Shown piece by piece: positions 1-64,000 of a stretch of DNA of 64,000 nucleotides. Within the stretch, counting starts at the first letter, position 1. Every line of letters begins with the position of its first letter. Source of the DNA: Mustelus asterias. Taxonomy: Eukaryota. Location: positions 32,364,001 to 32,428,000 of the forward strand of contig NC_135808.1 in assembly GCF_964213995.1 (NCBI RefSeq). The letters are read 5' to 3'. The notes below the pieces were generated by a model that worked only from the letters and a program-made list of their open reading frames with translations, was not told the origin of the DNA and did no database searches. The position numbers and the translations under genes were made by a program.

Positions 1-1122
1 TAGCAACCAGTCTGTGCTTCATGCCCATGCTAGATGGTAGTGTTCTTTTTATAAAAGGCTTATTTACAGAAAGCAGCATTATATACTGACCTAGCCATTG
101 TCCCAGGAGTCTCCATTTGTAAGTGCTCTAGGTATGTAACTAAACAAAGGCATGCACTTATGTACTTGACAATATAATTCAAATATCATTGATATCACGT
201 GTACTGCTATTTTACCAGTCTATGTCTTTTTCTAAAAGTTTATTATTGTCTTACTCATACGACACATCAACTTTTCTGTCATCTTAAATCCATACCTCTG
301 GCCCCCAAGTCCAGGAATAAACACCAGCATTCGCAGTATTGAAAGCTGGGCAACATCATTGTATATCTCCCTTCAGCTTCAAAATCAGTCAATCCCCACA
401 GCTCCCTGTTTCCCATATTTTAGCCAGTTTTTAAAACATCTTGGTGATCATTCAGTGAAGCATGGCCAGCCATGGACTTCACACAACAGCAAACCCTGAG
501 TCTCCCTCAGCTGGAATGGGGATCAACTCCTGCGCTATTGTGTTAATCTGATTGACACACCAGCATCTTTTCAACTGAGCAAATAGCAACACCCCCCCCC
601 CCCTCCGCCCCCCCTGCAAACGCCCCCACACCCCCTCCAGATATCCCACTATGGTTCAATTTAGTCCATGGGCTTCAATCTCACTGACAAGCTTTTCACA
701 TGGTACATTCTCAAAAGTATTTTGCAAGTCCGTGCAGACGACATCAATTACATTGTCCTCAAGGAGCGGCACAGGCTTGGAGGGCCGAAGGGCCTGTTTC
801 CTGTGCTGTACTGTTCTTTGTTATTTGCTCATTCACCTCCTTTATGTTATTTTATCAAATAGGATCAATCAAATCAGAGAAACACCATTTTCCCGTCAAT
901 CCAGGTTGGCTCCCCATTCTTAAACGATACTTGTCTAATTTTCTCCCTAAAGGTTTCCTTGTCTTTGTTATCGAACTGATTGGAGTGTAATTGATGAGGG
1001 TGTAACGTTTGTAATCCTCAAATCCGCTGACACCATCCCGAGTATGACTGCTCATTTCCCCATTGATTAGATAACTGTGACTTTCTGGGAACAAGTGATT
1101 ATTGATGTTTGGTTACTGACAG

Positions 1123-1205
1123 GAGTTCACATTTTCCAATGGATCCTAATTGTCGAGATCACTGAAGATGGCTCCACGAAGAGTTTGATACGATTTGGGT
1201 TTGAT
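1123..1205 (+). pseudogene. Truncated, inverted MHC class I alpha2 exon fragment
   Basis: The acceptor tgacag at 1117-1122 is followed by (G)VHIFQWILIVEITEDGSTKSLIRFGFD, matching the alpha2 start of genes A-C (GIHTFQWIRSVEITEDGSIKRSMRFGFD). It breaks into (TA)n and lies on the opposite strand to the cluster. Confidence 0.85.
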
Positions 1206-1519
1206 ATATATTTATAGAGAAAAAATACCTATGTATTTGGTCAATGTTTCACTGTGATCCTGATAACTGCGGTTTGTAATCAATAGATAATTGTCAGTGT
1301 TTGACTTGCCTGAATTCTTCTTCACTGATTTCACAGGAAAGGTTGAATTCAATCACTCAGCAGCTTGTGACGATTGGAATGGGCAGTTGTTGAGGTTCAA
1401 TCCAATGTGAACTGGCTGAGTTCAGACCAAATGTCATCATTCACTGTTTTCCATCAGCATTGATTGACTTGTTAACACAAAAGAAGATGTCAGTGCGAGA
1501 GACAGAGGAGAGGAAGAAA

Positions 1520-1620
1520 CCAAAAGAGAAAATGCTAGAAAATCTCAGCAGGTCTGGCAGCATCTGTAAGGAGAAAAAAGAGCTGAAGTTTCGAGAGCAG
1601 ATCACCCTTTGTCAAAGCTG
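1520..1620 (-). mobile_element. Penelope-like element terminal fragment with a degenerate hammerhead motif
   Basis: Same family as 32565-32930 (aaaatctcagcaggtctg...cagcatctgt). The minus strand reads agctTTGACAAagggtgatctgctctcGAAAcTTcagct, with a mutated core. Confidence 0.6.
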
Positions 1621-2576
1621 GATCGACTGGCCCCGTGATGACTGTCTGCTGGGAGAGGTGCTCATTACAAAACTGAGGAATATGCTGGTGTCTCAACATG
1701 ACAAACTCCTTGTCTCTCTGCAGCTGAGCAGACAGGAGGGGAGAGAGTTGAAGACAAGTGTTTCTCAGCAGCTGTCCCTTTGTATAAAAGCCATTACTGA
1801 TACATTGACTGGTACAAAGCAGACCTGTCCCAATCCTTATAGCCACATGGAGGATGCTGCAAGATCCCATAACCAGAGGCCAATACAAAGACATGAGTTA
1901 TATAGAGCTGGGATGGCAGCAACACAAATAACCCCAATAGAAACACTCCTGCCAGCTCCAAGTACAGAAACAGTGCAGGCCCACGGGACAGCAGCTGGAT
2001 CCCGAATGGATGCAGCTTCTGGTTAACAGCAGCCCAGATACCAGCTGCTGGGCATGTCTCTGGCACGAGAGGGGACAGGACAGAGGGATGGGGAAGATGT
2101 AGGGGGCATTAGGGTGGCAGCTCCTGCAGAGTGAATGTCTTTATCTCTCCTCCCCCCCCACTTTCTGACAGAGACCTTCAGGCACAAAGGGGGAGGGGGG
2201 GATTTTTGATGCTTCATTTGGAGGAATTGTTATATTTAATGAGAATTCTGTTTCTAAATTATAAATTGTTTGTGTTCTGTTTGAGTTTGTTGTTGTATTT
2301 ATGTTTCAGCTCATTCCAAATCAATCAAATCATTTTATTCACAGGAACCATTTTAAGATGACGACAGTTTACAAAGTAGAAAAATAGCTCTTTCCACAAA
2401 TGTTATGAAATGTTTTAGACCAATTTGCTGAGGTTGACATTGTTCAGTAATAACTCTCCAAATCTATCAGCTCCCCCCCCAGCTGCTCTCTAGCCTCCCT
2501 GACAACGGCAGTCGGCCTTTCCTCAGCTTCTCCCTGAGACCTGGCTCCAGGGACATCCATGTTGGGATCCTCCATT

Positions 2577-2626
2577 TCATCCATTTCCGGAACAATCTGC
2601 TGTGTGGGGCGAGGTGTCAGAGCTTC
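2577..2626 (-). CDS. Gene A possible additional terminal cytoplasmic exon (SSDTSPHTADCSGNG*)
   Basis: Acceptor ctttccccacag and a Ser-rich tail like class I last exons. It requires use of the weak A|GTCAGT donor near 2984. Speculative. Confidence 0.3.
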
Positions 2627-2975
2627 CTGTGGGGAAAGCTGTGCAATGTGTAATCAAACCCCACAATCCCCGACACTGTGACAGGAGAGTCTGGGTAAGT
2701 GACCCCTGACCTGTGCAGACACTGGGAACAGGAGTTCAACAACCTGATTGTCCTCTTCAGTACTCGACGTGTTAAAGTGTTTCGTTTCTTCCATGATATC
2801 CTTTTAATGATTTTTAAAATCAGATCAAGATGTTAGAATCTTTTAAATCAAACCAGAGAACTTGACAAACATCAGACACATTGAAGATATAAAAAGTTAG
2901 ATTGAAAATCTTTCAGAAAGTGCTGAATGTCCATCGAATGTGAATGTATTTCATTCCCAACAATCTGTCCCTCAG

Positions 2976-3016
2976 TCACTGACTGGGAGCTGTTGTGTAC
3001 GTCCCACTTGGCGAAT
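2976..3016 (-). CDS. MHC class I gene A cytoplasmic exon (DSPSGTYTTAPSQ*)
   Basis: Strong acceptor ttttacttctgcag, phase 1 compatible with the TM exon, and the YxxA motif typical of class I tails. Identical peptide in genes B and C. Confidence 0.75.
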
Positions 3017-3422
3017 CTGCAGAAGTAAAATAAATGTCAGTTAGAATGGGGAATAATCCATTCTCAGAGAGTGAGAACACAACAAGTGTGAGGGAATGGA
3101 GATTGTGTGAGAAATACTCATTCTCACACTCCCCTCCATCCTTACACTTTATGGAGATCCTGTAGATCTCTTCCATTCCATCCATATTCAGTAGGTGAGG
3201 ATGTGAGTGTGTGCGGTGGCTTTAATGATCAATATTACACCTGGTCTGGGCTGATCACACAAAGGAAGATCAGACAGGCAACAAGATGTGTTTATACGTG
3301 TGTATCTGTGTGTGGGAATTAAATCAGTTCATTCAACACAGTGTCCTGTACTCCCAGTACTGGAGATTCCCCACACTCACTCTGTCCCCTCAGTTCTACA
3401 TTCCGCTCTCTCTGATTCTTAC

Positions 3423-3542
3423 CTCGCTGTTGGCTTTTCCAGATGACTATTCCGATTATCCCAAATATAACAGCCAGTGCTGGGATCGCTGCTCCGATTA
3501 TAATTCCAAGATGGTATTGTTCCCCACTGTTTCCCGGGATTT
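3423..3542 (-). CDS. MHC class I gene A connecting peptide/transmembrane exon
   Basis: tttcag acceptor and G|gtaag donor. Encodes EIPGNSGEQYHLGIIIGAAIPALAVIFGIIGIVIWKSQQR, a hydrophobic helix followed by basic residues. Confidence 0.9.
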
Positions 3543-4230
3543 CTGAAACACATTTGAATAATATGAGGATTGTCACTCTGTTCCCGGATCCATTCCCAGT
3601 TCTCTGTTCATTGGGGACAATTGGAACTGAAGCTGCCCATTGGGTATTGATGGGATTGGCTGAAACGCTGGTTTTACACTCGCCTCCATTTCACTCTCCA
3701 GTGAAATAATGAAAGATTCCCATTGATGGTGGTGTCAAAGCCGTGTTGTCCCAATCCCATGGGATACCTTCCCAGCCAGTTCAGTTCTAATTCTCCCCAA
3801 TGTCTGTGTGTCCTGTCCTTGTTCAATCCCCAGGGTTACATTGTACGGCCCAGGATGCAGCATCACTGATGGTTTTCACATCAAACTTCAAAGGGATGAG
3901 GAATAAACTGATCGCTGGAAACTGGGCTGAGCTGAGAATGAGGAAATCCACAGATAAACAGAGCAAATGCTTCAAAAGAAGCACTTGGTCCAATCCAGCA
4001 GCAGGACTTAGTCCGAAACAACAACACTGAGCCCAGAGTCTAGAGATTGAGGTCCAGACACTTAGACAAGTATCAGCTGATCAAAGAGAGACAGGATGGA
4101 TTGTGAAGGGAATCTCATGTCTGACTAATCTCAGTGAGTGTGATGAGGAGCACAATAACATGGTGGAGAAGGGAGTGTCTATGGACCTGCAGGGAACACG
4201 CACACACAGTACAGTTCAACAGTTCCTTAC

Positions 4231-4509
4231 CCCAGTGATGGAGCTTGGGCTCTGCCAGGCTGCTGTGTTCAATTTGACAGGAGTATTGATCCTCATCCCC
4301 AGCATTTATTTCAATCTCTTTCTGGATCTGATGGGTCTCATTGTGGTTCGGACGAACCCCCGAAGATAGTGTCTCAGACATTACCTCTCCATTCCTTAGC
4401 CAGATCACCTTGATGTCTGCAGGATAAAAGCCAGTAACCAGGCAGGAGAGAGTGAGCGACTTGTACTGACTATTGGGTTCACTTCTGGAGATGAAGACTT
4501 CAGGCTGAA
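4231..4509 (-). CDS. MHC class I gene A alpha3 (Ig C1-set) exon
   Basis: 279 nt, phase 1/1, AG/GT bounded. C1-set motifs LSCLVTGFYP, W, YSCQIEHSSL. Confidence 0.95.
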
Positions 4510-4626
4510 CTGTAATGGGAAAGGGTGAAAACACAAACAATAAACCCACACTGAATGGAATGGGAGAACGGTTTGATAGATCAGTGAAGTTAGATCAGAA
4601 CATGGGCTCAAAACTGAAATCAATAC

Positions 4627-4902
4627 CTTTCCGTCCAAAATATTCCTTTCCAACTTGTAAATATTTCCTTAAGAGCCCGACTAGTTCTTCTTCCAATTGC
4701 CATTTCCAGTGTTTGTTCCAGGATTGATCCAAAATCCATTTCTCTTTAGTTTTCACTGCCATGTGATTGGATGCGACCCATCTCATTCTGTCTGGCTCTA
4801 AACTAATATAGTCCTTTCCATCAAATCCAAACCGCATCGATCTCTTAATGGAGCCGTCTTCAGTGATCTCAACAGACCGAATCCATTGGAAAGTGTGAAT
4901 TC
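4627..4902 (-). CDS. MHC class I gene A alpha2 exon (no cysteines)
   Basis: 276 nt, the canonical alpha2 length. Motifs GIHTFQW, FGFDGKDYISL, TKEKW, KYL; AG/GT bounded. Confidence 0.95.
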
Positions 4903-4956
4903 CTATCAGAGACCAAACAGGGATCAATAATTCAGTCAGATAAAAGCAAAATATGC

Positions 4957-5150
4957 GGATGCGAGAATCTAAAACAAAAACAGATAATGCTGGAAAACCT
5001 CAGGTCTGACAGCATCTGTGGAGATAAAGATGAGAGCCAGGACGACCCATCGTTAGAGCCCACCTTCCTGACTCGAAACGGTGGCTCGAATCTCTTTGCA
5101 CAGATGCTGTCAAACTTGCTGAATTTTTCCATCATTTTGTGTTTTTGTAT
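4957..5150. mobile_element. Degenerate inverted-repeat element related to Penelope termini (intron 2 of gene A)
   Basis: The arms ctgacagcatctgtgga and cacagatgctgtca are reverse complements. Same family as 32565-32930. Confidence 0.55.
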
Positions 5151-5967
5151 CAATAATTCATAGTTAATTAGAAAAGAATTTTTACAATTGATAGAGGACA
5201 ATTTCAGCCTAATTCACTAGTAAAGGAGGTTGAGACGATACAGTGCAATGGTGGTTCTACATCTCACTGGATTTTCCACTAAATTGAAGCCAGCAGAGAT
5301 CAATTTAAGATCTGGATTTACAACACATTTCCACTCAGTTTGTTAGCTTCATGGTCTGATGTGTTATGTGACAATTACTGTTCTTTTTGGAAAGTAATCC
5401 TTCTTTTATTCATTTATGGGATGGGGGCCTTGCTGGCAGATGGTAGAGGTCGTGGATGTGGAAGGTGCTGCCTAAGGAACCTTGGTGAGTTCCTGCAGTG
5501 CATCTTGTAGATGGTCCACACGGGCGCCATATTCATTGTTGGTGGAGTGGGTAGCAATCAAACTGGCTGCTTTGTCCTGGATGTTGTCAAACCTTTTAAG
5601 TGTTGTTGGAGCTGCACCTATCCAGGCAAGCGGAAAGCATTACATCACTTGTAGGTGGTGGACGGACTTTGGCGGTTCGGGAGGCGAGTTACTCTTTTTA
5701 TCAACTTCCCTCAGCTTTTTCCACCATCGCGCGATATCTTTTATTTTTGAGCAGAGCGAGTGGAAAGACTCAGAAAGCGAGGATGTGGAAGGCCCCAGAA
5801 GTGGGAATAAAATGGGAAGTAGAAACCAGGTGACAGGGGTTTGAAGGGAAAGATGGAAGCAGCTGGGGCGAGCAAAACAGCATGAATATCATTCCAATGG
5901 GGAGCACCAACACCACTACCCCATTAACCTGGCCATCAGTGGGAGATTCCAGTTTGATTGGTCATAC

Positions 5968-6222
5968 CGGCTGTCTGGTTCATCCAGTTCCAGATCGGAC
6001 TCATCGTCTCCATCATTACATCGTAACGTTTCTTCCCCAGGGCACTGAGATAATCCCAGTCTTCCACACTGAGATAATCTGTAATGAATTGCTGTCTGGA
6101 AACCATCTGCAGGTTGTCAATGTTGTAATGGGATAACACTACTCCATTGAGCATTGCCACACCTACAAACTCAGGGTGACCGGGAATGCCGGAGATTCCT
6201 GTGTATAGCACAGTGAAGGAAT
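5968..6222 (-). CDS. MHC class I gene A alpha1 exon
   Basis: 255 nt with ttcacag acceptor and G|gtatga donor. Reads DSFTVLYTGISG..PEFVGVAMLNG..RQQF..W..NQT, retaining the N86 glycosylation sequon. Confidence 0.9.
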
Positions 6223-6339
6223 CTGTGAAATAAGCAAAGGAAGGATTGGTTAATAAACAATTAACATTTTCCAAATGGTACTCCTAACTCAGGTGAATCA
6301 GCACCACTCAGTAGCAATCTCCTGTCATCAGCCACTTTG

Positions 6340-6470
6340 GGGGGAATTTTGCCACCCTGCCCACCACGGGAATCGTAGCGGGCGGAGGGGGGTGGCGGAC
6401 CATGCAAAGGTCCGTTGACCTCGGGTAAGATTTTTCGGTTTTGGAGAATGTGGCTATAAAATTCCGCCCT
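6340..6470. mobile_element. MITE-like non-autonomous element (probably Harbinger-derived)
   Basis: TIR-like ends gggggaatttt...aaaattccgccc. Shares the internal aaaggtccgttgacctc with the copy at 7842-7962. Confidence 0.55.
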
Positions 6471-7841
6471 TTATTTTAACACCAGAATCCTTCCTGAAAT
6501 GATAAACTAGATTACTACCGCAGAGAGATACAAGAAGCAGCCTTTTGGATAAGCTCCTGTTTCCAGAAGGTGGAAGAGGACAGGCTGACCAGGAGAGCAT
6601 TGGGAAAGTGAATGTGGTGGTGCCATAAATCCTGGATGAGAATTTGGCAGGAGATGAGGAAGGGGTTGGAAGAAAGAAATTGAACTGAAAATTGGTCACG
6701 GTGATGGAGAGTTTGTAATGGAGGACTTTGGAGGTATAGTCACTGTCGGAAATGTGACAATGAATTTGTACACAGCAAGATCCCATAATGGCAGTGCTAC
6801 AATGACAGCATTCATTCCACACTGCACTGGAGGGCCAGTTTAAATATTGTGCTCAAGTCTCAAATTTGAACCCACAACTTCCTGACTCAGAAGGAAGCAT
6901 GCTACTAATTAACCCTGAACCCTGATACGGCAGGAGGCTGAGAGCTCAGCTCAGGGTCAGACAGGACATCCAAGTGTGAGTCAGCCTGAGACAGTGACCG
7001 GGGAGGAGGATGGAATCGGTGCAAAAGAACAGACTTTGTGCCAGTAGCCAAAGGCATTGGGTGGGATTTTCTGTGGTGAGTTTTGCAGTGGCGGAGGTGG
7101 TCCGCATTGGCCGGATCTTCCAGTCTCACTGCTGTCGACGGCGGCAGTGGTTGCCATTGGCGGGCCAGCAAGAACGGCCAGAACATCCCATCTCTCGACC
7201 TCAGATTTTCCAGGATTTAACTGATGAACATTGACATTCTGTATTGGATGAACTTCAATCAGTTGAGAGACCCTGGAGGAACTGGGAGCAGGCTGGTGAG
7301 ATAGATCTGAATGACGTTGATGTACATGTGGAAAGCTGTGCTTTTGGGCGGTGTCACTGAGGGGCAGCAGGTAGATGGAAAGTAAAAGGGCAGCAAGAAT
7401 GAATCAGTCAATCTTAGAATCATGCAATGCAGAAGAGGCCCTTCGGCCCATCAAGTCTGCACCAAATCCTTCGAGGCATCAGAGATGACAGTATGGGAGT
7501 GTGGGAGCAGGAAGAGAAGCCATTGCAAGTAATTATTTGGCTACAGTCAGATAGATAAAAAGGGAAGCAGATGAGAATAGTCCCATCCAGGCTCGACAAC
7601 ATTGGTGAAGGGTTGGGGGAAGATCGTGTGGTGAATCCTGTCAAAGACGGCAGACAGGTCATGAAGGGAGAGTTTACCTTTTACCACAATCACACAGGAT
7701 GTCATTTTGTGGCTTTGATTAGAATCTATTCAATATTGTGATAAATCCAACGGAAGAAATTCAAACATGGTTCTGGGAAAGGTGCAAATGGATTTGGGAG
7801 GTGACAACAGAGTCAAGGATTGGAGAGGAAAGGGAGGCCAG

Positions 7842-7962
7842 TGGCCGGAATTTCCCTGTCCCACCTGCCATGGGAATGAGAGCAGGCGAGGGACAGAAAG
7901 GTCCGTTGACCTCAGGTGGGATTTTACGGTTTTGGGACGAGTGAGGCCATAAAATCTGGCCC
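7842..7962. mobile_element. MITE-like element, second copy
   Basis: ggccggaattt...aaaatctggccc inverted ends, with internal similarity to 6340-6470. Confidence 0.55.
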
Positions 7963-8534
7963 AGTATGTTGAAAGAACGTAAGGGTGAATTTTCAGGTGG
8001 GGTTGGACAACAGCAGATATGAAATGGAGTGTTCAGTACCGGAGGATACAAAATCATTAACAGTATCAGCTAACATGGTTTACTAGGAATAGGCTCAAGG
8101 GAACAGAATCCAAAGGACATTAAATTGGAATGTTTCTGACAGACAGCCGATTTCACAGTTTACCATCAGATCTGACTTCACCTTGTCACGCACTGCCGGG
8201 CATTGCTCTTATCTGCTAAAACTGCTCACCATTCCAGTTCAAAGGGAATAAGGTTGAGGGAAAAGGACGTGGTCTCATGGACAAGATGAGCTCACAGAGG
8301 ACATGATGGGGGATAGGAGAGAAACTAGAGAAAGATGTGAGTTCAGGGCTAGGATGGAGCAGCTGAGGGAAGGAGGGAGGCATTTCTTCAAGGAGGTTTA
8401 ACCTGATGGGTTAGTGGAAGGCATTGGTACTGGAACAAGCTGGAAAAGTCTCAATCTGAGTGACAAGGAATCCATGAAATCCTTGGACATCAGGTGAAGG
8501 TGGAGGGGAGATAGTGAAAGAGATTTCAGAGAGA

Positions 8535-9117
8535 ATCATCGAATTCCTACAGTGCAGAAGTTTATTTATTTGTTAGTCACAAGTAGGCTTACATTAACAC
8601 TGCAATGAAGTTACTGTGAAAATCCCTGAGTCACCACACTCAGGTACACCGAGGGAGAATTTAGCACAGCCAGTGCACCTAACCTGCACGTCTCTCAGAC
8701 TGTGGGAGGAAACCTGCGCAGACACAGGGAGAATGTGCAGACTCCACACAGACAGTGACCCGAGCTGGGAATCGAACCGCGGGTCCCTGACGCTGTGAAG
8801 CAATGCTAACCACTGTGCAGCACAAGGAGGCCATCGAGTCGGTACCGACAACAATCCCACCCCAGTCCCTATCCCTGCAACCACACGTATTTACCCTGCT
8901 AATCTCCCTGATACTAAGAGGCAATTTAGCACGGCCAATGCACCTAAACAGAACGTCTTTCGGCCTGTGGACAGAAACCGGAGCACCCGGAGAAAACCCA
9001 CGCAGACGCGGGGAAACTTGCAGACTCCACACAGACAGTCACCCAAGGCCGGAATTGAACCCAGGTCCCTGTCGCTGAGAGGCAGCAGTGTTAACCACTG
9101 TGCCACCATACCGCCCC
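8535..9117 (-). mobile_element. Nested tRNA-derived SINEs (HE1-type)
   Basis: Pol III A/B-box head (ggtggcacagtggttaacactgct...gggttcaattcc) and a CR1-like tail. One SINE (~8560-8818) interrupts another. Confidence 0.85.
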
Positions 9118-9579
9118 AAGGTGGTTTGCAGCAGAAGCAGAGGGTTATCTTTGCATTCTGAGGATTGGTTAACAGAACCCCGGTTGTAAATGAGGAACCG
9201 GAGCAAACAGTGGTTACGGTAACTGAGAAAATAGCAGCGACACATGAGATTCTAGACAGTTTGCCTTTTGAATCCATCCTGCCTAATTCTTCAAATCCTG
9301 AAGAGCCTACCATAGAATGGAGGTGCTCTACCAGGGCCCAAAGTCCGAGATCGACTCAATGTTTTCCCTGATGTGTTTGCCTCTGTTAGTTATGTTCTTT
9401 TGTTTCCTCCATAGGTACATTCAGGAGTTGGGTTGGGGTGGGGGCGGGTGGGATGGTAGAGTTGTCCCCAAGTTCCAGAGACAGTCATGGAGACAGAGAG
9501 GAAGACATGGAGCACGAGGGACATGGAGAGTGAGATTAGAGGGGGAGAGCAAGAAGAGGGGGAGGGTGGCGTGGAAAGA

Positions 9580-12095
9580 GTGGGGGAGACGTGGAGAGAG
9601 AGTGAGTGGGGGAGACGTGGAGAGAGAGTGAGTGGGGGAGACGTGGAGAGAGAGTGAGTGGGGGAGACGTGGAGAGAGAGTGAGTGGGGGAGACGTGGAG
9701 AGAGAGTGAGTGGGGGAGACGTGGAGAGAGAGTGAGTGGGGGAGACGTGGAGAGAGAGTGAGTGGGGGAGACGTGGAGAGAGAGTGAGTGGGGGAGACGT
9801 GGAGAGAGAGTGAGTGGGGGAGACGTGGAGAGAGAGTGAGTGGGGGAGACGTGGAGAGAGAGTGAGTGGGGGAGACGTGGAGAGAGAGTGAGTGGGGGAG
9901 ACGTGGAGAGAGAGTGAGTGGGGGAGACGGTGGAGAGAGAGTGAGTGGGGAGATGTGGAGAGAGAGTGAGTGGGGGAGACGTGGAGAGAGAGTGAGTGGG
10001 GGAGACGTGGAGAGAGAGTGAGTGGGGGAGACGTGGAGAGAGAGTGAGTGGGGGAGACGTGGAGAGAGAGTGAGTGGGGGAGACGTGGAGAGAGAGTGAG
10101 TGGGGGAGACGTGGAGAGAGAGTGAGTGGGGGAGACGTGGAGAGAGAGTGAGTGGGGGAGACGTGGAGAGAGAGTGAGTGGGGGAGACGTGGAGAGAGAG
10201 TGAGTGGGGGAGACGTGGAGAGAGAGTGAGTGGGGGAGACGTGGAGAGAGAGTGAGTGGGGGAGACGTGGAGAGAGAGTGAGTGGGGGAGACGTGGAGAG
10301 AGAGTGAGTGGGGGAGACGTGGAGAGAGAGTGAGTGGGGGAGACGTGGAGAGAGAGTGAGTGGGGGAGACGTGGAGAGAGAGCGAGTGGGGGAGACGTGG
10401 AGAGAGAGCGAGTGGGGGAGACGTGGAGAGAGAGCGAGTGGGGAGACGTGGAGAGAGAGGCGAGTGGGGGAGACGTGGAGAGAGAGCGAGTGGGGGAGAC
10501 GTGGAGAGAGAGCGAGTGGGGGAGACGTGGAGAGAGAGCGAGTGGGGGAGACGTGGAGAGAGAGCGAGTGGGGGAGACGTGGAGAGAGAGCGAGTGGGAG
10601 ACGTGGAGAGAGAGCGAGTGGGGGAGACGTGGAGAGAGAGCGAGTGGGGGAGACGTGGAGAGAGAGCGAGTGGGGGAGACGTGGAGAGAGAGCGAGTGGG
10701 GGAGACGTGGAGAGAGAGCGAGTGGGGAGACGTGGAGAGAGAGCGAGTGGGGGAGAAGTGGAGAGAGAGCGAGTGGGGGAGACGTGGAGAGAGAGCGTGG
10801 GGGGAACGTGGAGAGAGAGCGAGTGGGGGAGAACGTGGAGAGAGAGCGAGTGGGGGAGACGTGGAGAGAGAGCGAGTGGGGGAGACGTGGAGAGAGAGCG
10901 AGTGGGGGAGACGTGGAGGAGAGAGTGAGTGGGGGAGACGTGGAGAGAGAGTGAGTGGGGGAGACGTGGAGAGAGTGAGTGGGGGAGACGTGGAGAGAGA
11001 GTGAGTGGGGGAGACGTGGAGAGAGAGTGAGTGGGGGAGACGTGGAGAGAGAGTGAGTGGGGGAGACGTGGAGAGAGAGTGGGGGGGAGACGTGGAGAGA
11101 GAGTGAGTGGGGGGAGACGTGGAGAGAGAGTGAGTGGGGGAGACGTGGAGAGAGAGTGAGTGGGGGAGACGTGGAGAGAGAGTGAGTGGGGAGACGTGGA
11201 GAGAGAGTGAGTGGGGGAGACGTGGAGAGAGGAGTGAGTGGGGGAGACGTGGAGAGAGAGTGAGTGGGGAGACGTGGAGAGAGAGTGAGTGGGGGAGACG
11301 TGGAGAGAGAGTGAGTGGGGGAGACGTGGAGAGAGAGTGAGTGGGGGAGACGTGGAGAGAGAGTGAGTGGGGGAGACGTGGAGAGAGAGTGAGTGGGGGA
11401 GACGTGGAGAGAGAGTGAGTGGGGGAGACGTGGAGAGAGAGTGAGTGGGGGAGACGTGGAGAGAGAGTGAGTGGGGGAGACGTGGAGAGAGAGTGAGTGG
11501 GGGAGACGTGGAGAGAGAGTGAGTGGGGAGACGTGGAGAGAGAGTGAGTGGGGGAGACGTGGAGAGAGAGTGAGTGGGGGAGACGTGGAGAGAGAGTGGG
11601 GGAGACGTGGAGAGAGAGTGGGGGAGACGTGGAGAGAGATGTGGGGAGACTGGAGAGAGAGTGGGGAGAATGGAGAGAGAGTGGGGGAGACATGGAGAGA
11701 GAGTGGGGGAGACATGGAGAGAGAGTGGGGGAGACATGGAGAGAGAGTGGGGGAGACATGGAGAGAGAGGTGGGGAGACATGGAGAGAGAGTGGGGGAGA
11801 CATGGAGAGAGAGTGGGGAGACATGGAGAGAGAGTGGGGGAGACATGGAGAGAGTGGGGAGACATGGAGAGAAGAGTGGGGGAGACATGGAGAGGAGTGG
11901 GGGAGACATGGAGAGAGAGTGGGGAGAACATGGAGACGAGAGTGGGGGAGACATGGAGAGAGAGTGGGGGAGACATGGAGAGAGAGTGGGGGAGACATGG
12001 AGAGAGAGTGGGGGAGACATGGAGAGAGATGGGGAGACATGGAGAGAGTGGGGGAGACATGGAGAGAGAGTGGGGGAGACATGGAGAGAGAGATG
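9580..12095 (+). repeat. 26-bp G/A-rich minisatellite (gggggagacgtggagagagagtgagt), degenerating to ~22-bp units
   Basis: Visible tandem array. It is the source of the spurious S/P/L/H-rich ORFs. Confidence 0.97.
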
Positions 12096-12109
12096 GCGAG
12101 TCATGGAGT

Positions 12110-15100
12110 CTTCGAGTCACAGATGTTTACAGCCTTCGGCTCAACTTGTCTATGCCGTCCCTTTTTTTTAACCACTAAACTAGTCCCACTTGCCGTGTTT
12201 GACTCATATCCCTCTGTACCCATCTTACCCATCTAATTGTTAAAATGCTTTTTAAAAGACAAAATTATACCCGCCTCTACTACCACCTCTGGCAGGTTGT
12301 TCCAGACAATCACCACCCTCTGTGTGAACAAACTGCCCCTCCGGACCCTTTTGTATCTTTCCCCTCTCACCTTAAAACCGATGCCCTCTAGTTTTAGACT
12401 CCCCTACCTTTAGAACATAGAACATTACAGCGCAGTACAGGCCCTTCGGCCCTCGATGTTGCACCGACCAGTGAAACCAATCTAAAGCCCCTCTAATCTA
12501 CACTATTCCAATATCATCCATATGTTTATCCAATAACCATTTGAATGCTCTTAATGTTGACGAGTCCACTACTGCTGCAGCAGGGCATTCCACGCCCTCA
12601 CTACTCTCTGAGTAAAGAACCTACCTCTAACATCTGTCCTATATCTCTCACCCCTCAATTTAAAGCTATGTCCCCTCGTGCTAGCCAACACCATCCGAGA
12701 AAAAGGCTCTCACTATCCACCCCTATCTAATCCTCTGATCATCTTGTATGCCTCTATTAAGTCACCTCTTACCTTCTTCTCTCTACGAAAACAACCTCAA
12801 GCCCCTCAGCCTTTCCTCATACGATTTTCCCACCATACAGGCAACATCCTGGTAAATCTCCTCTGCACCCTTTCCAACACATCCACATCTTTCCTATAAT
12901 ACGGCAACCAGAACTGTACGCAATACTCCAAATGCGGCTACACCAGAGTTTTGTACAGTTGCAGCATGACCTCCTGGCTCCGAAACTCAATCCCTCTACC
13001 AATAAAAGCTAACACACTATACGCCTTCTTAACAACCCTATCAACCTGGGTGCCAACTTTCAGGGATCTATGCACATGGACACCCAGATCCCTCTGTTCA
13101 TCCACACTACCAAGTATCTTACCATTAGCCCAGTACTCTGTATTCCTGTTACTCCTTCCAAAGTGAATCACCTCACACTTTTCTGCATTAAACTCCATTT
13201 GCCACCTCTCAGCCCAGCTCTGCAGCTTATCTATGTCCCTCTGTAACCTGCCACTTCCCTCCGCACTGTCTACAACTCCACCAACTTTAGTGTCATCCGC
13301 AAATTTACTAATCCATCCTTCCACGCCCTCATCCAGGTCATTAATAAAAATGACAAACAGCAGTGGCCCCAAAACAGATCCTTGCAGTACACCACTAGTA
13401 ACTGAACTCCAGGATGAATATTTCCCATCAACCACCACCCTTTGTTTTCTTACAGCTAGCCAATTCCTGATCCAAACCACTAAATCGCCCTCAATCCCAT
13501 GTGTCCGTATTTTCTGCAAAACCTTACCATGGGGAACCTAATCAAACGCTTTACTGAAATCCATATACACCACATCAACCGCTTTATCCTCATCCACCTC
13601 TTTGGTCACCCTCTCAAAGAACTCAATAAGGTTTGTGAGGCACGACCTACCCTTCACAAAACCGTGCTGACTATCCCTAATCAAATTATTCCTTTCTAGG
13701 TGATTATAAATCCTATCTCTGAGAATCCTTTTCAATACTTTGCCCACAACAGAAGTAAGGCTCACCAGTCTATAATTACCAGGGTTGTCCCTACTCCCCT
13801 TCTTGAACAAGGGGACAACATTTGCTATCCTCCAGTCTTCTGGCACTGTTCCTGTAGACAATGACGATACAAAGATCAAAGCCAAAGGCTCTGCAATCTC
13901 ATAGAATAGAATCCCTAAGTACAGAAAGAGGCCATTCGGCCCATCGAGTCTGCACCGACCACAATCCCACCCAGACCCTACCCCCATATCCCTACATATT
14001 TTACCCACTAATCCACGCATCTCAGGACACTAAGGGCAATTTTTTTTTTTTTAGCATGACCAATCAACCTAACCCGCACATCTTTGGACTGTGGGAGGAA
14101 ACCGGAGCACCCGGAGGAAACCCACGCAGACACGAGGAGAATGTGCAAACTCCACACAGACAGTGACCCAAGCCGGGAATCGAACCCAGATTGCTAACCA
14201 CTGTGCTACCGTGCCGCCCCTCCTCTCCTCTCTAGCCTCCCAGAGAATCCTAGGATAAATCCCATCCGGTCCAGGGGACTTATCTATTTTTACCCTTTCC
14301 AGAATTGCTAACACCTCCTCCTTATGAACATCAATCCCATCCAGTCCAACAGCCTGCATCTCAGTACTCCCCTCAACAACATTGTCCCTCTCCAGTGTGA
14401 ATAGTGAATACCGCCGAAAAATATTCATTTAGTGCCTCTCCTATCTCTTCAGACTCCACGCACAACTTCCCACTCCCGTCCTTGACTGGCCCTAATCTTA
14501 CCCTTGTCATTCTTTTACTCCTGACATACCTATAGAAAGCTTTAGGGTTTTCCTTGATCCTACCTGCCAAAGACTTCTCATGTCCCCTCCTGGCTCTTCT
14601 TAACTCTTTCTTTAGGTCCTTCCTGGCTAACTTGTAACTCTCAAGCGCCTTAACTGAGCCTTCACGTCTCATCTTAACATAAGTCGCCTTCTTCCTCTTC
14701 ACAAGAGATTCAACCTCCTTACTAAACCACGGTTCCCTCACACGTCTGCTTCCTCCCTGCCTGGCAGGTACATATTTATCAAGGATGCATCGTAGCTGTT
14801 CCTTGAACAAGTTCCACATTACAATTGTGCCCATCCCCTGCAGTTTCCTTCCCCAACCTATGCCTTTGGGAAAAGATATTGATTATGTCGCTGATCCATG
14901 CCCCTCATTATTTTATAGACCTCTGTAAAATCACCTTGAAGCCTCCTGCGCTCTAGGGAAAAAAGTCCCAGTCTATCCAGCCTCTCCTTATAACTCAAAC
15001 CATCAAGTCCCAGTAGCATCCTAGTAAATCTTTTCTGCACTCTTTCTAGTTTAATAATACCCTTTCTATAACAGGGTGACCAGAACTGTACACAGTATTC

Positions 15101-17160
15101 CAAGTGTGGCCTTACCAATGTCTTGTACAACTTCAACAAGACATCCCAACTCCCGTATTCAATGTTCTGACCAATGAAACCAAGCATTCCTCACCACTCT
15201 GTCCACCTGTGACTCCACTTTCAGGGAGCAATGAACCTGTACCCCTAGATCTCTTTGTTCTCTAACACTCTCTACCATTAACTGAGTAAGTCCTGTCCTG
15301 GTTCAATCTACCAAAATACATCACCTTGCATTTATCTAAATTAAACTCCATCTGCCATTCGTCAGCCCACTGGTCCAATTGATCAAGATCCCGTTGCAAT
15401 CCTAGATAATCTTCTTCACTGTCCACTATGCCACCAATCTTGGTGTCATCTGCAAACTTACTAACCATGCTTCCTAAATTCTCATCCAAATCAAAAATAT
15501 AAATAACAAATAACAGTGGGCCCAGCACCGATTCCTGAGGCACACCGCTGGTCACAGGCCTCCTGTTTGAAAAACAGCTCTCCAACCACCCTCTGGCTTC
15601 TGTCAAGAAGCCAATTTTGTATCCATTTAGATACCTCACCCTGGATCCCGTGAGATTTAACTTTGTGCAACAACCTACCATGCGGTACCTTGTCAAAGGC
15701 CTTGCTAAAGTCCATGTAGACAACATCAACTGCACTGTCCTCATTTACCTTCTTGGTTACCCCTTCAAAAAACTCAATCAAATTTGTGAGACATGATTTT
15801 CCACTCACAAAGCCATGCTGACTGTCCTTAATCAGTCCTTGCGTCTCTAAATGCCTGTAGATCCTGTCTCTCAAAATACCTTCCAACAACTTACTCACCA
15901 CAGATGTGAGGCTCACTGGCCAGTGGTTCCCAGCCTTTTCCCTGCAGTCCTTTTTAAACAAAGGCACAACATTCGCCACCCTGCAATCTTCAGGCACCTC
16001 ACTGGCTGTCGATGATTCAAATATTTCAGGTCGGGGTAATTTCCTCCCGAGCCTCCCACAATGTCCTGGGATACACTTCATCAGGCCCCGGGGATTTATC
16101 TACCTTGACGCGCTTTAAGACTTCCAGCACCTCAAGACATCACTATTTATTTCCCCAAGTTCCATAACATCCATGCTTTTCTCAACAGTAAATACTGATG
16201 AGAAATATTCATTTAGGATCTCAATAATCCATCTCTTATGGATCCGCACATAGATAACCTTGTTGATCCTTAAGAGGCCCTTCTCATCCCTAGTTATTCT
16301 TTTGCCCTTTATGCATTCTTGGAAGCTCTTTGGATTCTCCTTTGCCTTACCTGCCAAAGCAATCTCATGTCCCCTTTTTGCCCTCCTGATTTCTCTCAAC
16401 TCTACTCCTACACCCTCTATACTCTTCCAGGGATTCACTTGATCCCAGCTGCCTATGCATGTCATGTGCCTCCTTCTTCTTCTTGACCAGGCCCTCAATA
16501 TCCCACGTCATCCAGGGTTCCCTACTTCTACCAGCCTTGCCCTTCACTCTAAGAGGAATGTGCTTACCCTGAACCCTGGTTAACACACTTTTGAAAGCCT
16601 CCCACTTATCAGACACCCCTTTGCCTTCCCACAGGCTTCCCCAATTAACTTTTGGAAGTTCCTGCCTGATACCATCAAAATTGGCCTTGCCCCAATTTAG
16701 AATTTTAACTTTTGTGCCAGACCTATCATTCTCCATAGCTATCTTAAAACTAATAGAATTATGGTCACTGGTCCCAAAGTGATCCGTCACTAACACTTCT
16801 GTCACCTGCCCTTCCTTATTTCCCAAGCAGAGGTCAAGTTTTGCCCCCTCTCTAGTCAGGCTATCCACATACTGAATGAGAAATTCCTCCTGAATACACT
16901 CAACAAATTTCTCTCCATCCAACCCTCTAATACTATGGCTGTCCCAGTCAATGTTGGGAAAGTTAAAGTTCCCTACTATTACCAGCTATTTTTCTTGGAG
17001 CTATCTGTAATCTCCTTACGTATTTGCTCCTCAGTTTCCCACTGACTATTCCGGGGTCTATAGTACAACCCTATTTTTCAGTTCCACCCACATGGACTCA
17101 GTGGGCGAACCCTCGGATATATCCTCTCTCAGTACTGCCGTGATGTTTTCCCTAATCAAA
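12110..17160 (-). mobile_element. Nested CR1-type LINE fragments (endonuclease/RT)
   Basis: ORFs with QHGFVKGRSCLTNL, YMDFSKAFD, QGSVLGPLLF, KFADDTK and EYCVQFWSP; several 3' tails; frameshifted. Confidence 0.93.
13900..14220 (-). mobile_element. HE1-type SINE inserted in CR1
   Basis: SINE head ggggcggcacggtagcacagtggttagc. It interrupts the CR1 reading frame (EAREE/EIAEPL). Confidence 0.85.
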
Positions 17161-18168
17161 AGTGCAACACCACCTTCTGTTTACCATTTATATAGATGAT
17201 CTGGAGGAGGGGACGGAGTGTAGGGTAACGAAGTTTGCAGACGACACAAAGATAAGTGGAAAAGTGAATCGTGTGGAGGACGGAGAAGATCTGCAGAGAG
17301 ATTTGGACAGGCTGAGTGAGTGGGCGAGGATATGGCAAATGGAGTATAACGTTGATAAATGCGAGGTTATACACTTTGGAGGAAATAATAACAAATGGGA
17401 TTACTATCTCAATGGAAACAAATTAAAACATGCTACCGTGCAAAGGGACCTGGGGGTCCTTGTGCATGAGACGCAAAAGCCCAGTCTGCAGGTACAACAG
17501 GTGATCAAGAAGGCAAATGGGATGTTGGTCTATATTGCGAGGGGGATAGAATATAAAAGCAGGGATGTCTTGATGCACCTGTACAGGGCATTGGTGAGGC
17601 CGCAGCTGGAATACTGTGTGCAGTATTGGTCCCCTTATATGAGGAAGGATATATTGGCATTGGAGGGAGTGCAGAGAAGGTTCACCAGGTTGATACCGGA
17701 GATGAGGGGTTTGGATTATGAGGAGAGGCTGAGGAGATTGGGTTTGTACTCGTTGGAGTTTAGAAGGATGAGGGGGGATCTTATGGAGACTTATAAGATA
17801 ATGCGGGGGCTGGATAGGGTGGAGGCGGAGAGATTCTTTCCACTTAGTAAGGAAGTTAAAACTAGAGGACACAGCCTCAAAATAAAGGAGGGTCGGTTTA
17901 AGACAGAGTTGAGGAGGAACTTCTTCTCCCAGAGGGTGGTGAATCTCTGGAATTCTCTGCCCACTGAGGTGGTGGACGCTACCTCGCTGAATATGTTTAA
18001 AGCGCGGATGGATGGATTCCTGAGCGGTTAGGGAATTAAGGGTTATGGGGATCAGGCGGGTAAGTGGTACTGATCCACGTCAGATCAGCCATGATCTTAT
18101 TGAATGGCGGGGCAGGCTCGAGGGGCTAGATGGCCTACTCCTGCTCCTATTTCTTATGTTCTTATGTT
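17161..18168 (+). mobile_element. 5'-truncated CR1 LINE (RT C-terminus, 3' UTR and tail)
   Basis: Open 289-aa ORF with KFADDTK and EYCVQYWSP; ends ttcttatgttcttatgttct. Confidence 0.92.
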
Positions 18169-18169
18169 C

Positions 18170-18515
18170 TCTCTTGCCTCCTGTTCTATCTTTCCAATAG
18201 CATCTGTATCCTGGAACATTGAGCTGCCAGTCCTGTCCTTCCCTTAGGCATGTTTCAGTAATTGTAATAATATCCCAGTCCCATGTACCCATCCATGCCC
18301 TGAGTTCATCTGCCTTGCCCGTCAGGCCTCTTGCATTGAAATATATGCAGTTCAATCTGGACTTCCCTTACTCTCTGTCTTGTTTTTGCCTGATCTGTCT
18401 GGTACTTGGATTACTGACACTGCCTTTACTGTTTAATGTGCTCGCTTTAACTTCAACCTTCTCTTCTGTCTCCCTACTGCTTTGGGTCCCACCCCCCGTC
18501 AAACTAGTTTAAACC
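18170..18515 (-). mobile_element. CR1 ORF2 5' end (AP endonuclease start)
   Basis: NCIYFNARGL..DIITITET endonuclease motifs. Continuation of the element split by the + strand CR1. Confidence 0.8.
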
Positions 18516-18519
18516 CTCT

Positions 18520-20810
18520 CGACATGGAGAGCAAGGTGAGGGGGGACGTGGAGAGCGAGGAGTGAGGGGGGGACGTGGAGAGCGAGGAGTGAGGGGGGGA
18601 CGTGGAGAGCGAGGAGTGAGGGGGGCAGAGCGAGGAGAGAGGGGGGCAGAGCGAGGAGAGAGAGAGAGAGAGACATGGAGAGCGAGTGAGCGGGGGAGAC
18701 ATGGAGAGCGAGTGAGCGGGGGAGACATGGAGAGCGAGTGAGCGGGGGAGACATGGAGAGCGAGTGAGCGGGGGAGACATGGAGAGCGAGTGAGCGGGGG
18801 AGACATGGAGAGCGAGTGAGCGGGGGAGACATGGAGAGCGAGTGAGCGGGGGAGACATGGAGAGCGAGTGAGCGGGGGAGACATGGAGAGCGAGTGAGCG
18901 GGGGAGACATGGAGAGCGAGTGAGCGGGGGAGACATGGAGAGCGAGTGAGCGGGGGAGACATGGAGAGCGAGTGAGCGGGGGAGACATGGAGAGCGAGTG
19001 AGCGGGGGAGACATGGAGAGCGAGTGAGCGGGGGAGACATGGAGAGCGAGTGAGCGGGGGAGACATGGAGAGCGAGTGAGCGGGGGAGACATGGAGAGCG
19101 AGTGAGCGGGGGAGACATGGAGAGCGAGTGAGCGGGGGAGACATGGAGAGCGAGTGAGCGGGGGAGACATGGAGAGCGAGTGAGCGGGGGAGACATGGAG
19201 AGCGAGTGAGCGGGGGAGACATGGAGAGCGAGTGAGCGGGGGAGACATGGAGAGCGAGTGAGCGGGGGAGACATGGAGAGCGAGTGAGCGGGGGAGACAT
19301 GGAGAGCGAGTGAGCGGGGGAGACATGGAGAGCGAGTGAGCGGGGGAGACATGGAGAGCGAGTGAGCGGGGGAGACATGGAGAGCGAGTGAGCGGGGGAG
19401 ACATGGAGAGCGAGTGAGCGGGGGAGACATGGAGAGCGAGTGAGCGGGGGAGACATGGAGAGCGAGTGAGCGGGGGAGACATGGAGAGCGAGTGAGCGGG
19501 GGAGACATGGAGAGCGAGTGAGCGGGGGAGACATGGAGAGCGAGTGAGCGGGGGAGACATGGAGAGCGAGTGAGCGGGGGAGACATGGAGAGCGAGTGAG
19601 CGGGGGAGACATGGAGAGCGAGTGAGCGGGGGAGACATGGAGAGCGAGTGAGCGGGGGAGACATGGAGAGCGAGTGAGCGGGGGAGACATGGAGAGCGAG
19701 TGAGCGGGGGAGACATGGAGAGCGAGTGAGCGGGGGAGACATGGAGAGCGAGTGAGCGGGGGAGACATGGAGAGCGAGTGAGCGGGGGAGACATGGAGAG
19801 CGAGTGAGCGGGGGAGACATGGAGAGCGAGTGAGCGGGGGAGACATGGAGAGCGAGTGAGCGGGGGAGACATGGAGAGCGAGTGAGCGGGGGAGACATGG
19901 AGAGCGAGTGAGCGGGGGAGACATGGAGAGCGAGTGAGCGGGGGAGACATGGAGAGCGAGTGAGCGGGGGAGACATGGAGAGCGAGTGAGCGGGGGAGAC
20001 ATGGAGAGCGAGTGAGCGGGGGAGACATGGAGAGCGAGTGAGCGGGGGAGACATGGAGAGCGAGTGAGCGGGGGAGACATGGAGAGCGAGTGAGCGGGGG
20101 AGACATGGAGAGCGAGTGAGCGGGGGAGACATGGAGAGCGAGTGAGCGGGGGAGACATGGAGAGCGAGTGAGCGGGGGAGACATGGAGAGCGAGTGAGCG
20201 GGGGAGACATGGAGAGCGAGTGAGCGGGGGAGACATGGAGAGCGAGTGAGCGGGGGAGACATGGAGAGCGAGTGAGCGGGGGAGACATGGAGAGCGAGTG
20301 AGCGGGGGAGACATGGAGAGCGAGTGAGCGGGGGAGACATGGAGAGCGAGTGAGCGGGGGAGACATGGAGAGCGAGTGAGCGGGGGAGACATGGAGAGCG
20401 AGTGAGCGGGGGAGACATGGAGAGCGAGTGAGCGGGGGATACATGGAGACAGAATGGAAGATATGGAGAGCGAGGAGAGAGGGGGAGGGCAAGGAGAGAG
20501 GGGGAGAATGACATGGAGAGAGAGAAGGGGGAGACATGGANNNNNNNNNNNNNNNNNNNNNNNNNNNNNNNNNNNNNNNNNNNNNNNNNNNNNNNNNNNN
20601 NNNNNNNNNNNNNNNNNNNNNNNNNNNNNNNNNNNNNNNNNNNNNNNNNNNNNNNNNNNNNNNNNNNNNNNNNNNNNNNNNNNNNNNNNNNNNNNNNNAA
20701 GGGGAGACATGGAGAGAGAGAGAGAGAGAGTGGGGGGGAGACATGGAGAGTGAGGGAGAGAGAGAGAGAGAGGCATGGAGAGAGAGAGGGGGAGACATGG
20801 AGGAAGAGGT
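18520..20810 (+). repeat. 26-bp minisatellite (gggggagacatggagagcgagtgagc), highly homogeneous over 18670-20440
   Basis: Near-perfect tandem array related to the 9580-12095 unit; includes an N gap. Confidence 0.97.
20541..20698. other. Assembly gap (N run)
   Basis: Run of n characters. Confidence 1.
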
Positions 20811-20820
20811 GGAGCAATAT

Positions 20821-21510
20821 TGTTATAAAGGGGAGATTGATCCCCTCTCTGAGAACTAACACCTAATCAGAGTACCTTACTTTATAATCTGTTAAAGGTG
20901 TATGAGAAGTCGTGCGTTCTGCTCTTCAGCAACTTTGTGATTAAATCAAAATAACTCCCTGAGACTCTCTCTGTAAAATCATCAAATAAGAATATTTATC
21001 TATCAGTGAACAGGTTAACTAAACTATTAACAAACTGAATGAAACACTATTCTAAATGCTGTTCAGATAAATACAATTCCCACGTATTGACAAAAAAATA
21101 TTTCAACCATGTTTGTCATCTTCCGGAATCTCCTGTCTTCTTTCTTCTGTCTTGTGTCTTCTTGTGCTATCTTTGCTATTCACAGTTTTTGAGCTAAAAG
21201 CTATTCGCTGTGGCAGAGAGCAGTTGCTGTGTCTCTCTGGATCTGAGAGCTGTCTCTTTTACTCCTGATGACAAACCAACATCCCCACAATAGGATATTT
21301 ACTCAGGTTACCAAAACATCAAATTCAAACCTGATAGGTTGCTGTTATTATGATTTAAATTGATTGGGCAAAATTCATAAAACAGCCTGTTGTCTTGGCA
21401 TTGCTACTGCCTGGCTTCTTGATACAAATGTTTCACTCCAGGCTTTCTGTGTACTTGCATTAACACCACCTTTTTAAACAGACAATTTTATAAACACCAA
21501 CTTCCCAACA
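20821..21510. mobile_element. Probable solo LTR
   Basis: Begins TGTTA and ends AACA. Shares short motifs (gatacaaatgtt) with the LTRs at 23371 and 30421. No clear TSD. Confidence 0.45.
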
Positions 21511-21559
21511 GTAGGGAGAAGGAGAAATAGAGGGAGAAATAGAGACAGCGAGAGAGAAC

Positions 21560-23370
21560 TGTTCCCAGTATTCTAGCTATGGTCTCACCAAAGTTCTATA
21601 TAACTACAAAATGACTTACTGCTTTTGTACTCTATGCCTCAAGTGATAAAGACAAGTGTCCCATATGCCTTTTTCACCACCCTACAAACATGCCCTTCCG
21701 CTTTCATAAGAATATAAGAACTAGGAGCAGGAGTAGGCCATCTGGCCTCTCGAGCCTGCTCTCCCATTCAATAAGATCATGGCTGATCTTTTTGTGGACT
21801 CAGCTCCACTTACCCGCCCGCTCACCATAACCCTTAATTCCTTTACTGTTCAAAAATGTATCTATCCTTGCCTTAAAAACATTCAATGAGGTAGCCTCAA
21901 CTGCTTCACTGGGCAGGGAATTCCACAGATTCACAACCCTTTGTGTGAAGAAGTTCCTCATCAAAATAGTCCTAAATCTGCTTCCCCTTATTTTGAGGCT
22001 ATGCCCCCTAGTTCTAGTTTCACCCGCCAGTGGAAACAACTTCCCTGCCTCTATCTTATCTGTTCCCCTCATAATCTTATATGTTTCGATAAGATCCCCC
22101 CTCATTCTTCTGAATTCCAATGAGTATAGCCCCAGTCTACTCAGTCTTTCCTCATAAGCCAACCCTCTCAACTCCAGAATCAACCTAGTGAATCTCCTCT
22201 GCACCCACTCCAGTGCCAGTATATCCTTTCTCAAGTAAGGAGACCAGAACTGTACACAGTACTCCAGGTGTGGCCTCACCAGCACCTTATACAGCTGCAA
22301 CATAATCTCGCTGTTTTTAAACTCCATCCCTCTAGCAATGAAGGACAAAATTCCATTTGCCTTTTTAATTAACTGCTGCACCTGCAAACCAACTCCTTGA
22401 GATTCCTGCACAAGGACACCCAGGTCCCTCTACACAGCAGCATACTGCAATTTTTTACCATTTAAATAATAGTCCATTTTGCTGTTATTCCTATCAAAAT
22501 GGATGACCTCACATTTACCAACATTGTACGCCATCTGCCAGATCCTCGCCCACTCATGTAGACTATCTATATCCCTTTGCAGACTTTCAGCATTCTCTGC
22601 ACACTTTGCTTTGCCACCCATCTTTGTGTCATCTGCGAATTTTGACACACCACACTTGGTCCCCAACTCCAAATCATCTATGTAAATCGTAAACAATTGC
22701 AGTCCCAACAACAGTCCTTGAGGCACACCACTAGTGACTGATCACCAACCAGAAAAACACCCATTTACCTCCACTTTCTGCCTTCTGCTAGTTAACCAAT
22801 CCTCTATCCATGCTAATACATTACCCATAACACCGTGCACCTTTATCTTATGAAGCAGTCGTTGGTGCGGCAAATGCCTTCTGGAAATCCAGATACACCA
22901 CATCCACAGGTTCCCCATTGTCCACTGCACATGTAATGTTCTCAAAGAATTCCACCAAATTAGTCAAACATGACCTTCCCTTCATGAACCCATGCTGCAT
23001 CTTACCAATGGGATATTTTATATCCAGATGTCTCGCTATTTCTTCCTTGATGATAGATTCAAGCATTTTCCCTACTAGAGAAGTTAAGCTAACCGGCCTG
23101 CAGTTACCCGAACCGGCCTCTAGTTTCAGAAATCTATAGACAAACACGCCAAGGACCCTTTGTTCCACAAAGCTTCCTCGTGTCATGCTGTTCATTGAAT
23201 ACTTCCTTGTCAAATTACTCCATCCTAAGTGTACAATCTCACATTTAAATTCCATCTGTCACTTATCTGCCCATTTGACCATCCTGTTTATAATTTCATG
23301 TAACCCAAGACACTCAGCCTCACTGTTAACCACCCAGCCAATCTTTGTGTCATCTGAAAACTTACACCCC
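21560..23370 (-). mobile_element. CR1 LINE fragments (nested)
   Basis: RT ORFs (QHGFMKGRSCLTNL, KFADDTK, EYCVQFWSP). The host CR1 resumes at ~31751 after the LTR element. Confidence 0.9.
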
Positions 23371-24092
23371 TGTTACGACGCGGAGGTGATTTTTCTCTCT
23401 GCGCGATTTTAAAAATCATCCAAAAATCATACTTCGCCTCCTATTTTTATACGAATGTGTGTGAGACAGGAGGAAGCTACTGGTTTTGGTAAATTAAAGC
23501 AGGGTCTGACACTCCCTATCAAGAACAATTTTCTTTATTTTAAAACTGGTGACAAACTTATTAAAACATTTAACAAACTGAATAAATTCCCCAATAGAAT
23601 TCTGTTCGAATATTACAAGACTCATTCAGGAATAATGAAACAAATCCTTATAGAATATAGTCACTCTCAAATAATATATCTGGCATCTGTTGAAAGTATG
23701 AACTTTCTTCTGATGTTTCCATCTGGAACAACCTCTGAGTTGGTCTCTATTTCTCTTTAGATGGTGATTTTATGAAGATATATATTAAACTTCAGAATTC
23801 TGGATGAGATCCTTGCCTCTCCCTGCTTCCAACTAAAGGGGTGGCAAGCTTACTTTAACAGTTATCTCCCCTTGTCCAGGTTTAAATACCTAGAATTACC
23901 TCACAGTATTCCTGCAATCTGAATGGCTTGAGGCTGTCAACAATCCTCACATTTGAATTCCATTGGTCCGATGTCTCTGTGCGCTTGCTTTAAACTCATT
24001 GGTTCAATTCAAAAGCCTGTTTTGCTCTACTGGAACACTGGCTGCTGCTTTGGATACAAATGTTGAAAACCAGCTGCTGCAGTTTAAAATAC
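23371..24092 (-). repeat. 3' LTR (partial) of the Gmr1-like element
   Basis: Colinear with 30421-30972 plus 31501-31620; ends at a Penelope fragment. Confidence 0.85.
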
Positions 24093-24094
24093 AG

Positions 24095-24212
24095 TAAGAG
24101 GTCTCACAACACCAGGTTAAAGTCCAACAGGTTTATTTGGTAGCAAACGCCACTCGCTTTCGGAGCGCTGCTCCTTCGTCAGGTGAGTGGGAGTTCTGTT
24201 CACAAACAGCTG
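24095..24212 (-). mobile_element. Penelope terminal fragment with hammerhead-like motif
   Basis: The minus strand reads cacCTGACGAaggagcagcgctccGAAAgcgagtg followed by aaataaacctgttggactttaacctggtgttgtgaga. Confidence 0.75.
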
Positions 24213-24560
24213 TGCACAAACATCCCCAGGGAAAAAATGAACCATCATCAAAAGATGGCTTCATATTTTTCTTGAAAGTTGTTTCTTTATTTTCTCTCAA
24301 CTTTCATCATTTTAAACCAATTCATGAATAACAACAAAAAGATTTACAGAAATACAAAATGCTTCCCTGTTTTTTTTCTCTTTTGTTGGATCTTGCATCC
24401 ACATAGCTTGTGTTTTTAACAGTTTCATTATGATCTCATACAGAACAACCTTTTGCACCAAGTTTTTTGGGAGGATGAACTCTCGCTTCAGTGCGATGAT
24501 CCTGTCATCCTCGTGAGGTTTAGTCACATGGATGTGCTCTGGAGTGATCAGACTTACTTG

Positions 24561-24755
24561 TTCTGGATGGGTTACATGGGCCTTCTTAACACGTAAACCC
24601 ATCAGTCTGATGACTCTTTTATTTTTAGGAGGTTTCCGAGTGAATCCATCTCCGTCACAGCAAACTTTAGTGACCATCCTTGTCCAAACTTTCTTCTTCC
24701 GTTTATCTGTGCGAATAATTTTCAGGATTTCAGTTTCTCCTGGGGCACAAACCTT
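24561..24755 (-). pseudogene. NSA2: NSA2 (60S biogenesis factor) retrocopy fragment
   Basis: Translates to [65 protein letters not shown]. Compare NSA2 as recalled: [65 protein letters not shown]. Confidence 0.9.
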
Positions 24756-25286
24756 TTTGGCCTGCTGATGTTCTGCACGGCGTTTTATGAGTTGTTTTAT
24801 GAGTTGCTTCTGCGAGCTTCAGTCTGATCAGTCAGTAGCTTCTTGTGAGCCTTAGATGCCTTTAGTTTGAGAATGTGCTTCATCAAGATATGCTTTTTCT
24901 TGAAGATATTACCCGTCACCTTCAGATGTAGGCCGTGGCAATTGATCTTCTTAGACTCCCTGTATCTGCAAAGCAGATGCCTTTCAATTCTCATTCTCCT
25001 TATCCAGGCCAGTTTCTCCTGCATGTGAGCATTATCTGTATGCTTTTGCTTACCCATGTTCGTGCCGGCCCTTCCTGCATGTGAGGGTGTTCTTCCTGCA
25101 TCGAGCACACGAGTATACAGTCACAGGCTTGCAGATAATTAGACCATCTTTCATTAATTTTCCGATCTGTTGACAGGAATTGGCATTGACAGTCTCATTT
25201 GTTTCATTAGGATCCAGCCATACCTTCTTCTTGCTACAGCACAAAACGCTGGAGGTCAGTGTCTTCTGAAGCCTGAGCTCACTCAT
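24753..25286 (-). pseudogene. RPL19: RPL19 (eL19) processed pseudogene, nearly full CDS
   Basis: Reads [72 protein letters not shown]. Intronless, with frameshifts near 25060 and 24790. Confidence 0.93.
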
Positions 25287-25844
25287 GGCCGCTTTTCGAT
25301 GGAAAGGTACTTGCCAGTTACCCAGAAATAAGTTCATCTTGAAGAGGTAGGTGGCTTGGCCGACTTCCTGTACACAATCCTCCAACCTTGGGATTGGATA
25401 GAAATCCGATTTTGTCACTGCGTTGTCCTTCTGATATTCCACGCAGAATTGTTGAGTACCATCAGGTTTAGGGACCAACACGACGGGCGAACTCCATTTA
25501 CTTTGACTTGGCTCTATTATGTCATCTTGTAGCAGCGCTTCTACTTCCTCTTGTACCTGCGCTGCTTTGAGAGGATTAAGCCTGTAAGGGTGTTGTTTTA
25601 TGAGAACAGCATTCCCTGCATCAACCTCATGTACTATGGCATCTGCCCTCCCCACTTTATTCCTACATAGGTTCTTATCTCTCTCTTTAACATGTCTTTC
25701 AGTTCAGGTCTCTGTTCTTGGGACAGATAACGTTCTACCTGATTCCAGTTTAAGGACTTCTTCATTGTTCAATATGTTTTGAGGCACAACAAAATCCATA
25801 TCCTCGGGATTTGATTCCTCATTCTGCTTTGATGCACACAAAGT

Positions 25845-26930
25845 CAGCTGCTGCCCTGTGGATCCAGAACTGGCTTGCCCAAAGGAGACAGAGAGTGGGT
25901 TTAGATGGGTCTTTTTCTAAATGGAGGTCAGTCACCAGTGGTGTGCCCCAGGGATCTGTTCTGGGGCCCTTGCTGTTTGTCATTTTCATAAATGACCTGG
26001 ATGAGCAAGTGGAGGGATGGGTTGGTAAGTTTGCCGACGACACGAAGGTTAGTGGGGTTGTGGATAGTCTGGAGGGATGTCAGAAGTTACAAAGGGACAT
26101 AGATAGGATGCAAGACTGGGCGGAGAAGTGGCAGATGGACTTCAACCTAGATAAATGCGTAGTGGTCCATTTTGGCAGGTCAAATGGGATGAAGGAGTAC
26201 AATAGAAAGGGAAAGACTCTTAGTACTGTAGAGGATCAGAAGGACCTTGAGGTCCAGGTCCATAGGACTCTAAAATCGGCCCCGCAGGTGGAGGAGGTGG
26301 TTAAGAAGGCGTCTGGTGTGCTGGCCTTTATCAATCGAGGGATTGAGTTTCGGAGTCTGGGGATAATGATGCAGCTATATCAGACCCTCGTCAGACCCCA
26401 CTTGGAGTACTGTGCTCAGTTCTGGTCGCCTCATTACAGGAAGGATGTGGAAAAGATTGAAAGGGTGCAGAGGCGATTTACAAGGATGTTGCCTGGATTG
26501 AGTGGCATGACTTATGAGGGTAGGCTGAGGGAGCTCGGTCTTTTCTCCTTGGAGACGTAGGATGAGAGGAGACCTAATAGAGGTATATAAGATGTTGAGA
26601 GGCATAGATTGGGTGGACTCTCAGAGGCTTTTTCCCAGGGTGGAAATGGCTGCTACGAGAGGACACAGGTTTAAGGTGCTGGGGGGTAGGTACAGGGGAA
26701 ATGTTCGGGGGAAGTTTTTCACACAGAGGGTGGTGGGCGAGTGGAATCAGCTGCCATCAGTGGTGGTGGAGGCAAACTCAATAGGGTCTTTTAAGAGACT
26801 CCTGGATGAGTACATGGGACTTAATAGGATGGAGGGTTATAGGTAGGCCTAGAAGGTAGGGATATGTTCGGCACAACTTGTGGGGTCGAAGGGCCTGTTT
26901 TGTGCTGTAGTTTTTCTATGTTTCTATGTA
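25845..26930 (+). mobile_element. 5'-truncated CR1 LINE inserted in the LTR element
   Basis: GVPQGSVLGP, KFADDTK and EYCAQFWSP motifs; ttctatgtttctatg tail. Confidence 0.9.
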
Positions 26931-27967
26931 ACTAATACCAGTTTCTCTGGCTCCCTTTCCCCCTCATAATATTGTTTGAGCATGTTCACAAGACATACCC
27001 TGAAAATCTTTTCCCTATCTAGCATTTTCACCAGATAATTTATCTCATTTTAATTTTTTTTCAATTTGGAAGGGACCACTAAATCTCGCTTTAAAAGTAT
27101 CTCCTACAATTGGCAAGACCACCAAAACTATATCTCCAGGGGAAAATATCTGAATGGTAGATTTCTCATCAGCTTCTTGGTTCATTAGGTGCTGTGTCAC
27201 CTTCAAATGCTGCTTAGCTAATTCACCTACCCTATTTAATCTTTCAGAATTAAAAACCTCTGTCTGATCCTTTACCTGCTCAGGTTTCTCTTTTCCCATT
27301 TCATCAAACATAGTGTCAGCTAACTGAACCTCACCTCCTTCACCTTTCCTTTGTGTTTTAACTCATGGCTGTGGGATCTTGTCACCACACAGTCCGACAC
27401 ATTTCCAGGGTATTTTCCTTTTATTTTCTCAGTTCCTAGATTTCCTTTTGGCTTTTCCACTACAATGCGCATCACTCCCACTTGTGATCCACCAAAACCT
27501 TTTCCCAGAATAAAGTGGAATGCTGAAACGGCCAGGTTTACTGTCACTCCCACGATCACTGGATTGGACTTTCTAGTTTTATCTTACACAGGGGAACACT
27601 ACTCTTCTCTCCATTTATTCTACAGATTACCCTTCTTTCGGGCAGTATTTCAGGAGTGCAAATACTTTCATCTCTTACCATTGGAGATATATTAGCTCCA
27701 GTATCTCTGAATAATTTAACTTTGTTACCTACTTCCCCTGTTCTATCTGAATAAACCTTACCCACTCGGGTCAAGCCTTTGAAAAGATCGGGTTCTGCTT
27801 TATCATCCAGCCTGTGCCGAGGCTGTGCACTCTCCTTTATCTCCCTGACTTCTTTCGAGATTACTTTCACTACCTTAACTCGTCCCACTACTTGAGCCTC
27901 TTCTACCACTTCCTTTTTCTCAGGGCCTTTCTTAAGCCACCAGCACTCTGCCTTTGTGTGTCCCATC

Positions 27968-28962
27968 TTAGAGTCAGAGGTTTACAGCATGGAAACAGGC
28001 CCTTCGGCCCAACTTGTCCATGCCACCCTTTTTTTTTTAAACCCCTGAGCTAATCCCATTTGGCCCATATCCCTCTATACCCATCGTACCCATGTAACTA
28101 TCTGAATGCTTTTTAAAAGATAAAATTGTATCCGCCTCTACTACTACCCCTGGCAGCTTGTTCCAGACACTCACCATCCTGTGTGTGAAAAAACTGCCCC
28201 TCTGGACACTTTTGTATCTTTCCCCTCTCACCTTAAACCTATGCCCTCTAGTTTTAGACTCCCCTACCTTTGGGAAAAGATATTGACTATCTACCTTGTC
28301 TATGCCCCTCATTATTTTATAGACATCTATAAGATCACCCCTCAGCCTCCTACGCTCCAGAGAAAAAAGTCCCAGTCTATTCAGCCTCTCCTTATAACTC
28401 AATCCATCAAGTCCCGGTAGCATCCTAGTAAATCTTTTCTGCACTCTTTCTAGTTTAAGAACATCCTTTCTATAATAGGGTGACCAGAATTGCACACAGT
28501 ATTCCAAGTGTGGCCTTACCAATGTCTTGTACAACTTCAACAAGACGTCCCAGCTCCTGTATTCAATGTTCTGACCGATGAAACCAAGCATGCCGAATGC
28601 CTTCTTCACCACTCTGTCCACCTGTGACTTCACTTTCAAGGAGCTATGAACATGTACCCCTAGATCTCTTTGTTCTGTAACTCTCCCCAAGAGAGTTGCC
28701 CTACCATTCACTGAGTAAGTCCTGCCCTGGTTCAATCTACCAAAATGCATCACCACGCATTTGTCCAAATTAAACTCCATCTGCCATTCGTCAGCCCACT
28801 GGCCCAATTGATCAAGATCCCGTTGCAATCGGAGATAACCTTCTTCACTGTCCACTATGCCACCAATCTTGGTGTTATCTGAAAACTTACTAACCATGCC
28901 CCCTATATTCTCATCCAAATCATTAATATAAACGACAAATAACAGTGGGCCCAGCACTGATC
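27968..28962 (-). mobile_element. 5'-truncated CR1 LINE inserted in gag
   Basis: 306-aa RT C-terminal ORF plus 3' tail. Confidence 0.9.
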
Positions 28963-29509
28963 TTATGGCAGTTAAAACACCTGAGGTCTTTCACCTCTTT
29001 TCCACCCTCTGGGGTGTCTTTTTTCACAGGTGGTAAACTGGTCCCAGTGTTATCTACTTTTGGGTGTTCGTGGAAGGATCTCCCCCTCCCCTAACCTCTG
29101 TCCTTCATGGAATAAGATTGCTGTCGGAAGCCAAATTTTAATTTATGCCCTGATGCGTTTTCATGCGCCATCTCTGCAGTTCTTCTCACTAACTGCTCCT
29201 CAACACGAGTTCTTACCCCGTCTGGAAGTGAGTTTTTGAACTCCTCCAGCAGAATTATATTTCTAAGGACCTCATATGGCTTTTCCATGTTTAATGCTCT
29301 CATCCATCTATCCAAATTGTTCTGTTTCACTCTCTCAATTTTGATATAGGTCTGACCTGGTTGCTTTTGTACATTTCTGAACTGTTGTCTATATGCTTCT
29401 GGTACCAATTCGTAGGCACTCAAAACAGCCTTCTTTACTTCTTCATAGTTTCCTGACACCTCCTCTGACAATGCTGCAAACAACTCAGTACCCCTGCCTA
29501 CCAACTTGG

Positions 29510-29710
29510 TCTGAAGTTGTGCGGGTTAGGTTGATTGGCCAGGTTAAAAAAAAAAAATTGTCCCTTAGAGTCCTGGGATGCGTAGGTTAGAGGGATTAGC
29601 GGGTAAAATATGTGGGGGTAGGGCCTGGGTGGGATTGTGGTCGGTGCAGACTCGATGGGCCGAATGGCCTCCTTCTGCACTGTAGGGTTTCTATGTTCTA
29701 TGTTCTATGA
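29510..29710 (+). mobile_element. HE1-type SINE 3' part inserted in gag
   Basis: ggtgcagactcgatgggccgaatggcctccttctgcactgtag followed by a (ttctatg)n tail. Confidence 0.8.
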
Positions 29711-30398
29711 ATTAACTGTACCTACACATCCTCTGGCCACTTCATCTGTGTAGCCAATTTCTTAAAGGAGATGAAAGAGGTTTCTGCGCACTTCTCATCA
29801 AATTTTGGTAATGTCTGTACATAATTGTATATATCCTTAGCAGGCGGTTGGCTCTGCTGAATCTGCTCATTATCACTTCTATCTGGTACTCTTTCTCCTG
29901 CCATTTGAAGTCTGTTTTCTTCCATTTTCAGCTTTTTCCTTTCTAACTGAAACAACCTCTTTTTCCCTTCTTCTCTCTCCCTTTTTCCCTTTCTTCTGCT
30001 AGCGCCTTCATCTCTCTTTCGTTTTCTTCTCTCTCTAACTGGAGGCTGGAGCCTTTTAATTCCATTTTCTAACTCCAATTTTTTCAGTTGCAATCTCATT
30101 TCTCCTAACTCCACCACAGTTGAATGTTTCACTGCTATTCCTAAATGCTTGACTAACTCCTTTACAAGTTCATCTTTCTTACTATCCCTTGGTTAAATCC
30201 AATTCTAATCTGCCAATTTCACAAGTGTCACCTTTCTCTGTTTTTCTAAAGTTTCTTGGCAAATGTGGGACGCTTCTTTGACCCTCAAAACCCCTTTAGC
30301 AATTTCCAGAGCCATTTCCCACTTTTTGATTTAACCGAGATGAAATAGATTTTCCCACTTCTCACTGAAGATTTGTTTAAATATCTGTGACTGTTCAG

Positions 30399-30417
30399 AT
30401 CTTGGTCAAGCCCCCAA
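30399..30417 (-). promoter_or_regulatory. Primer binding site (tRNA-Pro-like)
   Basis: TGGGGGCTTGACCAAGAT lies just 3' of the 5' LTR; compare the tRNA-Pro PBS TGGGGGCTCGTCCGGGAT. Confidence 0.7.
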
Positions 30418-30420
30418 TTT

Positions 30421-31750
30421 TGTTACGATACTGAGGTGATTTTTCCCTCTCTGCGATTTTGGAACCACCCAAAGGGACATACCTTGCCTCAATCTTATGT
30501 GGTGAGATAGTAGGAAGCTACTGGTTTTGGTCAATTAAAGCAGGATCTGACACTCTCACACTCATGAACAATTAACAGGTCTTTATTTTAAAACTGGTGA
30601 CAAACTTATTAGAACATTTAACAAACTAAATAAATTCCCCAATAGAATGCTGTTCGAATATTACAAGACTCATTCAGGAATAATGAAATAAATCCTTGTA
30701 GAATATAGTCACTCTCAAGTAATATATTACCTGGCGTCTGGTGGAAGTATGAACTTTCTTCTGATGCTTCCATCTGGAACAACCTCTGAGTTAATATCCC
30801 TTTCTCTTTGGATGGTGATTTTCTGAAGACATTTATATTAAACTGAAGGATTCTATATGAGAGCTTTGCCTCTCCCTCCTTCCAACTAAAGGGGTAGCAA
30901 GCTTACTCTAACAGCTATATCCCCTTGTCTAGATTTAAATACCTGGAATTACCTCTCAGTATTCCAGAAATCCTGAATACTGTGTACAGTTCTGGTCACA
31001 TTATAGAAAGGATATTATTAAGCTGGAAAGAGTGCAGAAAAGATTTACTAGGATGCTACCGGGGCTTGATGGTTTGAGTTATAAGGAGAGGCTGGGGCTC
31101 TTTTCCCTGGAGCGTAGGAGGCTGAGGGGTGACCTTATAGAGGTCTATAAACTAGTGAGGGGCACAGATCAGCTAAATAATCAACATCTTTTCCCAAAGG
31201 TAGGGGAGTCTAAAACTAGAGGGCATAGGTTTAAGCTGAGGGGACAGATACAAAAGGTTCCAGAGGGTCAATTTTTTCAGAGGGTCATGATGTCTGGAAC
31301 AAGCTGCCAGAGGTAGTAGTAGAGGCGGGTACAATTTTGTCTTTTGAAAAGCATTTAGACAGTTATATGGATTAGATGGGTATAGAGGGATATGGGCCCA
31401 ATGCGGGCAATTGGGACCCGCTTAGTGGTTTAAAAAAAGGGCGGCATGGACAAGTTGGGCCGAAGGGCCTGTTTTTATGCTGCAAACCTCTATGACTCTA
31501 ATCTGAATGGCTTTAGGCTATCATCAAACCTCATATTTGTATTCCATTGATCCTGGGTCTCTGCGTGCTGGCTTTGATTTGGACACAAATGTTGCAAACC
31601 TGCTGCTGCAGTTTAAAATCCACAGAAAGACACTTGCTTTTTAAGGAGACAATGCTGTATGATTTCTTATTTGGGTTTTAGCATTTCTTTTCAATATTTA
31701 CATTTTGTCAAACATCACATTTTTAACCTTACATTTTCAAGTTCACAACA
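30421..31750 (-). repeat. 5' LTR of the Gmr1-like element (interrupted by a CR1 3' fragment at ~30973-31500)
   Basis: Homologous to 23371-24092, with TG...CA ends. Confidence 0.85.
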
Positions 31751-31879
31751 CCCCCACGTAGTCATCTGTGTCGCTTATATAAATGATGAATAATAGGAGA
31801 CCCAGCACAGATCCCTGTGGAATTCCACTGGGCACTGGCTTCCAGTCACTAAAGCAGCCCTCTGTCATCTACAACTGAT

Positions 31880-32155
31880 CTTGCAGAATCTTACTAGCTG
31901 TTCTGTCTGGAGACAATACACATCTCTTTAACCTGTGTTTAATGCTCCCTCCACCCACATTATCTGTACCTTTAAGACCTGGCTGGCTGTAGAGATTTGC
32001 ATTCTAATCAGTATTCTGTATCTTGATTTCTGTGTCTCTGTGCACTGTTGGAGAACAGATTTTCACTCCGAAGGGGCAGCGCTCCGAAAGCTTATGGTAT
32101 TTGCTCCCAAATAAACCTGTTGGACTTTAACCTGGTGTTGTGAGACTTCTTACTG
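31880..32155 (+). mobile_element. Penelope-like 3' terminal fragment
   Basis: Homologous to 34690-34985; partial hammerhead core. Confidence 0.7.
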
Positions 32156-32664
32156 TATCTACAACTGAGCCAATTTTGAATCCACCTTATCAAATTACCC
32201 TATATCCCATGTACATTTGCCTTCTTTATAAGTTTCCCATGTAGGACCTTGTCAAAGGCTTTGCTGAAATCCATATAAACTATATCAACTGCACTATCCT
32301 CACCTACACATCGAGTCACCTCGTCAAAAAATTCAATCAAATTTGTTCGACATGGCCTCCCTCTGATGAAGCCAGCTCCGATCAAGCTATCCTCTCCATT
32401 TCCCCCCACTGCTCTTCTGTAGATTTTCCCATTAGTAGCTGTTCCCAGTCTATCTCGACCAGATCCTATCTTATTTTACTAAAATTCCCTCTCCCCCAAA
32501 CCAAAACTTTGTTTTGGCAACCTGTCTATTTCTTTGTCCATAACAACCTTAAACAATACCATAAGATAAAAGCAAAATACTGCAGATGCTGGAATCTAAA
32601 ACTGAAACAGAAAATCCTGGAAAATCTCAGCAGGTCTGACAGCAGATCTGTGGAGAGAGAATAG

Positions 32665-32703
32665 AGCCAACGTTTCAAGTCTGGATGACCCTTCGTCAGA
32701 GCT
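32665..32703 (-). ncRNA. Minimal type-I hammerhead ribozyme motif
   Basis: Exact reverse complement of 32832-32870. Confidence 0.65.
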
Positions 32704-32831
32704 CGAACCAGTTCAGCCAGATGGAGGAGAGTGGTGGTGGATGGGGACTGTTCAGACTTCTTTTCGAGGAAGAAGCGAAGAGCTTTGAGGCCATCCTGAT
32801 TGGGAATGGAGGTGTAGAGGGAACTCTACTC

Positions 32832-32870
32832 AGCTCTGACGAAGGGTCATCCAGACTTGAAACGTTGGCT
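32832..32870 (+). ncRNA. Minimal type-I hammerhead ribozyme motif
   Basis: AGCT-CTGACGA-A-GGGTC atcca GACTT-GAAA-CG-TT-GGCT: core boxes, stems I and II, and a palindromic AACGTT stem III. Confidence 0.7.
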
Positions 32871-33909
32871 CTATTCTCTCTCCACAGATGCTGTCTGACC
32901 TGCTGAGATTTTCCAGCATTTTCTATCTTTGTGTTGAATGGTACCATGTTGTGGTCGCTATCAGTGAAATGCTCCCCCACCATCACCTCAACCATCCAAC
33001 TGTCTTAATTCCCCAGAATCAGGTCCAGCACAGCTCCGTCCCTTGCTGGACCCTCTACATATTGACCTAAACAGTTCTCCTCTACACATTTCAAGAAATC
33101 TACTCCATTCAAGGCCTGAACACTATGTCTATCCCAATCACTGTTGAGAAAGTTGAAATCACCTTCTCCAATTACCCTATTGTTATTGTATTTAAACAAC
33201 TTTATGAATTGTGCACATATTTGCTCCTCAATATCCCTCTGACTATCTGGGTGTCGATAATAAATACCTAACAATGTGGCTGCGAATCTTTTATTCCTAA
33301 ACTCTACCACAAAGCTTCATTTGATGCCAAGATATAATCTCTCCTTAGCACAGTAACTGACTCCTTTACTAATAATGCAATGTCTCCTCCTCTTTTACCC
33401 CCTTCCCTGTCTCACGCAAAGATATTATTTCCCAGAATGTTGAGCTGCCAATTCTGCCCCTCCCTCAACCACGTCTCTGTCATGGCTGTTATCTCATAAT
33501 TACACATGTCAATCTTCGCCCTTAACCCATCTGCTTTTCCTGAAATACTGCTGGCATTAAAGTAGTGGCCAACCAACATTGCCTTACTCCCTTGAAACTT
33601 ACTACACTTGCACTCTCTCTGATTTGATTGTTTGCTGTATTATGCTGTGTCCCTATTCTCCCAACAGTCTGTGTCCCCTGCTCCTCCTGAATTAGTTTAA
33701 ACTCCTCCCAACAGCACTAGCAAACCCACCAGCAAGGACATTTGTCCCATTCTGGTTCAGTTGTGGACCGTCTACCGTGTACAGGCCCCACCTTCCCCAG
33801 AAATGGGGTGCTAGAGGGATTTGAAGAGGATTCTGGGGACTCAGGTGCTGAGTGGGTCGAAGTGGCCTGTCCAGGTGGGACCTGCTGCCAGGATGTGACA
33901 GATGGACAC

Positions 33910-34140
33910 TCAACCTTGCAGCCTGAATGAGGAAGTTCATTTTCTTGCAGCATTGGGCGACAATCCTCAGTGTCGAGTCGCGGGCATTGACTGCCATGGC
34001 CACCCCATCCCAGGACGTATTCGAGTTCCTGCTTCTGGGTAGCCTACACTCCCGGGGGTACAAGATGGCCCGCCTCTCCTCCACGGCATCCAGCAGCCGT
34101 CAGAGCTCTCTCTCAGTGAAGTGTGAGGCTGCTGTCCGCG
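33910..34140 (-). mobile_element. Harbinger transposon Myb/SANT-like ORF remnant
   Basis: Reads FTEREL*RLLDAVEERRAILYP..WDGVAMAVNA..R..QCCKKMN, matching the Myb/SANT DNA-binding protein pattern of PIF/Harbinger elements; contains an internal stop. Confidence 0.65.
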
Positions 34141-34259
34141 CTGCCATCCTCCTCGTGTGACTGGCTGTGAGTGCAGCTTGAATCCAGCTCCTCCTGGTTA
34201 GCGGCGCACTGCTGCGGTCCCTTCGGGCGAGTCACGCACCACAGTACGCAGCAAACTAC

Positions 34260-34985
34260 CCAGCCTTCAGGAGAACACCACACAACCCTGCCACAGCAAC
34301 CTCTGCAAGACGTGCCGGATCACTGACACGGATGCCATCATCTCATGTGAGAACACCATCCACCAGGTACATATTCTTACGACTCATTCAACGTTGTCTA
34401 CCTGATACGCTGCAGGAAAGGATGTCCCGAGGCATGGTACATTGGGGAGACCATGCAGACGCTACATCAATGAATGAATGGACACCGCTCAACAATCACC
34501 AGGCAGGAGTGTTCCCTTCCTGTTGGGGAATACCTCAGCAGTCAGCCTCTGATCTTCGGGTAAGCGTTCTCCAAGGCAGCCTTCACGACACACGATAACG
34601 CAGAATCGCCGAGCAAAAACTGATAGTCAGATTCTGCACACACGAGGACGGCCTCAATCGAGATCTTGGGTTCATGCCACACTATCTGTAACCCCCACGA
34701 CTTGCCGAGACTTGCAAAATCTCACTAACTGTCCTGGCTGGAGACAATTCACTCCTCTTGAACCTGTGCTTAACCCTCTCTCCACTCACATTGTCTGCAC
34801 CTGTAAAGACTTGATTACCTGTTAAGACTCACATTCCAACCATTATCTTCTACTTGAGTTTGTGTCTGTATATGCCCTGTTTGTGAAACAAATCCTGCAC
34901 TCACCTGATGAAGGAGCGGTGCTCTGAAAGGTCGTGTTACCAAATAAACCTGTTGCACTTTAACCTGGTGTTGTGAGACTATTTA
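34260..34985 (+). mobile_element. Penelope-like element 3' part (GIY-YIG endonuclease) with hammerhead motif at 34902-34936
   Basis: NVVYLIRCRKGCPEAWYIGET motif; cacCTGATGAaggagcggtgctctGAAAggTCgtg. Confidence 0.85.
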
Positions 34986-35137
34986 CTATCTCTAACCTGG
35001 GACACACCCGGTCTATCAGTAACCTGGGACAGTAACCTGAGCAAACATCACTCATTTCAAACTCTCACCAAAAGATTCAAATTCACCCCAGAGAGAGAGA
35101 GAGAGAGTGAGAATGGAAGAGTGAATTCTGTACTTAC

Positions 35138-35189
35138 CGGGAGAGACCCAGGAAAAACACAGGGAGATGGAGAAAAGGATCAGCAACAT
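35138..35189 (-). CDS. MHC class I leader exon (assigned to gene A)
   Basis: Encodes the signal peptide MLLILFSISLCFSWVSP followed by G|gtaagt. Identical to the gene B leader; phase 1 fits alpha1 at 6222. Confidence 0.85.
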
Positions 35190-35255
35190 TCTGGGAATCC
35201 ACTGTCCCAATTCCAATCAGTGACTGGGAATTAAACACTCTGAGGAGGAAACAAC

Positions 35256-35261
35256 TTTATA
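35256..35261 (-). promoter_or_regulatory. Candidate TATA box, gene A
   Basis: TATAAA ~70 nt upstream of the ATG. Confidence 0.45.
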
Positions 35262-35367
35262 AACTGGGGGAAAAACATGAAAAAAAACAAAAACTTTATC
35301 CAGGCTCCATTTTCATGTCTAAGTCGGACTTTGCTCATTTCCTTATTGCAGAAGCAGAGGATGACTG

Positions 35368-35423
35368 ATTGGTTAGTCTCAGAAAATTAACCAATTGTAA
35401 AGAGCCTGTCACGAGTTACCAGG
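35368..35423 (-). promoter_or_regulatory. MHC X1/X2-Y-CCAAT promoter module, gene A
   Basis: CCTGGTAACTCGTGACAGG (X1X2, 35405-35423), ATTGG (Y, 35391-35395) and CCAAT (35368-35372), in class I order. Confidence 0.8.
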
Positions 35424-35489
35424 AGGATCAAACTCAGACGGGTGAAGATTTGGCCTTAAAAAAATCTAATCTTTACTCAGCGCCTTTCA

Positions 35490-35501
35490 CAAAGTGAAAC
35501 C
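35490..35501 (-). promoter_or_regulatory. ISRE, gene A
   Basis: GGTTTCACTTTG lies upstream of the X box, as in class I promoters. Confidence 0.65.
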
Positions 35502-35640
35502 TCCCCAAGGGCAGCTTTATAAAACAAAGATTGACCCAGAGACACACACAGCTCAGTGCACAAAAACTGCCTCAAAGTTCTAGGGTTTTAAAGAGAAGTG
35601 TAGGGAGTGGATTACAGAGTGAAGGACCGAGGTTACTAAA

Positions 35641-35652
35641 GGCACTTTCCCC
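35641..35652. promoter_or_regulatory. Candidate NF-kB (enhancer A-like) site
   Basis: GGCACTTTCCCC has one mismatch to GGGACTTTCC and sits upstream of the ISRE. Confidence 0.4.
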
Positions 35653-35959
35653 AGGGTGGCAGAGATTCTAATCCCTGATACTGGAGATGTCAGAATGAGA
35701 GGAACACAGAGATCTCACAGAGTTTGTGAAACTGGAGGAGATTACAGGAATAGGAAGGGACAAGGACATGGAGAGATTTCAATTTTTAAAATTGAGGTGT
35801 TGTTTGACTGGGAAATGTAAGTTCAGTGGGGACAGGAATGGGCCGTTACGGAGAGTCCAGTGTGGGACTTCACTCAATTCTTTGCACTTTCTTTACACAA
35901 GGAACACTGGTGTGAAACACATCTTCCCATTACACCCAATGGAGCTAACACCATCACAT

Positions 35960-37142
35960 CCCCTCACCCTCCCCCTGTCAGTGTCACTCCCTCCCCTCAC
36001 TCTCCCCCTGTCAGTGTCACTCCCCCCCCCTCACTCTCCTCCTGTCAGTGTTACTCCCTCCCCTCACACTCCTCCTGTCAGTGTCACTCCCACCCCTCAC
36101 TCTCCCCCTGTCAGTGTCACTCCCTCCCCTCACTCTCCCCCTGTCAGTGTCACTCCCCCCCCTCACTCTCCTCCTGTCAATGTCACTCCCCCCCCTCACA
36201 CTCCTCCTGTCAGTGTCACTCCCTCCCCTCACTCTCCCCGTCAGTGTCACTCCCTCCCCTCACTCTCCCCCTGTCAGTGTCACTCCCTCCCCTCACTCTC
36301 GCCCTGTCAGTGTCACTCCCTCCCCTCACTCTCGCCCTGTCAGTGTCACTCCCTCCCCTCACTCTCCCCCTCACTCTCCCCCTGTCAGTGTCACTCCCTC
36401 CCCTCACTCCCCCTGTCAGTGTCACTCCCTCCCCTCACTCTCCCCTGTCAGTGTCACTCCCTCCCCTCACTCTACTCCTGTCAGTGTCACTCTCTCCCCT
36501 CACTCTCGCCCTGTCAGTGTCACTCCCTCCCCTCACTCTCCCCCTGTCAGTGTCACTCCCTCCCCTCACTCTCCCCCTGTCAGTGTCACTCCTTCCCCTC
36601 ACTCCCCCTGTCAGTGTCACTCCCTCCCCTCACTCTCCCCCTGTCAGTGTCACTCCCTCCCCTCACTCTCCCCTGTCAGTGTCACTCCCTCCCCTCACTC
36701 TACTCCTGTCAGTGTCACTCTCTCCCCTCACTCTCGCCCTGTCAGTGTCACTCCCTCCCCTCACTCTCCTCCTGTCAATGTCACTCCCTCCCCTCACTCT
36801 CCCCCTGTCAGTCTCACTCCCTCCCCTCACTCTCCCCCTGTCAGTGTCACTCCCTCCCCTCACTCTCCCCCTGTCAGTGTCACTCCCTCCCCTCACTCTC
36901 CCCCTGTCAGTGTCACTCTCTCCCCTCACTCTCCTCCTGTCAGTGTCACTCCCTCCCCTCACTCTCCCCCTGTCAGTGTCCCTCCCTCCCCTCACTCTCC
37001 CCCCTGTCAGTGTCACTCTCTCCCCTCACTCTCCCCCTGTCAGTGTCACTCTCTCCCCTCACTCTCCCCCCTGTCAGTGTCCCTCCCTCCCCTCACTCTC
37101 CCCCTGTCAGTGTCACTCTCTCCCCTCACTCTCCCCTGTCAG
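35960..37142 (+). repeat. ~33-bp C-rich minisatellite (ctgtcagtgtcactccctcccctcactctcccc)
   Basis: Tandem array; source of spurious ORFs. Confidence 0.95.
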
Positions 37143-37249
37143 AGCTAAACAGAAATGAAAATCAAGCTTACCTTTCTTACTGTGGAGCCAGCAAGGCTGC
37201 TGGAAATGATTGTTTTCCTGGGAGTTATTTTCTGAAGCATCAGATATAT

Positions 37250-37745
37250 GATGGTGGCACGGTGGCGCGTGGTGAGCACTGCTGCCTCACAGCGCCCGGA
37301 ACCTGGGTTCAATTCCGGCCTTGGGTCACTGTCTGTGTGGAGTTTGCACTTTTCCCCCGTGTCTGCATGGGTTTCCTCTGGGTCCTCTGGTTTCTTCTCA
37401 CAGTCCAAAGATGTGATGTGCAAGTTAGGTGGATTGGCAGTGTTAAATTGCCCTTTAGTGTCAGCGGGACTAGCTAGGGTAAAATGCATGGGGTTATAGG
37501 GATCGGGCCTGGGTGAGATTGTAGTCAGTGCAGACCCGATGGGCCGAATAGCCTCCTTCTGCACTGTGGCATTCTATGATAGTCTGTGCGGGTTAGGGTG
37601 ATTGGCCATGCTAAATTGACTCTCGGGTCGGGGGATTAGGAGGTTAAATGTGTGGGGTTACGGGAATAGGGCCTGGGTGGCATCGTGGTCGGTGCTGACT
37701 CGATGGGCCAAATGGACTCATTTTGTACAGGAATTGTATGTATGT
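37250..37745 (+). mobile_element. HE1-type SINE plus a second partial copy
   Basis: tRNA-like head ggtggcacggtggc...gggttcaattcc and conserved tail. Confidence 0.85.
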
Positions 37746-39681
37746 ATGACCCAAAGAAGTGTCCATTTCTGACAAGCCAGCTCCAGTTAAGGCCAGGAGC
37801 CTATCTGTGTGGTACACCTTAGCACAGTCCAGCAATTTGAATGCAAAGGAATTTCCAAATGGAATTTCTGCAATCTTTCATACAGTCTATTAAAATCCAT
37901 GATGTATTCCACTTTGGAATAATTATCCACCTTCCAATGGCCATCAAATTCTGGCCATGCATCAGTTCCTTCACAGTCTCTGGGTCAACATCTTGGAACT
38001 CCCTCCTTAACAGCACATTGGGTGTACCTACACCTCAGGAGCTTCAGTGGTTCAAAAAGACAGCTCACCACCACCTTCTGAAGGGCAATTAGGGATGGGC
38101 AATAAATGCTGGTCTAGCCAGCGACACCCACATCCTGTAAATGAATAAAAATGATCATCTTTCTGATCAGTTTTATCTAGAAAGCCTTCCTTAGTATCTA
38201 ACTGTTGGGTTGTTAACTTCCAAAATACTTAGCTTATAATCTTACTTTTATTAAGAAGTAACAAAAACCAAAGTGAATATTTGTTTTCTCTCTTGGGTAA
38301 AAACGTAACCCATGTCTAAACGTCTGCTTAATTTTTTCACTGGTTATAAGTTTCAGATTCAAATCAGATCTTGAGGCACTCTCAGAAAACAAGTAAGTGG
38401 CTTGGTTTATGCTATCAATCTAGCGGTGCAGGGCTTGATAGAGACGGTAAGGCCAGCTCCCACTGCCACCACCGAGGTATCGGGGGCTCTTCATATCCCC
38501 CTCATTGCACAATCCTTCGGGCTGTCTCTGCACCTCTCCCCCAATGGCACAATCATTGGGGGCTTTCGCTCCCACCACCTTGGCCACATCGCCAGCATTT
38601 CCCCCCCCCCACTCCATATGTGAAAGTCCCTCTCTCAATAGCCGTGCCCCCAACCCCTGTAACTGGAAGTTCTCCCCCCACTGACAGAATGGGAACGTCC
38701 CCACAATGGGGTTTCTCAGAGGCATGCCTCTGGCATTGCCTCTTGGCTAAGTTGGAAACCTGGCAGTGCCAACCTCTGCCAAGGGGCTGTTCCAGGGATG
38801 CCCAAGCATGTCCCTCTCCCCCTGGAGGCTGTGCTTATCTTTGTGTCCCCGACTGGTACAAATACCTATTGTTCCACTCGCTGCTGTGACGTCACATCGT
38901 CGAGGATTGAATATTCAGTGAGCGGGATCATGTGGTAAGTGAGGGCAGGGGGCGGGCAATCAGTAATGACATTGAAATGTTTGTAAAAACATTAACATCA
39001 CGTTCTTGCCCTTTGTGGGCATGAACCTTGTGGATGTCACCAGCCAGGGGCGTTAAAAATCAGGAAACATGATCTTGCCGCTGAGAATCACGTTTCCCGA
39101 TTCTCGCTGTATTTTCCACTCGTGTCTCCGTTCTTGCTGAAGACAAACGCAGCTGAAAATCACACCTTTGATCTCTACTATTCTTCAACGGAGGATCTCA
39201 GCTTACAATCTTCTGTCTGAAACAAATCCTCAGCTGATATTGTTTGGCCATTCTCGCTGGCGGGATCTTCTGGTGAGGTGGGGAGCAGTTGTAAACCTTG
39301 CTGGTGGGAACCTTTCCCGGCAGGGGGAGAAACTAGTGAGCCTGGAGGCGACCGTCCCAGGACCTCTAATCAAATTGAAATGTGTATTTCCATATTGTAA
39401 TCGTGCAGGGCTGATTATATGGACCAGGGGCCCGGGAGGTTCGTCATCAGCCAGACGCCAGTCTCAGGTCCCCCTACAGGCCCCCGCTGATGCCTCCTGG
39501 ACCGCTGCACTACTCGAACAGTGCAGTGGGCTGGGAGAATCCTGGCCCTTGTCACTCTGGAGTGGAGCAGACAGGAGGGGAGGGAGTTGAAGACAAGTGT
39601 TTCTCAGCAGCTGTCCCTTTGTACAAAAAGCATTACTGATACATTAACTGGAACAAAGCAGACCTGTCCCAATCCTTATAA

Positions 39682-40400
39682 TGTGGAGATGCCGGCGTTG
39701 GACTGGGGTAAACACAGTAAGAAGTTTAACAACACCAGGTTAAAGTCCAACAGGTTTATTTGGTAGCAAAAGCCACACAAGCTTTCTGAGCTCTTAGTCC
39801 CTTCTTCAGGTGAGTGGGAATTCTGTTCACAAGCAGAGCTTATAAAGACACAAACTCAATTTACATGAATAATAGTTGGAATGCGAATACTTACAACTAA
39901 TCAAGTCTTTAAGAAACAAAACAATGTGAGTGGAGAGAGCATCAAGACAGGCTAAAAAGATGTGTATTGTCTCCAGACAAGACAGCCAGTGAAACTCTGC
40001 AGGTCTAGGCAACTGTGGGGGTTACAAATAGTGTGACATGAACCCAATATCCCGGTTGAGGCCGTCCTCGTGTGTGTGGAACTTGGCTATCAGTTTCTGC
40101 TCAGCGACTCTGCTCCGTCGTGTGTCGCGAAGGCCGCCTTGGAGAACGCTTACCCGAATATCAGAGGCCGAATGCCCGTGACCGCTGAAGTGCTCCCCAA
40201 CAGGAAGGGAACAGTCTTGCCTGGTGATTGTCGAGCGGTGTTCATTCATCCGTTGTCGCAGCGTCTGCATAGTTTCCCCAATGTACCATGCCTTGGGACA
40301 TCCTTTCTTGCAGTGTATCAGGTAGACAACATTGGCCGAGTTGCAAGAGTATGTACCGTGTACCTGGTGGATGGTGTTCTCACGTGAGATGATGGCATAT
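39682..40400 (-). mobile_element. Penelope-like element 3' part (GIY-YIG) with hammerhead motif ~39775-39815
   Basis: NVVYLIHCKKGCPKAWYIGETMQTLRQRMNEH..GLN; minus strand cacCTGAAGA..GAAAgcTTgtg. Confidence 0.85.
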
Positions 40401-40847
40401 TTGTTGTCGTATTTATGTTTGAGTTCAGAGTCATTCTAAACAAATCAAATCATTTTATTCACAGGAACCATTTTAAGATGACGACAGTTTACAAAGTAGA
40501 AAAATAGCTCATTACCACAAATGTTATGAAATATTTTAGACCAATTTGCTAAGGTTGACATTGTTCAGTAATAACTCTCATAAAGTTGTGCAATGTCTAC
40601 TTGCTGCTGTAATAAAATCTCCCTTGTTTCTCTCTCCATCCACACTGTTCTTTTCTGGCATTTCCTGTGGGAGGGAGAGGGATTTTTCTCCCTCTCAATA
40701 TCCAAATCTATCAGCCCCCCCAGCAGCTCTCCAGCCTCCCTGACAACTTTCCTCAGCTTCTCCCTGAGGCCTGTCTCCAGGGACATCCATGTTGGGATCC
40801 TCCATTTCCAGAACAATCTGCTGTGTGGGGCGAGGGGTCAATGCTTC

Positions 40848-42365
40848 AAAGAACAAAAAACAATACAGCACAGGAACAGGCCCTTCGGCCCTCCAAGCCT
40901 GCGCCGCTCATGTGCCCACTAGACCATTCTTTTGTATCCCTCTATTCCCAGTCTGTTCATGTGGCTATCTAGATAAGTCTTAAACGATCCCAGCGTGTCC
41001 GCCTCAATCACCCTACTTGGCAGCGCATTCCAGGCCCCCACCACCCTCTGTGTAAAATACGTCCCCCTGACATCTGTGTTGAACCTTACCCCCTTCACCT
41101 TGAACCCGTGACCCCTTGTGTTCGTCACCTCCGACCTGGGAAATAGCTTCCCACCGTTCACCCTATCTATGCCCTTCATAATTTTATACACCTCTATTAG
41201 GTCGCCCCTCATCCTCCGTCATTCCAGGGAGAACAACCCCAGTTTACCCAATCTCTCCTCATAGCTAAGACCCTCTATACCAGGCAACATCCTGGTAAAC
41301 CTTCTCTGTACTCTCTCCAAAGCCTCCATGTCCTTCTGGTAGTGTGGCGACCAGAACTGGATGCAGTATTCCAAATGTGTCCTAACCATCGTTCTATACA
41401 GCTGCAACATCATATGCCAACTTTTATATTCTATGCCCCGTCCAATAAAGGCAAGCATGCCATATGCCTTCTTCACCACTCTCTCCACCTATGCTGCCAC
41501 CTTTAAGGATCTGTGGACTTGTACACCCAGGTCCCTCTGTGTGTCTATACTCCTGATGGTTCTGCCATTTATTGTATAGCTCCCCCTTACATTAGATCTA
41601 CCGAAATGCATCACTTCACATTTATCTGGATTAAATTCCATCTGCCATTTCTCCGCCCAATGTTCCAGCCTATCTATATCCTGCTGTATTCTCTGACAAT
41701 GTTCATCACTATCCGCAACTCCAGCAATCTTCGTGTCGTCCGCAAACTTACTGATCACACCAGCTACATCCTCTTCCAAATCATTTATATATATATATCA
41801 CAAACAGCAGAAGTCCCAGTACAGAGCCCTGCGGAACACCACGAGTCACAGACCTCCAACCGGAAAAAGACCCCTCCACTGCTACCCTCTGTCTTCTATG
41901 GCGAATCATGATGTGGAGATGACGAAGGAGCAGCACTCCGAAAGCTTATGGTATTTGCTACCAAATAAACCTGTTGGACTTTAATCTGGTGTTGTGAGAC
42001 TTCTTACTGTGTTCTATGGCTAAGCCAGTTCTCCACCCATCTAGCTAGCTCACCTTTTATCACGTGAGATTTAACCTTTTGCGCCAGCCTGCCATGAGGG
42101 ACCTTGTCAAATGCTTTACTAAAATCCACAGAGACGACATCCACGGCCCTTCCCTCGCCAATCGTTTTTGTCACCTCCTCAAAAAACTCAACCAAATTTG
42201 TGAGGCATGACCTCCCTCGTACAAAACCATGCTGTCTATCGCTAATGAGATTATTCAGTTCTAAATGCGCATATATCCTATCTCTAAGAATCTTCTCCAA
42301 AATTTCCCTACCACGGACGTCAAGCTCACCAGCCCATAATTACCCGGGTTATCCTTGCGGTTATT
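40848..42365 (-). mobile_element. CR1 LINE inserted into the 3' end of gene B (Penelope fragment inside at ~41905-42010)
   Basis: RT ORFs. The flanks rejoin to give the uninterrupted gene A sequence agcttc|ctgtgggg. Confidence 0.9.
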
Positions 42366-43055
42366 CTGTGGGGAAAGCTGTGCAATGTGTAATCAAACCC
42401 CACAATCCCCGACACTGTGACAGGAGAGTCTGGGTAAGTGACCCCTGACCTGTGCAGACACTGGGAACAGGAGTTCAACAACCTGATTGTCCTCTTCAGT
42501 ACTCGACATGTCACATAGTTTTTTATACTGAGTCAGAAATATCCTGGTAAAAATCCGTGAACATTCAAAGGTCTTTGAAAACTCTGATCAATCAGAAAGC
42601 GCTGAGTGTCCATGAAATGTGAGTGTATTTCATTCCCAACAATCTGCCCCTCAGTCACTGACTGGGAGCTGTTGTGTACGTCCCACTTGGTGAATCTGCA
42701 GAAGTAAAATAAATGTCAGTTAGAATGGGGAATAATCCATTCTCAGAGAGTGAGAACACAACAAGTGTGAGGGAATGGAGATTGTGTGAGAAATACTCAT
42801 TCTCACACTCCCCTCCATCCTTACACTTTATGGAGATCCTGTCGATCTCTTCCATTCCATCCATATTCAGTAGGTGAGGATGTGAGTGTGTGCGGTGGCT
42901 TTAATGATCAATATTAGACCTGGTCTGAGCTGATCACACAAAGGAAGATCAGACAGGGAACAAGATGTGTTTATACGTGTGTATCTGTGTGTGGGAATTA
43001 AATCAGTTCATTCAACACAGTGTCCTGTACTCCCAGTACTGGAGATTCCCCACAC

Positions 43056-43126
43056 TCACTCTGTCCCCTCAGTTCTACATTCCCCTCTCTCTGCTCCGAT
43101 TATAATTCCAAGATTAGATCTAGTTT
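43056..43126 (-). pseudogene. Gene B remnant TM exon (most of the helix and the splice donor deleted)
   Basis: Reads ETRSNLGIIIGA then intronic ERGECRTEGTE*. About 77 nt of gene A (3415-3491) are missing at a ctg microhomology. Confidence 0.85.
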
Positions 43127-43868
43127 CTGAAACACATTCGAATAATATGAGGATTGTCTCTCTCTGTTCCCGGATCCATTCCCAGTTCTCTGTTCATTGG
43201 GGACAATTGGAACTGAAGCTGCCCATTGGGAATTGATGGGATTGGCTGAAACGCTGGTTTTACACTCGCCCCATTTCACTCTCCAGTGAAGTGACGAAAG
43301 ATTCCCAATGATGGTGGTGTCCAAGCCGTGTTGTCCCAATCCCATGGGATACCTTCCCAGCCAGTTCAGTTCTAATTCTCCCCAATGTCTGTGTGTCCTG
43401 TCCTTGTTCAATCCCCAGGATTACATTGTACGGCCCAGGATGCAGCATCACTGATGGTTTTCACATCAAACTTCAAAGGGATGAGGAATAAACTGATCGC
43501 TGGAAACTGGGCTGAGCTGAGAATGAGGAAATCCACAGATAAACAGAGCAAATGCTTCAAAAGAAGCAGTTGGTCCAATCCAGCAGCAGGAGTTAGTCCT
43601 AAACAACTGTACTGACCCCACCATGGTCAACACATGGAATAAGTGAGAGAATCCAACTCAAAAAAAAGACTTCACAAAATGTCCAGAGATTGAGGTCCAG
43701 ACACTTAGACAAGTATCAGCTGGTCAAAGAGAGACAGGATGGATTGTGAAGGGAAACTCATGTCTGCCTCATCTCAGTAAGTGTGATGAGGAGCACAATA
43801 ACATGGTGGATAAGGAAGTGTCTATGGACCCAATCACGCACACGCATGCACACACACAAGTTCCTTAC

Positions 43869-44147
43869 CTGACTGATGGAGCTTGGGCTCTGCCAGGCTG
43901 CTGTGTTCAATTTGACAGGAGTATTGATCCTCATCCCCAGCATTTATTTCAATCTCTTTCTGGATCTGATGGGTCCCATCGTGGTTCGGTCGAACCCCCG
44001 AGGATAGTGTCTCAGACATTACCTCTCCATTCCTTAGCCAGGTCACCTCGATGTCTGCAGGATAAAAACCAGTAACCAGGCAGGAGAGAGTGAGCGGCTT
44101 GTACTGACTATTGGGCTCACTTCTGGAGATGAAGACTTCAGGCTGAA
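43869..44147 (-). pseudogene. Gene B alpha3 exon (open frame; terminal W changed to S)
   Basis: 279 nt; C1-set cysteines intact. Confidence 0.9.
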
Positions 44148-44264
44148 CTGTAATGGGAAAGGGTGAAAACACAAACAATAAACCCACACTGAATGGAATG
44201 GGAGAACGGATTGATAGATCAGTGAAGTTAGATCAGAACATGGGCTCAAAACTGAATTCAATAC

Positions 44265-44540
44265 CTTTCCGTCCAAAATATTCCTTTCCAGCTCACAAAT
44301 ATCTCTTTAAATTCTGAACAAGTATTTCTTCCAAACTCCATTTCCAATATTTGTTCCAGGATTGATCCGAATCCCATTTCTCTTTAGTCTTCACTGCGAA
44401 GTGATTGGACGCGACCCATCTCATTCTGTCTGGCTCTAAACTAATATAGTCCTTTCCATCAAATCCAAACCGCATCCATCTCTTAATGGAGCCGTCTTCA
44501 GTGACCTCAACAGACCGAATCCATTGGAAAGTGTGAATTC
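44265..44540 (-). pseudogene. Gene B alpha2 exon with in-frame stop
   Basis: 276 nt; ...LKRYL*AGKEYFGRK. Confidence 0.9.
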
Positions 44541-44631
44541 CTGTCAGGAGAGCCCAGAGGGATTGATAATCAGTTGAGAGTGGAACATCACACGCAGTCT
44601 GATCAGAGCGATATTATTGTTATTCCCGGAG

Positions 44632-45043
44632 CCAGGGTTTTTAGGATGGTGCAGTTTCCCTTTCTGTCATCGAGGAACACATTCCCAGGGTTTTTAGGAT
44701 GGTGCATTGAGGTTCTGACATCGAGGAACACATTCCCAGGGTTTTTAGGATGGTGCATTGAGGTTCTAACATCGAGGAACACATTCCCAGGGTTTTTAGG
44801 ATGGTGCATTGAGGTTCTGACATCGAGGAACACATTCCCAGGGTTTTTAGGATGGTGCATTGAGGTTCTAACATCGAGGAACACATTCCCAGGGTTTTTA
44901 GGATGGTGCATTGAGGTTCTGACATCGAGGAACACATTCCCAGGGTTTTTAGGATGGTGCATTGAGGTTCTGACATCGAGGAACACATTCCCAGGGTTTT
45001 TAGGATGGTGCATTGAGGTTCTGACATCGAGGAACACATTCCC
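44632..45043 (+). repeat. 51-bp tandem repeat, about 8 copies
   Basis: Unit ccagggtttttaggatggtgcattgaggttctgacatcgaggaacacattc. Confidence 0.95.
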
Positions 45044-47129
45044 ATCGATGCCTCCTGTCCTGAAGCCATTCCTCGCTGCAAAGACCAACAGCTGGCTGGA
45101 TTCTGGGTTATTGCCCTCCCTCAGCAGAAATTCCCACCTCACGGAGTTGCCCGCCAATCCCTGGTCCCCACAGCACCACAAGCTGCAGTGGACAGGACTG
45201 GAACTGCAAGCAGGCCCCAGGGCCTCAGTCTCAGGAATCCAGAAGCTGGCAAATGTGGGGGTCTGAGGGTGAGTAGTGGAGGTCAGGTTAAGGGGATGGT
45301 TGGATGGGCAGGAAAGTTGCAGAGGTTGAGGAGGGGGAGGAAGGACATGTGTGGACCAGAACACCTGGGGAGATGCCTGATGTTAAAAGGTGGCTGTCCC
45401 CGCCCCCACTCAACAACACCCAACACCACCCCCCCTCACCTTTTCTATCCTAAGGACCAAAATAAATAAATCACTCCACAATTCCCCACCTTACAGTCCA
45501 TTTGACAACTTTGTTATCTTTTCACTTAATGTGTCAATATCACCTTTCAGTCGCTTTGTGTCTTCCTCACAGCTTACATTCCCACTGAGAATTGTGGTGA
45601 ATATAAGTAGACGAAGATATACACTGTGACTGATTAGGGTTCAGTAGAAGGGCGACTGTTGTGTTTGAAATACCTTAAAGACATGACCTGGGATTTTCTG
45701 GTTCTGTGCACAGTGGGCGTTGTCACCAGCGGGACAGGAAAATTTGGAGAGTCTTTTAGTCACACTGCAAATGTTCCAGTCCCACCCGTGATGATGCCCG
45801 CTGCTGCCAGCGCTGGAGAATTATGCCCATGGATGTGGCAGGGGTGAGTGGGCACATTTTCAAACTTCACTCATGGAAAACTACCAAACGATAACTTGGA
45901 AATGGAGTCAGCAGTGAAGAAGACAGAGCGGGATTTTCCAATTCCTCCTGCTGCCAGAATCGCCACAGCTGGGAATGGGAAATCCGACAGACCCGCAAAA
46001 GTCTGGTGACTTTCGGCATAAATTTCCAGTCCCACAGTGGACAGGACTGGAAAAGCCCACACTTTGTAACAGACGTCAAGAAGACACAGTGAGGTGAAAG
46101 GAGCAGAGAGGTGGCAATGAAACCCGGGTAAATGTGAGGTGATACGCTACAGAGAAGCCAAACTACAATTTAAAACACAGTGTCATAGAGAGACCTGGAT
46201 GTTGGTACACATTCTGTGAAAGGCAGCACAGAACACTAAACACTTCCGAGAGTGTGTGGGATCCTGAGGCTGGGAGTAAAAAAACCAGGAAAATATACCG
46301 AACCGTCATCAAACACATCCTCATCCTCAGCCGGAATATTGGACAGGGTGGGAGGGGGGCGGGGGGGGGGGGGGGGGGAATTTCCGCTCCCATTTTCAGG
46401 GGATGGGAATGGCAGAGGGGTATTGTTTACACTGGCAGGAATTCCCTGCTTGATTATCCCTGTCCTCTGCCAATGCTGTGACGGGAATCCTGGATTTAAA
46501 AGTCGGGATCTCCATTTACATGCATTCATGCATAGCAGGGCTTTCTGCCTGAGAGACCCCCCCACGTTAGACTGTCCATTCACGCCAGTGCGAATCACTC
46601 AGGGACCTCCGCGATGTGCACCTTGTGATCAAAACCCACCGGAGATGTACAGCTGAGTATAGACCCCCTCGGGGGAGAGGGACATGCCCCAGGAGTACCC
46701 AGGCACTGTCCAACCACTTCCTTAGCACTGCCCCCTGGGAGGACAGGGTCAGTGCCAGGTGGCAGCACAGTGCTAGGGGACAGAGCCGGGGCAGTGCAGG
46801 GGGCATGCTAGGTGGCTGTGCTGGGTGTTTGGTGGTGGTGGGGAAGTGGAAGTTTTGTTGGTCTCCCTTTTTAAAGGTGCTTGAACTTTTAAAAGTCAAA
46901 GTCGTGGGACCGCCCCCCCCACACACACACACACATTTAGTTTTGATTTATACACAGCGGGAAAAGTGGACAGGGCAGTGGGCTGGCTACACTCTGCTGG
47001 AGAAAGCAATGAAGGAGTTCAGTGACACAGAGAGACTGGAGAAGCTGGGAATAGTCTCCTTTATAGCAGACAGTTTTGGAGAAGATTTGATATTTGTTTA
47101 TTGGCTCGGGGGTATGTGTGTCATTGACG

Positions 47130-47762
47130 TGAAGAAGGCCTATAGTGTGTTAGCGTTTATTAACAGGGGGTTTCAGTTTAAGAGCCGTGGGGTTGTGCTG
47201 CAACTGTACAGGACCTTGGTGAGACCACATTTGGAATATTGTGTGCAGTTCTGGTCACCTCACTATAAGAAGGATGTGGAAGCGCTGGAAAGAGTGCAGA
47301 GGAGATTTACCAGGATGCTGCCTGGTTTGGAGGGTAGGTCTTATGAGGAAAGGTTGAGGGAGCTAGGGATTTTCTCTTTAGAGCAGAGGAGGATGAGAGA
47401 CAACTTAATAGAGGTTTATAAGATGATGAGGGGGTTAGATAGAGTGGACGTTCAGAGACTATTTCCTCGGGTGAATGTAGCTGTTACTCGGGGGCATAAC
47501 TATAAGGTTAATGGTGGGAGATATAGGAGGGATGTCCGAGGTAGGTTCTTTACGCAGAGAGTGGTTGGGGTGTGGAATGGACTGCCTGCAGTGATAGAGG
47601 AGTTGGACACTTTAGGAACTTTCAAGCGGTTATTGGATAGGGACATGGAGCACACCAGTATGATAGGGAGTGGGATAGCTTGATCTTTGTTTCGAACATA
47701 GCTCGGCACAACATTGAGGGCCAAAGGGCCTGTACTGTGCTGCACTGTTCTATGTTCTATGT
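47130..47762 (+). mobile_element. CR1 3' fragment
   Basis: EYCVQFWSP..RFFTQRVV plus ttctatg tail. Confidence 0.88.
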
Positions 47763-48309
47763 ATGACTAGGCCAGCATTTATTGACTATTCCTCATTGAC
47801 CGATGTATGAAATCAGTACACAAAGTGTGGTTCGGATTTGGAATGGACGGCATGCTGGGTACAGACTCAGTATAGCTTTAAAAATGGAATTGGATCAGTA
47901 ATTACAGCGAAAAACATTCCAGGTCTTTGTGAAATGAACCCATTCTATTGATCTTTGAATGAGCTAGCATGGACTCAATGGGCTGAATGTTGTCTTGCCA
48001 TGTTGCCATATACGATGAATGTTTGATTCTGGGGTAACTGTTGAGGAAAGAACAGGTGGATTGTACTAACTGCAGGACAGCGGTGGAGTAAAGCAGACAC
48101 GACTGTTAGCAGCTGTTATACAGCTGCAGTGAGAGGATAGGTGGACACATGACTGAATCAATGCAGAGGACCAGGAGAACATTCCTTCAGTGCTGTGTGC
48201 AGTGCCACTCACACCAGAACAAGTGAAAGAGTCTCAGCCATGGACACAGTGCTGGTAAAGAACTAATCCCCTGAGATAACGGAATAGATACAGACACGAT
48301 CATCCTCCT

Positions 48310-49368
48310 CTCTCTCTCTCACACATTCTCACACACGCTCATGCACACACACACACACACACACACTCTTTCATGCACANNNNNNNNNNNNNNNNNNNNN
48401 NNNNNNNNNNNNNNNNNNNNNNNNNNNNNNNNNNNNNNNNNNNNNNNNNNNNNNNNNNNNNNNNNNNNNNNNNNNNNNNNNNNNNNNNNNNNNNNNNNNN
48501 NNNNNNNNNNNNNNNNNNNNCCTCATGCACACACACACACACTCCCTCATGCACACACACACACACTCCCTCATGCACACACACACACTCCCTCATGCAC
48601 ACACACACACACTCCCTCATGCACACACACACACACTCTCTCATGCACACACACACTCCCTCATGCACACACACACACACTCCCTCATGCACACACACAC
48701 ACTCCCTCATGCACACACACACACACACTTCCTCATGCACACACACACACACACTCCCTCATGCACACACACACACACTCCCTCATGCACACACACACAC
48801 ACTCCCTCATGCACACACACACACTCCCTCATGCACACACACACACTCCCTCATGCACACACACACACACACACACACTCCCTCATGCACACACACACAC
48901 ACTCCCTTATGCACACACACACACTCCCTCATGCACACACACACACACACACTCCCTTATGCACACACACACACACACACACACACTCCCTCATGCACAC
49001 ACACACACACTCCCTCATGCACACACACACTCTTTCATGCACACACACACACACCCTCATGCACACACACACTCCCTCATGCACACACACACCCACTCCC
49101 TCATGCACACACACACACACACACCCTCATGCACACACACACACTCCCTCATGCACACACACACTCTTTCATGCACACACACACACACCCTCATGCACAC
49201 ACACACTCCCTCATGCACACACACACTCTTTCATGCACACACACACACACACCCTCATGCACACACACACACTCCCTCATGCACACACACACACACTCCT
49301 TCATGCACACACACACACACACACACTCCCTCATGCACACACACACACACTCCCTCATGCACACACAC
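48310..49368 (+). repeat. (CA)n-based compound repeat (cctcatg(ca)n) with an N gap at 48380-48520
   Basis: Visible repeat. Confidence 0.95.
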
Positions 49369-50447
49369 AGAGGACTGAAATCAGTGCCCCTCCCAATCAC
49401 CACCCCTCCCACTTGCAGCATGTTTGGAGGCGGGCTGGCATCTCATTGGGCGGGGGGTTGCCAAGTTTGGAGCCCGTCTCCTTACGGTCTCCGAGCTGAT
49501 TAAATCCAGGGCAGGGAAGCTCGAGAACAGCGTTCCTGTCCGGACGTAAACTGGCCATTATGTGGTCCATTAATACCCACTGAAGGGGCAGAGGCTGCCC
49601 GGGGGATTAATCCAGTGCTGGGCAGGGAAGATCCCACACAGGAAACCCTTGTTGAGTTGACTTGTGTCACCCAGGGGTGTGGGTGTGAGGGGTGGGGTGA
49701 CGAGAATATTGCATGTTCAAATGCATTTGGGGGCTCTTACCAAAAATATTCTAATTGCCGAACGAACGTGAAAACGGGAGAACATCGTGCCGATATTTTG
49801 GGTGAGTTAAAAATCCAATCTTGCCTTACTCTGAGCAAAAAGTGAAGCAAGACCTGTTTCCTGCCAGCAGGGAGAGGGGGCGGGGCCTCAGCTCACACAA
49901 AAGCCGTCAGCTCACAGCAGAGGGCGATATCACGCATGAGCAGACCTCAATAGCAACAGCATAGAGAGATCTGTCACTGCCTCCCCGCCGGCCCCCCGCT
50001 TTCACTGGCCTCCGCAGCAGATCTCTACTCCCCACGCCCTTCTGCCACCCCCCCCTCCCCCCCCCCCCCCCCCCACCCCCGTGACTTCTAGTGGGGCTTC
50101 AAGGTCCTCTGGTCCCACTGGCGAAGCCATCATGACCGTCATGGCCATACATGAACCTTGCCGGTGAGGACATTCGCCGGCGAGTCTACAGCAGCAAGTG
50201 AGCCCGGATGATTCTGTCCCGGGCTCAATAATAGTATTTTAAAATTAATAATATTTAAATTCTACTTCAGGGTGCAAGGATGATCTCACCCGGTATCCGG
50301 GCCAGTAAGATTGCGACAGGCAGGAAATCAGGTGCAAAGCCGATTTTTCACCTATCTCGGGATCTACAGGCTCGCTCTACTGATCGACTGGCGGGACGAG
50401 GAGGTAAGACCGCTCCCTGTGTGTGATCGTGGGATATGCCTTATCCA

Positions 50448-50735
50448 ATAGAATGGCGACAGTGCAGAAGGAGGCCATTCGGCCCATCGATTCAACACTG
50501 ATTCTCCAAAACAGCACTCCATGTAGGCTCGCTACCTCGCCCTATCCACATAATCCTGCGCATTTAGCATGGCCAATCCACCTAACCTACACATTTGGAC
50601 TGTGGGAGGAAAGCGGAGCACCCAGAGAAAACCCACACAGACACAGGGAGAATGTGCAGACTCCACATAGACAGTCACCCAATTGAACCCAGGCCCCTGG
50701 CGCTGTGAGGCAGCAAAGCTAACCACTGTGCCATC
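50448..50735 (-). mobile_element. HE1-type SINE
   Basis: Same consensus as the other copies. Confidence 0.8.
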
Positions 50736-52265
50736 CGCGGCTCAGGGAGGGGTAAACGTCAGTGGAGGTCACTCCCCTTCCCTTGCCTCTGACCTCCTCT
50801 TCCCCCTCCTTGTCCTGTGAACCCCCCCCCCCCCTTTCCAATAACCCCCCCATCCCACCCTCACTCACATTTTCCCGGGTAGTTTCAGTGATCCTGGGCC
50901 TTTGCTGAGTTCATAACTGCAATGTCACCAGTTGTTCCTCATGGCACTGCCTGAAATGGGGAACGATCAGGCTCGGACTAGCTGTCACCTCTCAGGACAC
51001 ACGCACGCACACACACACACATATTCAGTAGTGTTAATATCTGTGGATCATTCTCACATTCTCCATCCATGAGTGACTGTCTCTGTCCTTGATAATCTCC
51101 ACTCCTTTATCTCAGGGAGAGATTTCTGACATTGTCCTTTCACACTGAGTCCTGGATTCACATTGTCTATTGTGTAATAGTGGAGAAGGCCAATCTCAGC
51201 CCCATATATATCAATATACATTGAGACACAGCAAGAAAACAGCAATGAGCCAACACTGAGTTTCCCCAACAATGAGCCAGCCCTTTCCTGGATCATCTCA
51301 ACCCTCTCACCATATTCTCAACTTCTTCATTCACAAACCCATCTCCTCATCTTCATCAATGTCAACACAACTTTGTCCAGATCTCAATCAGAATAGGGAG
51401 AAGGAACAGAATCACCCTCCGAGTCTCCCCCCGAGTTATGGGGAGATAATTTACAGCCCCATCCTCTGCCTGCCTCCCAGCCCACCCCTGGGCCTTCCCC
51501 CATTTTACTGTGGACAGATAAAGCTGCCTGCCCACCCTGAGACCTGTTGAGGGGCTGAAGTGACCAATTAATGACCAGTCAAGGGTATTGATCCATCTTC
51601 TCTGCAGTAACACAAGTAGCTGGGGAAGACGGAACCAAGGTGGACAACCTGCTCATTTTACAACTCGGGCTGAAAGGTGGGAAGGGAAGATAAATACCTC
51701 CTTTTGGAGAGGGGTTCTCCTGTTTCCACTGGGGGTTAAACTCCCCAAGGACATATGCCCCATTCGTGCCTCCCATATTCCTGGTCGACAAAACCCTACC
51801 CACCCCTCCTTCCTCTGCCCCCCCACCTACCCAAAGGTTCCCCAATGGTTCCCTGAGCAGAATCCCCAGGCTAATCTGTAATTGCGGTATCCATGGTCAT
51901 TCCATTCTGGATTGGTGTGCTGCCAGCTCTTCCACCTGGTGTTGCTGCCATTGCTCAGCTGCCAGCCAATCAGATTGGCATGTAGCTCTCGAGTGTGGGA
52001 CCTCTGTTCACTGAGGGGCGGGTATCCCATGACGAGCCTGACCAGAGTACTGTCGCTGTGGGACAGTCCTTCTCAAATTGGCAGACACAAGACAGACTTT
52101 TCTTTTGAAGGGAGCTGAGGGTGGGGGAGTTGCAGCTGAACATCCTTGTAAAATACACCCCATCCTCTCCCACACACTCGACGACCTGTACTCACAGTCT
52201 GCAGTATAGCTCTGGCTGGGGACCTGTCACACACTCAGTGGCAGATTGGACATGGCTGATCTTAC

Positions 52266-52526
52266 CATGTGTCTGGTTTGGGTTCTTCATTATCAGATTC
52301 AGATTCTCCTTCGCCATATCAGAATGTGAGTTTGCAAAACTGCTGAGCCTTTTCCAGAATTCGGCATTGATAGATTCTGCCATGAACTGCTGCCTGGGGA
52401 TGCACTGTCGAATATTACTGTCATGATAATTAATCTGAACTCCATTGACTGTGGCAACTTTAGTAACCTCGGGAAAATCTGTAACTCCAGAAATTGCTGT
52501 GTATATCGCAGTCATTGAGTTGATCT
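52266..52526 (-). pseudogene. Gene B alpha1 exon (open frame)
   Basis: 261 nt, AG/GT bounded; EINSMTAIYTAISG..FPEV..YHDS..PRQQFM..EFW..NQT. Confidence 0.9.
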
Positions 52527-53671
52527 CTGTAAAGTAACCAATTAAAGAGGTGTGTTACCATCCACAAAGGAAAGATAACTCTTTAAAAATCAGATGTCTT
52601 TTCCCAAATGTCCCATTGGAAAGTAATTGTTGAACAAGATTTCACTTTTTAAATCTTTTACTGTAACATCAAACAAAATCACCATAGTTTATACATAATA
52701 CAAAAATTATACTTCAACCACCTTGGTAAATCTCACTTTAAACCAATTCCACAACCACTTCTGGCACATGTGAAGCATCAAGGGCATTCCCAAAGTTTCC
52801 CCTAATTCTCCAGCTTGGTTTCCCATCAAAGACAAGGTGGAGCTGGAGTGTGGTGACTTCTTGCAAGCTGTCCCCAGGATACCCTCTAATTCCATCTTTT
52901 ACTCTTGTTCTATTCTTCACTATATTTTGCACCCTCTCCTTTTCTCCTCCTCTATGTACTCTGTGAACGGTATGCTTTGTCTGTATAGTATGCAGGAAAC
53001 AATACCTTTCACTGTTTCCCAATACATGTGACAATAACAAATCAAATCAAAAGACTCTTCCTCACATGGGTTGAATCTTCTCAGGGCCTCCTCTGCCAAC
53101 TGTTCCACTCAGTCGATGCTTTGTTTATATAATTATTGTGACCAAGGCTTCAATGAAGATTGCCTCTCCCTGGTCACCTGGGTCCTGACAGTAAAGATAC
53201 CCAGAGACTCCTTTGTCCAACCCTTGATTAAACCTGATTAAACTGTCTACTTGGCTGTGGGAAAATGGCCCTATGCAGAGAGGTTTGCTTCTCCTGCTGT
53301 GAACCAGTGATTTTTCAGAGATCTTCCAGCATTTCTTCACCAGGATATCTGAGTCTGTGTTCTGTAACTGTGTCCCACTGCAACACAACACCAGCGCTGA
53401 TATCGGTTAGTGGCCCATTTCATCCTTCTCTTCACAGCGTCTATCTCCAGAGCTGACCGCTCTGTCGGCGCTGAATAACAAATTGTCAGGAACATTTTAA
53501 CGTCTTCACCCAGAATTCAGTACCCCACTGGGTGTAAAGAGACACCCCCCACATAGAAACACAGGCTTTTTGCAAATCACAAAATTCCTCACCACAGATT
53601 AATAAACATTTACACAAATACCTCCCTTACTTCATTTACATAAACATGTATGACAGTGCAGAACACCCACA

Positions 53672-54140
53672 CAGCATTCTTTCTGGTTGTATCACAGCTT
53701 GGTATGGCTCCTGCTCTGCTCAAGACCGCAAGAAACTACAAAGGGTCGTGAATGTAGCCCTATCCATCACTCAAACCAGCCTCCCATCCATTGACTCTGT
53801 CTACACTTCCCGCTGCCTCGGCAAAGCAGCCAGCATAATTAAGGACCCCACGCATCCCGGACACTCTCTCTTCCACCTTCTTCCTTCGGGAAAAAGATAC
53901 AAAAGTCTGAGGTCACGTACCAACGGACTCAAGAGTAGCCTCTTCCCTGCTGCCGTCAGACTTTTGAATGGACCTACCTCATATTAAGTTGATCTTTCTC
54001 TCCACCCTAGCTATGACTGTAACACTACATTCTGCACTCTCTCGTTTCTTTCTCTATGAACATTATGCTTTGTCTGTATAGCGCGCAAGAAACAATACTT
54101 TTCACTGTATACTAATACATGTGACAATAATCAAATCAAA
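53672..54140 (+). mobile_element. Rex1/Babar-type LINE 3' fragment (second tail at ~52870-53050)
   Basis: SILSGCITAWYGSCSAQDRKKLQRVV..HPGHSLFHLLPSGKRY; (atcaa)n tail. Confidence 0.8.
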
Positions 54141-54832
54141 CCGGGACTATCACTAGTTCAGGATAATCCGAGGACCGGTCTGTTGTTTATCATATAACCA
54201 GGAAACGTGATGTGTTGAATTGTGGATTGAAATGAAGAGAAACAGTAATATTTGGGAGGATGAAATGTGAGACCATGGAGGGGGGTGAATAGTCACTGTA
54301 TGAACCGTCTCACTGTCAAACAGGGGGATGGACAATCCAGAGCAGGATCTCCACTGTCCTTCACTGAGCTTTTTAATCACCCCTTTATACAGACTCACTA
54401 GGATGTTGGTGGTCTGAGATAACCTGACCTATTCAACCATGAGGGCATCACAGCTGATCCCGGGGTGGGTGAAACACGGATTATCCTTCTCCTCTCCGCA
54501 GTGTTTCAAAGACTTCAGACCAGGAGTGATGAAAATGTTCTGCTTCTCCCAATCAATGTGAAAATTAAAATTGTCCATTTGAAGCATTTTCCATTTGCTC
54601 CAAGCTTCTCTGCTCTGGGTGTTTGTACATCCTGCTGTCAGGAGAGCTGAACACCAATCCCATCAGAGTCTTCCACACTGTGCTGACTTCAATGGTGTCA
54701 AATATCAGGCTGGCTGTATAACAGCGTCTGAGCAAACATCACCCATTTCAAACTCTCACCAAAAGATTCAAATTCACCCCAGAGAGAGAGAGAGAGAGAG
54801 AGTGAGAATGGAAGAGTGAATTCTGTACTTAC

Positions 54833-54884
54833 CGGGAGAGACCCAGGAAAAACACAGGGAGATGGAGAAAAGGATCAGCAACAT
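54833..54884 (-). pseudogene. Gene B leader exon
   Basis: MLLILFSISLCFSWVSP followed by G|gtaagt. Confidence 0.88.
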
Positions 54885-55064
54885 TCTGGGAATCCACTGT
54901 CCCAATTCCAATCAGTGACTGGGAATTAAACACTTGGAGGAGGAATCCACACTGTTTATTGTGATTGAAAACACAAACAAATGTTGATAAAGACTCCAGT
55001 TTCCTGCCTTCATTGAAATGTGATCAGTTCCCTGAAGTTAAGCCACACAACCAGAGGGTGTATG

Positions 55065-55263
55065 ATTGGTTAGTGTCAGAAAAAGAGCCAATGAAAGGGA
55101 AAGAATTTCTAAAGTTTATTTATTTTTCACAAGTAGGCTTACATTAATACTGCAATGAAGTTACTGTGAAAATCCCCGAGTCGCCACACTCCGGCTCCTG
55201 TTCAGGTACACTGAGGGAGAATTTAGCATGGCCAATTCACCTACCCTGTCACCAGTTATCAGG
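55065..55263 (-). promoter_or_regulatory. Gene B X1X2/Y/CCAAT module split by a SINE fragment (~55104-55243)
   Basis: X1X2 CCTGATAACTGGTGACAGG at 55245-55263, native Y at 55088-55092 and CCAAT at ~55065-55069. The insert matches the SINE tail at 58930-59050. Confidence 0.75.
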
Positions 55264-55899
55264 AAATTGTCCATTTCCGGTTCCGACACTTCCATGTTGA
55301 GCTTCCTCCCCCATCAGTAATGGACATGAAAGGGGCCTGAAAATTATGAAGAAGCCACACTGCAGACAACCATCATTTTAGCTGCTGCAGGCTTTGGGCC
55401 CAGTCAGGCCACCTGCCCCCACAATGGTACAGACTGTTAGACTAATTAAAAACCTTGTTAAACTGCAATTTTTCCAGTCAGCTTCAGGTTTCCCAATTTG
55501 AAATTGAGCAGATGAATGGTCTGGGGTGAGCACCCAGCAATTGGCCAGGGAGGACAGTCCTCCCACAGTCCCTTTCAGCTTGCCTGGCTGGAAGAGCAGC
55601 CACAGGCTGCCCTGTAGATGGACATTCCCCTCCCCTCACCACACTCCCCCTCACCCCCATAATGGTGGCCTGGCTTCTTTCCTGGTTTATTTTGATGTTT
55701 TTCTGAAGTGACTAACATGGACCTTCCTGTTGAAGCAGCTTCTCAGTTACACACCTTGTACTGCAGCTGGGTGTTTGCCGAAAGCTGGAGGAATCCGGAT
55801 TGGCTATTGGGGAGCCTGCCCACTGCTCTTAATTGTGAGGGAAATGGTTTCCAAGCCAATTGCAAATGTTCCCCCACAGAAAATCCTTAACTGTGACCT

Positions 55900-56200
55900 G
55901 TATCTGTGTGTATACACCTCTCTTTGTAGTTGTGAGTATATGTGTATATGAGCGTAGTGTGTGTATTTGTGTGTATATGAGCATGTGTGTGCTTATTTGC
56001 GCACCAGTGTGTGCGCGTGTCTGTGTGTGTACGTATGTATGTATGTGTTGGTCCCTGTGTCTGTGTGTTTGCATGTGTCTGTTTGTGTATGCATGTGTGT
56101 TCATGTGTTATGTTTACATATGTCTGTGTGTCTGTATGTGCGCACTGGTGTACATGTCCATGCTTACATGGGGGTGTATGTGCATCCTCACTCCATAACC
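55900..56200 (+). repeat. Degenerate (TG)-rich simple repeat
   Basis: Low-complexity tgtgtatg run. Confidence 0.85.
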
Positions 56201-56624
56201 CATTCAATTATCAATTAAAATTTAAATGAAAAACTTGCAAGAATTCTACAAACCCTGTAAGACTGTTAAATTATTCCATTTCTTTCCACGTTGCTTTTTT
56301 TTAGTCTCAACAGGATGTGAAAATTCCTGGCTAGGCCAGCATTTATTGCCCATCCCGAGTTGCCCTTCACAGTGCTGTTAGAGTGGGAGTTCCAGGGTTT
56401 GACCCAGTGACGGTGAAGGAACAGTTGATATATTTCCAAGTTAAGGTGGTGTGTGGCTTGGAGCGGAACCTCCAGGCAGTGTGTGTTCCCAAGTATCTGC
56501 TGTCCTTGTCCTTCAAGATGCTAGTGGGTTTAAAAGGTGCTGCCCAAGGAGCCTTGGTGAGTTCCTGCAGTGAAACTTGTAGATGGTTCACACGGCTGCC
56601 ACTGTGCATCAGTGGCGAAGGGCT

Positions 56625-56948
56625 TGAATCATAGAATCCTCCAGTGCAGAAGGAGGCCATTCAGCCCATCGAGTCTGCACCGACCACAATCCCACACAGG
56701 CCCCATCCCCATTAACTCATGCATTTCGCCGTGCTAATCCCCATGACACAAAGGGGTAATTTAGCCTGGCCAGTCCAGCTCACCCGCACATCTTTGGACC
56801 ATGGGAGGAAATCGGAGCACCCGGAGGAAACACACGCTGACACGGGGAGAATGTGCAAACTTCACACAGAGTGACCCAAGACGGGAATCAAACCTGGGTC
56901 CCTGGTGCTGTGAGGCCGCAGTGCTAACACTGTGCCACCATGCCACCC
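56625..56948 (-). mobile_element. HE1-type SINE
   Basis: Full head-to-tail match to the other copies. Confidence 0.8.
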
Positions 56949-57059
56949 CTTGTGGAATGGGTAGCAACGAAGCGGGCTGCTTTATCCTGAACAGTGTCTG
57001 TTGAGTTTCTTGAGTGTTTTTAGAGCTGCACTCATCTAGGCAAGTGGAGAGAATTCCAT

Positions 57060-58470
57060 TCCATAGAAACATACAAAACAGAAGCAGGAGTAGGTTATTC
57101 GACCCTTCGAGACTTTTCACCATTCATTATGATCATGGCTGATCATCAAATTCAATATCATGATCCCCTTTCCCCCATAACCCTTGATCCCAAAAGGCCC
57201 AAGAGCTACTCTAATTTAATCTTGAAGTCAGACAATGTTTTGGCCTCACCTACTTTCTGTGATAGTGAATTCCACACATTCACCACTCTCTGGGTGAAGA
57301 AATTTCTCCTCACCTCAGTTCTTATCCTCAAACTGTGATCCCTACTTCTGGACTCCCCCACCATTTGGAACATTCTTTCTGAATCTACCCTCTCTAATCC
57401 TGTGAGAATTTGATAAGTTTCAATGAGATCCCCTCTCACTTTTCGAAACTCCAATGAATACAATCCTCACACTCCTGACTTGTGCCATGTAGATGGTGGA
57501 CAGGTTTTGGGGAGTCAGGAGGTGGTTACCCACTGCAGGATTCCTAACCTCTGACCTGCTCTTGTAACTACAGTATTTATTGGCTAATCCAGCTTTGTTT
57601 CTGGTCAATGGTAGGCCCCAGGATGTTGCTAATGGGGGATTCAGTCATGGTAATGCCATTGAATGTCAAGGGACGATGGTTAGATTCTCTCTCGTTGGAG
57701 ATGGTTGTTACCTGGCACATGTGTGGCACAAATATTATTTGCCACTTGTTAGTCCAAGCCTGGATATTGTCCAGGTCTGGCTGCATTTGAACATGGACTG
57801 CTTCAATATCTGAGGAGTCATAATGCAGCTGAACATTGTGCAATCATCAGCGAACATCCCCACTTCTGACATTATCATAGAAGGCAGGTCATTGATGAAG
57901 GAGCTGAAGATGGTTGGGACTGGGACACTCCCCTGAGAAACTCCTGCAGTGATGCCCAGAGACTGAGATGATTGACCTCCAATCAGACAACCACCATTTT
58001 TTGTGCTAGTCATGATTCCAACCAGTGGAGTATTTTCCCCCGATACCCATTGTCTCCGGTTTTACTCGGGCTCCTTGGTGCCATACTCGGTCAAATGCGG
58101 CCTTGATGTCAAGGACTATCAGTCTCACCTCACCTCTGGAACTCAGCTCTTTTGTCCATGTTTGAACCAGGACTGTAATGAGGTCAGGAGCTGAGTGACC
58201 CTGGTGAAACCCAAACTGGGTGTCACTGAGCAGGTTATTGCTGAGTAAGTGCCGCTTGATGGCACTGTTGATGACCCCTTCATCACTTTGCTGATGATTG
58301 ACAATAGACTGATTGGGCTGTAATTGGCTGGGTGAAATTTGTCCTGTTTCTCGTGTACAGCACATACCTGGGCAATTTTATACATTGCCCGTGTTCCAGC
58401 TGTACTGGAACAGCTTGGCTCGGGGAGCAGCAAGTTCTGGAGCACAAGTCTTCAACACTATTGCCGGGAT
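57060..58470 (-). mobile_element. LINE fragments (CR1 3' end plus an older LINE RT)
   Basis: RNFFTQRVVNVWN; QFGFHQGHS, LDIKAAFDRVWH, MFADDC. Confidence 0.8.
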
Positions 58471-58909
58471 ATTGTCCTTCCACCCCAACACACTCCCTTT
58501 ATCAGCTTCTCCACACTTCTCATTACTGAGAAGCTGGTGAGCCTTCACCTCCAGCTCACTGGGAAATGTGTTGAAGTTTGATTCACTAAAGTTAGGACAC
58601 GGCTTCCTCTCCTCTGTCTCTCGCACTGACATCTTCTTTTCTGTTAACAAGTCAATCAATGCTGATGGAAAACAGTGAATGATGACATTTGGTCTGAACT
58701 CAGCCAGTTCACATTGGATTGAACCTCAACAACTGCCCATTCCAATCGTCACAAGCTGCTGAGCGATTGAATTCAACCTTTCCTGCGAAATCAGTGAAGA
58801 AGAATTCAGGCAAGTCAAACACTGACAATTATTTATTTATTACAAACCGCAGTTATCAGGATCACAGTGAAACACTGATTAAAGACTTTTCTCCATCAAT
58901 AAATTATAG

Positions 58910-59582
58910 CTTAAAGTTTATTCATTAGGGTCACAAGGAGGCTTACATTAACACTGCAATGAAGTTACTGTGAAAATCCCCCAGTCGCCACACTCCAGCA
59001 TCTGTTCCTTTACACCGAGGGAGAATTTAGCATGGCCAATGCACCTAACCAGCACGTCTTTCGGACTGTGGGAGGAAACCGGAGCACCCGGAGTCATCGA
59101 GTCAGAGAGGTTCACAGCATGGAAACAGGCCCTTCAGCCCAACTTGTCCACGCACCCAGTTTTTACCATTAAGTTAGTTTAGCCCACCGCCCTTTATACC
59201 AATCTTACCCTTGTAACGTCCAAATGCTTTTTAAAAGACAAAATTGTACCTGCCTCTGCTACTTCTGGCAGCTGGTTCCAGCCACTCACCACCCTCTGTG
59301 TGAAAACATTGCTTCTCTCAACCCTTTTGTATCTTTCCCCTCTCACCTTAAACTTTTGCCCTCTAGTTTTAGACTCCCTTACTTTTACGAAAAGGTGTTG
59401 ACTATCTACCTTATCTATGCCCCTCATTATTTTGTAGACCTCGATAAGATCACCCCGAAGCCTCCTACGCTCCAGTGAAAAAAGTCCTAGTCTATCTCGC
59501 CTCTCCTTGTCACTCAAACCATCAAATCCCAGTAAGTCCTATGGTCACACAGTAGTTAGCATTGGTGCCTCACAGCGCCAGG
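58910..59582 (-). mobile_element. SINE interrupted by a CR1 3' fragment (~59095-59535)
   Basis: SINE body and head flank the CR1 RRRLRGDLIEVYK fragment. Confidence 0.75.
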
Positions 59583-60337
59583 CAAAAGTGCATTTTTGAA
59601 CACATCAAACATCTGTATAAGAGCAAAATGTACCGGTGTCTATCAATATAAAATCTGACATTCTGCAGTGTCTCATTACACTCAGAATTACAATATATAT
59701 TAACAATATAAATTTCTTAGCAATCATTCACACTGAGAGATTTGACATGTTTTTCAGCCACTCTCTGTAGCTATGATGGGAGGGTCTGAGTCAGAGGTCT
59801 TTCCCCATGGAGTGTCTCCAGTAGCTGCCCCAAGCTGTGTTGTGTCCCTCACCAGTATTCCTGGACCTTGCAATGCGACAATCTGAAATCCTCAGTCATG
59901 GAGAACCCTTTGCCCTGGAAGAGTTGAGAGTTTCAGGCTGATTTTCACTGAGTTGATGGTCCTCCAGCAGGAGACGGTGTTTATCTCAGTGTGTGCTCCT
60001 GGGAACAGCCTGTACAGCGCAGAGTCCCTGTATAAAGGAGCTGCCGGGATGGACACTCTGTGACTGTGTGGGAATTCAGCAGATCAACTTTCACTTTCCT
60101 TCATCTCACCCAACTTATAAAGTGAAGTGGAAAACTGTCCAGCACCAGAAAGGTGTTTCCAACATCCTGATTGTCTTCTCCATTACCGGACGTATCACAG
60201 AGTCTTTTATACTGAGTCCAAAAAGTCTTGATCAAAATCCGCGAACATTTAAAGACATTTAAAACTCTGAGCAATCAGAAAGTGAGAAAAGTGCACAAAA
60301 TGTGAATGTATTTCATTCCCAACAATCTGTCCCTCAG

Positions 60338-60378
60338 TCACTGACTGGGAGCTGTTGTGTACGTCCCACTTGGTGAAT
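60338..60378 (-). CDS. MHC class I gene C cytoplasmic exon
   Basis: DSPSGTYTTAPSQ*, with the same acceptor as gene A. Confidence 0.75.
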
Positions 60379-60784
60379 CTGCAGAAGTAAAATAAATGTC
60401 AGTTAGAATGGGGAATAATCCATTCTCAGAGAGTGAGAACACAACAAGTGTGAGGGAATGGAGATTGTGTGAGAAATACTCATTCTCACACTCCCCTCCA
60501 TCCTTACACTTTATGGAGATCCTGTAGATCTCTTCCATTCCATCCATATTCAGTAGGTGAGGATGTGAGTGTGTACGGTGGCTTTAATGATCAATATTAC
60601 ACCTGGTCTGGGCTGATCACACAAAGGAAGATCAGACAGGGAACAAGATGTGTTTATACGTGTGTATCTGTGTGTGGGAATTAAATCAGTTCATTCAACA
60701 CAGTGTCCTGTACTCCCAGTACTGGAGATTCCCCACACTCACTCTGTCCCCTCAGTTCTACATTCCCCTCTCTCTGATTCTTAC

Positions 60785-60895
60785 CTCTCCATTGGCTTTT
60801 CCAGATGATTATTCCGAATATAACAGCCAGTGCTGGGATCACTGATCCAATTATAATTCCAAGATGGGAGAGTCCCCCACTGTTTCCCGGGATTT
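60785..60895 (-). CDS. MHC class I gene C TM exon
   Basis: EIPGNSGGLSHLGIIIGSVIPALAVIFGIIIWKSQWR; AG/GT bounded; 9 nt shorter than in gene A. Confidence 0.9.
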
Positions 60896-61245
60896 CTGAA
60901 ACACATTTGAATAATATGAGCATTGTCTCTCTGTTCCCGGATCCATTCCCTGTTCTGTGTTCATCGGGGACAATTTGAACTGAAGCCGCCCCAGTCCAAA
61001 TGGGATTGGTTGAAGCTTTGCTTTGACACTGGCCCCATGGTGGATAAGGGAGTGTCGATGGACCTGCTCCAGATGGACTTCCAGAAGGTCATTGATCACG
61101 TTCCACACAAGAGATTCTTGACAATAATCAGAGTGTTTGGAATTGAAGGGAATCTTTGCCATGGGGTGAAAATTGATTCTCAGGGGGGTGACAGGGAATG
61201 GGGAGAATGGGAATGTGCTCGCAGATATCCAGTACAGTTCCTTAC

Positions 61246-61524
61246 CCCACTGATGGAGCTTGGGCTCTGCCAGGCTGCTGTGTTCAATTCGACAGGAGTA
61301 TTGATCCTCATCCCCAGTATTTATTTCAATCTCTTTCTGGATCTGATGGGTCCCATCGTGGTTCGGTCGAATCCCCGAGGATAGTGTCTCAGACATTACC
61401 TCTCCATTCCTTAGCCAGTTCACCTCGATGTCTACAGGATAAAAGCCAGTAACCAGGCAGGAGAGAGTGAGCGACTTGTACTGACTATTGGGTTCACTTC
61501 TGGAGATGAAGACTTCAGGCTGAA
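61246..61524 (-). CDS. MHC class I gene C alpha3 exon
   Basis: 279 nt; C1-set motifs. Confidence 0.95.
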
Positions 61525-61641
61525 CTGTAATGGGAAAGGGTGAAAACACAAACAATAAACCCACACTGAATGGAATGGGAGAACGGTTTGATAGATCAGT
61601 GAAGTTAGATCAGAACATGGGCTCAAAACTGAAATCAATAC

Positions 61642-61917
61642 CTTTCCGTCCAAAATATTCTTCTCCAGCTTCCAAATATTTATTTAAATGTTGAACAAAT
61701 ACTTCCTGCAGATAATTTTCCCAGTAATTATTCCAGGATTGATCAGAGTTCCATTTCTCTTTAGTCTTCACTGCGAAGTTATTGTACGCGACCCATCTCA
61801 TTCTGTCTGGCTCTAAACTAATATAGTCCTTTCCATCAAATCCATACCGCATCCGTCTCTTAATGGAGCCGTCTTCAGTGACCTCAACAGACCGAATCCA
61901 TTGAAGAACGTGAATTC
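61642..61917 (-). CDS. MHC class I gene C alpha2 exon (no cysteines)
   Basis: 276 nt; GIHVLQW..YGFDGKDYI..TKEKW..YLQEVFVQHLNKYL. Confidence 0.95.
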
Positions 61918-62059
61918 CTGTAAGAACCAAACAGGGATCAATAATCAATAGACAATCTTTTCAGTGGTGAAAGGGGGTTTAGTCTGAGATAGAAATGGAC
62001 GGAATCTTCCTGTGCCATCAGTAGCAGGAAGCTGAGCGGTGAGGTTACTAAATTAGATA

Positions 62060-62820
62060 GGGTCAGTGCTGGGGGTCTGAGTTCAGTGTCCCAGGGGTCA
62101 GTGCTGGGGGATTGAGTTCAGTGTCCCAGGGGTCAGTGCTGGGAGATGGATTGAGTTCAGTGTCCCAGGGGTCAGTGCTGGGAGATGGATTGAGTTCAGT
62201 GTCCCAGGGGTCAGTGCTGGGAGATGGATTGAGTTCAGTGTCCCAGGGGTCAGTGCTGGGAAATGGATTGAGTTCAGTGTCCCAGGGGTCAGTGCTGGGG
62301 GACTGAGTTCCGTGTCCCAGGGGTCAGTGCTGGGGGTCTAAGTTCCGTGTCCCAAGGGTCAGTGCTGGGGGACTGAGTTCAGTGTCCCAGGAGTCAGTGC
62401 TGGGGGACTGAGTTCAGTGTCCCAGGGGTCAGTGCTGGGAGATGGATTGAGTTCAGTGTCCCGGGGTCAGTGCTGAGGGATTGAGTTCAGTGTCCCAGGG
62501 GTCAGTGCTGGGGGATTGAGTTCAGTGTCCCAGGGGTCAGTGCTGGGGGACTGAGTTCAGTGTCCCAGGGGTCAGTGCTGGGGGACTGAGTTCAGTGTCC
62601 CAGGGGTCAGTGCTGGGGGATTGAGTTCAGTGTCCCAGGGGTCAGTGCTGGGGGACTGAGTTCAGTGTCCCAGGGGTCAGTGCTGAGGGATCGAGTTCAG
62701 TGTCCCAGGGGTCAGTGCTGGGAGATGGATTGAGTTCAGTGTCCCAGGGGTCAGTGCTGGGGGATGGATTGAGTTCAGTGTCCCAGAGGTCAGTGCTGGG
62801 AGATGGATTGAGTTCAGTGT
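62060..62820 (+). repeat. ~31-36-bp minisatellite filling intron 2 of gene C (gagttcagtgtcccaggggtcagtgctgggg...)
   Basis: Tandem array. Confidence 0.95.
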
Positions 62821-62863
62821 AAGGTTGTACATTGACACGCTGTTTCTCTCTGCCTGATCTTAC

Positions 62864-63124
62864 CGGATGTCTGGTTTGTGATCTTCAGCACTGTATTCAG
62901 ATTCTCCTTCACCATGTCTGAGTGCGAGATCACCAGTTCTGTGATATAGTCCCAGAATTCAGAGTCGATATTTTCAGCCATGAACCTCTGTCTGCGAATG
63001 CAGCGACGGATATTACTGTCACAATATCCTGTTTGGATACCATCGACCACTGCAGTGCTTGTAACCGCAGGAAAATCTTCCATCCCAGAGACAACAGTGT
63101 ACATCACCGTGTGTGTGTTAGTGT
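62864..63124 (-). CDS. MHC class I gene C alpha1 exon
   Basis: 261 nt with ttttacag acceptor and G|gtaag donor; DTNTHTVMYTVVSG..FP..VDG..YCDS..EFWD..NQT. The leader lies beyond the window. Confidence 0.9.
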
Positions 63125-63199
63125 CTGTAAAAAGAAACAGTTAAAGGGATTGGTTAATAAACACCGGTCTGATCATCAGAACAATCTCGCTGGACTTCA

Positions 63200-64000
63200 C
63201 CATCCCCCCTCCCCAATCACCACCCCCTCCCCAATCAATCACCACCCCCTCCCCAATCAATCACCACCCCCTCCCCAATCACCACCCCCTCCCCAATCAC
63301 CACCCCCTCCCCAATCACCACCCCCCTCCTCCCGATCACCTCCCCCTCCTCCCAATAATCATCCCCTCCTCCCACCCAATCACCACCCTCCCCAATCACC
63401 ACCTCCTCTCCTCGATCACCACCCCCTCCTCCCAATCACCACTCCATCCTCCCAATCACTACCCCCTCCTCGCAATCACCACCCCCTCCTCCCTGATGAC
63501 CATCCCCACTCCCCAGTCACCATCCCCCTTCCCCAATCACCATCCCCCCCTCCCAATCACCATCCCCCCCTCCCAATCACCATCCCCCCCTCCCAATCAC
63601 CATCCCCCCCTCCCAATCACCATCCCCCCCTCCCAATCACCATCCCCCCCTCCCAATCACCATCCCCCCCTCCCAATCACCATCCCCCCCTCCCAATCAC
63701 CATCCCCCCCTCCCAATCACCATCCCCCCCTCCCAATCACCATCCCCCCCTCCCAATCACCATCCCCCCCTCCCAATCACCATCCCCCCCTCCCAATCAC
63801 CATCCCCCCCTCCCAATCACCATCCCCCCCTCCCAATCACCATCCCCCCCTCCCAATCACCATCCCCCCCTCCCAATCACCATCCCCCCCTCCCAATCAC
63901 CATCCCCCCCTCCCAATCACCATCCCCCCCTCCCAATCACCATCCCCCCCTCCCAATCACCATCCCCCCCCTCTCAATCACCATCCCCCCCCTCTCAATC
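63200..64000 (+). repeat. 20-bp C-rich minisatellite (tcccaatcaccatccccccc)
   Basis: Tandem array running to the window end. Confidence 0.95.

Follow-up and report, generated by a model that had tools for sequence, protein, structure and literature searches.

The disulfide bond between C101 and C164 of the alpha2 domain is regarded as a hallmark of MHC class I folding, and nearly all class I proteins keep it. A stretch of 64,000 nucleotides from the shark Mustelus asterias (NC_135808.1, positions 32,364,001 to 32,428,000; hereafter the window) carries class I genes in which a first-pass annotation found neither cysteine. We therefore asked whether the bond is truly absent, whether its absence marks a lineage or mere decay, and what sort of class I molecule might do without it.

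Class I genes in the window lack both alpha2 cysteines

The window contains genes A, B and C and an inverted relic (Table 1). The alpha2 exons of the three genes are 276 nt each, have AG/GT borders and contain no Cys codon; the motifs reported for them (WIRSVEI, WIRSVEV twice, EEELV, EEILV and QEVFV) were all in place. A misplaced register as the source of the missing cysteines was rejected, as HMMER alignment to solved class I chains placed 101 and 164 correctly: in gene C, "wirsvev" fell on "WMFGCDI" and "qevfvqhl" on "EETCVEWL". Exons and register together confirm the annotated Val at 101 and Leu or Phe at 164. In alpha3, all three genes retain both cysteines. The inverted fragment had been counted as a further copy; it does have Val at 101 (WILIVEI), but it ends before 164 and lies outside the span 4627..61917 that encloses the three alpha2 exons.

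Table 1. Exons of the class I genes and the relic in the window
Gene	Feature	Position	Strand	Remarks
A	leader exon (coding part)	35138..35189	-	nearest upstream leader; equals residues 1-17 of P0003
A	alpha1 exon	5968..6222	-	no Cys; runs X21 and X1 show splicing to alpha2
A	alpha2 exon	4627..4902	-	V101 / L164
A	alpha3 exon	4231..4509	-	Cys pair intact
A	connecting peptide / transmembrane exon	3423..3542	-	
A	cytoplasmic exon (GTYTTA) with stop	2976..3016	-	
Relic	inverted 5' fragment of alpha2 exon	1123..1205	+	V101; ends short of 164
B	leader exon (coding part)	54833..54884	-	
B	alpha1 exon	52266..52526	-	frame open
B	alpha2 exon	44265..44540	-	V101 / L164; in-frame TGA: pseudogene
B	alpha3 exon	43869..44147	-	
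B	truncated transmembrane exon, its 3' part and donor lost by deletion, plus cytoplasmic exon	42655..43126	-	
C	alpha1 exon	62864..63124	-	two Cys, near HLA positions 36 and 45
C	alpha2 exon	61642..61917	-	V101 / F164
C	alpha3 exon	61246..61524	-	
C	transmembrane exon	60785..60895	-	
C	cytoplasmic exon with stop	60338..60378	-	

Genes A and C are intact members of the family, and B and the inverted fragment are dead ones. The encoded chain matched Pfam MHC_I (3e-25) and C1-set (1.7e-15), with platform, alpha3, transmembrane segment and tail on separate exons. Gene A has an intact frame and is identical to a RefSeq Mustelus asterias protein (XP_078073794.1). The spliced transcript that the annotation had called for was found at the alpha1-alpha2 junction: an exon-only contig from a public run (none of the runs listed as matching gene A is recorded as RNA) covers alpha1 without a difference and joins it to alpha2. 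The leader of gene A, which implies a first intron of 29 kb, was assigned by position because that of gene B is identical in sequence. A single leader exon serving many genes was rejected, with 21 leader matches on the chromosome. The leader of gene C lies outside the window, at L031:8941-8891.

The loss marks one ancient shark family

Absence of the alpha2 cysteines marked a single clade of 59 rows (support 100/100) with several supported subclades; the alpha1 of gene A belongs to an old orthologous sublineage (100/99). Of 84 matches, the 83 that bore a species name came from 12 shark species and, in these searches, none came from a ray or chimaera; the ray and chimaera rows named in the profile search keep both cysteines. 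C101 is missing family-wide, in four galeomorph orders as well as in a hexanchiform shark, and four further shark orders have orthologues of gene A that are 68-73% identical to it across alpha1 and alpha2. The M. asterias genome itself gave 18 alpha2 matches at 61-100%. These distributions indicate an ancient family of multicopy class Ib genes in sharks, whose loss of the bond predates the split of hexanchiforms and galeomorphs. The loss thus spans the whole family, and the suggestion of a new sublineage is not supported.

Outside the family the picture is different. Among 159 alpha2 domains covered at 101 and 164, five were family rows and were set aside; both cysteines are present in 148 of the remaining 154, one is absent in six and both are absent in none, so their joint loss is not a matter of chance.

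Within the family (92 alpha2 domains), none of the 88 domains that cover position 101 has Cys there; 82 have Val, three Ala, two Ile and one Leu. The M. asterias copies use the codons GTT, GTC and GTG for Val101, which shows the residue being held while its codon drifts. Position 164 carries 11 kinds of residue (L30, F22, Y11, C7, S7, G6, H2, D2, V1, W1, T1) and ranks sixth in variability among the 91 columns of alpha2; the surrounding helix, 158-174, is the most variable part of alpha2, with strong differences from copy to copy. The proposed paired replacement by hydrophobic residues therefore does not hold, since only 101 is fixed and seven domains have C164. A compensating disulfide across the lineage was rejected: alpha1 and alpha2 are free of Cys in gene A and in 18 of the 59 rows, and a 36/45 Cys pair occurs in one of 59 rows and in three of 16 alpha1 exons of this genome.

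A class I platform with about half of its peptide anchors

The anchors for the peptide N-terminus are gone (Y7 in 0/59 rows, Y159 in 12/59, W167 in 0/59) while those for the C-terminus are largely kept (W147 in 59/59, K146 in 53/59, T143 in 44/59). All 59 rows share W133, W147, W156 and M114, and 58 of them have W152; R84 survives in only eight, and 35 have Arg in place of Tyr at 99. With a mean of 5.0 of nine canonical anchors, the family lacks the nine anchors plus alpha2 disulfide of classical class Ia (UAA). The beta2m-contact residues Q96, D119, G120 and D122 are each present in all 59 rows, which bears out the annotation for Q96 and D122. An AlphaFold model of moderate confidence (pLDDT 69, pTM 0.58) keeps the class I platform with a continuous alpha2 helix; its best structural match was UGA (PDB 9CH4; Z 20.7, rmsd 4.3, 252 aligned), with HFE tied at Z 20.5. 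The structure search returned solved structures of UAA, UFA and UGA and none of the Cys-less family, nor any close one for P0146 and P0129. By a Kyte-Doolittle score over 41 groove positions, which differs from the method of the UEA paper, groove hydrophobicity was 0.14 for the family, -0.05 for UAA, 0.07 for a second expanded family and 0.51 for UGA-like rows. Being slightly above UAA, near the second family and below the UGA-like rows, the family value argues only faintly for a lipid-type ligand.

On these sequence features we lean towards a beta2m-bound non-classical class I molecule with a conserved, Trp-rich C-terminal half of the groove, a variable N-terminal half and non-canonical ligands. 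The chains would bind beta2m and be displayed on the cell. C101V would undo the link that ties the alpha2 helix to the floor of the groove, hydrophobic packing around V101 would substitute for it, and the orphaned position 164 would then be free to change in several sublineages. This order of events is proposed because C164 turns up at three separate points of the tree, and from a codon test: the residue at 164 is one step from a Cys codon in 35 of 59 rows, a weak guide to the order of loss since column 158 scores equally (37/59). The outcome may be a groove of which one half, rich in Trp, is fixed and the other, with the A/B pockets, is specific to each paralog. It is an even question whether each paralog binds a different ligand that lacks a free peptide N-terminus (candidates are a lipopeptide, a small aromatic metabolite or an overhanging peptide) and presents this ligand to innate-like T cells.

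Another possibility, which we hold to be real though doubtful, is that the molecules carry no ligand, like MICA/B, T10/T22 and HFE, and that gamma-delta, NAR-TCR or NK-type receptors recognise the fold itself. The variable alpha2 helix would then be the receptor-contact surface and bulky W97, M114, W152 and W156 would fill and could close the groove; columns 158, 162, 166 and 170, which are among the most variable, should by HLA geometry be receptor-facing, and the tie with HFE fits as well. A common fold is no proof of function, however, T143, K146 and W147 are kept in most rows, and groove-facing columns of alpha1 and alpha2 also differ among paralogs.

The groove might also hold ordinary peptides mainly by their C-terminus, the Cys loss being a tolerated frozen accident of no functional bearing. 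We consider this quite unlikely. Pocket F anchors are mostly retained, with a mean of five of the nine canonical anchors, and alpha1 diversity resembles that of a peptide-binding family, but the state of Y7, W167, R84 and position 99 speaks against ordinary peptides. In HLA, to judge from the title of Hirv et al. 2006 as cited in PMC6542842, breaking the bond lowers expression, which speaks against an accident of no consequence.

The family is very probably UEA

UEA reportedly occurs in sharks and was not detected in rays or chimaeras, is said not to conserve the nine invariant anchors, and is said to have the most hydrophobic groove among chondrichthyan class I. It is reported to comprise three sublineages. 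UCA is a dogfish (Squaliformes) lineage distantly related to UEA. Like UEA (Almeida et al. 2021, J Immunol 207:824; also described in PMC10751288 and PMC12562908), the present family is multicopy, sits in an Ib cluster adjoining a single-copy Ib gene, is restricted to sharks among the named matches, has an incomplete set of the nine peptide anchors, lost mainly at the N-terminal end, and comprises several old sublineages.

The Ib cluster of UEA is bounded by brd2/b2m and hsd17b8/rxrb, and the family lies within such bounds. The white shark orthologue, LOC121291255, is at 80.1 Mb, between BRD2/B2M (78.2-78.3) and HSD17B8/RXRB (84.1-84.2); the M. asterias cluster, at 32.3-33.6 Mb, is between a BET match (33.87) and a weak RXR match (26.06, E 9e-4). 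By synteny, copy number and range, the family is very probably the described UEA lineage, in keeping with the suggestion that it belongs to a known non-classical shark lineage. The assignment rests on these three properties; the family was set alongside descriptions of UEA, and no difference between the two was shown. A published supplement labels the shark Ib cluster only "MHC-Ib", with no match for "UEA".

Other named lineages fit less well. UDA, UFA and UGA are single or low copy and also occur in rays, unlike a family with 18 alpha2 matches in one genome. UBA is UAA-derived and forms a separate cluster beyond rxrb, which does not describe the Cys-less family. By synteny UBA is instead the second expanded family, at 21.6-24.7 Mb past the RXR match, which groups with Triakis class I (UAA) and keeps both cysteines.

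That the genes form an unnamed lineage distinct from UEA in the same cluster is very unlikely. The comparison included neither labelled UEA nor dogfish UCA sequences (no Squalus sequence was among the named matches), which leaves room for such a lineage; against it, UEA is the only multicopy lineage that PMC10751288 names for this Ib cluster, UBA and UEA are the only expanded ones named in PMC12562908, and the other of the two expanded families in this genome fits UBA.

Placement in a lineage already known to lack the cysteines would remove the novelty of the finding. Such a placement is probable. It is likely that the loss in UEA is already in print; the open-access literature searched, including PMC10751288, PMC12562908, PMC4364491, PMC6523485, PMC8713811, PMC6769792, PMC2196254 and PMC6542842, contained no statement of a shark class I lineage without these cysteines.

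Selection argues against decay

The dN/dS ratio was 0.51 in alpha1, 0.36 in alpha2 92-157 and 0.95 (interval 0.37-1.83) in alpha2 158-174; alpha3, with few changes, gave 0.71 (0.38-1.26). Alpha2 outside 158-174 is under purifying selection. At 158-174 dS is raised (0.50 vs 0.25) and, given the wide interval, old exchange of segments explains this region as well as selection does. Monophyly, the ratios of 0.36-0.51 and splicing of gene A uphold the claim of a lineage-level change and not decay.

That all copies are decaying pseudogenes, which absence of expression with dN/dS near 1 would have indicated, is refuted at the transcript and selection level and hardly deserves credence: some copies in this genome are dead (a stop in three of 17 full alpha2 exons, two alpha3 exons interrupted), but alpha2 and alpha3 frames are open in 12 of the 17, dN/dS is below 1 in alpha1 and alpha2, gene A is spliced, and its orthologues persist in four other orders.

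A bolder combination of these results strikes us as rather improbable. The loss would be unpublished and the family the only known large, ancient, expressed class I family to lack the bond on an otherwise intact platform; the loss of C101 would have made the helix 158-174 an exchangeable cassette that, recombined with divergent alpha1 exons on a homogenised alpha2 floor and alpha3, supplies a germline repertoire of differently shaped pockets to hold non-peptide ligands of microbes. The same system may include the class II-like isoforms that frequently skip alpha2, as well as unpaired cysteines of the groove (45, 71, 164).

Comparison with known systems

The lineage is very probably already familiar to specialists, and A, B and C are new members of it. 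Gene A is a good structural target, being intact, spliced and represented by a widely conserved orthologue in a family for which no structure was found. RefSeq names the gene models of shark class Ib indiscriminately, and the absent C101 is a one-residue marker by which to sort them.

Shark UAA (Triakis scyllium alleles P0150/P0250-P0261; PDB 6LUP) and the second expanded family share with the Cys-less family the class I fold, exon layout, N86 glycan site and Q96/D122. In contrast, C101-C164 is present in the Triakis representative and in the 12 loci of the second family that were read, and Triakis alleles have eight of the nine anchors. UGA (PDB 9CH4) and UFA (PDB 8GM8) are likewise non-classical, being CD1-like, single- or low-copy shark class Ib, but their identity is only 26% and 20%, respectively; the UGA-like rows group in a separate clade, with both cysteines present.

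Mouse T10/T22 have a rearranged alpha2 disulfide. Teleost S and P class I, as described in PMC4364491, have altered Cys patterns with extra alpha1 cysteines (C36/C67, C48); they keep the alpha2 pair and add cysteines, whereas the shark family loses them. In HLA, a broken alpha2 disulfide is found in A*32:11Q, a rare allele of low expression according to PMC6542842. In the shark family, by contrast, the loss is fixed across a whole ancient family, and a family that has done without the bond since before the hexanchiform/galeomorph split is a natural experiment on the purpose of that bond.

Three class I genes without the alpha2 cysteine pair

The window contains three MHC class I genes (A, B and C), all on the minus strand, and one inverted piece of an alpha2 exon. 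In alignment to solved class I chains, the C101 site is Val in all three genes and the C164 site is Leu, Leu and Phe, respectively. Exon reading and alignment thus bear out a Cys-less alpha2 domain in A, B and C. The first-pass annotation had extended the loss of both cysteines to every copy, which holds for the three genes, while the fragment is informative at position 101 only. In translation, every exon of gene A corresponds to part of P0003 (RefSeq XP_078073794.1, source label Mustelus asterias). Gene C is open and complete, with its leader 8.9 kb outside the window; gene B carries a TGA within alpha2, and most of its transmembrane exon is gone.

Class I features and associated repeats by window position
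Feature	Position	Strand	Remarks
Gene A alpha2 exon	4902-4627	-	276 nt, AG/GT borders, 0 Cys codons
Gene B alpha2 exon	44540-44265	-	276 nt, AG/GT borders, 0 Cys codons
Gene C alpha2 exon	61917-61642	-	276 nt, AG/GT borders, 0 Cys codons
Alpha2 fragment	1123-1205	+	reaches position 101 only
Gene C alpha1 exon	62864-63124		Cys at ~36 and ~45
Cytoplasmic exon Tyr motif	2976-3016, 42655-42695, 60338-60378		GTYTTA in A, B, C
Gene A first intron	6223-35137		
Inverted duplicate	1233-1516, 58603-58886		284 bp, 97% identity
Leader-exon surroundings	35115-35225, 54810-54920		111 bp

The cytoplasmic exons share one tyrosine motif, which resembles YxxA, a motif of classical class I tails. The two alpha1 cysteines of gene C recur in its paralogs L036 and L037; they lie on adjacent strands and could form a new bond beneath pocket B. 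Across the 59 family members in our alpha1-alpha2 tree, Cys45 occurs in 21 and Cys71 in 8.

The first intron of gene A would span 29 kb. It is packed with CR1/L2-like reverse transcriptase fragments; there is also one gypsy-like fragment near 25.4 kb, and a tandem array of 26-bp units starts at about 9.4 kb. One arm of the inverted duplicate (1233-1516) directly follows the alpha2 fragment. The leader-exon surroundings are 99-100% identical across 13 copies, one of which (G000:C8:32285542-32285652) lies upstream of the Cys-retaining single-copy neighbor P0129; P0133 has the same signal peptide as these copies, and the leader is therefore common to two deep lineages.

Loss of C101 across the family

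An alpha2 search identified 84 family proteins among 99 candidates. The 83 named ones represent five orders and 12 species of sharks, Heptranchias among them; no ray or chimaera is included. A further search for the family gave 82 of 154 proteins with the same species range. We then surveyed 93 distinct alpha2 domains within P0001-P0104. The one with both cysteines is a neighboring gene fused into model P0004. In the other 92, position 101 is V82, A3, I2 and L1 (4 not covered) and position 164 is L30, F22, Y11, C7, S7, G6, H2, D2, V1, W1 and T1 (2 uncovered).

As a control we used the best 150 profile-search matches in 1.84 billion representatives and five further family proteins. Both positions were covered in 159 domains, five of them family rows; of the 154 non-family domains, 148 had both cysteines, six lacked one and none lacked both. 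Of the 77 alpha2 matches in the own genome, 18 show 61-100% identity and 59 show 28-41%; residues were read in 30. The 17 family exons covering position 101 have V16/I1, and 12 of 12 non-family exons retain both cysteines.

In a tree built from 77 selected rows (179 columns of alpha1-alpha2, without fragments, fusions and most bony-vertebrate matches), the 59 C101-less rows form a single clade with 100/100 support. Gene A groups with sequences from Heptranchias, Heterodontus, Chiloscyllium and Cetorhinus in a subclade of five species (100/99). Inner branching is unreliable because of paralog recombination. This monophyly across 12 species supports the proposed lineage-level change and shows C101 loss to be a genuine and old trait of the lineage. 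The idea of a paired hydrophobic replacement is not supported, as position 164 takes 11 residues, Cys, Ser, His and Asp included. We infer that C101V would have been the first step, with Cys164 lost later, since 101 is fixed yet Cys164 persists at three scattered points of the tree and in one copy of the own genome. Because a Phe-to-Cys reversion at 164 needs only a single base change, the order is unproven.

The family is very probably UEA

According to PMC10751288, brd2/b2m and hsd17b8/rxrb bound a cluster that holds multicopy UEA together with the single-copy genes UDA and UFA; UBA, also multicopy, has a cluster of its own with c4 and rxrb on its flanks. PMC12562908 names only UBA and UEA as expanded lineages. 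In white shark, LOC121291255 (a model with a gene A orthologue) lies at 80.1 Mb, flanked by BRD2/B2M at 78.2-78.3 Mb and HSD17B8/RXRB at 84.1-84.2 Mb. The own-genome family lies mainly at 32.3-33.6 Mb, flanked by a BET-domain match at 33.87 Mb, presumably brd2, and a weak RXR-type match at 26.06 Mb. A single Cys-retaining gene at 32.28 Mb adjoins the cluster and is taken as UDA by position only. The second expanded family, at 21.6-24.7 Mb, groups with Triakis class I alleles.

UEA is reportedly a shark-only lineage that lacks the nine peptide anchors and has three sublineages, and the species range and anchor loss of our family agree with the first two traits. UEA is also reported to have the most hydrophobic groove of chondrichthyan class I; on the Kyte-Doolittle scale over 41 groove positions, our family scored 0.14, against -0.05 for UAA, 0.07 for the second family and 0.51 for UGA-like rows. 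From synteny, copy number, range and anchors we are highly confident that the family is UEA. The suggested membership in a described shark lineage is thus upheld and the window genes are very probably of an already known kind; a new sublineage is not indicated, as C101 is absent from all 88 family domains that cover the position. No statement that a shark class I lineage lacks these cysteines was found in the open literature searched, the UEA description itself lying outside that scope. The description probably shows the loss because the same domains were analysed there, and it is unlikely that the loss together with the variable helix cassette is unpublished.

Outlying family copies occur on the same chromosome at 3.66, 33.55-33.62 and 40.14 Mb, as far as 29 Mb away from the bulk of the family; those at 3.66 and 40.14 Mb have open alpha1-alpha3 exons. 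The second, Cys-retaining family has roughly 50 alpha2 matches. Many of them come as identical sets of three or four, which suggests that blocks were recently duplicated or that the assembly is redundant.

Selection and splicing argue against decay

Selection was assessed on 12 of 17 own-genome alpha2 exons, those with alpha2 and alpha3 both open. The other five were dropped: three carried a stop in alpha2, and in one of these alpha3 was broken as well; a fourth had an interrupted alpha3, and the alpha3 of the fifth was missed by the search pattern. Pooled Nei-Gojobori dN/dS, from non-independent pairs and with intervals from codon resampling only, was 0.50 for alpha2, 0.36 for residues 92-157, 0.95 (0.37-1.83) for residues 158-174 and 0.71 for alpha3 (itself on a dS of 0.05). 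Alpha1 gave 0.51 with a dS of 0.71 (14 of 16 own-genome exons). Ratios below 1 in alpha1 and alpha2, and the 12 of 17 open copies, agree with the earlier view that these genes are not decaying.

Splicing of gene A was also found. In sequencing run X21, whose kind is not recorded, a single contig coincides with the alpha1 exon without a mismatch and has depth 24. Flanking intron contigs have depth 2-4, and alpha1 and alpha2 are joined in one contig at GT-AG borders. Run X1, from another organism, has the same joint with a short side of 81 letters. Alpha2-alpha3 and alpha3-transmembrane joints are present too, with paralog origin possible at the 85% setting.

RefSeq isoforms of the family that skip the entire alpha2 exon occur in three species (P0110 and P0115, Chiloscyllium punctatum; P0112, Hemiscyllium ocellatum; P0113, Carcharodon carcharias). 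They are alpha1-alpha3-transmembrane chains named class II-like and resemble HLA-G2.

A fixed and a variable half of the groove

Mean identity within the family rises from 50% in alpha1 to 69% in alpha2 and 88% in alpha3. Between genes A and C, 74% of the alpha1 residues differ but only 4% of the alpha3 bases, which argues that the 3' part has been homogenised while the alpha1 lineages are old. Eight of the nine most variable alpha2 columns are 158, 159, 162, 163, 164, 166, 167 and 170, in the helix stretch that the class I disulfide normally ties to the groove floor. L004 and L012 (P0012, P0028) have very different alpha1 exons and share the 158-182 helix segment, their sequences pointing to segment exchange.

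In HLA numbering, the groove half away from this stretch is fixed, with W133, W147, W156 and M114 present in 59/59 family rows, W152 in 58/59 and W97 in 46/59. The pocket A anchors are depleted (Y7 0/59, W167 0/59, Y159 12/59, Y59 24/59). An AlphaFold model keeps the class I platform and a continuous alpha2 helix (pLDDT ~77-90 across alpha2), and its top structural matches are class I chains, UGA (Z 20.7) and HFE (Z 20.5).

The most likely product would be a beta2m-bound surface molecule in which one half of the groove is constant and Trp-rich and the other is open and paralog-specific; ligands presented by it would have no free peptide N-terminus. The main rival is a ligand-free role like that of MIC or T22.

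Follow-up and report, generated by a model that had tools for sequence, protein, structure and literature searches.

The window analysed here (G000:C8:32364001-32428000, 64,000 nucleotides of Mustelus asterias DNA) contains a stretch in which the reading frame of a reverse transcriptase (RT) passes directly into the coding sequence of a ribosomal protein. How did host sequence come to lie inside a retrotransposon, and did the composite ever move? The first-pass annotation of the window had proposed serial template switching by a Gmr1-like element, possibly giving rise to a transducing non-autonomous family. This proposal held up when the same joins turned up at many loci whose flanks and target duplications differ.

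Host mRNA pieces in place of half of pol

The composite lies on the minus strand, between a TG at 31750 and a CA at 23371, and sits within a LINE fragment. GGGG flanks both ends. As first annotated, it is a paired-LTR element whose RT, ending at WQVP, is joined in frame to RPL19. The two LTRs are about 85% identical by BLAST (K2P 0.12 on ungapped columns), and several LINE and SINE-like pieces were later inserted into the element. Its features are as follows (all minus strand).

30421..31750, minus: 5′ LTR (type A), outer flank GGGG; split by a LINE at 30975-31501
30403..30420, minus: primer-binding-site-like stretch TTGGGGGC..., directly after the 5′ LTR
28958..30192, minus: decayed gag with SCAN domain (PF02023, E=1.2e-8) and the first part of a zinc knuckle; a SINE-like piece lies within it at 29514-29702
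27237..27967, minus: remainder of the zinc knuckle, then protease region and linker; preceded by a LINE insert at 27968-28962
26930..27236, minus: C-terminal remnant of integrase; the core is gone through an in-frame deletion of ~940-960 nt
25303..25826, minus: N-terminal part of RT, ending WQVP, after a LINE insert at ~25840-26929
25303..25306, minus: join J1, RT to RPL19 5′ end; CTTT common to both parents
24756..25306, minus: spliced RPL19 without its five introns, 5′ UTR plus codons 1 to ~181 of 196; frameshifted by now
24752..24761, minus: join J2, RPL19 to NSA2; 18 nt shorter in the window copy, GGAAG in other copies common to both parents
24562..24761, minus: spliced NSA2 coding piece, two exons; ~residues 119-188 in fuller copies
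24393..24563, minus: DRC7 piece with MORN domain, from two exons; GA shared at join J3 (24563-24562)
24272..24399, minus: NSA2 3′ UTR to its likely poly(A) site; AATAAA at 24291-24286; join J4, GATGCAA, at 24399-24393
24223..24273, minus: the element's A-rich tract (join J5), 3′ UTR and polypurine tract
23371..24222, minus: 3′ LTR terminating in CA, outer flank GGGG; a SINE-like piece is inserted at 24080-24209

Read 5′ to 3′ along the element, the order is thus RT, RPL19, NSA2 coding sequence, DRC7, NSA2 3′ UTR, A-rich tract, polypurine tract and LTR. The stretch behind the 5′ LTR may resemble a tRNA-Pro primer site. The SCAN-type capsid domain of gag matches PF02023 at 29094-29525. The LINE fragment at 27968-28962 lies within the zinc knuckle and shows an apparent 6-nt duplication, as read by eye. 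Alignment with full-pol relatives confirmed the initial view that the 3′ half of pol was replaced, not interrupted: cargo-bearing copies follow the internal region of a full-pol element (4,805 nt) up to position 3827 and match it again from the 3′ tract onwards, so that ~940 nt of pol are missing exactly where the cargo stands.

Outside the element, the window also contains a long, near-perfect tandem array of a 26-nt unit (18500-20860) and a near-perfect, MITE-like inverted repeat (32598-32935; 58 nt at 100%, arms 128 nt apart).

In the full-pol relative L092, the Pfam matches to RVT_1 and RNase H follow those to integrase (two weak ones, short of the curated cut-off), and the remnants in the window have the same order. 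Passages in PMC8220671 and PMC3424704 describe an integrase upstream of RT as a trait of Gmr1-like Ty3/Gypsy elements, with which the element shares this order and the SCAN-type gag. The cargo-bearing forms differ from the elements described there by lacking the integrase core and the RT/RNase H 3′ half. Judged from domain order and gag type, with an RT tree made up of this genome's copies alone, the element is probably Gmr1-like. All full-pol relatives whose frames were inspected are decayed, and no intact helper with a type A LTR was identified.

Three host genes supplied spliced mRNA

A genome search with the cargo returned exon-sized matches on C11, C6 and C18, which proved to be the parent genes of RPL19, NSA2 and DRC7. 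The parent RPL19 gene has six exons and a spliced coding sequence of 196 codons; its five introns are absent from the element. The RPL19 piece of the window begins with an ATG at 25286 and matches the Pfam domains L19e and L19e_C. The near-complete intronless coding sequence described at first pass was therefore found as such, short of the last ~14 codons. The adjoining NSA2 piece is 87-92% identical to two parent exons, one of which corresponds to residues 116-173 of the solved NSA2 structure (PDB match). While the junction of RPL19 with an internal NSA2 segment was thus correctly recognised, two further pieces had escaped notice. A weak Pfam match to MORN_DRC7 downstream of the NSA2-like segment gave the first sign of a third cargo, traced to two exons of the DRC7 parent gene (PF24667, E=9.5e-21 and 9e-7). 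In the window, an internal deletion takes out the DRC7 exon join that other copies retain. The second missed piece is NSA2's own 3′ UTR (24399-24272). Since NSA2 coding sequence precedes DRC7 and the NSA2 3′ UTR follows it, DRC7 stands where the middle part of the captured NSA2 mRNA would be. The suggestion that the cargos share a link to the 60S ribosome had to be abandoned, because DRC7 is, by its Pfam name, a ciliary dynein-regulatory gene.

Seven introns are missing within the captured pieces (five from RPL19, one from NSA2, one from DRC7). All pieces are in sense orientation relative to the element and none has its own poly(A) tail. The block ends 14 nt past the NSA2 AATAAA, on the A-rich tract of the element, and in agreement with the first-pass annotation neither a poly(A) tail nor a target duplication brackets it. 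The genome also contains two ordinary RPL19 processed pseudogenes with A tails (L024 at C7:109.11 Mb and L026 at C18:88.01 Mb), which were used as controls.

Joins between cargo and element

Alignment with the actual parents showed exact overlaps at the joins J1 to J4: CTTT (4 nt), GGAAG (5 nt), GA (2 nt) and GATGCAA (7 nt). The joint chance of these overlaps under a simple random-join model is 4e-9 to 3e-8, with J3, between NSA2 and DRC7, contributing just two exact shared letters. J1 had been placed at a pyrimidine tract about 15 nt before the RPL19 ATG. Exon 1 of the parent gene indeed has a TCTTTCC tract 14 nt upstream of the ATG, with identical spacing in the element, and J1 falls within it; presumably the tract is the RPL19 cap site, as in 5′TOP mRNAs. 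The account of J2 needed correction. The QAKK/KV junction at AAAGG is that of the window copy, most copies reading AKK-EVPLPK with GGAAG common to RPL19 and NSA2; the AAAGG overlap is secondary, because J2 of the window carries an 18-nt in-frame deletion relative to those copies.

In full-pol relatives the A-rich tract of J5 lies directly behind the pol stop codon, where we infer that it would pair with poly(A) during minus-strand copying. The corresponding poly(A) sites are putative, that of RPL19 being placed from the two processed pseudogenes and that of NSA2 from the position of AATAAA alone.

A further similarity concerns J1 and J2 together. An 11-nt word, AAGTACCTTTG, is common to the NSA2 exon and to RT and lies exactly at these joins. 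It is among the two longest words shared by NSA2 and the element in three of five full-pol relatives and is present in 10 of 14 uncaptured relatives. In fuller copies RPL19 is flanked by 10-nt direct repeats, which are native parts of RT and of the NSA2 mRNA. The RT site at the WQVP codons of L074 can form an 8-bp hairpin in a 40-nt stretch (-11.8 kcal/mol, computed without a shuffle control), and NSA2 has two matches of 11-12 nt to this site.

A dispersed and mobile family

The genome search with the cargo yielded 45 matches. A pattern for J1 matched at 20 places, one of them apparently by chance, and the reversed control at 2. When six segmental duplicates on C16 are counted as one locus and a C69/C73 twin as another, the family occupies no fewer than 21 independent loci, spread over 14 contigs; as scoring was confined to the best candidates, this figure is a minimum. 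They comprise 14 loci of a three-gene lineage, 6 loci with RPL19 only and 1 recombinant with full pol. Nine of the three-gene loci have all four joins; the five partial ones were placed by tree, LTR or remaining joins. The RPL19-only loci have RPL19's own C-terminus (a C18 copy, cut short, was placed by tree) and, in the four copies with intact 3′ ends, the RPL19 3′ UTR runs to the same 3′ tract.

Both ends could be found at eight loci. Six of these have exact target duplications (GGGG, TACT, GTAC, GTAT, GACT and TACCT) and two have imperfect ones (GCAG/ACAG and CACC/CTTC). Cargo copies differ from one another by 10-25%, have different flanks and are hosted by at least three LTR types that align poorly with each other. 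Thus, the genome-wide search for the joins that had been suggested at the outset found them repeated in different surroundings. The family is real and mobile, with a three-gene transducing form and a surviving one-gene stage.

Several loci have peculiarities of their own. Six truncated copies at C16:88.57-89.28 Mb (L007-L012, L030) lie within a large segmental duplication, one pair being 98.9% identical over 16.5 kb; the sequence behind DRC7 in these copies was considered as a fourth cargo and set aside as a truncation, no LTR following it. The recombinant at C1:197.93 Mb (L122, L152, L167) reads RT, the first ~95 nt of RPL19, a SINE-like insert, RT again and the full 3′ half of pol; ~20 nt of RT are repeated, and GCAG/ACAG are its flanks. 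A copy at C16:94.74 Mb (L109) has an internal deletion running from the RPL19 5′ UTR to the start of the second DRC7 exon. Finally, positions 24232-25300 of the window are unusually similar to a copy 2 Mb away at C8:34.41 Mb (L002, L038): RPL19 is 92% identical, as compared to 82% for three other pairs, and DRC7 96% as compared to 88-90%, while gag and LTR are not unusually alike. This suggests gene conversion or a recombinant RNA.

Independent sequence data were consistent with the assembly. A 1,383-nt contig from a public run, possibly from the source sample itself, spans 24180-25562 with 3 differences, and contigs under four other organism labels cross one join or several, with as few as 2-7 differences from the window copy over 150-270 nt in some of them. 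The joins are therefore spanned by independent contigs under this and four other labels, as had been asked of them. By this comparison the family is older than the split of these organisms, and so, probably, is the window insertion. In one run (X4, organism B) a contig joins 24270 to 24944, skipping 673 letters of cargo, and may represent the RPL19-only form.

The possibility of an assembly artefact or of mere segmental duplication, to which the C16 duplicates give some colour, can be given negligible weight in view of these contigs, of the 10-25% divergence and of the different flanks.

Origin of the composite

Serial template switching is supported by the recurrence of the same joins at many loci with different flanks, by the loss of introns and by the overlap of each join with both parents, the latter two emerging from the alignment to the parental genes that the first-pass annotation had called for. 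We put at about 0.88 the probability of the following reading: the window holds a dead copy of a non-autonomous Gmr1-like LTR retrotransposon family in which spliced RPL19, NSA2 and DRC7 mRNA pieces stand in for the RT/RNase H half, the pieces having likely been acquired through template switches during reverse transcription and the family having likely been spread by intact relatives acting in trans. In a first step, RT would have jumped from the A-rich tract behind the pol stop codon onto the poly(A) end of an RPL19 mRNA packaged alongside, followed that mRNA as far as its 5′ end and switched back to the element at CTTT, generating the RPL19-only form. In a second step, within an element already carrying RPL19, the same A-rich tract would have been joined to the 3′ end of an NSA2 mRNA; an excursion into DRC7, leaving NSA2 at GATGCAA and coming back at GA, and a crossing from NSA2 into RPL19 at GGAAG would then have produced the three-gene form. 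Both forms keep LTRs, primer site and polypurine tract, and would have continued to transpose and to recombine with full-pol relatives.

LINEs and SINEs are abundant in this genome and nested in these very elements, and the two RPL19 processed pseudogenes show that LINE-type retrocopies of this gene exist. One might therefore imagine that LINE-made retrocopies were inserted successively into a resident LTR element and that the composite was then copied; the 10-nt direct repeats around RPL19 in fuller copies even look like a target duplication. Yet both repeats are native to RT and to the NSA2 mRNA, and the ~940 nt of pol are lost exactly at the cargo site. Moreover, all pieces are in sense orientation and tailless, and DRC7 takes the place of NSA2 sequence at an overlap of 7 nt. 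A processed pseudogene would have its own tail and duplication, with no loss of target sequence, a combination the cargo does not present. We therefore regard this origin as very improbable. What the cargo does present is spliced mRNA, replacement of an ORF between two LTRs and microsimilarity at the joins, the hallmarks of template-switch retrocopies.

Order of captures

A 6-nt deletion in RPL19 is found in 13 of the 14 element loci that span the site and is absent from the two processed pseudogenes; the window has a rearrangement of its own there. In a tree rooted on the host gene (from which C2b, the 67-nt piece of the recombinant and other rows under 250 nt were left out, as was C73 from the RT tree), RPL19 copies of the element form one clade (bootstrap 90) and those of the three-gene lineage another within it (98). 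The shared deletion and the single clade indicate that the RPL19 cargo has a single origin.

RPL19 was probably captured first. RPL19-only copies cover more LTR types than three-gene copies and include the most diverged LTR pair: K2P is 0.29 and 0.08 in two RPL19-only copies and 0.05-0.13 in five three-gene copies. The age argument comes from one old copy, the other RPL19-only pair standing at 0.08. This order leaves unexplained the 11-nt word at J1 and J2, which fits either a switching hot spot or an opposite order. In the latter, NSA2 (with DRC7) would have been captured first through the 11-nt match to RT at WQVP, RPL19 would have entered by an out-and-back excursion duplicating ~10 nt, and the RPL19-only form would have arisen later, by re-copying the RPL19 3′ end from mRNA. 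The exact position of the word and its presence in 10 of the 14 uncaptured relatives speak for such a course, as does the recombinant at C1:197.93 Mb, which switches within ~10 nt of the same word. On the other hand, it requires two extra switches, it does not account for the wider range of LTR types and the oldest LTR pair on the RPL19-only side, and no RT-NSA2 join without RPL19 was found in the genome (the six pattern matches were the parent and five ordinary RT copies). We consider the NSA2-first order rather unlikely.

The search for intermediates returned no element with NSA2 only or with NSA2 lacking DRC7 among all candidates in the genome (9/9 and 21/21; six pattern matches), and no retrocopy of the last-exon coding part of NSA2 among 9/9 candidates. 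As no NSA2 intermediate was found, the second step of the RPL19-first course cannot be split or ordered. No other cargo was seen at the A-rich tract among 30 of 167 matches scored against the known feature set; these 30 were 6 three-gene copies, 1 recombinant, and 23 pol ends, other 3′ tracts or fragments. Similarly, no further RPL19-only copies were present among the best 40 of 690 candidates. This search brought up 17 new loci with type-B LTRs and unrelated flanks, one of which is the 5′ LTR of C23b.

Protein constraint and reading frame

Private substitutions in the three cargos have nonsynonymous to synonymous ratios (N/S) of 3.4, 3.5 and 2.4, against an expectation of 2.4-3.7, so that the comparison of substitutions across copies gave a neutral-like result. 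Changes diagnostic for RPL19 lineages are mostly amino-acid changing (~16 to 7 by our own count; neutral 2.4-3.4), which argues against conservation of the cargo protein. Shared RPL19 cargo substitutions have N/S of 0.8-1.4 against 3.4 for private ones; this synonymous excess was rejected as evidence of selection, the class including changes of the host lineage. No copy examined is undamaged, each being truncated or having indels or stops in one or more cargo pieces, and an 11-nt frameshift is common to two loci. In the three-gene lineage, gag has 1 nonsynonymous to 3 synonymous changes, too few to be informative, the protease is neutral-like, and the RT remnant has a purifying pattern, which probably stems from the autonomous period of the element.

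The joins had been described as in frame and the window copy as frameshifted by now. Both statements proved correct: J1, J2 and J3 all keep the frame, and RPL19 of the window is frameshifted. Three separate deletions of the integrase core (the third read by eye) are in frame as well, making six of six joins and deletions that were propagated. Given the shared word, the chance of being in frame is 0.36-0.53 per join, with 1/3 taken for the UTR join, and the post hoc product is ~0.005. Behind DRC7, the NSA2 3′ UTR stays open for 30 codons in the DRC7 frame, the other two frames closing earlier, and no stop codon occurs among substitutions shared by at least four copies. From the sequence, gag and pol appear to form one single frame.

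These observations could be taken to mean that the cargo encodes a selected fusion protein that helps the element or the host. The near-neutral diagnostic changes in RPL19, the lesions in every copy examined and the 11-nt frameshift at two loci make this hardly credible. The cargo is a passenger with no selected protein. We tentatively consider that uptake may instead be filtered by reading frame, not by protein, with the A-rich tract and the hairpin at the WQVP codons as reusable landing sites. Only chimeras open in one frame from gag to near the 3′ LTR would then spread, probably because nonsense-mediated decay spares their RNA or because translation is required for packaging. The shared 11-nt frameshift and the gag and protease figures lend no added support to such a filter.

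Discussion

The mechanism is already published; the RPL19/NSA2/DRC7 family is a well-preserved new example of it, with no new gene or mechanism shown. As described by Tan et al. 2016 (PMC5131818), in LTR-mediated retrocopies an mRNA replaces part of the element ORF with median overlaps of 6 bp; animal chimeras join two genes in fly and four in mouse ('Super'), and BLASTOPIA returned repeatedly at one A-rich site and gave secondary copies from one capture. ORF replacement, short overlaps, multi-gene chimeras, an A-rich return site and secondary copies are all shared with the present family. The captures described there are young and occupy a single site or a few, whereas here there are at least 21 old loci and two amplified stages, together with DRC7 nested in NSA2, complete mRNA ends, several LTR types and cross-species labels. 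The terms 'Gmr1' and 'Rpl19' were not found in nine supplementary files of that study.

Maize Bs1, as described in PMC5131818 and PMC13317346, is a non-autonomous LTR element that has taken up parts of three host genes; it has 1-5 copies with shared switch points and is reported to be transcribed and translated. The family described here likewise has three host cargos, is non-autonomous and has common switch points, with the same joins at dispersed sites that have their own target duplications (6 of 8 exact). Unlike the plant element, it is a vertebrate, Gmr1-like one with a surviving one-gene stage and without signs of chimeric-protein constraint, substitutions being neutral-like and frames broken. 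Crocodilian ERVs with KIT-ligand or nectin3 mRNA, amplified to nine and six copies according to Chong et al. 2014 (PMC4299795), provide another instance of host mRNA captured and then amplified in a non-mammalian vertebrate. Those are retroviruses with one cargo each and reported purifying selection, whereas the present element is Ty3/Gypsy with three neutral cargos. No published account of an RPL19/NSA2/DRC7 element was found in a search of openly available papers.

Animal LTR-driven captures in print are mostly single or in few copies, and the path to a multi-gene chimera has been guessed. In the present family the one-gene stage, the three-gene stage and a recombinant back to full pol have all been preserved, at numerous sites and across species. 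Genome comparison could therefore test in which order the captures took place, whether landing sites were reused and whether frame-keeping is selected. If the frame filter is true, the family would be a standing vehicle for in-frame exon shuffling, to which host genes were added stepwise over a long period in a vertebrate germ line.
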